NCBI GenBank assembly: GCA_051294905.1
Contig: CM119382.1
Span: 3,224,001 to 3,288,000, forward strand
From: Botryllus schlosseri
Lineage: Eukaryota
Direction of reading: 5' to 3'
Length of the DNA: 64,000 nt
Below the pieces are notes generated by a model. It was not told the DNA's origin. It worked only from the letters and a program-made list of their open reading frames with translations, and did not search any database. Position 1 is the first letter of the stretch; each line of letters begins with the position of its first letter. The translations under genes were made by a program, and so were the position numbers. Shown here in pieces: positions 1-64,000 of the stretch.

Positions 1-134
1 TGTATTTAACCAAAATTCTCAAAAGAGAGGACAAATTTTCAAAAAATAGGACATGTGGGCGCCCTCCCAGGACACTTTCAAAAAAGTCAAAAAAGAGGAC
101 AAATCCTCTTAAAAGAGGACGTGTGGTGACCCTA
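1..134. mobile_element. Right end of hAT-type MITE (TAGG-TTACCA TIR family)
   Basis: AAAAGAGGAC repeats ending GTGGTGACCCTA; same family as 1289-1625 and 7240-7661. Confidence 0.8.
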
Positions 135-156
135 GTTTAATGAGTAGTGCGCTGTG

Positions 157-1041
157 CGGTGTTGGGATCAAGTCACAAGTCATCTCGAGTCGTTGAGCAT
201 TTTGACTCGAGTCAAGTCAATTCAATCGATTTTTGAAAGAGACTAGGGTCAAGTCAAGTCACTCGATTTTTGGAGGTCACGATTTGAGTCAAGTTGTGTC
301 TTCGAAGTACGAGGCTTGATTAAGCCATTGCATTTCCCGAGCTGTTTCATTTATTTTTCGTCGAGGAACGAATATAGAGTTAAATATATACGGCAAAAGG
401 CGTTGTATAGCTCACGCATACATGGAACTGCTAAACTATGACTGAAAAGCCTCAATATATAATTATTAGCAAAAATAAGGAATATAATACGAAACCGCAG
501 AATGTTGAAACGAATTGATAAGATACAATAACCATCTAAACATAAATTTACAATTTAAGCCTGCCCCAATGGTTGGCTAGTAATATAGACTGATAAACTA
601 TATTTGAAAATCATACAACAGATTTGGTTAAGGTGAGCACCGAGAATAATGAACAGACTATAGAACAGAGATAAATACCTTGCTATTAGATTACTTTACT
701 ATTCGTTTGCGACAACTTAAGCTGTAATCTCCGATAGCTTCGTTTGCGGTTAATTTATTAGTGATATAACAATGAAGGTTCAGCAAAACGCGCAATCATT
801 GAATGAATGATTAGTCGCTCCCACATGTGATACCAACGTATCGAGAACTCTCCGAACATATGCAAGACACAGCGATTTTTATCGACACCGAGTACTTGAT
901 GACTTGAAAGTGACTCGTAAATTTTGCTCCGAGTCGCGAGTCAATCTACAATTCTGAAATACCGAGTCAAGTCAAATCATTTTTACAAAGTGACTCTAGC
1001 CTGACTCGACTCAAGTCATGACTCGAGTCGACCCGACACCG
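157..1041. mobile_element. hAT-type MITE, GACTCGAGTC-rich family
   Basis: TIR CGGTGTTGGG...CCCGACACCG; degenerate 8-bp TSD GCGCTGTG/GCGTTATG. Related fragments near 3735-3847, 4070-4140, 43655-43830, 51895-52000, 63605-63700. Confidence 0.8.
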
Positions 1042-1288
1042 GCGTTATGTTGTTGAGAGCATCGAGGAAAATTATCGCTGCAAATGAAGCGGAAAGTTAC
1101 TCCCTGTAAAGGAAAGTGTAACTGTCAATTTTTGAGCAACATAATGGAGCTGATAGGGGCCTACGAAGTTCAATTAAAGAATGAATATCTTAAGACCGAT
1201 TATAATATAAATTATCCGATCATATCGCGTCGGTATCGGTCATGGGTGGTAAATAATATCGACAATTTACGTCACAATAGGGTAGTAG

Positions 1289-1625
1289 TAGGTTTACCAT
1301 ATTTTTGAAATCTTAAAAGAGGACACTTTTTCAAAATTTTCATACTTGCAATACCGGAGAAAAATCTTGAAAAATGGTAAATTTTTTGCACTTCGTGGTC
1401 GGTTGACTAAATTAAAAAATAAAAACGGTCAACTTTCTGGCTCAGCTCCCGAAATAGCCGTCGGAGCGTTACTTCAGTGCTGATTTACTGTATCTCAGTC
1501 GAATTTTGCCCTATATTTCACCAAAATTCTCAAAAAGGGAGGACAAAATCTCAAAAAGAGGGCATTTGGGCGTCCTCCGAGGACACTTTCAAAAAAGTCA
1601 AAAAGGAGGACGCGTGGTAACCCTA
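1289..1625. mobile_element. hAT MITE (TAGGTTTACCATA...GTGGTAACCCTA)
   Basis: Left TSD GGTAGTAG (1281-1288). The right TSD is restored as GGT+AGTAG once the nested element 1629-1978 is removed. Confidence 0.88.
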
Positions 1626-1628
1626 GGT

Positions 1629-1978
1629 CAGTGGTTCCCAACGTGGGCGATTTGGCGGTCTAGGGGGGCGAAACGGATGAAGTGGGCGATAGGGGGCGAA
1701 AATGGACAAAGGGGGCGACAGGGGGTGAAAATAGCGAAGGGGGCGATAGGGGTGCGATGACGCGTCAAACGGCTGACTTTTTATTTTGTCAACCCACAAA
1801 AATTTAGTTATAGAAGTGTCATATTCGACATCGAGCCGAAAAGTTGACCTTTTTTTTAGTCAACCCGCCGGTGAATACAGTTTGTATGCCCATTTTACGG
1901 TACACAAAATTTGGGGGGCGAGGATCGGTGTTGAGCTTGAAAACGGGGCGATGGGTCGAAAAAGGTTGGGAACCACTG
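1629..1978. mobile_element. hAT MITE (CAGTGGTTCCCAAC TIR) nested in the preceding element's end
   Basis: TIR CAGTGGTTCCCAAC / GTTGGGAACCACTG; TSD CCCTAGGT / CCCCAGGT. Confidence 0.9.
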
Positions 1979-2658
1979 CCCCAGGTAGTAGAGCGCCAGT
2001 ACCCAGCGAAAGCTCTAGACAGGGAATATATACCCGTTTACATGCTGACGTCTGACACTAATCAGAATGTCTATTTTCACTGTTTTCTGGGGCCACGGGA
2101 TTGTTTCTGGTTGATAATCATCAAGTATACCATGTTAGGCGAGTAAGAACGATCTATCCTCGATTTCAAAGTGTCTAGTTGCAAAGAATTCAAGAAAATC
2201 ATGAGAAAAAGCAGCAATCAGCAGTCACTAATCACTTTCGTCATTAAAACTGAGAGCTATCGCGTCCCCGTTGCGTTTACCGTACAACAAATAACCAAGC
2301 GTGCTGCGTTGAGGCTTGTTTATCAAACACTAATGTTGTTGTAACACATTCCATCGAATCGATCAAAGAGTTTAACTTCGGCACGTATCTCTTGCTGAAG
2401 CACACGGATGCAGATATGAGATGCTGATTTTCTCTGTGTTTTAAGTGTTTTCGGGAGTCGAGCTGGACAAATGCCCTTTTTCAGTCAACACAACAGTATT
2501 TCCTGTAAAGATTTTCAAATCACCGGTTTCCTCGTGCCATATTACAATTTTTTTTGATTTGTGAAAAGTTTGCTCTTCGGGCCCTCAAAATATGGTAACC
2601 CTGGTTGTATGTGAGTTCCTTGCTCCTGACCTACCGCTACATATTCACATTCGAGTTA

Positions 2659-3110
2659 TGGTAGGCTTACTCTATGTCCTCTTTTAGGGGGATTTGTTCT
2701 ATTTTCTCACGAAAAGGAAATGGTCCTGCGATGACGCTCCAAAATGTTCAAGTGGACTCTTTTTTCGCACTTCGAGTTAGCTGCTTATGCTTATACTTCG
2801 AACTATATATGCGAGACGCTGTATTTATTTCTAAAAAATTACTGCAGCCCAGAAACTTGCTAAATTGTTGGTGTAAAAAGGTTTTACAACTGCAATTTCC
2901 CTTCCATACAGCTCTTCCTTATTGACAGCTAGTGCAAACGTTGTTCGACGTTCTCTATAATATCTGGGCCTTTTTACACTCGATCATCTGTCGCAATCTT
3001 TTTGGCGCAAATTCCAAATTCCAAATTCCCCGTAATAATGAATCTTACTCCATCTTTTCTGACTTGTAAAAAGTGGACCTATTTTCGGATCTCAAAATAT
3101 GGGAACCCAA
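2659..3110. mobile_element. Degenerate copy of the TAGGCTTACC MITE family
   Basis: Starts TAGGCTTACTCTATGTCCTCTTTTAGG; similar to 7240-7300 and 61855-61990; right end near AATATGGGAACCCA. Confidence 0.6.
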
Positions 3111-4206
3111 CTTAACTCTGCAGCAAAAATGTCCTTTTTGTGGGTGCTGAAATTATGGTAAGCCTGAGTTATAGTAAACGAAGGAATTATTTCATTGCAA
3201 TCGAAAATAATAAATCGTCGGTGTAGCCCAGTTATAATTGGCGTGGGGCGGTTGGCGTATACCACTCCAAAAGGATCAACGCGCAGTGTTGTAAAGAGTT
3301 CATGTGAACTTTCGAACAAACTCATTAGCTTTGATAGCTGAATGTTTTAGGATCATTAATCATAGGAATTCATTTTTCGAAAGTAAATACATAAGATCTC
3401 TGGATTCTCGTCTCCAAATGCGGTTCAATACCGGATAATCGCACTCTTGTATCGTGTAGTTCAAGCCGCGTTAAAACGGCTGCCGAATTGCGGATAGCTT
3501 ATTACGTTCGCGAAACGATTACGCGACGTAACGATGTCGTCCATCAAAGACATTTGTTTTATTTTGACAGATCAAATTCCAAGCTAAGAGTGGACCGCTG
3601 TGGTGAGATGCTAACTAACTGTAAACAAGCGATGAACATCGAATAATAACAATCAAACGACTTTGTTCTTATGACTAAGATGTTTCTCAAAAAACCAGAA
3701 GCATATGCACAGCCATATTTTTCTGATTCAGGGTTGTAGTGACTCGAATCACAATATTTCGTTGACTCGACTCGACTCGATTCGAGTCATGTTCTTAAAA
3801 ATGGAAAATGACTCGACTCGAGTCAATTTGTGTAGTGACCCGACACTTTCTAATAGGCCTTCCATTATCGTTGTTCAGATAAACATATTTAGAGTGAGAA
3901 AAATGAGTATATTATGAATCCGTGGTCTTTGATATCAACCAAGACTCATATAGAAGCGAGATGGGTCCAACTTAAACTCGATACTGAACAGTAAATACTA
4001 TGACTTGTACTCTAACTCAACCCGTTGCTCCCTGACTTCGGCTCGGACTTCGCTCGGTAGCGGATTGAACATGGCTCGACTTGACTCGAGTCAAACTAGG
4101 AAAGTCAAATTGTGACTCGGAAGCTTGTGACTTGGTTATTAGTTAACATCGATGTTCTGATTCCGTTGCGGTGAGATTTTGAGGGCCGTCAATGCCGGGC
4201 CTTGTG

Positions 4207-4598
4207 TGGGGCTGGGCACAATGATTCGAGTACTCGAATCTGAATCGAGTATTAATTCTAATGATTCGAGTCGAGTAGTAAAAGACTAATTTTTCGAGTA
4301 CTGAAAATATACGCTCCTCGCAACTGAAAGTTAATTCGCTAACGAGGATTATAGTGTTGATACTATTTACCACTGAGGAAGCCTTGAAACCTTGATAGGC
4401 CGTGTTGCACCATACCAGACATAGTATAAAGCTACGACATAAAAGCAGCCACGGCATAAAAGTTACATATTTGAACTCCGACATAGCACATTCTGTTGTA
4501 ACGTCATAATGAGTGATACTCGATTACTCGACTCGACTCGAAGCATATTACGTGATTCAGAATCGAATCACTCAGGTACTCGATTTTGCCCAGCCCTA
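4207..4598. mobile_element. hAT-type MITE (T(A/G)GGGCTGGGCA TIR)
   Basis: TIR TGGGGCTGGGCA / TGCCCAGCCCTA; flanks share CTTGTG. A related copy lies at ~15836-16253. Confidence 0.75.
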
Positions 4599-5458
4599 GC
4601 TTGTGGCAACACACGGAAACAAAATGGTGGCAGTATGCAGGCAGCAAAAGACATGCTGCGAACAAATACACTGTAAGCGGGAAACTGGAAGAGCGATGTT
4701 CAGGTTGAAATACTCTTATAAAAATGTAAGATTGTGTCTCCGCAACTATACAGAAAATGATCAGCTTTACCAAACGATATTGGAATTATGACTACATAGT
4801 TTTTCCCCAATTAACTTCTCGGAAACTTGAATATTGTATAAAGTTCAGTTCATGTACTAGCTCATTCTCATTAGCATGAGAATAGCAAATGTAGCTACGG
4901 CATGCGTGGCCCGTTTCTCACAATACAGCTCTCGCGTATCATTTTCGGGAAACCAGAAATTAGATTAGAATTAAAATCCAAGTCTGCTCAAGTCACACCG
5001 ACAGATAGACAATATTGATGAGTCGTAGAGCTAAGCTACCAAGTTTCTAATGCCACTTTACTGGTAAGCCTATATAGCGAGTTCACAAAGCCATATACGC
5101 ATATACTGACATGGTAACAAATAGTCAATCGTCATCTCCACAGACGTGTTCACTGTTTAGTTTATAAATTCATCATTCTGTAGCTGAATGAATGCTTCCT
5201 TGAGATTATAGCACACAAACTATCAGAAGCTTTAATCTGGTGCTCTTGGATTAACCCATGCTGTACCTTGCATTGAAATAATGTCAATCTGACCATTTAC
5301 AAGCCATCAACTACATCATTTCATATAGTATTTATATAAATATGCATAGGTAACTTGAGACAATGGTAAACATTGGAATATACGGTAGGCGGATAGTTTA
5401 ATTCCAAGAACTGAATTAGAGTCAATCTCCGCGCCTATTATGACCATTTCCTATAGGC

Positions 5459-6625
5459 CAGTGGTCGGGAACCTTTTTCGTCCGAAGAGCCATATTGACC
5501 CTATATTTTCCATTTGAACTCCCAAAGAGCCATACATGTCAGTCAACTATTACGTCACAATTGAAAAATCGTGACGTCATTGTAGCGCAAATTCGAAAGC
5601 ACAACATGGGATTCGTCGTTTTCTCTGTAAAAACTCGTACTCATCATGCTGGTTGCCTTTATTTGAGTAAGGAGTACGAAAAACTTGAGTTACATAGGTC
5701 TTTTGAAAGTTATATGTTTTTAATTGTATTGCACTGAGAGGCATATCATATCTTTCGAAGCTTAAGACAATTACCTTTTAGATTTCCAACAGACGTAAAC
5801 AACAGTAAAAGTATTTGTCTAATTTTTAAACAGTTTTACCCACCTGTCTACACTAGATTTTGAACATTTTTCGGCCAAAATCACGCAGCTTGTCTATTTA
5901 TTGTTCGCAAATAAAGTGTAAATGGAGAAGTACGGCATAGGTGAGGCACATCCGGGCGATGCTTTGCCTGTAATAGCGCAATTAATCGCAAATATCATAT
6001 AATATAATACCTGATATTAATCGAATGTAATTGTCGCACTGATTCCGATTCGACTTCTCAATTCTCAAAGTATTCGGCGATTACATAACGTTGCGCCACA
6101 CGCCTACATTTTAACAGCGACTACAAAGCTAAGTTATCAATCAATAAAGTGGATAGCTATGGCGTTGTTTGTAATTTGAATTCGTAATTGTGATTGTCCC
6201 TTCCACGGTAGTTCATTTCTCGCCGTAGTTCAGGAAAACAATGTGTATTTGAAAACTGCATTGTGATATAGGTGCCGCCACGTATCCTACTCTCGTTGAT
6301 CAATCAACGTATCGTGCAATCCAAGATTTCGTGGCGGGTACATCGAATTCGGGAGTGATATTGGTCGCTGGCGCGATAGCAACTTAAATTTGAGGATTTT
6401 GAAAGGGGGTCCGAGCCCCTAATCCCGAATATGCCACTGTATTAAACTCTCGAAGACATGTTTATACTGCCACAAGAATAAGTATACTGGGTCGTGCTGA
6501 AGATTTAATAACAAGTTGCTGCAATATAGATAAATTAAGCACAAAAATAAAAATTTTGGAAAGAGCCATATCTTATGCCCAAAAGAGCCATATATGGCTC
6601 GCGAGCCATAGGTTCCCGACCACTG
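5459..6625. mobile_element. hAT MITE (CAGTGGTCGGGAACC TIR), 1167 bp
   Basis: Perfect TIRs and perfect 8-bp TSD CTATAGGC on both sides. Confidence 0.93.
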
Positions 6626-7239
6626 CTATAGGCTATAGCCATCAACTGTATTATCTGATACAATATTTGTATAAATAGGCATACGGTTAACATGAGACAT
6701 TGGCAAACATCGCATGGGTGGATAGGGTTGCATTTAAAACAAAAAGTTATCTAAAACAAACATGTTCAAAGCAGCGCCCATTTTTATTTTTTTTAGCCAT
6801 GAATCCTCAATCGTGACGTCACATTGGATTGACATTACCAATTGCAAGTATAGGGTAAATGTAAATATGGCTCCTTCGACGAAAAAGGCTTCCGACCAGT
6901 GCCATAAACAGAGCAAAAATATATTTGACGGAACTATATCGTTATGCAATACTTTTACGGTGGACGTTCATCGTCATCAGAACACCCATTCTGCACTAAT
7001 GATGTATATTGTATATCTATACTTGCTAAACTGTTGAAGTGTTGAACCACGACGATTTTGAGGGTTCCAGCCACCCCACATCGTATATACCTCGAATATA
7101 TGTTTGCAAATCGTCCGTAGGCTAATATTACATGTTTATTCGAATGTATTTATACAATTATGGCATAATTATACAACGTTTAAAAAATAATTTGTTGTTT
7201 GAAGGCATTTAAAAAAACTCTTTAGAACATGTTTTAAAC

Positions 7240-7661
7240 TAGGCTTACCATACGTCCTCTTTTAAGAGGATTTGTCCTCTTTTTTGACTTTTTTGAAAGT
7301 GTCCTCGGAGGACGCCCTTTTGTCCTCTTTTTTGAGATTTTGTCCTCTTTTTTGAAAATTTAGGTCAGATTTAGAGGAAATTGCGAGTGATATGCCGCAA
7401 ATTAGCGCAGAAGTGAAGCTCCGGCGGGTATTTCGGTGGGAAAAGTGGTGATTTTTTTAGTCATCCACCTGGCAATGTGGAGTGAAAAACGTGATTTTGA
7501 GCTCTGAGCGGAAGTGATGAGCTTTTTTTTTTTTTTTTTTAGTCAACCGATCATGAAGTGGGAAAAATTTACCGGTTTTTGAGAATTCTTCTCCAGTTTT
7601 GCATGTCTGAAATTTCTGAAAAAGTGTCCTCTTTTTTCATTTCCGAAATATGGTAAGCCTA
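7240..7661. mobile_element. hAT MITE (TAGGCTTACCATA TIR), 422 bp
   Basis: Perfect 13-bp TIR and perfect 8-bp TSD TTTTAAAC. Confidence 0.93.
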
Positions 7662-8792
7662 TTTTAAACAAAGTGTTTTTTAAAAACAGTTTTTTTAAAT
7701 GCAACCCTAAGGGCGGACAGTTTAGTTCCAAGCACGTTGCGACGTCTAATCTGCAATGGATTGTCTTAGTGAATACTTTGAACCCGCGTTCCGAAAGTGA
7801 TCAATCAGACTTCGTTGGTTGTTTGTAGCCATTTCCTGCACCATAGCGTGTGAACGCGAACAAATCTATACTCGGAAATTAGCATTAAACTGGCCTTTGC
7901 AGGAGACGCTCACATCTCGGCCAGAATTTATTTTCATTGTACACAAAATGTCGATTCTCATGGCGTAATCCTTCAAAGAATATTTACGGATGGAAAATAT
8001 GTCGGCGTGTTTACGCGTTCGCACCTGCGATCCATGCCCGGCAGCTGGTTCGGTGTGGATACAACCAATGGCAAAATCGATTTCATATGCACAACCGTAG
8101 ATCCGGATGGAGATAGCATTCATTCGCTGAGGCCGACATAGCGAAAGATGGGCGCACGGCCAACACCGGCAAGTTGTGATTCAAAATACAAAGATCATGG
8201 ACCAGTAATGCAGTCAAAATACGATACATCGTATGATTATAGCAAGCATTGGTACTTTTAAGTACACTCTCATACACTATAAACTACACTACACTATTTA
8301 TGTATGTTAGGACTGTTTCAAAATTTTTGTGACTATTTGATAAATTTGTTGGATTGACTGAAGAAACGTTTCACACCAAATTTAACTCAATTCCAGCAAG
8401 GAGAAATGCAGCTATTAGAGATCGAAAATTTTGAAGTTATTATCAAACTTTTTTTCAAAATTTACTGACTATCCCATGAAATTGTCACGTTGTCTAATAA
8501 AACGATGTGTAGCAAATTTAGGTTAATTCTAACCGGTAGGAGCGAAGTTATTGCAATTGGAAAATTTTGGATTTGACAAAACGGTATTTACGCTGGGTAA
8601 TCCGAAAATTATTACTGAAAACATAAAATAACTTCGCTGCTATCGGTTGGAATTGGGTCAAATTTGTTTTGCATCGTTTTTGTAGACTACTTAACAATTT
8701 CATAAGCCAGTAAAATTCTAGAATTCTCCAACTCTAATAGATCCGCTTTAACTTGTTGGAATTGAGTCAAATGGGCGGCATGTAAATTTTAC

Positions 8793-8883
8793 TCATATTA
8801 AAATGAACCAGAACATTTTCGGCTGACACTCTTCAGAGGTAATCGTCAGCAACTATAATATAGAATTGGAAAGAACATTGTAC
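8793..8883 (-). repeat. Hammerhead-bearing repeat copy (core CTGAAGA, GAAA intact; helix I first pair mismatched)
   Basis: Reverse complement reads GCTGACGATTACCTCTGAAGAGTGTCAGCCGAAAATGTTCTGGTT. Confidence 0.8.
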
Positions 8884-9414
8884 GTCAACCATCGTGTCAA
8901 GTATTCGGGTTTATATCAATATGAGTATAATAATCTGTATATGTATTCTACATGTGGTCATCCAGTTTTCATCTCAGGGGACCAAACGACGATTCAGCCG
9001 ATGCAAAATAGCACCGATATTTCGGAACAAAATGTTGTGCCTCATAAATTATGTGATACGCCCTTTTACGTTATCAAGCTCACAGTTGTAAATGATCCAA
9101 AGGCTCTGCACTGCATAGTACGCGTAGAAGAGTCCTGCGGCGAGCAACCATTTCCTATTAGCTGATTTGTTTTACCTTTTTTGTTTTCGTTTTATTGGTT
9201 GCTTGGTTCCACTCATTGATTTATGATAACTATTGATCCAGAAGACATCACTAGATTTTTATATTGACTGGCGCATGCATGGATGCACCTCGTCTCGTCT
9301 CTCCTGTTATTCCCCGATGAACGAGTCTGTCCGAGTCTGTCTACCTACATCGTACCTGGCGGGACATTATATTTTACTTGTGTCGATTTGCGATCCACAG
9401 TATCGTGTAGATGG

Positions 9415-9827
9415 CAGACTTGGACAACTGCAGATAGTTTTTATTAGACTAATAGAGCGAAACACCGTTAATCTAATTTTAATCTAATTTGTGATATGTT
9501 TCTTTGCTCTGATTCTAACTCTAATCGAATTTGTAAAATGTTTATATGCTCTAATTTGAATCGTAATGTACTTTCCGATTTTCATGGAAATGCTGGAGGA
9601 GAACTGTATAGTGCGAAGCAAGCCAAGATTGCTGTACATACATTTGCTATTTTCATGAGAATGCACTCTGGTTTGATATGAACCGAATTTTATACAATTT
9701 CCAAGTTAACGCGAATTCAGTTCTAATTCTAACATAATTTAGCCAAACTGTGCAGATATAATTTTAATTCCAATCTAATTTTGAAAAGCTATGTTGCTAT
9801 AATTCTAACTCTAATACTGTTGTCCAA
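9415..9827. mobile_element. MITE family with CAGACTTGGACAACT TIR and internal (CTAATT/AATTAG)n repeats
   Basis: Inverted ends TTGGACAAC / GTTGTCCAA. Further copies or fragments at ~17846-18210, 25928-26190, 39430-39545, 40070-40677, 48140-48520, 50680-51041, 51290-51520, 52770-53040, 55560-55637. Confidence 0.75.
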
Positions 9828-11268
9828 CTTTGGTGGATGTCGTCCACCGTAGCGTTATTGAATGGGTAATCTTTTTCATCTACAAATATACCAATCAAAT
9901 ATCCTAATCACAGAGCAGTAGCTTTTCCCTTCGCTACAGCTGAGAAAGGCTTTTTGAATAGAATGAACCTATAATGACACTGTGTTATAGTTTCAGATTT
10001 TCGTATTTTAGAACGCAGTCATATATCTGTCACGAAATCGGGTAATTTATAGAAAACGAACCCCGCGCAGTAAATAGATTGAGAGATCTGACGACTTTTG
10101 ACTCTGTTTTCGAAGTTACTATATGTCAAAAAATTATTATCATCGCTACCGGAGTGGTGTAGCTATTTTGTAATCCTTAAATATGAAAACACATGCCATC
10201 TGTCCCTAATCAGTAGAAGCAAGCTCGTTGAGAATTGGAAGATACAGCGCCGCGCGGATTGCGGTGTTGCTCGTAAATAGACATGCAACGGAAATATTCT
10301 TGTTAAATTATGAACGCGTGCGAATAAGTGTCAAAATATACCAGAAGATTTGCTTAATACCCCATGGGTGGTAACTTGACAACTTTACAACGTATGTTTT
10401 GAATAATTTGCGGCTATTTGGGTGATCGTTTACGAGCAAATTCTCCGGTCGGCTTAGACGATTTAGGCCCAAATGAAAAAGGATACGATGTTAACATAAA
10501 CAAAATAGTCAGATCTCAGTCATGTTCCGGTATCATGCCATATTGCAATCGAAGAATCAGCAACGCGGCATATAAATCCGGGTCGTTTCTTCTGTGAATG
10601 TAGGCTGTAGACTGTAGAGTTAGTTATAGAGTCTACTGTATAGAGCGCGGAGGTGTTTATGCGAACCAATTCAACATACCTAGATGTATTCCTGGATTCG
10701 AAAAAGGCTCCAATCATAATGACCCTAAATTTAGATGGGAACTGAGAATATTTCGCGCAGAACCCAAGACAAAGGTTTAAGGGAGGGGTGTCCAATCCCG
10801 TGGCACGTGAGTAGGTTGTGAGAGCCCCATGCGGTGATTTTCCAAATGCATAGACCCTTGGATGTACAGAATATCAGTATGAGATTGAATATTATATTCA
10901 TGTTGAGATAAAGCCGAATATCCTAAATGAGGTGTCACCAACGTACTTTATTGCGAAGTTACTATCCCTTATTATAGGCTTTCTCCGACTATTATTCTAT
11001 AGCGGCGTTGTTGAACCTGTGGGTCGCGACATCCCTGGTTGCTAGAAGGGGATAGTGGTATGAAAAACGTTGACAATTACTGCTCTATATAAATATTCTC
11101 TAGTGCATGGGATCGAGTTAATTTTATTGCACTACAATGCAAGATGTTATGCATCATATTTTTCACATCCCGGCCGCACGTGCTTCAAGAGTCAGTCAGT
11201 CAGTACTATTTATTCATTATTTCATTGAGGTACATCTGATATATCGAAGACTTTCGAAAAACGCATAT

Positions 11269-11500
11269 AAGAGCTTCTTGGAGGTACAGAACTTCAACAT
11301 ACAGTTGAATAGTATATTGATATTGAAATAAACCCTAATATTTTCGGCTGACACTAGTCAGGGGTAATCGTCAGCACTATAGTACAGAATTAAACTATGT
11401 TATTTTCAATTGTCTACTAGTTGCTGACAATTACTCCCGATGAGTGTCAGTGGAAAATATTCGGATTTATAACAATATGAATATACACTATTCGAAGCGC
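11269..11500. repeat. Inverted pair of hammerhead-bearing repeat copies
   Basis: A - copy (11269-11391) is followed directly by a + copy (~11405-11500); both cores are mutated. Confidence 0.8.
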
Positions 11501-11799
11501 ATGTAGCAGTGAAATATCTTCTGCACTCTGCAGTGATATAGAACAGAAAGACAAGCACAGCTAACAGAATAGTTCAATATCGATGGACTAGTTTTTTGTG
11601 GATGCCAACAATAAGTAGATTTGTTTGATATGTAAATAACCTGCATCAGAATGCAAGGAATACAAAATAAAGAGATAGTAGCCTACGTCAGTAGACATTC
11701 ACCAGCTTATAATAAATACCAAAATGACTTCAGTTAAGTTACCAATATTTTGTGCTACGATTGTTGATATACGATGTTCTTTTGAATTCTCTACTAGTT

Positions 11800-11844
11800 G
11801 CTGACGATTACCCCTGACGAGTGTCAAGCCGAAAATATTCGGGT
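11800..11844 (+). ncRNA. Putative minimal type I hammerhead ribozyme in dispersed repeat (intact core)
   Basis: ACCC-CTGACGA(11814-20)-G..C-GAAA(11831-34)-ATATTC|GGGT; predicted cleavage after C11840. Confidence 0.7.
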
Positions 11845-12059
11845 TCATTTCAATATGAATATACTATTCAATTGTATAATGAAGTTCTGTACCTCCAAGA
11901 AGCTGTTCAATAGCGAACAAGAGACAAAGAGACTCATATTTGACTACCATATTAGTCCAAGATTCACGCAACAATGTAACCACTTGCATCTGATATAAAA
12001 GAAAGAATATGATAGTAATAAGTTGATGTTCTGTATCAGTATAATTTCATCATTAAAAT

Positions 12060-12285
12060 AAATTGCGATACTATGAAAGTATAGGAAGGTGTCTTGGACT
12101 AGTCTTTGAAATCGGACACCCACCTGGGCCTAGGCGATATAAATATGAGACATGTACACTGGATGGTAAGGGAAGGGAAGACATAAAAATACTGGTGATG
12201 AAAATGATGCATGTGTCGATAGGCGAGATTGAAATGTCTGATTGAGGTCCGGTAATCTTGAGGGCTGACTGTAGTATTCATTGGA
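12060..12285 (+). repeat. ~230-bp dispersed repeat (GCGATACAATGAA...ATGTGTCGATAGGCGAG...GTATTCATT)
   Basis: Recurs at ~21760-21870 (-, partial), 42880-43110 (-), 47668-47848 (+), 62262-62470 (+). Class unknown. Confidence 0.7.
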
Positions 12286-13720
12286 TGGGCTTGTTGTAAT
12301 CTCTACTTCAAGTTTTTAAATCATGGAGCAAGCAAATATTTCGGTTGCTTCACAACTCGAAAAAGCTTGTGGCATGTAACTATAGTTATATATGCAACTT
12401 GTGTCCCATCGGGTAATCGCTAGCTATAGGTAGATGAATACATGAGGAGTTGAGAACAATATCTTCTCCAAGGGTTAGTCATCAAGCTTGTCAGCGTTGC
12501 AATGCTCAGGTAATCAAGCATAAAGATTCTCTCCTATTGTCGATTCTCCGTAAACAATATTCTTCTCTCGTCGGAATATGTAATTGTAGATTGTCGAGGT
12601 CGACGGTATAGTATGAATTGAGAGCAGGTGCCTGTGAAGCGGTTTCGTACGGAACATGTAATTATGCCGGAAATCTTAAAATATTAACTGTAAAACAGCG
12701 TTAAGACGCTGGCTGGTCACCGTGCGAACAGGTCTATTTATGATGACTCTTGGAGGTGCAGAGCTTCAACATACAATTGAATGATATTTTCGGCTGAAAA
12801 TGTCTGGGTTCATTTCAGTATGAATATATTATTCAAAGTCTATTCGTATTACGGAATTTAGTGTTGGGCAGAATCAGTTAAGCCGTCGTGATGACTAGCC
12901 GGAATTCTGTTTAGGACATGGCCAGGTTTCTAATCAGTGTCGGCAATCAGGCATGGTAGACATGGCAGTTTGGACTGCATTTTAGTGTGTTTTAGTTTAA
13001 TAATTCTCGAGAGTTGAAACTGAAGTATTAAATTTTTTCGAGCCGTCGTTTTATAACCCCCGGTCCTTGTATTCGGTAAGTTCGTTGTATACGAACTTGA
13101 CGCTGATTTTCAATGATAACTTCATAGTTTAAGACTAGACATTGTAACAAGTCATTAGGAGAAACACGCCATCTTCGATTGCTCGCATGATACGATAATA
13201 TTGGTTATCTGAGCATCGCCCGGAATCAAATTACATCTGGTACCGTTACGAAGTAGAGGCGAGATGTTTCACTACGTACTTTGTTGCTCGGTACGAATAT
13301 TTGGGCGATCGTTTCTTTGATCTCTGTGACTTCTTATCTAAATTGTAATCGAAATGTTAAGTGTGACCATTATGGCGGCTGGTTTCTCGTAATCACGGTG
13401 TACGATTCATTTGATCTAGTTAGAGTTATTCGCGATTGTTTGCGGGCGTAAAACGACTCTCGCTCCCGCAAATTGACCAGCGGGTTTCGAATACATTCGT
13501 ACGAACGACTTGTATATATAACGTCATCGGTAAACAGCGAAGGTGGCATTTCGTGAAGTGGTAGCAAAAAGAATGCTCACTACAGCGTACAAAATACGTA
13601 TTTTTAAATCCGTCCTAGTGCAGTGTAGTGGCTAATTGTAACATAGATCCGAATTAGAGATAAATTGTGAAGGTAGCGTATCTGTGTGTCAGCTTATAAC
13701 ATGGATATTGTGGCATACAG

Positions 13721-14652
13721 TAGGGATGGTGTGAACCTCTGAAAGGTTCAGGTTCGTGTGAACGCGAACCTTTTTGAAAGGTTCTGTGTGAACACGAACG
13801 TGAACCTCGTGACGTCACGTGACGTCATATTGCTAATTCCAACCCTATCTTTCAATGAAGTGATGGCCTATATTAATGTACATTTACGTACGCGATACCT
13901 AGCGACGACTCGAGCCACATAATCCCACAATGCGGAAGTACATATTGGCGTTTTAAACGTCGCTGAATGTATCAACTGAGGCAATCAAATGATATAATAC
14001 TTCCATAAAATCAATATTATCCGTCGCTTTGCCAACAACTTCGACGAGGACTTATCAGGGAATATAAGAAACACCTTAACGGTCTTGGCCAGACCGGACA
14101 ATGTATTCGGCGTCTGAGTATTGCTACATTGATTTTGAGCAGAGTGTAAAACAGGGTTTCTATGCTTGCTACCGATATTATCCCATTAATAAGTTATACA
14201 GCAGTAGCTAAAAACCCCAATAAACATATGAAGTCAAGATTGATTGGTTGAATAAGCATCATTCGCTGACTACTATAAGTGTATTTCGCTCGTGACGTTG
14301 TGTGATTGCGAGTCGAGCTCACAGCAGAGAGTCGCTAAATATTCACAATCGGAAAGCTGGATATTTGGAGCAAACTTTTGTAACAAAGCAAGTAAAATCT
14401 TTGAGACTGTCAAGGTGCATATTCGTTTTGCGTTGATTTTTTCTGCTGCCAGCGCCATGCATAGAGGAACCGGCCCGCAGTTGAAATGCAATAAATTCGT
14501 ACCAAAGATGTCATAATAAAGTAAAAATTGTAATATATAAAAAAGGTTCACAGTGCAGAACCTATCAAGGTTCTGTTGTGAACGCGAACCTCTGAATTTC
14601 CGAGGTTCACACACAGAACGCGAACGTGAACCTCACGTTCACACCATCCCTA
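13721..14652. mobile_element. hAT MITE (TAGGGATGGTGTGAAC TIR), 932 bp
   Basis: Perfect 16-bp TIR, subterminal GTGAAC repeats, perfect 8-bp TSD GCATACAG. Confidence 0.93.
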
Positions 14653-14794
14653 GCATACAGACTTCGAGCCTACTCCGTAGAGCAGTCTGGAATCAAGCAT
14701 ATCAATTCTACCTTTTGATGTGCTGTATATTTTCACATCTATTCCAAAGACAGGTATGAGTTGTTGTTGGTATGATGCAGTATTAAGGCACTTT

Positions 14795-15050
14795 TGTGGC
14801 CTCTTGGAAATGCGTGAGATATTCTTGGGGGTGCATAACTGTCGTATACAATTGAATAATATTTTCAAACCAAAATGAGCCCGAACATTTTTGGCTGACA
14901 CTCGTCAGGGGTAATCGTCAGCAACTAGTACAGAATTGAAGAGAATATTGTCTACGATATACGATTGTTGGTATACAATTTTCTTTCCAATCCTATTAGT
15001 TACTGAAGAGTGTCAGCCGAAAGGTATATTTTGATATGAATATAATACTC
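14795..15050. repeat. Inverted pair of hammerhead-bearing repeat copies
   Basis: A - copy (14795-14960) followed by a partial + copy (~14970-15050). Confidence 0.75.
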
Positions 15051-18000
15051 AAAGTGGTCAGATTTTCGTTGCGATAAATCGACAACAGTTCCGGTTTATA
15101 ACATAAACTGCCTACGAAAAGACGCAACATTAAACGGCTGTCAATCGGTCGCTAGATATATTTTCGACTGCTGAATAGCGATAATCCTAAAGGCATCAAT
15201 AAATGTGTTTGTGGATTTCTAAAACCAGACTCGCAATTTACCGTTATGAGTCACCCGCTTAGAATAACGCGAGATATGTATTGGGCGTACTGGAAATGGG
15301 AAAATTCATCATCGTGACAAGCGGTAAGTCTGATAGGTTGGGTTTCGGGGTCCGTTATCGTTTTCTGCTAATTGGTTGTAAAGTCAAGCAATAATGGCAA
15401 GCTGCTTCGGGTTAATCCGATGTCGGTTTAGCGAAGTAATTTTCGCGATGACGCGACTGTGAGTTTTGCTAACGACACGCTCATAATTACCACCAAACTT
15501 GCTCTTATCTAGCCGCGGTTTGCAATTTGTGGCCGTGCACTCGCAGATACCGTATGTAACTTGATCTCAGGCGGCGCACGCGATGTACTCATTGATTTTA
15601 AGACACTTTAATGGAGGTACATGACTTCAGTACGCGATTGAACAGTATATTCATATTGAAATGAACCCGAATATTTTGGGCTGACACTCCTCAGGGTTAA
15701 TCGGCAGCAACTAGTAGAGAATTAGAAAGAACATTGTATCTCAGCAATATCTGTGTATATTGTATATCATTTTACATTGTATATCAACAATAATTTTGTT
15801 AATTTATACGCAACAAGCTTCCTGCATGTCATAATTAGGGACGGGCACAATGAATCATGTCTGGAATGTCTATTTAGTGTTAATTCGAATGGTGAGGGGT
15901 GATTTTTTCGTTCCTTGCCACTATGAAAGGCTGTAAACCTCGCCGTATCGCAGCGTACGAAACGTGGTGTACGAAGTCACGCGCGTTGGTGGAAATGACA
16001 TATATGTGAGGCCGTGATCGACCGACATCATTTTTACAAAGAGAAATGAATTGTATAGGTGTGGCCTAAAATATAAAATAATCTTTATGTGATGTAATAT
16101 ACCGGAATAATTTTACATGTACTCATATCAAAGGTAGCCTGCATATTTGAATTCTCCCATAATTCACACCGGGTTATTCGAACACTCAACACGAAGTCTA
16201 ATTCTCGATTCAGAATCGAATCACTCAAGCCTACTCGGTTTTGCCCCGGCTTAGTCATGCCTCATGCGGTATGGGAAGGGTATTGAGAGGTGCTAACAAA
16301 ATGGCATATCTCGCTTGTCCAGTACAAGAGCACGCGTGTTCATATATCTCGTGTAAATCAATAAGAGTAGCTTTCGAAATCATTTATTTCGGACGCGAAT
16401 ATTCCGTGTAGAAAGTAAGGATGGTGCGAATTCGCTGACATGTTCTAGTACGTTTAAATGCGTTCGATTGTGAACAGAAATTGCAACTACAAAGACTATT
16501 TACATTCTAGAGTGCATCCCTGTCTCTAAAAGATATTGTCGGATTGTTGGGTAGTACTATTATACGCAATACGCTTGGTGTCATTGGAAATATATCACTC
16601 ATGACTACGTGGCTGGAGCTAAATGTCCTATCATGAACTTATTATGTCGGATCCGTTCGCAAAGACCCTTTATTCAATTGTTGAGCTGCTCAAATAATCC
16701 TTTTCGTATAGAATCAACCTGGTTCCGTGAGACCTAAATATCAATTTTAGTTTTGTCAGCAATAATTAGCCTGCTAACGCACCGGAATAAAATCTCTTGG
16801 TCTTATTCTAGCCACTTTTCAGGCGAAACACGTATAGAGCTCACAAGGGCGTGTCATCATATTATTCACAAACGTAATAGTGTGTCATTAATAGTCAAGC
16901 AATGTTATCGAGAATCAATCAACTTTTCGGTTACATTTGGTTTATTTTAGTTTTGTGTTCATGTTCTATTGGTGCAGTTATAATTCATGAAGCTTCGATC
17001 ATATGTGCTAAGATTGCTGTAAATTCTGCTATTTCTCAAAAATGTTCACGGTGTAGAACCATCCGAAATCAGTCTGAGAGCATGAACGTCTGAAATATCA
17101 AGGTCCGCACGAGAAACACTGAAATCAACAAAACGTTCGCGTTATCCCAATAGAAAGAATTCTATGCTACAGCAGTGCGATGATTTGTTATCTTAATTAA
17201 AGCTAGCAGCGTTCCTCATTTATTCGGACAATAAATTACCGTTGTCATTTGTATAGTGCGTTTCGGTATCCACACCGGAATCGTTAGAATTGGAAATTGG
17301 TTTTCGTCCGCACCAGGTAAGCTATGATTAACAACGGTAATACATGCATTGGGATTAGACTTTCACGTATACTGAATCTCCCATACCGCAGGCATTCTCT
17401 CGTAGATGTCTTGTCTGCCCATCGTCGGTATTTCAATCTAATTAGAATTCTCAAACATCAGAAGGTAATCACTGATTCTCTGCGCGTTAAAAAGCAGACC
17501 ACTTATCCTGCTCTGCGAAACCGCGTTCTAATGACTCTTTTGCATCAATTCCCGCAAATCAATACCGGGAATTATCGGGGTTAGCGATTTTACATCATTG
17601 CGAATGTGACGGATGGCAGAACGCGATCCTCAGTTTGATTGGCGTGTTCACTGGAACCCTGATTAATTCTCATGCACGCGTCCGTGGTATTGGTATATAT
17701 AACATATGGAATAATCCGGATTATCGCAATTCGACCGTATACCTCATGTCGCGCAATATACAAATTAAGTTGTATCTTACTGGTGAGAGCTTGAAGCTAA
17801 AATACGCATCTCCTTGTTTGACGAGCTCCACATCGTACCATCAGTAAGACTTGGACTACTAGATAATTCTAGTTGTTGAATTAAACAAAAAATTAGAGCC
17901 AAATATCGGTAATCTGATTTATAATTCTAATATAATATGTGAAATGTTTCTATAATGCAATTTTTTGCTCTAATCTAATTGCTGGTTTTCCTGCTATGCT

Positions 18001-21000
18001 ACATGAGAACTGTACAGTGCGAAACGGGCCAAGATTGGTGTACAGACATTTGCCATGCTCGTGCTTATGATGATGAACTTTGATTTGATAAGGACTGAAC
18101 TTGAATTATGTTGTATTTCATTTTAATCCTTGATTCAATTTGCAAATTCAGTAATTCCAATTCTAAGATGATTTTTAAAGCTGAAAATTTTCCTACAGTT
18201 GTCCAACCCTACCCTCAGTCACGCAAATAGTTTAGGAATACTTAGAAAACCTACACGGCCCTGAGTCACCCTTCATGGATGTCGCCTGTCATCCGCGCTT
18301 ACCGTCGAGATACGATTTTCAAAATACAATGTTCTTTCCAATTCTCCACTAGTTGCAGACGATTGCCCCTGACCAGTGTCAGCTGAAAATATTCGGTTAT
18401 TTCAAAGCGAATATACTATTCAATTATTATTGAAGTTCTGCACGTCCATGAAGCTCTTCGCATCCTAATTCCGACGCCGCCAACATTAATAAAGTAGATG
18501 AGATTGCAGACTTGTAAGTTCGGCAATCCGAGGGAGTATACTAATCTCCATCCATAACTCCAATGTTCCTGATCTTTCTTTGATAATCTGCAGATATTCT
18601 GCCAACTTTGAAGCTGTCTGCAAGGGCATGTCATTATTCTTAATCACGGTTTATCTCAAATCTTGTTGCACGGATAGGGGGATGAATGATACCGGGCGAT
18701 GGGAATCGGTAATTTCGGGCGGAAAGAAAATTAGATTAGGAAATGCTTGATTTGCAGACCATTGCTCATCATCGCTCTTTCGTATGTGACTTCTATGCTA
18801 AGATACCGGAATCGCTGATAAGCCCTTTTGCGTCACGGGCGCGTTGCGTGTAGCACGTGGGTGGATTCGCTGATGCGTTATGTGTAAAATGTATGTACCA
18901 CTACCAGTACTGGTTTACAGAATGGAATTCTCAGCCGTGTAGTAAAATGCTGCCTACAAGCTACAGATATATCACAAAACGAAAATCGAGTGTTTCGCCG
19001 ATTTTAATAATAGAGTATAATGCAAATCAGGTACACAGAACTTTGCGGTACAATATTGTGCTTCTACGCCCATTCCAGTGGGTGAAAATGGTTCGAATGC
19101 ACCAATTCTAATGGACATATATCGTTTGGGTGGAGCGGATTATGTTTTCGTGTGTCCGTGGCCCGATTCGCGCCATTTTCTATGGTGTGGAAATTGGGTA
19201 AATATACCTATTTTTCGTCCGTGCATGGATTGTCTGTACATCAGCGTTGTTCAAAAATAACTTTTATCTTCAAATGTTACTGGCTAATCGATAAAATTAA
19301 CTGAAAAAACGCTGCATACCGGTACCGACTTTGGCTCAATTCCAACCCGTGGAAGCGAAAATACTGGAATACCAAAATTTTAAATTTACTTTTAGTAGTG
19401 TTAAAGTAGTAGTTTTATAATTAATAATGCACCACCGGCCACCATAAATATAATTTTTTTCAAATCCAAAATTTTGTGTGCCTATGCCAACTGCCAATAA
19501 CTTCGCTTCTACCGATTGGAATTGGGCGGAATTTGCTATGCATCGATTTTTAGGCAACTTGACAGTACAATCTGACAGAAAATTATATGTTTTCAATACA
19601 TTCGGTGTGAACCGTTATTTTAGACAACCAAACAATTTTATCAAATCGCCACTGGCCAGGGAAATTTGAAGTAAAAGGTTAATTTGAAGCAGCCCTAATA
19701 TTTTACATGTAGGAAACTCAAGTTTTATAGCGTATGGTAGTTCAGTAATACTGAAGCATACTCTACAAAGTATACTACGGTCGTGGGCTAGTTCGCCTTC
19801 AGAATTCGACACCGCGTACTCCACTCCTATCTCACTGATGAGCAGAACCAGTATCTAAAACGCGTTGGAGGGCTTCGCAGAGTCTAGAATTACTTCGATA
19901 TCTTCTCGCGGCAATGCGCGAAAATGTCCGGGGTATTCAATCTTGTAAAATCCTAATTTGTCAACCACAAGGTCGGCCTTATCCGTACTAGCGGTGGTAG
20001 AAGACAACGATATCGCACTGCGCAGTATTACCGCTGTACTTTTTGCTTCAATAAACATACCAGATAAAACCTGTCTTCACACACGATTATGGTCAGTAAT
20101 CTTGAAATATCTGTAGTACATGAGTGAGGTCGCCGACTTATCTCCAAATGCGGTTTGGGAGGTCAGACAAAAGCGATGTCAAGTCATACTTCAACTGTTC
20201 TACCATGAAGGTGGGGCTCATTAGGGGTCCAATGCATCATTACCCAGACGGTGGTGGGTTTAACTGGGATGTTTCGAGGAATGATATCTCCCTTAGCGAG
20301 TGAGGGGCCATCCGCGCGGAACGCGTTAGTGATCATTTTCAAAGTCAGCACTGAAATACAACACGTGAAGATGATATCACAAGTTACCACGAACTTGAAG
20401 CATACGATGAGTCAGGTCTGTAAGAGGCAGCGTGCGTTTGGGTTGATTATTCCGATATAATTCTTACTTGAAGATGAAATCAACCATGCGGGGATATGTG
20501 TCTCGTAAAAGAGCATTGAAATTATCTGAAACACATCTCATTTTTATATTAAAGAGCTTCATGGAGGGTCAAAACTTCAATATACAATATAATAATATAT
20601 TGATATAGGAATATACCTAAATATTTTTGACTGGCACTCCGCAATCCGCATGGGTAATCGTAGGCAACTAGTGGAGTATTGGAAAGAAAATTGTACATCA
20701 ACCATCGTATCACTCGAAAATATTGGGGTTTGTTTCAATGTGAATATAATATTTAATATTGATATTCATCAGCATCCACTATCATGCCATGAAGACTGCG
20801 TGAGAAAATAGCATCATTTCGCAATCGATAATTTTATCAGCGAAAAACTGCATTCCGACATATTTTCAACGTACTTTTCTTCTCATATTACGGAAATGCG
20901 ATGATATTTGCAATACGCGCAGTCTCGAACTGATAGCTGATATCCAGAAGAATATTATATAGGCATGGACGGAGAATAGACTAGACATGTATTGCCCTAA

Positions 21001-24000
21001 ACACGCGCAAGATTAGCCCGTATGTCAGGAAAAATTTTAAAGGATCAGCATGTTTAATCTACTTACACAGTTATGTACTCGCATCAGCGTGAGCGTGGCG
21101 ATGACTCAAATCGTAAAGTTGTATGTTATAACTAACGAAGGGCACAACAATTTGGGTATAACCAGAATCCGAACCGAGTATCAGTTCCTATGACTCGAAT
21201 CGAGTAATGAGAGGTGTTTTTTGTTCGACCACGCCCCTTTATTTTATTCATAAGAGTGTTCATTTTACAATGTTTTATTACTTTCACAGCGAGACATATA
21301 TATATTTCTGTAATAGTCTGTTTCACTGTGTATGGCATAGTGAATTGAACTCCATAGCTTGACGGCGATTTGCTGCGTACCGCGAAAAAATTCATGGCGA
21401 GGCAGGTCTATGTATGTTTGCTATATGCTGTGGAGTGAAATTTTGGAACACCAAATATCTACAGGATTTACTATCCAAATTACCGGTTACGAGCGCGTTT
21501 CTTGTTGGTATTGCGGATTTCTAACAGATGGGATAATTAGATTCCGTTTCAGAGTAGATATACGCGCAGCTCGACGAAAAACATCAACATAGTAAAGCCT
21601 CCACTCCAAACAATACGAAATCAACATTCCGTCTTGTCTCAATAGCTGTAGGCTTCTGGAGCCAAATTATTTTCAAAAAATCACGCTGTCGAGGCAGCAG
21701 TTTTACGAAACGACGACGGGTGGGCACTGGACAATCGGGCAGGTGAAGACACTATGTTTTCAAATTAGAACTTGGTCCTTACATCGCCTAGCTAGACCCG
21801 GGCAGTTGTCTGATTTCAAATACTACTCCAAGTCGTTTCAACATCTCTCTATCTTTCATTGTATCGCAATGGTGTGATGTATTGATTAGACGAAATTTTA
21901 GTAATCCGCACCGAACTGAACTCAACCCCAATATATACTTAGTAATAGTGATTTTGAGGGGTTAAATATAGGCCTTCTCCGCGCAGAGCGGATTTGGTTC
22001 ACATTGGTGATATGAGCAATGAGCATGAGAGAGCAGAGCATTGAGTAGCCGATCACTGAAAGTTTGTTTTTGAAATCGAATGGGATTCGACAGGTATTGT
22101 ATCTGATAGTTGAATTTCAAACGCCTTCGTAGTCCATCAATTTCGGTGTGAATTGGAATGTTAATGAAAATGAGCATTGTAATATAGGTATATCCGCCAA
22201 TGGCATACCGTTGAGGAGAAATAACGATACTCATAACATCGAATCACGTTGTTCGCACGGTTTATTTTGGGTGAGCGAATTTAGAACTTGAGATTGCGTA
22301 TATCTCTATCGGGTTTATTTGTAAAACCGCTGACACAACATCTGTTTGATATAATAGGGGACCACACGCACGTTGTCACGTTAGCGATTCATTACCAATA
22401 ACATGTTCAAAAGATAAAATACTGTAAGTGAAAAGATAATTTGCATTTTAGGTCATGGTCAAGCGTCAGATATATTCGGGACAAATGTGTCAACCAGTAT
22501 TATCAGATATAGTGCCATAATGCCCGCAGGTTATTTACAATTCTTGAAGCCGTTCTCTCTGTAATGTAGTGTTTAGGATGATTTCAGATATTCACAGCTT
22601 CATCGCGATATAACTCAATAGCCGTATCATGGAATTTCAGATATAGAGAGTTTTTGCATCCAAGTTTTCTCTATGTTTCTGGTATCACGTTGTATGAGTT
22701 CACAGTTACATCAAACGCGCGTATTAAGTTGTGGCAAGCCGGTCAAGATATAGTGACCATATCACGGGATACATACATGTGCTGCACGATATATATATAA
22801 CTCTCTGAGCCGCAATTGTGTTTTATTCTCATACACAACATTGGCGCTTTTAGCCAAATAAAGTCATTAGCACCGCCACGATATTAGCAATAAATGCTCA
22901 ATGCATTTTCGAACGCAATTGACACCAAATTAACTTTTCCGTTGCTCGTAAACGATTTGCTTTACTTACCAATATTATTTATCCTGAAGCACATCTCACA
23001 CGCAACTGTGTGACATAGGTGCTTTCAATGCAATTAATAATTTTCGCATACTTGATGAAAGGCTCTTAGAGGACTTTTGCGATTGGGTTTCCAACTGACA
23101 AACCTGGAAACATATTGACTTTGCGCGTAATTACGCTCCAAGAGGATGACTGTACAATCGAATAAATATCATTAAAGCAAAAATAACGATCTTTAAATTT
23201 AACGACCATGAAATTCAAAATTTATGGCATTTTGATGCTTAGAACACATCGTACTTAGTTGCGTTTACTTTGCCATTCACCTGTTAAGAAGCCGTCATTC
23301 AAAGGAAGTGGGTGGATTTGTCGCGACTTAATTCCCCAGCGCTAGGATAATCCTAATTAGACACCTCAAGGAGTTATGGTGACTAAGTAAGACTCTACGT
23401 GCTGATGTGACGCTGAAACAATACGTGGGATATCGCTAACATATTGTCCACACGTCAATGATACATATTTCACAAATATTGTGTGCTTTTAATATAACCC
23501 ACGATTGCCGTGTGTAGATATTGTCACGCGCTAAACGTTTGTTCGGCTCGCTCACTCAATGCTATTGTATACATTATGGGTGATGCATAGATAAATTTGT
23601 TCTGATGCAGAAGCTTTCTTGCCTTATCACCGATTTACAAACAATAGTTTTAAATATTTCGCATTCATTGATTCAAGTTACAGCTGCGTTCCGATTTGTA
23701 CTATGTAATGCGTTGTTCGCATTCTAGTGCATTGGCGTTGAATGCTCAGACGTTGTGAACGCTCTGTTTATGCTTGTAACATGATAGCCTACTATACATA
23801 AAATGAAAACACTTGAGACTATTCGTCTTGTAATGGTTCAAAGGGTTATGATCTATCAAAAAGCATATGTCTCTGATTTGTAACATGCCACTGTGATTAT
23901 CGCGAGGCCACGTATACGACCTGATATTACTGCGTGTATTGTTAATGTGATATTCTCTTAAACCCGTCCGTTATCCGTACTAAATTCGTAGTGTTATGTT

Positions 24001-27000
24001 ATTGAACAAACAGTTTTAAAACATGAATTTGGCTGTGAAGTTGGCTAGTAAATGGCTAGTAGATAGAACAGATATCCGATATGGAACGTACCTAGTCGCC
24101 AGGTATATTATCAATCTATTCACATATAATGTAACCTCCCTATAATCTGCATTTGTAGAGACTCTTTGAGGTACAAAACTTCAATATGCAATTATTATTC
24201 AATATTATTCAATTCAACATTTTGTGTGTGATCAAAGGTATGTACAAACTACGCATTAATCGCCACTAGCACTATATTCTAGTCCCGAAATGTAAATTGA
24301 AACTCTGCGTTGCGGTAAAGCATGCACACACGGTGGTTTCACGAACGCGTGGGTAAATATTGAATCAACGGGTAATCTCAATGCACTTATGCAGCCAACC
24401 GTTACGTTTGTTGTCAAATTGCGAACATATGAACAACGTACGTGGTTTATGATGGACTCACTCTGGAAGGCATTATCTCCCAAAGGAAAGCCTATGTCAT
24501 AAGTCAACGATCGGAAGTGTATTTGTGAGTTATAGGGTTGTTTTCACCATCGCTTCAGGCAGGACCCGGCTTCCTATGCAGTCAGTATTCAATTGAGGAC
24601 GTGTTCAGGGCGGACATAGAATGTATAATTGTATATTAATCAAGTATGCGTAAATACGCAATAGCGAGTTAAATTTGATCCTGCACACATGCACACACGG
24701 AGCAAGCGTTTGAAACTCCTCGCCATGATATCAAGATGTGGACCACACCATCAGTGTGATCTTAAAGAGTATATTTTCAAATCCGGATTAAGGTATTTCG
24801 TTAGCGACGATTCGCTGCCAATTTCCAACACGATACGCTCGATCGTTTATTTACCCACCTGAGTATATTTTCCAACGGCGCCTCCTTTTGAATGGGATCT
24901 ATCAATAATTAAGCCATCGTGTGAAGTGTGAACGTATAGCAATCTTCTTATGGTGTCATTGCATCAGATAATTATATGTTTAGCATAAATGCGAGCGAAT
25001 GATTTTGATTGAGCGTACGATCTACGAAGTCGTAACGATTTGCAAAAAGGCAGTCGAAATCACCTGGCATGAAAAATCGGCGGCCTCAATCGAATCATAC
25101 GTCTCACCCGAAACCGCGGGCGAATTCTTTTATAATTGGGCCGGCGGAAAATGCCATCTACCTATATACAACACCTGAGCGAAGTTGAGATATTTATTTT
25201 CACTGTAAGCAACAACGCTTACGCGCGGGGCGTTAACGGGGTCACTGCATCGGGTTAAATAAATCCTAAGGTGATATAATTCTGATAACCAGATTTGTTA
25301 CTTTATCTAGCGCGTGTTTACGGGCAAACAATCTCATACAAAACTTATTCCTGACTAGCGAAGTATAGAGGATGAGTATTTGCGTGGTACTGATAACCTC
25401 TGGGTACTGGTACGCGACTATATGCCCTTTCACATACCCCAAAACTATTTCTGGTATAGAGTTGCCATGTGTATCCATCGTGGGGACAGTTCTGAGGTAA
25501 AGTGTCGCCCGACTTCTGCAAAATAAATACGTGTCAATCGAACGTCGCGATTACCATGCTTTTAACCAAGAACCCGCATTCCATAAAAAAAACTTTATGC
25601 AAATTCTCGCGGCGGCAGGACACCGAAAATCGATTGTTTCGATCTATTAAGCCTGATTTTAATTCTGAATACAGTCGGAATGGGAGCTTGCGCGCTTCGC
25701 TGAATAATTTATTCCCGACAAGCCTTTGGAAGGTATGTTTGACGATTGAGGTTCTGCGTCATACAGTGGAAAATTAACGATAAGTTCTTATTCTCAAGAA
25801 TAATATTAGATCCGAACTATAGCATCCACTTGTAATAAAAGGGACATGAATACAGATTGAATAGATATTTTATTTCACCTGACGTCACACATTTATGATC
25901 TGAACACATCAGGTCCCTCGGAATAAGAGCTGGACAACTGGAGAATTTTCAACTTTACCAAATTAGATTAGAATTAGAATTATAGCTACACGGTTTTTGT
26001 ACCAAATTATGTCAGAGGAAGAATTACTGAATTCGTGAAAACTTGGAAATTGGATCAAGGTTTTTCTCATAAGCATGAGGATTGGAAATGTATGTATACT
26101 ATAACAAAATTGGCATATTTCGCACCAAACAGTTCTCCCGTAGCATTTAAGGAAACTCAGAATTATCTATCTAGTTGCCCAAGTCTGCTCGGAATTTGTA
26201 ATTGTAATGTCTATATCTATACTTTCCACTTCAAAAACTTGATAAAATATCGCGGCGTCACGGAGCAATGCAAAATTAATCCGTAGCGAGTGTCCCATCA
26301 TGGTCAACGCGTAGTAAATATTGACCTCCACATTCGCGGCTGAGATTTTTCAATAATAGCAGAAGGCGTATAGCTACTTACCAACACTAAGAGGTAATAA
26401 TGATTTTAATGTTCTATTGTATCATTTGATGGCTTTTTCAGTTCGACTTATCACACGCCTCTCGAAATCCGTGTCATTAATTTTGCGTTACAGCGGAGGT
26501 GCTAGATCCTTCCTTCGTTTTTGTTTGTGGAGGTATTAGCCCTTTCATTCTGGCGTGCGGTTCGTTTGTGCGTTGATTCTTCAGTCAATAAGACGCCTCG
26601 ATGTCGTGAGTGGGTATGTGCCTTCCACAACTCGGAGCAGATTAAAGAAAGCACACACGTAGAGGATTTGTCTCGATTTTTAATCTTTCAGAGTTTGCGC
26701 TTTGAATTACAGACCATTCCCAGGTTATTGAGAAGTTCATTCGACAAGCCTAAACTACACTTCACACGGCGCAGTACCGGTAATCGTGACTATGCCGTAT
26801 CGGAGTCATCAATCATGAAAACCACTCCACATTCGTTCGAATTGATGTATACTGAGTAAATTTCCCACAATTCGTGTCATAGATCAAAGTCATGATATTA
26901 TATATAATCCTAATAAAGCTAAACAATTGAATATTCCGTTCAAGTAATCCTTTTCGTGCTGCTGTTATGTACCGCGGATGCTACGCATTGAGTCTGTTAC

Positions 27001-27094
27001 GGAGTGTGACGTAGCAAAGGCTGAAATAGGATTTGTAAATAGATGAGATCATCGAAATCTTCTACTCGATGTCAGGAATATATTGAAATCTCAA

Positions 27095-27510
27095 TCAATC
27101 AGATTCATCAAATAAGGTCAAACAGTTAAAGTCGACCGAACTGATACGATGACTGACGCCATCAGACACAGCGCTGCGTGGATTAGTGCTGCTCCAGAAC
27201 CAGTCGATACTCTGGAAGTCTGTTGAACATAAATTATTTGCTAAGCGGAAAATGATAGGCTTTATACAGATGCCCAGTGCCCACCCAAACGATTTTACCT
27301 CTCCCGTCGATGAATTCCATACAAGGGACATTATAGATCCTTGATGTAGCATTTCTTGGTACGAGACTTGAGATAATTTCGTTTATAATACCCTGGTTTT
27401 GTAACTTAGTAACTTTCGTTTTCGTTTTCGTAGACCAGAATTGTTATATCTGGAAACTACATTGGGGTCGGTACGGCCGAGTTGATACTCATCGCCGTCA
27501 CATTTGGGAT
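27095..27510 (-). pseudogene. Probable decayed Penelope-like (PLE) reverse transcriptase fragment
   Basis: Frameshifted minus-strand segments DGDEYQLGRTDP / KLQNQGIINEIISSLVPRNATSRIYNVP / GRGKIV / RLPEY / RISSVDFNCL follow the order of PLE RT motifs (D..Y....DPT; L...G.I...L.P....R.YG.PK; RPIV; LPSY; SFDV.SL). Recognised by eye only. Confidence 0.45.
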
Positions 27511-29052
27511 ACTAAAGTTAAATAATATATTTACATTGAAATATATCTAAACATTTGTATTGCATATTGAAGTTCCTCTAAGTGTCTCTTCAATGTCATA
27601 TTGTGAATACTAAATACCGATCAAAAGTGTCAATTTAGACTTAGTTGTCTATCTTTTGCCACTATAGGCTATTGAGTTGAAAAATATACACTGAGAATTT
27701 GCAGGTATAAGTTCGTTTTGATAATATTGACAAGGTGTATTCGTCCTTATTGGAGATGAAAAACATTTTCGGAATGATGGCCACTAGACACCAACCACGT
27801 GGCTGAGGTATTATCCACTTAGTATTGGAATCAGGCACCGAGAATTAACTACATTACCTGACGTAATCGATTTTGAACAATGACTCAATAATGTATAGTA
27901 GCTAGAAATATTCTCCTGGGAATAGTGAGGATGACACTTTATGCACCATAGCCTGCGCCATACTGAGCCCCGTCTATTCCAAAATGCGAACTTAGAAATC
28001 ACGCGTCAATACTAAGACATTACGAAGATATTGTTCAATTGTATATTTAAGCTCTGTAACTCAAAGAAGCTCTTCATTTTTAAGATGATGAAGTATTTTC
28101 ACCTTGTCGAGATCCGCATTGAAATACACCCTGAGACATGATCACACTGCACACATTCAATCATTCAACCAAACCTGATAATAGATCATAATTAATATAT
28201 ATGCAGTACACACATAGCCTGCACCTTCCAACGCAATGACTCGCATATATCGCCGATAAGTTAGAGGCCTATATGTATGATGATAGTAGTAAAACTTGGT
28301 GCTGTCAATGGTGAACGTCTGTCGGTATTTGTCGGTCAGCCCCTTCATTATAGTTGGTCATGCGCATGTGCTTAACCTTCTAAACATGGACCAACTCTTA
28401 CTTACAGCAACGCGATTGCAGTTTGCGGCATTGGAATTGGTTCGTTCAACTTCGCCATTCTAATTACGAGTCCTACTAATCTGATTAAGTCAACTGGATA
28501 ATGTCTGTCGCGATGTCCGGCGTGTTTACACTGGAATTATCCAGGTTTCTTTCGAGACAAACTTGTATTCTTGAGGCGCCATCGCGGCTGAACCGGCATT
28601 ATTTCTCAATACCTCGCAGTAACTTGATTTAAAGCTAATGTAAACAATTTAGCTGTTCTTCATTAGCGGTGGATATATAGCAAACAATTGTATACGAGAC
28701 AGAGATGCGGCCGGGTCGTCTAAGTAGGAAAATCTTGATATTCTTGACCGAAATACGGGAGTAGATGTATGTCTCTACCAGATGGGAAGGTTCTAGATCT
28801 AGTTGAATGCCACAACTTCCGCAATACTCAGAAGTCCCGGAGAACCGGTACCAGACAGCTATAGGCAGGGGCAGTGCGTTTGCAACCATTAACGCATTTT
28901 ATGCAAGACTTAGCCAGGATTTACCTTAATTTAAGTTATCGTAGACCCCGAATATAGTGTCAAAGATACACTAGACTGCCCTAATGATTGCACTACTGCA
29001 TTCTGCACATTACGCAAGTTGATAATGAGGAATACTCATTTCTGTGTAGAGT

Positions 29053-29297
29053 CAGAGATGGTGAGTAACGAAGTACTTCTACTTTTACGCGGTACTCCAG
29101 AAAGCTTTGGCTATACTTGACCAATAGCAATTATGATTTCAGACTTCTACTTCTGCGTCAGAGTTTTTTAGACAAAATGCCTATGGAATACTTGCTTTTT
29201 ACTTACTTGCAAATCGCTACTTTTACATGTACTTGCGAAGACACTTACTACCTTACTTCTACTTGAGTAATATCGATCACTTCTTCAACCACTTCTG
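29053..29297. mobile_element. MITE-like element with TACTT(G)/AGTA repeats
   Basis: Imperfect TIR CAGAGATGGTGAG / TCAACCACTTCTG; related pieces at ~47040-47530 and 53200-53270; no clean TSD. Confidence 0.55.
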
Positions 29298-29719
29298 TGA
29301 GTTGATTTGCTAGTATTTCATCCCCAGGCCTAGACTCATGGCATGAAAGATAAAGAATTATGACGTCAATAACTCACGGGCGGATATTAGGACTTGTCTC
29401 TTGGTCCCAGCAACTCTACATTGAACGACCCTTGTCGATGTGGTTCGTTGACACTCAACTTTCTCAGCCGGCACTCCTCCAGTGAACGCGCATGACGATA
29501 TTATGTCGTAACGCGTGAGTTTTACCCCGGGTAGGTTCGACTTCAAGTTTTCAGTAATATGATTCACGGCTCATGGTGTAGAATAATTTTCAAAGTTCTC
29601 CTTGAAGAGCATTTTGGGGTTACAGAACTTCAATATATAATTGAATGGTATATTCATATTGAAATAAACGCGAATATTTTAAGTGGATATCTAATGTTAT
29701 TTACTATTCTCTACTAGTT

Positions 29720-29763
29720 GCTGACGATTACCCCTGACGAGTGTCAGCCGAAAATATTCGGAT
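29720..29763 (+). ncRNA. Putative minimal hammerhead ribozyme (intact core, one helix I mismatch)
   Basis: GCTGAC-GATT-ACCC-CTGACGA-G-TGTCAGC-C-GAAA-ATATTC|GGAT. Confidence 0.62.
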
Positions 29764-30199
29764 TTATTTCAGTATTAACATACCATTCAATTGTATATTG
29801 AAGTTCTCCCTGATAATCATAATCATAAACATTGTGAATCGATTATATTTACGATATATGTTGCTGTTATATTTTTATAGCATTTTCTATGACGATCGTT
29901 AATTGTAGAGCAAGTGATTACACTTGACATTTACTCAAAACTCAAACGACTTCAGTCACTTTCACGCGCAGAATCGGACGGGATCGAGCTATTATTGCAC
30001 GTAAATTGGTTTCAGAGTTTCCGGATTACAGCCGCGACCTGAGGTGATAGAAGCGTTTTGCTCAATCTCTCGTAATCGTCCATTTTTTCTTCGGGAAATA
30101 CAGATCGATTCTGTGGCCGCCAATGCAGAAAATTTCCGACGCTTGCTTGGTCGAATGCAGTAGAATTGATCGGGCTTCAAATGACTTTTCATGATTGAA

Positions 30200-30690
30200 T
30201 AGTACAGTCATATTGATATATACCCGAATATTTTTGGTTGACACTCGTCAAGGGCAAAAATAGTCAAAGTGTCGTGCCGTGAATATCCGTGTGTATTTCA
30301 ATATGAATATACCATTCAATTGTATATTGAAGCTCTGTACCTCCGAGAAGCTATACGAAGACTTTACAACAGGCTGTTTGAGATGCCTTCAACTATTCCG
30401 TAATAGGAAAACTTGTATATCAGTTTAAGGTCACATCTCAAGTACTGCAGTTCACGAGGCATGGTGTCTGTTTGAATAGTTGAGCAGGAGAATTCTTTGA
30501 AAGGGGCGAATTGAATAGCAATATCATATTGAAGTAAACCCGAATATTTTTGTCTGACACTCGTCAGGGGAAATCGTAAGCAACTACCAGAGAATTACAA
30601 AGAGTGTCAGCCGAAAATAGTCGTGTTATTTCAGTACGAATATATTATTCAATTTCATTTTGAACTTCTGCACCTCCAGGAAGCTCTTCA
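30200..30690. repeat. Cluster of four hammerhead-repeat fragments in alternating orientation
   Basis: -30200-30255, +30280-30352, -30500-30600, +30600-30690. Confidence 0.75.
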
Positions 30691-31102
30691 ACGATAGAAT
30701 GTAAAATATTTAAATGATAGTTCGATTAATTACAACTTGAAATTCCGCGCGAGGTTGGGATACCGAAACTACGACCAATTAATGTAATTTCCTATCTCAT
30801 GTTAGCTAAAAAAGTCTAGCCTAGCGTTTAGATTTATGCAGTCATGCTTAGATATTGCTCAGGTAATCTTATTGTCGAATATGATTGTTTGTAAGCACTT
30901 GTGTCGTCAATGATGGGGACTGGGGAGCATATTTCACTGCAGCAGGTGCAGCGTATAATTCATACATATCCTTTTGGCAGCGTATAAAATATAGAATCCA
31001 TATTAACTCAACTGTTTACGTGACGCCGCATAGAGAGATACCATCGATGTTAATGAGAAGACTCGTTCGGTGCCAAGGAATTGTGTAATACACGAAGGAG
31101 CA

Positions 31103-31172
31103 ATGGTCCGGGGAATTGCGTGGATCTTATTGCTGGCTGGCTACAGTAACTTGCGGACGACGGAGTGCCAAG
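31103..31172 (+). CDS. ADGRL: ADGRL coding exon 1 (signal peptide [23 protein letters not shown])
   Basis: ATG followed by a hydrophobic core. Phase-1 donor CAAG|GTTGGT matches the phase-1 acceptor of the next exon. Assignment rests on signal-peptide character and phase only. Confidence 0.7.
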
Positions 31173-34100
31173 GTTGGTGTGAAAAGATTGCATCACGTAA
31201 CCTTTCAAATTCGTCACAAAATAATGCTGAATATCATAATATCACACTGGCGACTTTGCAATGTTGCATGCATACGTATCATCTCTTAACATTGACTATA
31301 TCATATGTTTACATGTATAAATATTCCAACTACGGACATTTCAGGTACTGAAATAGCACTCTCCTCGCCTCGAAGAGTTAATTTACGAGAATCATAGTCT
31401 GAATACTATTTTCCACTGTGCAAGGCTATAAACCCCGACTGGTAGTACCGTAGCATACGAAACTTGTACTACAAAGCCACGCGCCTTGTTGGAAATGACG
31501 TAACTGTGAAGTCGTGTTCAACCCACAACATTGCCACAATGCACAATGAAATTGGTATGGTAAAAAAAAACACCTAATCATCTACAATGTGATGTAGAAC
31601 GGTCGTTATATTCTTTGGGGTTCCATTGAAGGCGCCATATTTGCATTTCCCGCGGCATTCACACTACTGTAGCGTGTGACATGATAAATACCTCGAAACG
31701 AAGCCAAATACTCAATTTAGAATCGGATCACTCTGATAATCGAATTGGCTCAGTCCTGTCCAACATGCGTATGTGACAATAAGATTTGAAAAATACACTT
31801 AAATTTGTTTAAATCGGCCGCTGCTTATGTGATCAGACTTTTTCTCGCGGAATTTCTGATGCAGTGAATAGTGACGGGTCGTGGGTCGTTTCGGTTTAAG
31901 TCGGACAGAGCCACTGCTCTCGGCCTGATTTTTAAAATAATCCAGCGTAATGGTAATGGTTCTGCGATGTTGCGATGAATAATTTAGTGCGGGCGATGCA
32001 TACCTGCCACATTACGTTCGGTGGATCCAGTCATGGATCGGCCATCTGGGGAATCCTCTTGATTTTTTTTTGGCGATTCTGCAGAAACTTATGTACAATA
32101 TATGAAAGTACAATTGTTGAGTTTCCACGTCATGACTGAGGGATGAGTACAGAAAACTGATATGTTCGTTGGTAGTAATGCATCTGAAGAGCGTCTTGGA
32201 GGTATATAACTTATGCATTATACAATTGAATGTCATATTCATATTGAAATAAAATATTGGTACACAATGACCTTTCCAATTCTCTACTAGTCGATGTCGA
32301 TTACCCTTGACGATTGTAAGCCGAAAATATTCGGGTTTATTTCAATATGATTATATTATCCAATAGTAATATATTTTCTTGCGTTACGGTGCCTGGTCAT
32401 GTAAAAATGCGTCGTTACATATATAGCAGTTGTAATTCAAATGCCAGGTACGCACGCACCCCTACTGTTTTACTTATGGTATCCCAATAATCGTAAAATG
32501 ACCCAAATATGTTTAATATCTGTTTGCGGTCGACAAACGTATTGACCGAGTCACTATTCTCTTGATCCGTTGTTAGACATAGTCCTTTACATCATTTTAT
32601 GAATCATCCCGAAATCAGTCGTAAAATTGTCATGAAACGATCGGGACCGGTCGCATTCCCTAATGGATTACACGACGCGAGGTACACGGCAAATAAACCA
32701 TCATGATTCTAGTTTACAAGTACTAAAATCTTTGAAAATATTCCTATAAAACCGACGCTATGTTTGCCGCCACTTACGAAGATGTGAAGCACAGCTCGGG
32801 TAGCGCGGGAGTAAACATGTACCGGTTAGAATTTGTGAAATATCAAAGCGTGTAGGCTGTAGGGACATCTTAAGTTTAACGCCTGACTTTCTGCAAAATG
32901 CTGACATAGCTATCTAATTATGAATCTTGTAAGCGATGTTAATACGAAATACCTCCAAAGTATTTCTGATGGCGTAGCTATCCATGTTTACAGAAGCGGA
33001 ATGCAAAGGCGTATGCATTCCTCGAAAATTTGTTTTGCTGACTTTTGTAGGTCAGCATTCCCTCGAGAGGAAACTGACTTTTGAGTGGTCTGCAGTGATG
33101 AGCGGAGTCGGCTTTTCGAGACTCCGAGTCCCTCCGACAACTTTGGACTCTGAGGCAAAGTCCCTCCGACTCCGGGGATCTCAATCCCAGACTCCGAGAT
33201 AACCCGAAGAATCTTGTCCAGTCTCCGAAACATCCATATCGGTAGAGGCAGTTATTCAAAACCATTGTCGAAGAATCCCAATCGATGTTTTCGATAGCCT
33301 GTCTGATATTCAGACCAGTTTTTTTAGTATCCATGAATTGCCGAACAGTCGCAACATTACTTCTGAGAGTCAAGTTCTCTCCAACAAAATGGACAGTCAA
33401 GCTAATAGAACTGCGACCCTTTAGATCGGTCCACATATCTGTGGTGATGCCAGCCAGCCCATAAGACTTGATAGCAACTCTTAGTTCCTCTGACAGCTTC
33501 TGCTTCAAAGATGACGCCTTCTCATCCAACTTACGTTTCACCGTAAATCTGGATGGCAAAACATCGTCTGCACAACACCACGGCAAACCGGCACTTCTTC
33601 AGTATTCTCCACCCGACGATCAGTGTTCCACATGATCACCTTCTCCTTTGATTTCTCGCTTACTTTTTTGTTGGAAGAAAGAAAGGAACTTTCTTCAACT
33701 ATGATCAATTCTTCTTACACGCTTCGCTATGTCTTCGAAGATGCGACGTACCACTTGTCGACTTGTGATGCTTTAGCTGAACATTGCAATTTTGACATCT
33801 CGCAAACCCAGTATACTGGCCGTTATTTTCATGCAGCATCAGAGTGAAATCCTTCCACACGTCACTCTTTTTCTGCGTCTTTGTGGGTAACCCACTTGAC
33901 GTCGACGGTGCTTCAGCCATTATATTAAAACGACGACGGAAGGCCAGTCAGTTCGAACTAACTACCACTAACACCACTGAAATCGACGATCACATCACAG
34001 GTTTCAGTAAATTAAGTTCGGCATCGCCATGAAACAGCTGATGGAGCTGCACTGCACTAAACATACATGATGCATCACTGACGCACCGATCGACGCTCCT

Positions 34101-37100
34101 CGGAGTTGACTAAATGTCTAGTGAGAGTGACTTCCAATTTTGAAACTGATACATGATAACTTGAATTTGGAGTCTGAGACAGACCAGCAGCAGAAACTTG
34201 ATTGCGGTGCTGATTTTTCTTATCACATCAAAGTCATTTCTCAATCAAACCAAAAATTACATGACGAAAATTCAGAAGAGTTCTGGATGACTGACTACGT
34301 CAATCAATATTGAAGGAAGCGTAGTTGATGCGAGCAGAGCAAAGCAGACGGTTGTATGGTTATTTAGTGTGGCTGTTCAGAAATTCGTTTGTTTTTACAG
34401 GGTAAGATCAGCTTACCTTAGTGATTCATGTATATTTGAAATCTTTAAAGCGAGCTTAGATGCTGGTATGTCTCTATGAGCGGATCTTACTAGCGAAAAT
34501 TCGTCGCAATGCCATTAAATCATTGTAACACATTGCATAGTTATTATTGTTTCCATCCAGAAACTTGCTTGTATGTATATTTCTCACAGATATAAAGGTA
34601 ATATTGATGTAACACTTATTATCGATATCTCTCACTGCAAATTGCAAGTACGATGAAAGTTGCGAAAAGTTATCACAAAAGCGGTATCGGATATTATCTT
34701 GTTTCAACTGATACCAACGTTAGGAATACATTTTCACAAAATGGACCCTATTACTATGTTGAACGTCATCAGGATAATGGGATATATTCCGTTATGATTA
34801 TGAACTTGCTGGAAGAATCAGGGTAGCTAAAGGTTGTACCATAGAGAAGCCCCGCTGTATGTTGCTGATTGTAAATGTTTCGCACAATTACTGGGATGGC
34901 ATGAAAATCAGTCACCAAACAAATACCCAAGGAGGAATGTGACTATACAAGACTGCAATGACAGCAACGTGGAAGATTCTGGAGATCTTATCTCATAATA
35001 TGGTGACATTCAGCTGTGGATTCAATCATTCAAAGACTGCATCTCAAGGCAGGGAGCAAATGATGCACTGCGAATGATATTGGGCGCCTTTAATTTTGTG
35101 AACTACAGACACTGCTCAACGAAAATGCCTTGCTAGATCACTAGGTTACTCTCCAGTCCCCAATTGCAGTGCAGATGGCTGATTTTTATGCACTTGGCAA
35201 TCATTTTTGCATGTTACCCGTCATATTACAACTTTACAAGGTGTCAGCTGTCTGTGTTTTGGTTTGTAATCAATAGTGTCTTCTGGTCAGAGCTATCGAA
35301 AGATATCGGGGGCAAAACTTACAACACTCCGGAAAACTCCGGAAAAATATCTTTAGTAAACTCCGAGCCCGCTCCGGGTATCAAAAAATTGGCAAAACTC
35401 CGCTCCGGAAACACTCCGACTCCGCTCCGATGCTCATCACTGGTGGTCTGCTCATCCGAATTCGACATTGCATACTAGCGCAATCTCGGCCCGTGTTCAT
35501 CGTTTGCTCATAGAAATAATGACATAGTATTAACTGATGTACCGTAAATAACGCAGTTATTTGACACAAGACTCATAACAATCTGATTTTACGTTGCGCG
35601 GAATACCTTTCGGAGAAACGCAGCGCAAATAATAATCACTTGTAAACGCAACATTACATCTCCCGCAGAAATGACCTGGTCCATTATAACGCCGCAATGA
35701 CGCCGTTATTGAAGTAGAAATTTGAATCACCAAAAACTTATGGAAATAGAATGGAATGAATAGAATGTTGATACACAACATTATTTTGAAATCTCTGCTG
35801 GTTGCTGACGATTACTCCCCACGAGTATCAGCCGAAAACAGAGGTTATTCAATTGTGTATTGAAATTCTCTACCTCCAGGGCAGAGATATCTGGGAGTTT
35901 CCACGGGTTTCTTTATCATGCTATTGCATAACCTTTTATATACAATGGCGTGCGTGATATCTGTATTCACGATTCAAAAGTGCAGTACTGTGGGGGTGTG
36001 TGATTGACGATTCTCGGTCTAGAAATCACCATGTGTTATATGTCGATTTGCAACTATAGTCAATCTAATCCACCCCAGATTATATAGAATGCAATAAAAT
36101 CGTTAGCGGAAGGCCTGATTTCACGCGGGATCATCTGATAACTTAGCAAATGCGATCCGGCATGTACGTCGTAAAGAAGCATCCGTTGTGATAACTTCAC
36201 GGCGAATTACGTTTTCGCAAGGGCGCGAGTTTTTGATGCGATTATACACCGCGCTGTGAAAGGTCGGTCATACGACTGTGTAAATCGCACTTGCTTGTTT
36301 GTGATCGTCGGTTTGTCTACGGGATTGGTGACAGGGCGACAATGTGTGATCTCTTTAGCTGGTTTCCCGAATCCTTGTGTTGTACAATGCCGTTAAATAG
36401 AATCTTGGAGATACAGAACTTCAGTGCGCAATTGAATAATATATCGATATTGAAATAAACCCGAAACGTTCCAGTTGACACTAGTGATGGGTAATCGTCA
36501 TCAACTAGCACAGAATTGAACAGAACATTGTATATTAACGTGGTATATTATAGGTGCAATGATATTAGTAAAAACAACGGGGAATCACTGCAAAGTGTCT
36601 GTAACAAACCGTGATATGCCACATCGCTATTCTACTGCATTATTCATGGCCTTATTTGGATGATTAAAATGTCATTTTAAGGTATCTCCTCGTGCTGTTC
36701 AACCCTTGAAGTAGCATAACCCGGCGCTGATGATGGGCATGCCGGGTTGGAGGCCCGGTTTATCTAATTTTAAATCGATTAAAACAGTTGCGATGGAGAT
36801 GTTTAAACTGTATTCGGGCACTTAATTCACGGACAGGTTTACACTCTGGAACACGATAAGGCTTTTATACTTTTCGATCGATCGGTATGTATAGCACATA
36901 TGGCTTGCCAGGACATACGCGAGCTCCAGCAGTAGCGCATTTTACGTGTCGAATAAAAGTCCGTGTGACAAGTGTCAAGTCATAGTTTTGCATTGGTCCG
37001 GAATCATCCTATGATCACCAAATTGCGCTATCAACAGATACAAAAGTTACGTATGATATACATAAGGTGGTAGAAGGCTCGGGGCTACGGCACAGTTTTA

Positions 37101-40100
37101 CGCCAGCTTACGATATCTTGCTAACACAGCGAATGTTTGAAATCTGGTACAGTCATAACTTGCCAAGGTTTACGAACCGGGTACAAAACTTCGAAAAACT
37201 TCGATGTTCAATGGAATAATACATTCATACACACACTCTCCGAACATGACGTGACGCCCAAACATAGACATTGCAGATATGTTGGAGATGTCTAATTTTA
37301 CCGCAATGATATTTAGCGAGCTTGAGTCTTTTGTAAAATAGTAAATTATCGATGATGATGATACACTCGTGCTCCTCTTCTTAACTAAAACCCTTTCAAA
37401 TTACGATAGCAGTTTCATCTTAATGTTCTTTTCAATTCCCTACCATAATCGATGACGATTACCCCTGACGATTGACAGTTTATTTCAAGATCAATATATT
37501 CTTCAATTGTGCATGAAGTTCTGCACCTCCAAGAGTATCTTTACATCAACTATATAGGATTATTTGTGCCTTCAATGTATAATTCGGCTCTAACAAATAC
37601 TCCCTAATTTGCAGACGGTTGGTGGGACGATCCTACAGAATCCATATCGTACGGGGGATTCCCGGTGATTACAGAAACCGCGTGCGAAGAAGACCGAATC
37701 AATCTGCGATGCCACGGAAATGACGTAATAGAAGTAAGAAACATTGCATTCTTTGTAGATATAAAGTTATTCTAGTCGAGTGAATAATATATTCGTATTG
37801 AAATAAACCCTAATATTTTCGGCTGGTACTCGTCAGCGGTAATCGTCAGGAACTAGTAGTGATGTGAATTATATATTATACAATGTTCATTTTAATGCTC
37901 TTCTAGTTGCTGAGGATTACCCTTGTCGAGTTTCAGTCGAGAATGGCCGGGTTTCATCAATTGTATATTGATGTTTTGCACCTCCAATATTTCTACAGTT
38001 ATCCAGATATTGAAAAATTTACCACATTTAGTTTTGAAGAGCTTCTTTGAGATTGTTGGCATACAATGACCTTCCCAATCCTCTACTAGCTGCTGGCGAT
38101 TACCCCTGACGAGTGCCAGCCGGAGATATTCGGGTTTAATGCAAAATGGAGATATTTTTCAATTGTGCATTTTTAGGTGTTCTCGAAATTCCATAATTGC
38201 AAATTTATCAATTTTCAGGTGGTATCAGCAAATTACGGACGCCTAAATTCGGTCACGTGTAGCGGGTCGTCCAGTGAAGAAACGGAAAACACGCACTGTT
38301 CCCTGCGGGGTGCAAAGGAAATTCTAGAGACAAGGTAGGCGTCGAGACGTGACAATATATGTTCTTATGCCATCGCAAAACGTTAAATATGACTGGATTG
38401 GTTTTCTCTTGGACAAGTCAATATGGCATAACATATTATGTTGACGTCATATTCTTCTTCTTCTACTAGTTGCTGACGATTACCCCTGACGAGTGTCATC
38501 CGAAAATATTCGGGTTCATTTCCATATGAATACACTATTTGGATAAGCTACTTCGCTTCCACAGCGACTATATTACGATAGTGCCATATTGCTAGCACGA
38601 TTTAACGATTTAATGATATCGAGCCATAAAATGCCAAAATATACAGTCGTTCTTGGAACAATTACTCTCTTTGAACCGGTGTAACGATTTTATAGATGTA
38701 TGCGTTAGCAGTAAATTCTGTAATACTGTTGTAGTATAGCACATAAATCAACCCGGTTGCGCGCAAGCTAATTCGCTACCTCTTTTAATGCGTACGCAAG
38801 CCAAAACAAGTCCTCTGAGACATCAATCGTAGCGTTTATACTAACCAAAATATCCGCGTGGCTTGGTAGCTTCGTCTTTTCGACATCAGCTTCAGGTAAC
38901 ATTACGTCATGCCGCCATTATAGAAATCGCGGGAGCGTAATTACTCGAAGCAAATCAGTAGCGTGTTTAGAAACCGATTGTGTTCGTGTATGTTATGTTT
39001 CCGCTTGGGAAAGCCAATTTTCTGTCGCCCCTTGATTATAAATACGGAATGCAGCAATTATTCGTGGAGCGTATCATTGACAGAATAATACCTCCTTCTT
39101 GTGAACCTCGTTCGGTAATTGGCGTGTCAGATATTCCGCGAAACCGTTCATCATTCTAATATGGATTCGTCCTTGCAGTGCGCGTAGGTGTTGATCCGTG
39201 AAATTTTGATTAGACTTGTGAGCGAATTCTGTACAGAACTTCATTATCGCAATAAACAATATGTCATAACTTCATATTGCCAAGTTTATTTCATTCGGAG
39301 CCTTTTATCAGGAGCGAAAGTCATGATGATGATGATAAGATAATAGCCAGCTGAAAAGCTTCGAGTCTAATAAATGTGACCACTGACCATATGAACATAT
39401 TGACAGTAACTATTTTGGAAGGCCTGTACTTCAGGCAGCCTACTATAACTCTAATCTAATTTGAAAATAGACCGTGGAGCTATAATTCAACTTCTAATCT
39501 AATTTAGAAAAACCGAAAATTTTCTAGTCGCCCAACTCTGCTGGAAGTCTATTCTATACAAATTTAGATCTATGGTCCATCGTCAACTTCCATTTTAAAT
39601 GATTTGAAAGGCTACACTGGGGCTAAAATAGTCATTGATACGACAATAGTGGTTGCAATGATACTGCAGAATTATACTAGAATGCTAGCAGAGTTAACGA
39701 ATTTCCTACTAGACCAAAACAATGTTGAAGTAGGCCTACATACCGAGATGTCCGGGTAATGGTGGGGCTCTGTATGAATTGGAAATAGGATGGGAAGTTA
39801 GTAAGGTGAAAGGTGGTCCCGAAAACATGGTACAGTCGAGCAACAAGCGTTCGATTTAGCATGAAATACTGTTTACACAATCGTGCGCCAGACCCGGGTG
39901 TTTGCTCGCCGGTTAATCCAATAATTTAAGAAATATGTGCAAAAATTTGAAAGCATCAACCCGCGACTCTGTGAACGTAACGGCGTGAATTTGAACTACG
40001 GGTTAATTGAAAGCTTCGCTCCTGAAACCAGAGATTTGGACGACTATAAAAATGTTGATCTTTTCAAAATCAGAGTAGAACTATTGAACTTGGAACTTTT

Positions 40101-43100
40101 ATTAATTCTAGAATTAGAAAGTAACACAACAAAAATCAAATTCAGTTCATGTTCAGTTCAGTTCAGTTCTCAGTCTCATGGACACGAGAATAGCTATTGT
40201 CTGCACACCAAAGTTTGCTAGTTTCGCACTATACAGTCCTACTATACCCTTTTCAGAAAAATCGGAAATTCGATTATAGTTAAAATTATAGCATATACAC
40301 AGATTTCGCAAATTAAATTAGAATTAGATATTTTCCGAATTACACAAGAATTAGAAATATAGCGACACAGTCATTTTTCCAAATTATATTATAATTAGGA
40401 TTTCTGAATTCGCTCAAATTTGGAAATATAATGAAGTTCGGTTCATATCAAATCAGATTTACTCTCATTAGAACAATATTGGCAAATGTCTGTATAGCAA
40501 GCTTGGCTGTTTCTCACTATACAGTTCTTCTGAAGCAATTTCATGAAAACCTGCGATTAGATTAGAACTATTATTAGAGCTTAGAAACATTTTAGAAATA
40601 TGATTATAATTAGGTTTCCGGCATTAGATCTGATTAGTCTTATAGGAGAACCAGAATTATATAGTTGTCCAAGTCTGCGTGGCACTCCATATTGTTCCGA
40701 ATTCGAGAGAGGAACCGTGCCATATAACTCCGTGTAATCACGACCTTTGTAGCCAAAACCCAATTCCTTCCGTGACTCACGCTGCGTTGGATTTACTGTA
40801 AAGTCCTACGAACGGCGATGTTATCCCGAAAACGTGGGGCTTGAAGCTTTAGGGGTACCGTATTTACAGATCGCACGAATTGATAACGATCTTGAACCGT
40901 CCCTAATGAGAGGGAGATAACGTTCCTCTCAATTAAATTTTTCGAAACGTCTTGACGTAATCAGATTGTTAGCCGAGTCGCTCCGTTGCTTGTGGCTGCG
41001 ACGGCCCGGGAAACCACGATTTAATCAAGGTTTCCATATAGTTACCGCGCAGCTGCGGGATTTAAAAACATGTACTTTATCCAAAACTACTGACAGGAAA
41101 CTATCCGTTGAAAAATTAGACGTTTTGGACCGGTTTCAAAAAGGCGGATTGTAATTATTGAAACGGGATCATAGATCATAATGTTTTCAAATCCCCCCTT
41201 TCATTCTAGTATATATCATTTTCCCAGTAACAGCTGGAAGCAGTATTCATGATACTGTATTATCTCTGAAAACCGTCTTTCTGCTCGTTATTATCCTTGC
41301 CCCTGGAAATATGACATGTTTTGATTGATTCAACCGATCCTATAATATGCTGTAACATCAGCATATTCATTTTCTTCGCTTTTGTAAAATATGCCTTAGT
41401 GCAATTAAGATCCTCGATAGTTGGAGGTGCATTTAGCAGATCAAACCCGGTTCGTTGCCCACTTGCATAAGTTTTGTTTGTGTGAGTACAATTCGTATTC
41501 ATTGAGTTAGACGAGATATAGTTATATCATTTTCCGATGCATTTCACAAGTGTATATGATCTCATTATTTCAGACACGCTCGTGAAATAGGTATCATATA
41601 CGACCGTTTACTTTCTGCTGTTTCGTGGGATCCAATAGCGGAATGTGTTAACTGTTTATTTGAGTATAATATTACAAAGATATAGTCTCAATATGAAAGC
41701 GAGCAATCATGAGATTGAACGAACAATTTCGTGTAATTTACCTCGCAAGACCAACTGTAATCGATGATCAAGTCAATGCAATTTATATCTACACAATATG
41801 CTCGGAGATCCAAGCATACACTGTCGCTGAATGCCCCATATTCATACATTGGCGTCCCTATTGATGAAAATTCTGTAAATTATTTGCTCTTAACTAATAA
41901 AGTCACTTAATTTTCAGGTGCAATAATAAAACGGAGTGCAATTTCGTGGTTTCCAGCGACGTTTTCAACGATCCGTGCTCCGGAACTCGGAAATATCTAA
42001 CAACAACCCACAGATGCCTTAAATTCAGTGAGTAGATGCAATGCATTAGTCTAAATATCGTATAAACATGACGATGAAAGGTGTGATGACGATGTAGTAT
42101 TAGTAGGAAATGTATTTGCCGTTGTGGCTACTGATTTCTTGTGCGTGACTGCTCCTTTGAAATTATTTTAAGGATATGAGTCACATTAATCCTCCTCAAT
42201 ATAACCATGATAAATCAGCTAGCGACACTCTGCTTACGACACGAAATCTGAGATTTACCTGTGATTGAACTTGAGTTTTAATAACCTAATTGTTTACCGC
42301 GGAACTGCGCCTGGCGTAGAGATGATCGTAATCCTGTAGCTTGACATTCAGAGGTCGCTCGCCAAGCAGCTACAAATTGATCAAAAGCTCATCAGAAAGT
42401 TCACTACACAGTTTATATGCAGCACAGAAATGTATCTGCTTTTTATCACTAACCCGTTCGGATTGTAACACAAGATCCTCACGAAGTCTCATTAGTGACT
42501 CAAGTTGTTTCACGCGTTTATAGGTCAATCGCAGCTGGCTAAATTCGGATCTGCAAGATGTATCTTGGTGACTAACGCAAAATACCTGGCCACACATGCA
42601 AATTGCCCCAATTTTCGAATGTATATTCAGTTACCGTGGAATGGGGCGCTATTTCATACGCACATTACGACAATCCAATCCATAAAAACGATGCAGGCTT
42701 ATCTTAAAAGTACATTGCACTTTTGAAAACATTCCAAAATGCGAAAAATAAGTAGGTTTACCTGAGAAACTGTTAAGTAGAAGTGGAATTACCCTAACAA
42801 CATTGCCACTTCAGTATATAGCCCAAGCGTCACTTATCATTAGGTTATCATTAATACTATATTTACTACGTAATACTATACTAGTCAGACCTCGACATTA
42901 CTGGACCAGGACCTGATATATCGGCCTCGTCTTCCGTCACATGCCACCTCATTTTGTCGCTTGTCCTTTTACTTTACGTTATATTCTATTACTTTTCATT
43001 CAACGTGCATGTCTCGTCTTTACATCGACTAGGCCCAGGTGGGTGATTGATTTGAAAGACCAATTCAAGTCGTTTCGACGCATTCCTGTCTTTTCATTGT

Positions 43101-46100
43101 ATCGCAATCGTGTAGTGTATAATAATAATAATAAGCTGAACCTCTTCGTGTATTCCATTTCAGTGTTTCAATGCCCTGGATATTTAATCGGAATAGGCAG
43201 AGAACACACCTCCCGCGTCGACGCTCAACCTCAAGCCGCGTCGTGGACTAAAGATCCTTTACAAAACCCGGGGCACGTCTATTTTGCATCGTCCGAGCAG
43301 TTGGTACACGAGTACACAACTTGGGACGATTTCGTCAACGGTATCTTCGGCAGTTCATACAGCCTACCGTCGAGAATGAGGCGAGGGAACTTTGTAGTCT
43401 ACGACAGAAATCTATACTACGTCAAGGTGTGTATACTGCATGTGTAATAAATAATTATTATCATTAGGTGTGGATTGCACAGATCCCGACCAATCCGTGA
43501 TCGCCGATTAAACGTCAGTAATCGACTGGCTTTCGTTGAACATATAACGACTGCCCACTAATCGGATAATTTTAATCGGCAAAATTTTAGCCGCCGAAGC
43601 GAGGTATCTCAGAAACATACTCCAGACATGACATGACATGCAACATAGTCCGAACACACCTCAAACATGATATTCGAGTGGGAACATAGTCCAAACATAC
43701 CTCAGACATGATGTCCTTTAGTAGCAAATACTTGACTTGACTCGAGTCACCTTGACTTGCCTCGACTCGAGATTTGCAATGCCTCGAGATGACTTGTGAC
43801 TTGAAGGTAGTGACTTGATCCCAACACTGGAAGTACATTGTTACTGATGACCTATGGCTTTTAGCGGTGATGTAAAATATGTCGAGGTTGATAAGGGGTC
43901 GATGAACCAAAAACGTTTGGGAACCTACAAAATGCTCTACACCTACGTGATGCCATATCTTACGGCTAATTAGTGTCCGGTGGATACTCCGGAGTACGTT
44001 TTTGCTGACACTAATCACCGATTCAAGTGCCCGATTACGGGATACGTTTTTTCTTCTTCTAAAAACGTGGCATACCGGGGTATAGCCATATTTTAAGTAG
44101 ATGCCTGGCGAAATCCAAAGTCCGTTACGCCTTTAGACTTTGTATTCTTTGATGCATCTATACTTCCATAATCAAGCCGTCATGCGAAAATGCGGTCGCT
44201 CAAAAATATTTCCAAGCCCCGCTGGACATGCATGGCGTAGCAGAGATAGATTGGGCGATGCGATAAACCCGTGTCTTTATGATCATGATTGATTCCTGTG
44301 TATTTCTACCAAGCTGATGGAAATCTGCGCTCAACGCAATCCACTGAAAAAGCGTAGGGTTTCATGCACGCGTAGCGGTTTAACGGACTGTTGCAGTTGT
44401 TACTACCGTACGTTTGTTGGTGCAAGCATATAACTGCCTACCATGGCCCATATCTCTGAAAGCTGGACCCTCATAAACCGAAGAAGCTGAGATTCTGTAT
44501 ATAGTATACCTCATCAGGTCTCATATTCGCCGCGGGTTCGCAACAAACTTGGACAAACTATCAATTTAGTTAGTCGACGACTGTTTTTCTGAGAAGTTCT
44601 CTAGTTCTAGTTGCGTATTTTGAAAAGCGAGCAGTACCAATTCTAGTTCTAGTAGCTCATTATAACTTTAGTTGCCGAACTGGCAACGCATGTCGTCGTG
44701 TGATGTTCTGTTATGTGATGTTCTTCCATCCATTGCTATACATCAGAGTCATCGCACTAAAAGCGGCGTAGCGAGAGGGTGGATTTTGGTGGTCGAAACC
44801 CCTACCATTTCAAACTTGTACTGATGTTCATGGAGAAAGCTGATCCTATCCTGATGAAATCAAAATTAATAAGTTGCTTCGCAATTGCATCTAGATAGTT
44901 GTGTTTTAATGTTAGTTGCAGATTTTTAAGTATCTTTAGTTAACAATTCTTCCTAACAATCGTCATTTAGGCCCTACTCCCACAAATCGTATTGTTTATA
45001 CAACAGCTTTTTACACTCATGCCGCATGAGTCATGCGTACTTAGTTAGAACATGTTTTACTATGCCTTGATTAGAGGTTTAAGAGTTCATCGTATAGAGA
45101 CGTTTCTTATAGTATACGGCAAATCTGAAACAGCATTTCTCGATCCGAATTGAGTGTTCGAGAACATCTGTCGTAAACAAATCGCTGAAGTGCTCGCTAA
45201 CGTATTGATGCCAAGTTACAAGGCCACGCCAATAATCATTTTCGGCCTACGTTGCGACATTTACATAATCATATGATTACAAAATCACTTCTCCTGTGAT
45301 TCAATCTAATGAGATGTGCCATTGTTTCTGAACATCGTCCGTTGTATTGCAGGCCGACTCTCGCAATATCATCCGGTATAGCTTGATCACGCATTCCAGA
45401 ACGAAGGAAAGCGTAATACCAGGCTCCGGGTCAAGCGGGAACGCGCTCGGCGGCGATATCTCTTTGGCGGTGGACGAGAACGGAATATGGGTGACCTACA
45501 CCAAGTCGACCAATGGCGCCATCACGATAAGCAAAATCAATCAAGACTCTTTGGCGCTTGAGGTGCGTATCATCTAAAGGAGTGCTTCACAACCTTTAGC
45601 ATGGGTAACATTTCAAAACAGATTTTGTGGATCGGTGAGCCATCGGATATCAAATTTAATCATAAAATGCCATTACGGCAAATGTATGCAACTCAAGAGC
45701 AAATATTTGAAAGTTCGATTCAATAAGAAAATTGGCGTTTTATGTGGTTTTACGAAAGTTTCAACAGGGTCAAGTTGATTTTGATTGTTTGGTTTCTTTT
45801 GAAAGAAATGCGAAATTGATGATTTCTAGTTCCATTGTGCTGCCAAATGTCGCTAAGTTATGACGTCGAAATTATACGAATTTTGTGTGAAAAGTGTTCT
45901 TAGCTTTCACGAACAGCTGGTCTTAAAACGAGTCGCAGGCTACTTTTAGACAGTTAGGTACAAACTTTGTACCAAGTCATGTACAGTACACGGTATAAGT
46001 CCAAAGTAGATCAACGCGAACTGTGCATGTCAACACGATGCAGAGAAAGACGTCGCAAATTTCTAAATCAATTGAATATTTGCTGTTTCTTTTCGCTAAT

Positions 46101-49100
46101 TATAATTGAGGTATGAAATTGCAAAATATTGATGGACCGGTGGTCAAATACCACGGGTCTTGAGAATTTTATACCCTTACTGTGGGTGATACTATTGTTG
46201 ATATACAATATTCTTTCAAACATTCTACTAGTAGCTTACAGTTACCCGTGTCCAACGAATATCGCCTGATATATTTCAATTTGAGTATATTATTCAATTG
46301 TATATTAAAGTTCTGTACCTCCAAGAATCTTTGTTATTGTTGACTTTAACGTAATTCGTTCGACGTTATCCAAATACAATAACATTACCTTAAAAATTGT
46401 AGGACTCGTGGACTACAACCCGTCGAGTAACGCAGTCCAAGCATACGTTCGTAATATGCGGCGTGCTGTACTCAGTCAGTTTTCGGAGCAGCAAAGTGGA
46501 CTATTCCTACAACACAAACTTGGAGTCAAACCCAGAAAACACGGACTTAGACATCTCATTCAACGCGCCCGGACGGCGGCTGTCCGGGAACAGAAAGTCG
46601 TTGCGTCACAACGCAACTTTTCTAGCGTACAATCCACGGGATCAGTTGATATATTCCTGGGACGCTAACAATGGGAATGCTGTTTACTATACGTTGACAT
46701 TTGACGGACTCGATACAGGAGGTACAGTATTTTCTTTTATATGTGAATCACAGATATTGAACGATCATTATGTTGAAAATGAGAAGTCCTGTAAGACAAT
46801 GAGAATCCTCGACCGATATTATAAGTTTTATGATTTGTAAAAAAATATGGTCACCCTGGAGTCCAAGACTACAGACACTTCTAATAGGACAGTTTTCAAG
46901 AAGTAAAATTACTTTCTTTTGCCACAATTGATTTTGAGAAGTAGATTGTTTTACAATCAAGTGAATCGATTGCGATTACATCTAAGCCTTGCTACATGGA
47001 TAACAGTTCGCAATTCAGACTTAATCGAGGATACATATATACAGAAGTATGACCAGTAGCGAAATACTCCAACTTACTCAAATATTGTTTTTGTCAATTG
47101 AGTGAAATGGTTATCTGTTTTGACTATTTTCATTTCTATTTACTAGAGTTTTAGGAGCTTTTACACATTAAATTTTAGTTTGGGGATTAAATTGCGTGAC
47201 TTTTACGATAGGAATGTCATAAAAAACGTCAAACAGCCCCTGCATCGTGGCAACTAAATCCACGTTCAAGGATTGCACCTATAGTGTATTGTTCATTTGC
47301 GTTAGTCTCGCAGATGTATGGTACAATTCCCAAAGTCACCACCTCCGATTAACTATGCTAAAAGTACGCGACTTCTCCACCACATCTGCGTTTTGAAACT
47401 GCTTGCTGAGTAGCCTACTTTTCAAAGCTTACAATTGGCTCTTCCATACTTGATGCGGTTAGGATGTATTTATGAATTACAGCTTCTACTTGTAATTGAG
47501 TATAAATTTGCGGCGATACTTCTACTTGAGCAGCGCCCTAATCCAAACCCTATAGCACCAACTAATGTGAGCGCAACTGTACGAAACGCGTTTGATTTCA
47601 TACGATTTGGCACAGTAAAACCGTGGGTCAGTATCGGTATCAGTTTTATCATTTCAAAACACAACAAGACTGCGATACAATGAAGAAAGGAAGGTGTCGA
47701 AACGACTTGGACAAGTCAGACACATAAAGCAAGAAATAAGGGTTAACATAAAACGATTAGTGATGAAAATGAATGACGCATGTGTCGATAGGCGAGGTCG
47801 ACATGTCGGATCCTGTAATCTTGCAGACTGACTAAAGTATTCATTCGGTAATTAATCGCCAAACGCCCGGATTTCAGTGAATTACGTCACAAGCACTACA
47901 ACCACGACGACCATTAGAACACGCACGACCAGAAAGCCGATGACAGTCTCACAGACGAGCAAACCGACATTAACGAAGACACCCGTATCGACATTCGTAC
48001 CACCCGTAGTGCCAGACTTAAACAGCTGCCCCGCGACGAATCGCGGTAGCTTCAGGTGGCCGAAAACAAGGGCCGGTAAAACGGCACGAATGCCTTGCGG
48101 AGATGGATTCGGAGGTAAGGATTGTCGTTACATTGAAATTTACATTGTCGAATACATTGTCGAATACGTTGGCAATGTTTGATTTTGTGAAAGATTGCTT
48201 CTTGTATGGGTGTTGGACAACTTTAGAATCATTTGCTTTTCCGAATTCGATTAGATTTAGAATTGTAGCTGCAGGTTTCTCCCGAATTAGATTGTAATTC
48301 GGATTAATGAATCCGTGCAAACTTCGAAATTGAATTATATTCCTAATCAGAAAGAGATACAACAAAACTCGAGCTCAGTTCGTATCAAATTGGAGTTCAT
48401 ACTCATAAGCATGAGAATACCAAATGTCTCATGCACACTAAACTTGGGTCGTTTCTACCAATACAGTTCTGCTGTAGCATTTTCGAGAAAGCCAGAACAT
48501 AGATTAGATTATTTAGTTGTTTATAGCTTTTTATCATGGTTGTTTTTGGCGAATTAATATCAGGTATATTGGGTTCAGAAATATGCGCACAATCGAAATA
48601 AAAAGTGGAATGAGATATTTTTGCGACCTACGGCAATTTTCCCAGGTTGATACTAACAACATTTGGAATGACTGGCTTTATATTTTAACCTTCCCGACCA
48701 CGTAAACCGGACGCATCGTAAGAAGGGCGATACATACATCACGAACGGTTTCGGTTTTAGACGCCATTCGGGTCAATCCTTAGATATACTCTACCGTTAG
48801 GACCTTATCATCGATACCAATATATATTCACATGAATCCCTGCGAATTCTCACGGCAACAAATTCGACGTGATCAATTCTGGACTTTGATAGAACGTCTC
48901 AACGTACATATCAATCAATCCAAACAGATGTCGCACTTGTCGTAGATTGAACTCCTCGAGTACCATAATAACCCTTACCTAGTAGATACACGTGATTTCG
49001 TAGCAGGCAGGGCTGCAGTATAGTCCCGCAACCGATTTTATCGATTCTGTTACGATTAGTCATGCGGAATCAATTTGTGACGAGATTTCAATTTCTCATC

Positions 49101-52100
49101 TGGCATTAGTGTTATGCTAAACATGACAAAACACAGTTTGGAACGTGAGCGAATCGGCATACGCACTATTTTATGTTAATACCATATAGAATACTGAATA
49201 ACTGAACTACTTCACACGAAAACTCGTACAAAATCATCCTAATGAAACGTTTCATTTTTCCCACCTACACTTCAGGTTTCGCGACCTATCAATGCGTGCG
49301 TCAGCCCTCCATGAGAGAAGCGGCCTGGTTCGTTACAGGCCCAGACGTAACGGAATGTATCACGTGGGCGACTGGAATACGCCATAAATATCGAACAAGT
49401 GAGTTCATTTATGGAATTGGCTACAACACATTATTAATCTAATGATGTCAGTTACCCATTTTAATATATATATTATGATGCATCATATTATATATGTTAG
49501 TATGTATACAATTGATTAATATATTCATATTGAAATAAACTCGAATATTTTCGCCTGGAGTTTTCATCGTATATGGTACTAGGGAATTGGAAAAAAACAT
49601 TGGTTATCAAAGAATAATGGCCATTGTATCAAAATATATATTGTTAACGTCACCATGTAAATTATCTTACGCAAGGTTTACGACAGGTTTTTGAATTACC
49701 CTGTCTTTACAGGCGAGCTGGACAGGGCTACTGCTATCGACGAGCTCCTGACTGGCCTAAAACAGTACGGGGTTAATGATAAATCCCTTCAGTTTTCAAC
49801 CGATCTCATATCAGAGCTACTTGAAGACAAAACCACACCAAGCAAAGCGGCTACTAAAGAAATGTTACTGGTAAGTAATTCCAATTCAATCTTGAAGTTT
49901 TGGGCTGAGATTTGTAGGGCGATTCTCATCCAGGTTTTATCTCCATTGTTTTATTTACATGGTGTAAGTTGCATTGAAGATTTTCTGCCAAATTTTAATG
50001 TCATTGTTATTGGATTTGGTTACATTATGTGCGTAGGGAAATGCCTAGTCTCGCTCTAACTAGTCTGTTTCGATACTAGCTATGTTTATTTCACGCCTGG
50101 AATTATAAACGCCGTCATATGTATTGGGAAAATCGAATTCTCCACACTGCTTTATAAGTAGGACATCATGATGTTCGCACGCTGATAGCACGGTCTGCCA
50201 AATTTAATCCAATCATTTTCGCACTTTATTCTTGACAATAACAACATTCTTCAGAGGTCACATCCTAGTATGTTCAAGGTGTCAATTTATGACGCAAAAT
50301 ATTGGATGCGAGCGTCAACATTTCAACTTCGAATGTCATCGCTGTACAGAGCGTTTTGTGACATAAAACAAATAAACACGCTCGAGAGAAAATCAAAGCC
50401 GTGCTGAAATTGAAACGCTTTTGAATTCGAATAAAAACCTTTATTTCACGACGCTACCTGACATTGGAATTCTCAGAATCAAACAATGATATCTGAGATG
50501 GCATAACCGAACGCAAGTAAACATTTGACTTGCTTGCAGTGAAATGAAGGAGATTTTTAGTGTCCCCGTAGTGAGATCAACAATAACCATCCAACGGGCC
50601 ACTTGCCTTCATACCGACTTAGACAAATTGATAATTCTTGTTGTGCAATTACACTAATTAAAGCGAAATACTGGTAATCTAATTCCTATCTAATTCATGA
50701 AATGTTTCTTTGCTCTAATTCTAATCTAATTTGTGATGTTTCGAGTCGTAGTTTAAATTCTAATCTAATATCTGATTTTCCTGAAAATGCTACAAAAGAA
50801 CTGTATAGTGAAAACGCTATGTAGTTGTAATTCTAATTCGAATCTAATTTCAAAAATGCTGTAGATATAATTTTAATTCTATTGTAATTTGGGAAAAATG
50901 TGTCGCTATAATTTTTATTCTAATCCATTCTGGAAAATGCTGTAGCTATAATTCCAATTCTAGCCTAATTTGGAAAAACTGTGTAGCTATAATTCTAATC
51001 TAATTTGGAAAGGCTGAAAATTTTCTAGCTTTACAACTCTGACTTAATGTTTGTGCCGAGAACATAGTATCTCGATTGGCCTAGTCATAGTTCCCCATCG
51101 TGATATTGTACAACAGTGAGGATTGCGTTACATTTTCGAATGTTCAAATGCAACTGCAATGTACGCTGTATCGCGCCTCAGCCCTGAAATTGTAAATTTC
51201 GAATGGGGTAGTATTTTGCAGTTGCCCGTTTTGAGGTATGTCGGAATTATCTCGAATTTTGGTGAGGCATGAAACAAATAAAAAAATTTCAACTTTTCCA
51301 AATTAGATGAGAATTAGAATTATAGCTACACAGTTTATTCTTTCAGATTAGCCTATAATTAAAATCAAAACTACGCAATATTTACTTCCAAATTAGATTA
51401 GAATTAGAATTAGAATTAGAACAAAGACACAATTCACTTATTATATCAGAATTGGATTACCGGCGTTTCGCCCTAATTAGTTTAATTATGCAACTAGGAT
51501 TATCTAGGTATCCAAGTCTGGCATGTGATTCCACTTTTACGTTGATAAATTAATAACATTTGGTATGCTGTTGCCTACAGTCAAGGAAGCCGCCATTTGG
51601 GAGTCTTTATTGCGAGTCTCCCGATTCCTGTGAACCGTACCAAAGCGTATCTGAAGTCGTGCCGTTGAAATACAGGCATGCGTTTTATCGGAATCGAATT
51701 TCGATGTTGTGATGAACTCTAGCTGTGATGAAAAGCTGGATATCATACGCGATTGAACTTTTGGCACGCTCCGGCGAAATCGATGTGCTTTTGCCGGCGC
51801 ACTTTTTACTGTTGATGCTTTTACCGTGACCTGCCTTTTTCCTTTCATTTTATCACGGTTTCGACGGTATAGTGATGTAGGTTAAACAGCAGACATGTCA
51901 AGGTCAACTGAATTATTTTTACAAATGTCCAGTCAGGGCTTTAGTCATGACTCGACTCGAGTCTGCCTCGAGTCTCATTTTTTATTGACTCGACTTTACT
52001 TGAGTCATTTTTTTAATAATGGAAGTTATATGACTCGACAAATCATATATGACTTATTCAAGCCTTGTATATCAGGACCAGAAACTGTCTTTTATCTATT

Positions 52101-55100
52101 TTAAAAACATGTTTAGACTGAAAAAAATTAGTATAATAATAATCCGAGGCGTTCGATTCCGTCCAAGAGTTTCACAGAAGTTTTCACATGTTGCTGTACA
52201 TCATACAGTATGATGGGCTACATATGCAATTAAATAATGACTCTGTTCAGGCTTTATCAAACGTCGACGACGAACTGATGAAGAGCGAGAAATCTTGGGA
52301 CGATCTTCCTGCTGAAAAACGATCAGAAGTTGCCGCGTCGTTGATGGCAGCTACGGAAAAAATCGGCTTTTTCTACGCCGACTTGGTGTCTGCTGAGCCC
52401 AGCGACGTGAGGGATAACGGTAGGGAAAAGTCTAATCGAAATTCGCCTACATGGTCTTCAAACCGCTCCAATCGATGTGGATTTATACTAATGTACACTA
52501 TTACTTACAGACCCTCTAGTTGTCCGGAGCCGCGAACTTTTCGTGCAGGTTGAGATCCGAAGTAAAACCCCCGCTCACTACGCGTCACAGGACGTAACGT
52601 CATTTCCCAACAGGGGAAATTGCGGCAAAAACACGCGGGCTTGTTCCGGTGACGTGATTCAGATATCGGACGCGGAAATTATGAAACAGCGCGCAGTTAC
52701 GGGTAAAGTGAAATATATGATATTCATCAAGCAAATTTGTACAACTAGATAATTATGTTCGCTATTTAGAGCGAAATGACGGTAATCTAAATCGAATCTA
52801 ATTAATTCTAAATATCGTCCAATTTCTGGTTTTCCTGAAATTGCTACAGGAGAACTATATACTGCGAAACGATCCAAGCTCGTTGCACAGGCATTTGCCA
52901 TTCTTGTGCTTACGAATACGAACTCTGATTTTATGCGAACATGATTTTTGTTGTGTTTCTTTCTAATTTGGAACCTAATTCAATTTCCTAGATTTTGCTA
53001 ATTCGAATATTCTAATTCTAATCCGGTTTGAGAAAAAATTGAATATATATTTGAAAATGGCAGCTATATGTAGTGTGATTAGTCAAGCCGCGACCGAGTC
53101 TAGTTTTATTTGAAGCTGCTTTTCCAAGCACTTTTCAGACGTTTGATTGTCTACATCCACATGAAGTAGTTTGTCGGGGCTTGGAAATTAGTGCATTTAC
53201 TTCTAATTGAGTATATATGATCGACATTACTTCAACTTCTACTTGAGTAGCAAATCTGACTGCTTATGCCGCCTTAGATTGATCAATGTGTCATTGTGCA
53301 ATCTATAACGTCCCGACTCCCCTAACTTGATTATTTTCTTTACAGACCCTTCAACAATCGTGTTTGCCTTGTATAACAAACTCGGCGATTACCTGGCTCA
53401 AAGCGACGCAGAGTGGGTGTTGGATTCTAAAGTCATATCTGCCACATTCACGCAGCCCAACTCAAAGACTGAGCTAGACCAGCCGGCAACTATCACATTG
53501 CAGCACAAAACCCAGGTTTGATCCGAATAGATAACATATTCATTAGCTCTGGTCCAAGATGGAACGGTTTTTTTAATATATTATAGTTAGTATGATTTGT
53601 TGGGATTCTTTGCACGGGCTATGAATGTTTTCATTTTTACAGAATCGTAAGCCGAGGAGATGCGTATTTTGGGACGTACAGCATACCAGGTACTGTCGTA
53701 ATGTCACATTATTTATGCTTAATATAGTGTGATGGTCGATTATATGGTAAATTATCATAATCTTTTTTTGCAATCAATTCAAAATTTTCAAGCTACAATA
53801 GCTTCATTTCATCTAGTTGAAATTGAGCAAAATTTGGTGTGCAACGCTTTTTTAGCCAACCTAGCAATTTTACGAAATGGCCGCAAAATTAAAAAGAAAA
53901 ATTAAACAACCCCAATTGCATTGTCTGCCAACTTCCCATTTTACGCCTTTTCGCCTACTTGTACCGTTGTAGATAACAGATTTTCATACAATATTGCGTG
54001 ACTGAACTACGTGAGTTCTTCATAAGTCAAAATGTTGTAAAAAAAAGTTTAATGCCAAAAGGATTTTCAGCAAAAATATTTCGTTTTTAGGTGAAAAAAT
54101 TATCTCCCTACTCATATATATTCTTTTCTGCAGCGGTAAAGGCGAATGGAGCGACTCGGGCTGTCGGTTACAGACCAGCAATCAAACTCACACCACCTGC
54201 CAATGCGATCACCTCTCAAGCTTCGCGGTTCAGGTCAACGAAAACGAATATGCCGCACAGGCAATTTATGATCCGATGCTGGACGTTGTGACGAAGATCG
54301 GGATATCGATTGCGATGGTTTGCTTGCTGTTCTGCGTTCTCACTCTGTCCTGCTTCAAGTAAGTGGAGACTGTGCATATGTAGCGTGTTACGAATTAGAG
54401 TTTGGGGATTATAGAATCATGCTGGTTTGTTACGGTTAAGAGTGCGATTGTGATTACATACAGGCCTTATGTATGGATAAAAAAGATTATAAATCGGAAT
54501 TAATCAAAGATTCGTGCACTAGATTTGTTAAAAAATCATTTCAAATTTACTGGCTTCTTGATAAAATTGTTAGGTTGCCTAAAATAACGCGGCTCACCGA
54601 TTTCGACACGATTCCAAGCTATAGAAGCATTGCTATATAAGATAAAAGTCTTCGATTTATTTAATAAAAGCAAGCATAAAAATTTTACAAGTTTTACTGG
54701 CTACCCCGCAAAATTATTAGGTTGTCTGAACAAAACGATGCACAACAAATTCGTAACGAAAGCAAAAAGATAGTACTCGATGGTTTAGTTGATTTGAATC
54801 TGCAATTACGTACGTTAACGGCCGCAAATCTCCTGCTGCGCAGTCTTGACGCGAAAAACATTGTTGTGATATGCGTCGATCAACTAGTCTTTGAATATAA
54901 TAATAAGGCAACACTAAAGTAAATTACACTTGTACTAGAAAATCACAGCATAATTTCCGTAATTTCGATTCTTTATTTACAATCATCTCTACCTCTGCCC
55001 CTTGCCAAGTCTTCATCTACCGCAATTCTGTAATCAGACCTCTTCATGTATTGCATAGTAATAGCAATTTGACTGTGTAACTGTATTACGGACATTTTAA

Positions 55101-58100
55101 GAATTTACTTCAATCTCGCCGTTTTCATTTGGGGGCACGTTGCTCCCCGGATTATACGAGTATTTAACAGTTTTACTGTAATCAAAGAATATAATATTAA
55201 TAATAGTCTGCAATCCTTCATCTGCTCGTTACAGAAATCTTCGCATCGACCGCAACATAGTCCACCAGCACTTTTGCATTTGCTTGCTCGTGGTGGAAAT
55301 TCTGTTCCTATTCGGCATCAATCAAACCCAATACGTCATATACTGTTCGGTCGTAGCCGGGCTGTTGCATTACTTCTTCATAGCGACGTTCTCGTGGGTA
55401 GCGTTGGAGAGCGTGCAGCTTTTTGCGGAGCTAGGAGAAAGCGGGAACAGAAAGTCGAACTTCAGGTGGTGGAAATATGTGGCTGCTTACGGTGAGATAC
55501 GCTATGAATACATTTTGATTTATTATATATCAGGTTGGGCACTATACAGTGCTCCTGTAGCATTTTCACAAGTAAGATTATATTACCGCCATTAACTCCA
55601 ATTAGTCTCAAATTATATATATAGTTGTCCAAGTCTGACAGAAGTATCATACGCGATTCTAAATTGCAGGAATCCCTCTGATCATAGTGGGTATTTCTGT
55701 CGGCGTCGGGTATGGAAGTTACGGCACAGACCGGGTGTGCTGGATCGAGGTCGAGTCGGGGTTAATCTGGACCCTGGTGGGACCCATCGCGCTTCTGATA
55801 CTGCTCAATCTCGTGTTCCTCTCCATGACGGTGTGTAAGATGTATAAAAATTCGATGGCCTTCAACGATACCGGGAGAATAAACTCTGTCAAGTTAGTAC
55901 GCGGTGGTTTCATCGCAGTATTGACCTTTTACGCTAAGATTTTAATCATTATGCAGAGCTGCAGTCCGCGGGGCATCCGTATTACTTTGTCTACTCGGCA
56001 TAACGTGGGCTTTCGGAATCCTGTGGCTCACCGAAGAATACCCTATCCTCGCCTATCTGTTCTGCGTGTTCAACGCTTTTCAGGGCATATTCATTTTCAT
56101 ATACTACTGCCTGCTACCGAAAAAGGTAAATTATGAATTTCCTTTTGATTAGAATAAGACTCTGATCAGAATGACATGATTTTTCAGGTTCGACACGAAT
56201 ACACGAAATGTTTGGGAAGGTTGCCGTGCTGCAAAAAGCTTGGTCGAGATTATGTTTCCAACAGCATGTCTTTCTCAAAGCAATACTCTGGGAGATATCC
56301 GAACGGAAACAATGCAGGATCACAGCAAACTAGCTTAAATGTAATATATGCTACTTATATGAACTCACATACATTATACAACATATATATTATACATATA
56401 AACAAACACCACATTCCGCCAATTTCATTTGTTGGCTAATATTGCATGTGAAGATTCACAATGTTGTGTATACCACCGTACCTTGATTTTAGAGTTACAC
56501 AGCACATTGTGCATTGACACTCACAATATTGGAAAACACATAAAATTGGCTGAAATGTAGTGTTTAACTTCCCGCTTCGAATTTAGAATCCATAATTTTG
56601 GCATTATAATCACAACGCAACTGTTTCAAACTAGGCTTGTTTTGACAAGGTTTTGGTCCATTTTACGCCCATTGACAGATAGGATAACTGACGCCGTGGT
56701 GTAAATCCAATCTTTCCATCGTTTTACAGCGTCCAAGTCATCTTCGTCGAATGTGGAACGAGACAATCGTAACCCCGAAAACATCGCAATCATCGCCGCC
56801 TGTCAATGACCCAGCATCAAATCGTGGTGAGCATTGCGTATAATATCTATTAATGTTATATCGAAGCCCTGAGAAAAATTTTTATGTCATCCATAATAGC
56901 CACTGCACTCTAAATATGATGTGCTTTCGAATGAAATATATAATTGTGACACCACAAAGATAGCACTTGTACTGGTGTATTTTTAAAGAAAATCTTTCAA
57001 CTGCAGTTCCTATTCTATGCGCATAATGAAGCGCATACCTTTGAAAAAACCATGGATATAAATTTCGACATATCCTTCAAACTTTATATAATTTAAAAAA
57101 TTCCATATCACTAATCAGTGCCTTTGTGCTGTCCATTGAATGTCCAACGTCAATAAACTTACCAATCATTAGCTTCAACTACTTTTTCACGCTGCTAATC
57201 GGGATCCAGCTTCTATTATCAAATCCTTATCTTCCGAAATCCCTCCTTCGTACACATTTTGTGCGGATTATCGGATGAGGACGTCGTTTTTGTACCTCTG
57301 TCCCGACGATCAATCGCCCGAGTCGGAAGACCCGCTGTCGAGTCGGCTATCTGCCACAGAACCTAGAAAAAGAAAGAGATTGTTCGGTATTATTTCGAGA
57401 GCGCAGTCTCGACGCAATACTATAGCAGCGGGAGGTAAAGCTCGATGTACGGGACTGTCGTGATCATCATTCCGATGTGTTCGTGCTGGTCTTCGGTCGT
57501 CCGCATGGAATATCTGTTGAGATATCCAAATTCAGTGTGAAATACGGATGAGATATAGATGATATTTGATGGTGTTTTGTCACGTTTCGTTAGCATGCTA
57601 CCATTCATCGTAAATATAGTATTTGTAGTTGAATTGTCGTTGGTAAAGCTTGTATTCTTCTTGAGCAGCCAGTGTGATCGTGACAAATTAACTAAAGCTG
57701 TTAACCGGGGCCGGCGATGACTTATCGTAGGTAGTAGTTATCGTAGTTATCGTAGGCCACGTGTTAACATAGTAGAACTGGGAGTAATGTTGCGCAAATG
57801 ACGAATGACACATAGGTACCGTTTTAGTAAATATAGTCACTTACCGTGGTACAGGGGCTATTTCTACAAATCGGTATTAGAATTCCACTCGTGAGAGTGA
57901 TACAAACATATTCCAAAACTTCCTTCTACTTCACAAAGTTAAACTTGTAAATAGTAGGTTTCGCCTATGAAATTGTGAAGCGGGCCTGTAAAAACATAAA
58001 CACTTGGGTAAGCAATGGAACTAGGCAATGCGACTTGAGTACTCCGAAAAATAGTAAGACTTCGTTACTGGCCAACTGTGTTTCTCCACAGACAACGTCA

Positions 58101-59157
58101 CCATGCCAAAACTAACGGATATATTTCATTTTCAGAAGTCAATCGCAACCCGCCGTGCCCTCACAGATCGACGCAACACTCCGCCCCAGCTCCCCCTGAG
58201 CCACGCCAGCGCCAAGAAGACGACGTTTTCCTCCCACCACCCGATATCGAAAAAGACAACAGATCTGAAAGCACGCGACTACTACACAACCCACCTGGAG
58301 ACATCGAATACGACCGTTTACAATACTACCGGTGTCCCGATCATTACAACCAAGGACCTTACACGCCGCAAGGCAATTATCACCCTTCCCCGGCCCAACA
58401 TAGACTCATACAGCCCCCTTCATCGATATCCCCACCGCATCAACTAATACACCCTAATTACGGTGTTCAATATCACCCCAGAAGTCCAGACATGCGATTC
58501 GAACCGGGTCATCCGCATAGTAACAGGCAAGACGCGACACATCCTTATTACTGGGAGCTAGACCCACCTTTAGCGCAGCATCACCACGTACATCAAAGTA
58601 GCATTGAGGAGAATACGAGCAGTGGAAAAAGAGATTCGGGAATTAGCATGCAACATCTTCCACCTAATTCAATGATTCATAGATTCGCAAACGAGATGCA
58701 AAGGAGCGGCATGCCTAGATCGCGTGACAGCCCCATTTCACCAACTGGCTCGCATTCGTCAAGTCGACAGACTCCTCCAGTTAGAATACAAGAGGAGGCT
58801 TTGCATCACAGTCAGTTACACCACCATCAACCACGGTATCCTGTCCATCACACGAGAGGAACGTTATCTGAAGACGAAGGACAAGGGTCTTCGTTTGAAG
58901 ACAGGGAGAACTCAAAGAACTTGTCGAACTCTAAGTCTGAAAAGGCCACAGCGCGTGGCACCACGCACACGCCGCGTGGGGTGTCGCCTCCTATCAAACT
59001 AGAGAAACCAATACCGATGGTGCCGGATCAGAGGGCGGCCGGTTCGATGCAGTCAGATTCGGATGACCCGATTGTGACTGACTGTAGCGGTAGTAGTGCC
59101 GCGTCGTCTTTCGGGAGACACTACAGGTCATGGGCTAATCAAGAGAATATGGTGTGA
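31103..59157 (+). CDS. ADGRL: Latrophilin / adhesion GPCR class L (ADGRL1-3-like), 22 coding exons, ~1557 aa
   Basis: Manual exon assembly: 31103-31172, 37615-37733, 38219-38334, 41918-42027, 43164-43426, 45353-45562, 46403-46721, 47878-48114, 49276-49398, 49713-49870, 52251-52419, 52511-52702, 53346-53515, 53643-53689, 54134-54358, 55235-55491, 55670-55892, 55957-56125, 56188-56340, 56730-56826, 57210-57434, 58136-59157. All introns are GT-AG with matching phases; total 4674 nt ending in TGA. Domain order lectin-OLF-HormR-GAIN/GPS-7TM is diagnostic of latrophilins. A 1:1 vertebrate paralog cannot be assigned. Confidence 0.95.
33093..33205. mobile_element. GGAGTC/GACTCC-rich MITE fragment (CAGTGATGAGC end)
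   Basis: The same terminus appears inverted at 35432-35442 (GCTCATCACTG) with similar CCGACTCC repeats at ~35320-35442. Confidence 0.6.
33230..33920 (-). pseudogene. Decayed hAT transposase (Ac/Hermes-hobo-like) in ADGRL intron 1
   Basis: BED finger KSDVWKDF...ARCQNC...L.H...[12 protein letters not shown] (33705-33920). After stops and frameshifts: [11 protein letters not shown]...ITTDMWTD...SLTVHF with the first catalytic Asp. Interrupted by a CAGTGATGAGC element at ~33093-33205. Confidence 0.85.
37615..37733 (+). CDS. ADGRL: ADGRL exon 2 (start of SUEL/RBL lectin domain)
   Basis: TTTGCAG| ... |GTAAGA; encodes ...[21 protein letters not shown], similar to latrophilin ACEGYPIELRCPGSDVI. Confidence 0.93.
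38219..38334 (+). CDS. ADGRL: ADGRL exon 3 (lectin domain)
   Basis: TTTTCAG| [14 protein letters not shown]...[15 protein letters not shown] |GTAGGC; ANYGR lectin motif. Confidence 0.95.
38472..38515 (+). ncRNA. Putative minimal hammerhead ribozyme, sense strand in ADGRL intron 3
   Basis: ACCC-CTGACGA(38486-92)-G-TGTCATC-C-GAAA(38502-05)-ATATTC|GGGT; predicted cleavage after C38511. Confidence 0.7.
41918..42027 (+). CDS. ADGRL: ADGRL exon 4 (end of lectin domain)
   Basis: [33 protein letters not shown] carries the DPCxGTxKYL motif; donor |GTGAGT. Confidence 0.95.
43164..43426 (+). CDS. ADGRL: ADGRL exon 5 (olfactomedin domain start)
   Basis: FQCPG...ASWTKDPLQ...[11 protein letters not shown]...YSLPSR...[13 protein letters not shown] resembles vertebrate FLCPG...WCKDPLQ...GFVVYDG. 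Confidence 0.95.
45353..45562 (+). CDS. ADGRL: ADGRL exon 6 (olfactomedin)
   Basis: [15 protein letters not shown] olfactomedin motif; TTGCAG| and |GTGCGT. Confidence 0.95.
46403..46721 (+). CDS. ADGRL: ADGRL exon 7 (olfactomedin end)
   Basis: [10 protein letters not shown]...[14 protein letters not shown] olfactomedin motifs. Confidence 0.95.
47878..48114 (+). CDS. ADGRL: ADGRL exon 8 (Thr-rich linker and HormR start)
   Basis: [14 protein letters not shown] linker, then [24 protein letters not shown]. Confidence 0.92.
49276..49398 (+). CDS. ADGRL: ADGRL exon 9 (HormR end)
   Basis: GFATYQC...[12 protein letters not shown], matching the W..GPD.S.C pattern; donor |GTGAGT. Confidence 0.92.
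49713..49870 (+). CDS. ADGRL: ADGRL exon 10 (GAIN subdomain A)
   Basis: Open helical-type frame with TTTACAG| and |GTAAGT; phase compatible. Confidence 0.88.
52251..52419 (+). CDS. ADGRL: ADGRL exon 11 (GAIN)
   Basis: ALSNVDD...SWDDL...[14 protein letters not shown], typical of a GAIN helix. Confidence 0.9.
52511..52702 (+). CDS. ADGRL: ADGRL exon 12 (GAIN)
   Basis: TTACAG| ... |GTAAAG, phase 1-1, open frame [17 protein letters not shown]...FP...IQIS. Confidence 0.88.
53346..53515 (+). CDS. ADGRL: ADGRL exon 13 (GAIN B)
   Basis: [13 protein letters not shown]...DSKVISAT...PATITLQH, matching VVF.LY..LG..L / NS.VISA / ITL.H motifs. Confidence 0.94.
53643..53689 (+). CDS. ADGRL: ADGRL exon 14 (GPS start, CVFW)
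   Basis: 47-bp exon [15 protein letters not shown]; TTTTTACAG| acceptor. Confidence 0.92.
54134..54358 (+). CDS. ADGRL: ADGRL exon 15 (GPS motif, Stachel, TM1)
   Basis: GEWSDSGC...[17 protein letters not shown], then hydrophobic TM1 [17 protein letters not shown]. Confidence 0.96.
55235..55491 (+). CDS. ADGRL: ADGRL exon 16 (TM2-TM3)
   Basis: RNIVH...[11 protein letters not shown]...[22 protein letters not shown]. Confidence 0.96.
55670..55892 (+). CDS. ADGRL: ADGRL exon 17 (TM4-TM5)
   Basis: [10 protein letters not shown]...[10 protein letters not shown]...IWTLVGPI...NLVFL. Confidence 0.96.
55957..56125 (+). CDS. ADGRL: ADGRL exon 18 (TM6-TM7)
   Basis: [16 protein letters not shown]...[22 protein letters not shown]; preceded by a 64-bp intron. 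Confidence 0.96.
56188..56340 (+). CDS. ADGRL: ADGRL exon 19 (helix 8 / proximal tail)
   Basis: [11 protein letters not shown] resembles latrophilin KKVRKEYGKCL; preceded by a 62-bp intron. The donor (AAT|GTAATA) is less certain. Confidence 0.85.
56730..56826 (+). CDS. ADGRL: ADGRL exon 20 (tail)
   Basis: [10 protein letters not shown] matches the conserved latrophilin SRIRRMWNDT; donor |GTGAGC. Confidence 0.88.
57210..57434 (+). CDS. ADGRL: ADGRL putative exon 21 (phase 1-1, 75 codons, possibly a cassette exon)
   Basis: CCAG| ... GGAG|GTAAAG, 225 nt open in the required phase. No recognised homology. Confidence 0.6.
58136..59157 (+). CDS. ADGRL: ADGRL terminal coding exon (His/Pro/Ser-rich tail, ends ...WANQENMV*)
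   Basis: CTAAC branch-like site plus TTTCATTTTCAG| acceptor in phase with the long ORF 58078-59157. Confidence 0.85.
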
Positions 59158-60729
59158 TTATGGTACTGAAGCGAGAAAAGATATCGCATAGCAGAGGGCG
59201 GTGTTACCGTGTTAAACATGGGACTGTCCTGATGGATCGTACCAGACAATACAATACACTTCACACCGTGGAATATAAAGAATGGAAAATAAGATACAGA
59301 AATAAATTACTGTGCCATCCCATCGAAAGAGTAGCATTTAATAATCGGCAAAATCAACTACCTGGGGTACTCGTCAGTCAAGTATTCGAATATCATCGAT
59401 TATACCGCACAATTACTTCAAAACCTCGAACACGTATCTTTTTTGCGTCCACAAGGAAAATGTCGCCACACTTCATCAAAGATAATCACCCCATTTCGGG
59501 CCGTGATTATTTCACGCTCTGCGACCATTGCGAGGCCTGATCGCTCCATGTCAACAATGTCGTTCCTGGTAAACTTGCGCAACGTGTTTTTCGATGCTGA
59601 AATACGACTAACCTAGGTTTCGAGACTCCAGCATTGGAAACGAAGTAATAAAACTGCATTTTTCGTGGATAAAATATTACTCTTGGTGTTAAGACGTTTA
59701 ATATTGTCGCAATCGATACTAGATTCGTTTTGCCCAACCGTAATCGGGAAAGCTGTAATTCACACGTGTTTTCCTGGCGATTCATAGCAACCTAGCAATT
59801 CTGACTCAACTCTCTTTTTTAACCGTTTTACTTTGCTTCTCTTTTCGCATTTTGATACAAGCGCATGTTCCTTTATATTACCGCAACTTTTAATTAGCTG
59901 CGTTGGTGTATTCAATGATGGCATCACGGAGTTAATATTGTAAGGCTCTGTTGCGTAATGCTTCCATTTACACGTGATGATCAGTTCTTCCCTTATATGT
60001 TGTATTGAAATTACGTCTAAAATAACTTCCTGTATGTTCTGTTCATGGATTTAGTTTCCGCGTTCGTCTCGATGTCGGCATTTAAGCCAAAGACTTATTC
60101 TGCAAAATTTGTTCGCTTGAGAAGTTGAAGACGAAAATCATGACGTATCTACATATTTGCGACGCATTTCTACTCATTTTTACTGTAATGAGATTCGTGA
60201 AATCGGGATGAAGTTATTTTCGGTGTTTTTAGGCAAATGCTCGTACGAAATTTGTTTGTGCCTAACTTTAACATCATATCATCACTGTGACCTATATGCC
60301 CATGATGTTGTGTTTTATCGCTTTGAAAAATATGACTTTACTTGCAATCGTACGTTGTCTGTCCGATGGGAAGTGTACTAGGGTACATAGACGAGACGAA
60401 TGCTAAAGAAATGACAGATTTCAGGTTAGAAGTTATTTGAATAGCTTGTGATTTGATTTGGAAAAAGTCGTACCAAAGGGGCTCTTGGAGGTACAGAACT
60501 TTTGTATACATTAAATAATATTTTCCGCTGGCACTCGCCAGGAATATTCGTCAGCCCAATATATTAAGCTTTATTTCAATATTCGATACTGAACCCTTTA
60601 CAAAGGATTCAAGGCCACGGGCACCAAATCTAACCTAGCCGCAGATAAGTAAGTGTTGCCTTCAGTTCCAATGAGCTTAGTTCCGCGATAGCAGGCGAAC
60701 TGATAGCCATTAAATCCATCGGATCGGAT

Positions 60730-61160
60730 TTGGCGGCAGTTAAATCCTATAGAGCCGTATTTCTGGCCTCCGATTCGACGACAGCTGACTGTTGTGGACT
60801 CCAAGTCGACTCAGGCTCATTTCGTGGCCTCCGAAGCAATCAGAGCTGCCACCAGTGGCTTCCGTATCGAAGAAGATAATTATTGTGGCCGCCGAATCAG
60901 TCGGAGTTGATAATTGTGGCGTCCAAGCCGATGTAGGCTCATTTCGTGGCCTCCAAAGCAGTTAGAGCTGCCACCCGTGGCCTCCGTATCGAAGAAGATA
61001 ATTATTGTGGCCTCCGAATCGGTCGGAGTTTATAATTGTGGCATCCAAGTCGATGTAAGCTCGTTTTGTGGCCTGTGAATCAATCACAGCTGCTTTTCAT
61101 GGCATCTGAATCAATCGGGGATGATATTTGTGGCGTCGAAGACGATGCAAGCTGACTTCC
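60730..61160. repeat. Minisatellite of 30/31-bp monomers with 122-bp higher-order period
   Basis: GTGGC-starting monomers at 60763, 60794, 60824, 60855, 60885, 60916, 60946, 60977, 61007, 61038, 61068, 61099, 61130. Every fourth monomer is the most similar. Confidence 0.88.
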
Positions 61161-64000
61161 CGCGCCTCGGAATCAACGAGACCACGTTTCTGCGGTTGTC
61201 AATCGCATGAAACTACGTTCGGCGGTAAACTGTCTAATTCACGTGAATATTGTTCCGTTCATGACAACAACCAACGATGTTTGAACACCTTTGAGCAAAC
61301 CTACCATATCTATTATTTTGTATATAGATGAAAATAATAGTAACTCTAAATCTATAACCCTTACCGATTTTTCATCTATACCTCAATTATGTAACCCAAC
61401 CTGCATTGCGTAAACAATTTCAATCTATGGCTGAACATTTTAAAATTTTACTTCGATCTCGACATTTCCTTAGGGGGCATGTTCCTGCCCGGGTTGTGTG
61501 TGTATTTACCAGTCTTACTGTGGATGAATAATAATTATACACTATTAATTGGTAGAGGGCCGTGATAAACAAGTTGTACACTACAGCTAGTATTATTTAT
61601 GTTAAAGTTAAAAGATATGTATGAACGATAGAGGGCAGAGTTGCAGGGGCAGTATGCTACTGTGCTTAGGTCATTCTCTCCACGTCATTCCCCCTTTTTT
61701 GAGGCGTCACTACGTTTGTGGATGGTGAAATTGGTGTGACCACGGTGAAAATGTGACACACCAGAAATACTTAGAAGTGAAGTGACGTAGAGGATGTATT
61801 TCGAGGTCGAATTGTCTAGAACTGAAAATGCAGACCATAGTGTATAATTGACGGGCCTACCATACGTCCTCTTTTAGGGGATTTGTTGTGTTTTTCAAAA
61901 GTGAATGGACCTCCAACGACGCCCAAATGTCATCTTTTTACCTATTTCGAGTTAGTTGCCTATCCTTTAACAAGACTTTTAGAAGAGACGTATGTATTTC
62001 CAAAAACTAATGTAGCCAGCATATTAGTTGGATAAATTTCGACAATCTTGGCGGATGTATACATTTTTAATGATGTTTCTTTAAACATTTTTACGATCTC
62101 TTTCAAAATGAGCATTCCTGACTGATGAAAGTTCATGGAACCGCAAAGTATTCACGGGCTGAACATATGAAATAAATTTGATCATTCTTGTTTTTGTGTC
62201 TGTTTTTGTAATCATCATCATTGGTTTATTAGCAATTTTATCAGTTCAATACACCACAAAAATGCGATACAATGAAAAGACAGGAAGATGTCGAAGCGAC
62301 AAGGAGTAGTCTATGGAATCTGACACCCACCTTGGCCTAGGCGATGTAAAGAGGAGGCATGCACACTGAATGAAAGTAAAGAAGATAGTATAGAAAAAAG
62401 AATGCGACAAGAAATAGGGCGGCATGTCATGGGAAGCGAGATCGATAGGTTAGTCGTGGTCCGGTAATCTCCGGTAACGTTTGCTTTGTTTTCGTAACTT
62501 TTGCCTGCAACTACCAAGGAAATGTAAAACATCATCAAACTCATACGTAACGAAGGTACTTTCGTTTTACTTGACGGCAAAAGTCCTCTTTAGGATTCTG
62601 AAAATATGGTAGAAAACCCGGTATTGGTCCCCATTCCCCCTACCTTCCGTGAATTTGACCGTAATATAATTGCCTTGGAATACAGTCACAACCCTACTGT
62701 TTCTACAGCTGAAAACGATACTTCATTTTAATCGCAAAAGTAAATAAAATTAGTACAGGTTGGTGTTAGAGCAGAACACTTAGCCTACTCGGTAGTCTCG
62801 ATTATTCGATCAGTACGAAACCACGACATCAACCGACTATTAAGCCACGCCACGAAATACCAACATATCCCAGTAATTGGATGAAAAGAATATGATGACC
62901 CGGTTATGATCATTTAACCCCAATGCCAAAACACACAAACGACACCAACCGGAAAAGGGCTGTAGAGATCAATTTCCCACATTATAGTAAACAACTCTAT
63001 GACAACAGGCGTTCAACAACGCATCATGACGACAGAGCCATGGAATGTCACGGCTGAACGCGCCAATTAATCCTCTTAGACACCTCGAAACGTGTTGGGG
63101 ATTATTTCGAACCATATTTAACCGTTTTGTGAATACCAAAAGTCACTCGTCTGGTGATTCAGACGCTATACAGACACTCTCCGTTGTGATTCAGTCCGGC
63201 GCAATCGCAGGGGGAGCGTGGGACAATAACGCACTTAACGGGTGTCAAGTGTGAGCGATTGAGGGGAGAATTTGACATTTGCGACATAAATTACCCGATT
63301 GTGTTCGTTGTTCAAGGCTTGTCATGGGCCCTATTCAATTTCAAAGTATAGAATATATTCCATTTATCTGAGAGCTGGTCGGTGGCGAATTATTTCTATT
63401 ATTCCGAACGAGGAATCAAACTAGGTCTGCTTATGTGACGTGTGTACGTACTCACGTGGTTTCCTTTAGACTACACCCACTCCTGCTTAAACAGCAAACT
63501 TTTTACAATTTGTTTTTTGTAAAGTAGAAGATGGTTTGGGGATAAACTTGCATCCCTTTTGTACGTAGAAATCGTTAAAACAACCGCGTGAAATTGCCAA
63601 GGTTGTAACCAAGTCACAAGTCAATTTGACTATAGTTGTGACTCGCGTCATTTTCAATTCGCCACCGAGTTAAGTCCGACTCCAAGTCAGTGAGCAACGG
63701 GTCGATAGGAGTCATAGTGTTCACTGTTCATTAGGGATTTAAAGTGACGTTCAACTCGATTCTGTGATACTCTCTTAGCCATATCGAACGCCTTGGATTC
63801 AATAATATAGGCCTATACTGATTCTTCTCATTCTAAACCGTTTTTTAAAACAGATTTAAAAAAAGTTTCTGGGCCTATTTTTCAAATGTCGCTCCTAATA
63901 TTCGTAGGGTTGCCCGATTTTGATATTCGGAAAAGACGACACTTTTAACAAATCACAAAACTGATAATATTCGACGAGAAAAAAAGGTAATTCGTTGTGC

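What the first reader, a model, noticed from the sequence alone, without database searches (positions are those of the whole stretch)
8793..60585. High-copy short interspersed element built around a minimal, probably dimerising, hammerhead ribozyme
Seen in sequence: about 25-30 copies or fragments of a ~130-170 bp repeat with consensus ...CTACTAGTT GCTGAC GATT ACCC CTGACGA G TGTCAGC C GAAA ATATTC GGGT T(T/C)ATTTCAATATGAATATA...TTGAAGTTCTGTACCTCCAAGAAGCT. It contains every hammerhead core element in type I order: CUGANGA, a G-C closing pair for helix II, GAAA, U-H triplet (UUC) and a 4-bp helix I (ACCC/GGGU). Helix III is only 2 bp, and its strands plus loop form the palindrome AAUAUU (wobble-palindrome AAUGUU in the 8793 and 14880 copies). 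Established: minimal type I hammerheads with a reduced helix II and palindromic helix III occur in Penelope-like retroelements and cleave as dimers, as the newt satellite 2 ribozyme does. The right end (CCTCCAAGAAGCT) is sharp and the left ends are ragged, as expected for reverse transcription from a fixed 3' end. Inference: this is a non-autonomous PLE-derived, retrozyme-like family, at about one copy per 2-2.5 kb here, and possibly undescribed.
Basis: partly seen in the sequence, partly recalled or inferred. Interest (0 to 1): 0.88.

Follow-up and report, generated by a model that had tools for sequence, protein, structure and literature searches.

The report
Penelope retroelement tails with pseudoknotted hammerhead
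The repeat is the truncated 3' end of a very abundant Penelope-like retrotransposon, and its hammerhead ribozyme motif is real, but its second helix forms by pairing with an upstream strand (a pseudoknot) instead of a hairpin, a layout shared by one whole clade of these elements.

Summary
About 24 insertions (29 arms or fragments) of the repeat lie between 8790 and 60583, where none is expected by chance.

They are not a SINE, a MITE or a retrozyme. They are 5'-truncated 3' ends of an autonomous Penelope-like element (PLE) with a 2683-bp tandem unit and an 845-aa RT plus GIY-YIG ORF. They show the usual PLE signatures: an inverted second arm, a tail of about 31-34 nt on one side, and 10-15 bp target duplications.

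The hammerhead-like motif sits in the inter-ORF pseudo-LTR, 14 nt upstream of the ATG. The genome holds 2,539 exact 44-nt copies.

The upstream box GCUGAC pairs with GUCAGC and stacks on G10.1-C11.1, giving a 7-bp pseudoknotted helix II. In 12 homologous elements from this genome and other assemblies, all six box pairs covary and every cell is paired. Helix I, the helix III palindrome and the C3-G8/U3-A8 core pair covary too.

On an RT tree the pseudoknot type marks one clade (support 100/97). More distant relatives carry the published hairpin-type minimal hammerhead.

Cleavage is untested and the RNA reads were uninformative. Earlier notes of this scan proposed the same pseudoknot on other DNA of this genome.

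The parts
29720..29763 (+). Best-preserved hammerhead in the window (1 mismatch, in helix I 3' strand). Box (helix II 5' strand, 10.2-10.7) 29720-29725; linker GAUU 29726-29729; helix I 5' strand ACCC 29730-29733; core CUGACGA 29734-29740; G10.1 29741; 1-nt linker U 29742; helix II 3' strand GUCAGC 29743-29748; C11.1 29749; G12 A13 A14 29750-29752; helix III palindrome AAUAUU 29753-29758; C17 29759, with the predicted cut after it; helix I 3' strand 29760-29763 (GGAU here, GGGU in intact copies).
   Evidence: anatomy by homology
29603..29807 (.). Head-to-head insertion: inverted arm 29603-29680 (-) and arm 29695-29807 (+).
8790..8895 (-). Single 5'-truncated arm; core at 8817-8836 (CUGAAGA); helix III AAUGUU.
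10865..10929 (-). Terminal fragment of an arm, without the ribozyme core.
11269..11484 (.). Head-to-head insertion: arm 11269-11391 (-) with motif 11332-11375 (2 mismatches), and a decayed arm 11398-11484 (+).
11745..11909 (+). Youngest copy in the window (95.8% to the genomic unit). It is a single arm that reaches the exact 3' end. The motif is broken by a 1-nt insertion in the helix II 3' strand (GUCAAGC).
12748..12836 (.). Pair of terminal arm fragments (12748-12782 -, 12790-12836 +) with the core deleted.
14822..15052 (.). Head-to-head insertion: arm 14822-14945 (-) with motif 14879-14922 (3 mismatches, G12 changed to A, helix III AAUGUU), and arm 14960-15052 (+).
15614..15748 (-). Single arm; core 15675-15694 (2 mismatches).
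18311..18459 (+). Single arm reaching the 3' end; core 18369-18388 (2 mismatches).
20552..20757 (.). Old head-to-head insertion (74-78% identity) with an internal deletion in the right arm.
24163..24193 (-). 31-nt terminal fragment.
28021..28076 (+). 56-nt terminal fragment ending at the exact 3' end.
30194..30352 (.). Head-to-head insertion; core on the - strand at 30232-30251 (3 mismatches).
30509..30690 (.). Head-to-head insertion; core on the - strand at 30548-30567 (2 mismatches).
32185..32368 (.). Head-to-head insertion; core on the + strand at 32307-32326 (3 mismatches).
35763..35876 (+). Arm with an internal deletion; core 35818-35837 (3 mismatches).
36403..36539 (-). Single decayed arm (78% identity).
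37424..37534 (+). Decayed arm with a deletion inside the motif.
37781..37953 (.). Head-to-head insertion; core on the - strand at 37817-37836 (2 mismatches).
38051..38166 (+). Single arm; core 38106-38125 (3 mismatches). It has a box A-to-G change together with a d-strand U-to-C change. Genome-wide counts show this pairing is no commoner than chance.
38462..38539 (+). Short arm; motif 38472-38515 (1 mismatch, in the helix II 3' strand).
46186..46330 (+). Old decayed arm (74% identity).
49505..49557 (-). Terminal fragment.
60517..60583 (.). Decayed fragment; core-like 60522-60541 (-) with 3 mismatches.

Best explanation
The repeat is the 3' end of an autonomous, recently active Penelope-like retrotransposon (PLE). 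That end comprises the roughly 148-nt spacer between tandem ORFs (the pseudo-LTR) plus the first ~55 nt of the ORF. Copies arise by target-primed reverse transcription that starts inside the ORF start region and usually aborts early, giving 5'-truncated arms. Priming from both cut DNA ends often adds an inverted second arm that lacks a ~31-34 nt tail, and the whole insertion is flanked by 10-15 bp target duplications. The spacer carries the element's hammerhead ribozyme, 14 nt upstream of the ATG. It is a type I, dimer-type hammerhead. Helix I is 4 bp (ACCC/GGGU) and the core is CUGACGA...GAAA. Helix III is only a 6-nt palindrome (AAUAUU) that can pair only between two copies, and the predicted cut is after C17. 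Helix II is not a hairpin. G10.1-C11.1 stacks on a 6-bp helix between the strand just 5' of C11.1 (GUCAGC) and a box (GCUGAC) lying 4 nt upstream of helix I. A single nucleotide links G10.1 to the far end of that helix, as in loop 1 of an H-type pseudoknot. The 4-nt box-to-helix-I linker ties the distal ends of helices I and II together. Shown here: the anatomy, the insertion signatures, and covariation of every helix across homologous elements. Inferred: that the RNA actually cleaves, probably weakly and as a dimer on tandem or paired transcripts; I put that at about 0.6. The 3D feasibility of the 1-nt crossing is also inferred.
For: Element: Young copies run from the arm upstream into an ORF end with a GIY-YIG/CCHH motif. 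C6:6605000-6621000 holds tandem plus head-to-head units of 2683 bp with 857-codon open frames. The arm overlaps the ATG. The 845-aa product has RVT_1 and 962 PLE-type homologues. Target duplications and tail-less inverted arms are seen in L004, L010, L011, L014, L017, L019 and L022. These features match published PLE structure (PMC8557442) and internal RT initiation (PMC11167929). The genome holds at least 8814 EN-domain candidates and 2,539 exact 44-nt motifs, against 0 in the control.

Ribozyme: The ~65-nt motif region is invariant between ORF subfamilies about 12% apart in protein, while the spacer next to it varies. Homologous elements from other assemblies carry the same layout at the same place with different helix sequences. 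Their box/partner pairs are UCUGAC/GUCAGA, UCUAGC/GCUAGA, UCAAGG/CCUUGA, UCCCAU/AUGGGA, UGACGC/GCGUCA, CUCAGU/ACUGAG and UCCUAU/AUAGGA. On alignment A1, the box helix has 6 of 6 pairs changed on both sides and 100% of cells paired. The whole structure is 93% paired against 60% in shuffles (0 of 500 reach it) and 25-40% when partners are slid. The 10.1-11.1 pair also covaries. C3-G8 is replaced by U3-A8 in several homologues, a known hammerhead core covariation (PMC4209133). Helix III is always a palindrome (AAUAUU, AAGCUU, AACGUU, AGGCCU, AAUAUAUU, AAAAUUUU) and position 17 is never G. A strict descriptor finds the layout in 18 of 92 homologue loci and 0 times in reversed controls. On an RT tree all 13 pseudoknot-type rows fall on one side of a branch with support 100/97.
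Against: No cleavage data exist. Raw single-cell RNA reads show no pile-up of ends at the predicted cut. That library cannot show such ends well, and 69% of the reads come from copies embedded in other transcripts. The monomer's minimum-energy fold is a different structure (core hairpin plus CCGAA/UUCGG, -10.5 kcal/mol). Published PLE hammerheads cleave poorly in vitro, and in the one PLE tested in vitro ribozyme mutants did not affect insertion (PMC4209133, PMC11167929). Every dispersed copy spans the cut site, so its template RNA was uncleaved or religated there. Three homologues depart from the rule: L071 does not fit, L067 has A13 changed to C, and L070 has an extra U after G12. The boxes were picked by best complementarity, but perfect 6-bp matches at a fixed distance in all 12 sequences are far beyond chance, at roughly 0.07 per sequence.
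Confidence: 0.85

Rival explanations
1. This is the reader's model: a minimal type I hammerhead whose helix II is a single G-C pair closing a 7-nt loop, with the upstream GCUGAC playing no part.
For: All core nucleotides are in type I order. Engineered hammerheads without stem II (minizymes) are known from the older literature (my own knowledge).
Against: The upstream box covaries perfectly with the supposed loop in 12 homologous elements. This model is unstable (+0.4 kcal/mol). Published PLE hammerheads have long helix II (PMC4209133).
Confidence: 0.04
2. The conserved pseudoknotted segment is not a ribozyme. It would instead be a binding or start signal for the element's reverse transcriptase, or part of the internal promoter or 5' UTR, and the hammerhead core letters would be kept for that reason.
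For: The invariant block (~65 nt) is larger than the ribozyme and includes CUCUACUAGUU upstream of the box. In the anole PLE the RT needs RNA around the ORF start, and ribozyme mutants still insert (PMC11167929). No cleavage ends were seen in the reads.
Against: The pattern is exactly what a hammerhead requires. C3-G8 and U3-A8 covary, G12 A13 A14 and A15.1-U16.1 are kept, position 17 is never G, and all three helices covary while their sequences are free. Distant relatives carry a textbook hairpin-type hammerhead at the same place.
Confidence: 0.08
3. The copies are a dedicated non-autonomous family (SINE-like or retrozyme-like) that uses PLE enzymes in trans and may make circular RNA.
For: All window copies are short, with 5' ends 118-163 nt from the 3' end and none reaching the ORF. 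A 2026 preprint argues that animal retrozymes derive from PLE pLTRs (10.64898/2026.07.22.740005).
Against: Young copies genome-wide have 5' ends spread continuously from ~140 nt into the ORF and are 96-98% identical to the autonomous element over the shared part. No head-to-tail short arrays occur in the window. No circular junction reads appear at the cut site.
Confidence: 0.08
4. The element is a foldback or MITE-type DNA transposon with long terminal inverted repeats.
For: Many copies are near-perfect inverted pairs.
Against: The arms are the 3' end of a retroelement. The inner junctions vary and the two arms are unequal, with one lacking the tail. Target duplications vary from 10 to 15 bp. 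About half of the young copies have one arm only.
Confidence: 0.01

Closest known systems
Minimal hammerheads of Penelope-like elements (Cervera and de la Pena 2014, PMC4209133; Lunse et al. 2017, not readable here)
   Same: Location in the pLTR next to the ORF start; type I order; short helix I (4-6 bp); G10.1-C11.1; helix II about 7 bp in total; helix III reduced to a palindrome that implies dimers; U3-A8 core variants; thousands of dispersed truncated copies, some as inverted pairs.
   Different: Helix II is not a hairpin. Its 5' strand lies upstream of helix I, making a pseudoknot. The usual unpaired base between A9 and G10.1 is mostly absent. Hairpin-based descriptors and Rfam models miss it. 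More distant relatives in my sample have the published form.
Poseidon PAc of the green anole (Frangieh et al. 2024, PMC11167929)
   Same: RT plus C-terminal GIY-YIG ORF in tandem units; hammerhead at the ORF start; reverse transcription starting inside the ORF start region; an optional 30-40 nt tail; both DNA strands used for priming.
   Different: Here the insertion end lies about 55 nt into the ORF, against 111-118 nt in PAc. The cut site is upstream of the ATG, not downstream. The helix II topology differs.
Non-circularly permuted hammerheads, types SGC, CSG and GCS (PMC10085705)
   Same: Natural hammerheads whose core helices form pseudoknots. A short linker joins one side of stem I directly to one side of stem II.
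   Different: Those variants reorder three intact blocks. Here the block order is the ordinary type I (C-G-S), but the CUGAnGA block itself is split. It keeps only G10.1, and the rest of its stem II strand has moved 5' of stem I. That paper assumed this interruption does not occur.
Newt satellite 2 and other dimer-type hammerheads (Forster et al. 1988, as cited in PMC4209133)
   Same: An unstable helix III with a palindromic loop, so that two copies must pair to form the active site.
   Different: Those have a hairpin helix II and sit in short tandem satellites, not in a coding retroelement.
Metazoan non-LTR retrozymes (PMC7229834)
   Same: Type I hammerheads and a probable PLE ancestry.
   Different: Retrozymes are short head-to-tail repeats that give circular RNAs and have no ORF. 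The copies here are dispersed, 5'-truncated or head-to-head, and continuous with an ORF-bearing element.

Membership tests
Hammerhead ribozyme | Core C3 U4 G5 A6 N7 G8 A9, with a C3-G8 tertiary pair | tested here: met
   CUGACGA in this genome. Homologues have CUGANGA or UUGANAA, that is C3-G8 or U3-A8. L068 has U3 with G8.
Hammerhead ribozyme | G12 A13 A14, an A15.1-U16.1 pair, and H (not G) at the cleavage site | tested here: met
   GAA followed by a palindrome starting with A and ending with U, then C, U or A, in 12 of 12 sequences. Exceptions in single copies: L067 has A13 changed to C, and L070 has an extra U after G12.
Hammerhead ribozyme | Helix I flanking the core and the cleavage site | tested here: met
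   Helix I is 4-6 bp. All four counted pairs change on both sides. 81% of cells are paired despite some MAFFT misalignment.
Hammerhead ribozyme | Helix II as a hairpin between A9 and G12 (the three-way junction of types I-III) | tested here: not met
   Only 9 nt lie between A9 and G12. Six of them pair with an upstream box (6 of 6 pairs covary, 100% paired). A helix II exists, but as a pseudoknot.
Hammerhead ribozyme | Match to the Rfam hammerhead covariance models | tested here: not met
   No hit at gathering score or at E<=10, even on a 101-nt stretch.
Hammerhead ribozyme | Site-specific self-cleavage | tested here: inconclusive
   No pile-up of read ends at the predicted site in one single-cell RNA run. 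The library is unsuited to this, so a bench assay is needed.
Penelope-like element (canonical, C-terminal endonuclease) | A single ORF with RT followed by a GIY-YIG endonuclease carrying a CCHH motif | tested here: met
   RVT_1 at E 1e-7. GIY-YIG is weak at E 7e-4, below the Pfam cut-off. The motif VYEFKCHCDCGYVGRT...H...H is visible. The 962 homologues carry the same Pfam set.
Penelope-like element (canonical, C-terminal endonuclease) | Tandem or partial-tandem units forming pLTRs, an inverted 5'-truncated copy, and a 30-40 nt tail at one end | tested here: met
   2683-bp tandem plus head-to-head units. Inverted arms cover positions 1-112/115 of 146, so they lack about 31-34 nt. Compare PMC8557442.
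Penelope-like element (canonical, C-terminal endonuclease) | Hammerhead motif in the pLTR | tested here: met
   The motif lies in the 148-nt inter-ORF spacer, 14 nt before the ATG.
Non-LTR retrozyme | Short head-to-tail tandem repeats, each with a hammerhead, without an ORF, giving circular RNA | tested here: not met
   Window copies are dispersed or head-to-head. Young copies continue into the ORF. No circular junction appears at the cut site (weak test).
MITE / foldback DNA transposon | Terminal inverted repeats with fixed-length target duplications and no retroelement ancestry | tested here: not met
   Target duplications are variable at 10-15 bp, the arms are unequal, single-arm copies exist, and the arms equal the PLE 3' end.

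The most novel reading that the evidence does not exclude
This would be a further natural hammerhead topology, outside the six block permutations listed in 2023. The 5' strand of helix II has moved upstream of helix I, so helix II is an H-type pseudoknot closed by G10.1-C11.1. A short linker then tethers helices I and II in place of the usual loop-loop contact. The layout is fixed in one whole clade of Penelope-like elements found in this genome (2,539 intact copies) and in many marine metagenome contigs. Hairpin-based searches cannot see it. The same blind spot could explain PLE lineages reported as lacking canonical hammerheads or as having only a hammerhead 'core' (PMC8557442).
Probability: 0.5. 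Interest if true: 0.75.

Novelty: new variant of a known kind. Interest (0 to 1): 0.62.

Why it matters
Hammerheads in Penelope-like elements are known, so the repeat family as such is ordinary.

The new point is structural. A whole retroelement clade keeps a hammerhead whose helix II is a pseudoknot, supported by covariation in every helix. This bears on several questions:
- It extends the known ways the hammerhead fold can be wired.
- It breaks an assumption used to enumerate hammerhead permutations (PMC10085705).
- It shows that descriptor and Rfam searches under-count ribozymes in retroelements.
- It offers a natural test of whether tethering helices I and II can replace the loop-loop contact.

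It also gives thousands of dated, neutral copies next to active masters for studying ribozyme decay.

Tried and rejected
1. Rfam at gathering score and at E<=10, on the whole window and on 101 nt, gave no hammerhead. The two weak hits (snoCD11 at E 2.2 and STnc320 at E 9.5) are taken as chance.

2. Covariation among decayed copies inside this genome. Of 50 copies with the U-to-C change in the helix II 3' strand, 43 are uncompensated, 3 are compensated in the box, 3 in the core, and 1 in both. Dead copies decay neutrally and say nothing. The 'compensated' window copies at 38051 and 60517 are chance.

3. A conserved switch between the box helix and a competing hairpin of the core (CUGAC-GAGU-GUCAG). 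That hairpin exists here and in the UCUGAC-box relatives. It is absent in most homologues, so it is incidental.

4. RNA evidence. One read-laying run on four runs showed coverage on both strands, mostly from embedded copies, with no ends at the cut site and no circular joint there. This counts neither for nor against.

6. A Pfam GIY-YIG search of the genome found only one unrelated locus, so other PLE families could not be reached that way.

7. The MITE/foldback reading was my first impression. I dropped it after seeing the young copies.

8. L071 (45% identity, inside the clade) could not be fitted to either hammerhead layout.

9. Lunse et al. 2017 could not be read, so prior description there cannot be excluded.

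Full report
**Observation**

The 20-nt core has 15 matches with up to 3 mismatches in the window, against 0 expected. blastn with one copy, nhmmer with a 100-nt query and blastn with the full genomic unit all recover the same set. That set is 29 arms or fragments in about 24 insertions between 8790 and 60583.

Many copies are head-to-head inverted pairs (the left arm is the reverse complement of the right arm). And GCTGAC just upstream is complementary to GTCAGC inside the supposed helix II loop.

**What the repeat is**

The window lies in a 495.5-Mb, 219-contig genome, so this is a eukaryote. The arm has at least 2853 candidate matches there, the best at 96-98% identity.

In those young copies the arm is the end of something longer. 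Upstream the sequence continues into the end of an ORF with a GIY-YIG/CCHH endonuclease motif, and the 5' ends differ from copy to copy. At C6:6605000-6621000 the element stands in tandem and head-to-head units of 2683 bp with 857-codon open frames. The previous ORF stops 55 nt before the arm, and the next ATG lies inside the arm. So the arm is the 148-nt inter-ORF spacer (pseudo-LTR) plus the first ~55 nt of the ORF.

The 845-aa product has an RVT_1 domain and 962 homologues sharing one Pfam set. At least 8814 endonuclease-domain candidates exist, many with intact 857- or 860-codon frames, in subfamilies of 98%, 88% and 87% protein identity.

About half of the young copies carry an inverted second arm that stops at position 112-115 of 146. 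It therefore lacks the last ~31-34 nt. The whole insertion is flanked by 10-15 bp duplications, seen in L004, L010, L011, L014, L017, L019 and L022.

Tandem units, an inverted 5'-truncated copy, a 30-40 nt tail at one end and heavy 5' truncation are the published hallmarks of Penelope-like elements (PMC8557442). The end of the insertion inside the ORF start fits the internal initiation of reverse transcription, and the extension of both cut strands, shown for the anole element (PMC11167929).

All window copies are short, with 5' ends 118-163 nt from the 3' end. Genome-wide, young copies show a continuous spread of 5' ends up into the ORF. I therefore read them as dead-on-arrival truncated copies of the autonomous element. 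They are not a separate SINE or a retrozyme, and they are not a MITE.

**The ribozyme**

Rfam finds no hammerhead at any threshold. The monomer's minimum-energy fold is something else.

Even so, the motif lies where PLEs are known to carry hammerheads. The ~65 nt around it are invariant between subfamilies whose proteins differ by about 12%, while the neighbouring spacer has substitutions and indels. Published PLE minimal hammerheads have a large hairpin helix II of 6-8 bp, an unpaired base after A9, G10.1-C11.1 and a palindromic helix III (PMC4209133).

Earlier notes of this scan on other windows of this genome (s1-231978, s1-229058) proposed that the upstream box forms helix II. I tested that proposal.

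Decayed copies within the genome carry no signal. Of 50 copies with one changed base in the 3' strand, 3 are compensated in the box, 3 in the core, 1 in both, and 43 not at all.

The test came from other organisms. I fetched the contigs that encode homologues of 39-64% protein identity. I also fetched 80 more loci from metagenomes. Just upstream of their ATG, or after their stop codon, the close homologues show the same layout with different letters:
- a box of 5-6 nt;
- a 2-7 nt linker;
- the helix I 5' strand;
- the core CUGANGA or UUGANAA;
- one base that pairs with the base before GAAA;
- one linker base;
- the reverse complement of the box;
- C, then GAA;
- a 6-8 nt palindrome;
- a non-G base at the cleavage site;
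- the helix I 3' strand.

On the 12-sequence alignment A1, all six box pairs have changes on both sides and 100% of cells are paired. The whole structure is 93.1% paired. That compares with 60.5% in shuffles (0 of 500 reach it) and 25-40% when partners are slid. The 10.1-11.1 pair is G-C ten times and A-U once. The twelfth row, L064, is counted as U-G only because MAFFT misaligned it; parsed by hand it is U-A. Helix I covaries at all four pairs.

C3-G8 is replaced by U3-A8 in several homologues, the core covariation already described for PLE hammerheads (PMC4209133). Helix III is AAUAUU, AAGCUU, AACGUU, AGGCCU, AAUAUAUU or AAAAUUUU, and always self-complementary.

A strict descriptor finds this layout in 18 of 92 loci, and none in 378 kb of reversed sequence. 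A hairpin-type descriptor finds the published minimal hammerhead in 30 other loci, again with none in the control. All pseudoknot-type elements are at least 39% identical to this PLE. All hairpin-type ones are at most 38% identical. On a maximum-likelihood tree of the RT core, the 13 pseudoknot-type rows lie on one side of a branch with support 100/97, which needs one change on the tree; 0 of 500 label shuffles do as well. The tree is rooted at its midpoint for drawing only, so the direction of change is inferred and not shown.

**How it probably works**

G10.1-C11.1 closes the junction, and the box helix stacks on it to give a 7-bp helix II. That is the length seen in hairpin-type PLE hammerheads.

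The single base after G10.1 must reach the far end of the 6-bp helix across its deep groove. That is the classical geometry of loop 1 in H-type pseudoknots. This is established knowledge applied by inference; no 3D model was made.

The short linker from the box to helix I joins the distal ends of helices II and I, and may stand in for the loop-loop contact of canonical type I hammerheads. A similar direct link was noted in the permuted type-SGC ribozymes (PMC10085705). That paper assumed the CUGAnGA block cannot be interrupted, so this arrangement is not among its six permutations.

Helix III can form only between two copies. Activity should therefore need tandem transcripts or two RNAs.

The box helix alone is more stable (-7.4 kcal/mol) than the competing core hairpin (-5.4). 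An alternative inactive fold reaches -10.5.

A cut after C17 would leave an RNA starting 14 nt before the ATG. In one homologue (L066) the start codon spans the cut site. Every dispersed copy spans the site, so its template was uncleaved or religated. This agrees with the finding that unprocessed RNA is the main insertion substrate in vitro (PMC11167929).

**What is not shown**

Cleavage is not shown. The one RNA run with raw reads is single-cell and 90-nt. It showed both strands covered, 69% of reads running on into other sequence, and no ends or circular joints at the site. The same absence was reported for the anole element (PMC11167929).

Three homologue copies deviate. L071 fits neither layout, L067 has A13 changed to C, and L070 has an extra U after G12.

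I could not read Lunse et al. 2017. Full-text searches found no description of a pseudoknotted helix II in PLE hammerheads, but prior description cannot be excluded.

**Verdict**

It is wrong on helix II and on the non-autonomous, retrozyme-like nature of the copies. The element family is of a known kind. The ribozyme is a new variant of a known kind, well supported structurally and untested biochemically. The scan had already noted this pseudoknot on other DNA of the same genome. The cross-species covariation and the clade test are new here.

Noticed in passing
L066:1160-1205 (and 3887-3932): In this homologous element the ORF start codon spans the predicted hammerhead cut (A17, U1.1, G1.2). 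Cleavage would therefore destroy the start codon. In other homologues the ATG lies 5-15 nt downstream of the cut.
   Followed up: partly
L071:2960-3040: This PLE lies inside the pseudoknot clade (45% identity, intact 872-aa ORF). Its pLTR has UUGAGAA...GAAA plus the palindrome AACUAGUU, but no recognisable helix I and only a 4-bp box helix. It may be a further variant or a decayed copy.
   Followed up: partly
The look-up of sequencing runs, run X16 ('organism B'): A run labelled as a different organism holds 76% of the sampled words of the pLTR/ORF-start stretch. A near-identical element therefore exists in a second species label. This could be a close relative, a mislabel or horizontal transfer.
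   Followed up: no
L024:1000-1420: A tandem array of a ~37-bp unit (TTGTAGTTCTAGTTGCTGATTTTGAAAATTCAGTAG-like) lies directly next to a young PLE tail insertion. A similar unit is seen in L006.
   Followed up: no
L009:2950-3010 and L012:1410-1450: A GC-rich palindromic repeat (GGCCCGCGGGCCGC...-type) recurs near unrelated PLE insertions. It probably belongs to another repeat family.
   Followed up: no
L009:2140-2400: A decayed relic of a different, older PLE family lies on the same locus as a young insertion. Its endonuclease region is ~35% identical to the main family.
   Followed up: partly
L002:1000-1400: A young PLE tail sits in an intron-like gap next to open exons of a host membrane-protein gene. 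The exons include a conserved stretch reading ...[32 protein letters not shown]....
   Followed up: no
window 34249-34321 (+): A weak match to the C/D-box snoRNA model snoCD11 (24.8 bits against a gathering score of 60, E 2.2). It is probably chance.
   Followed up: no
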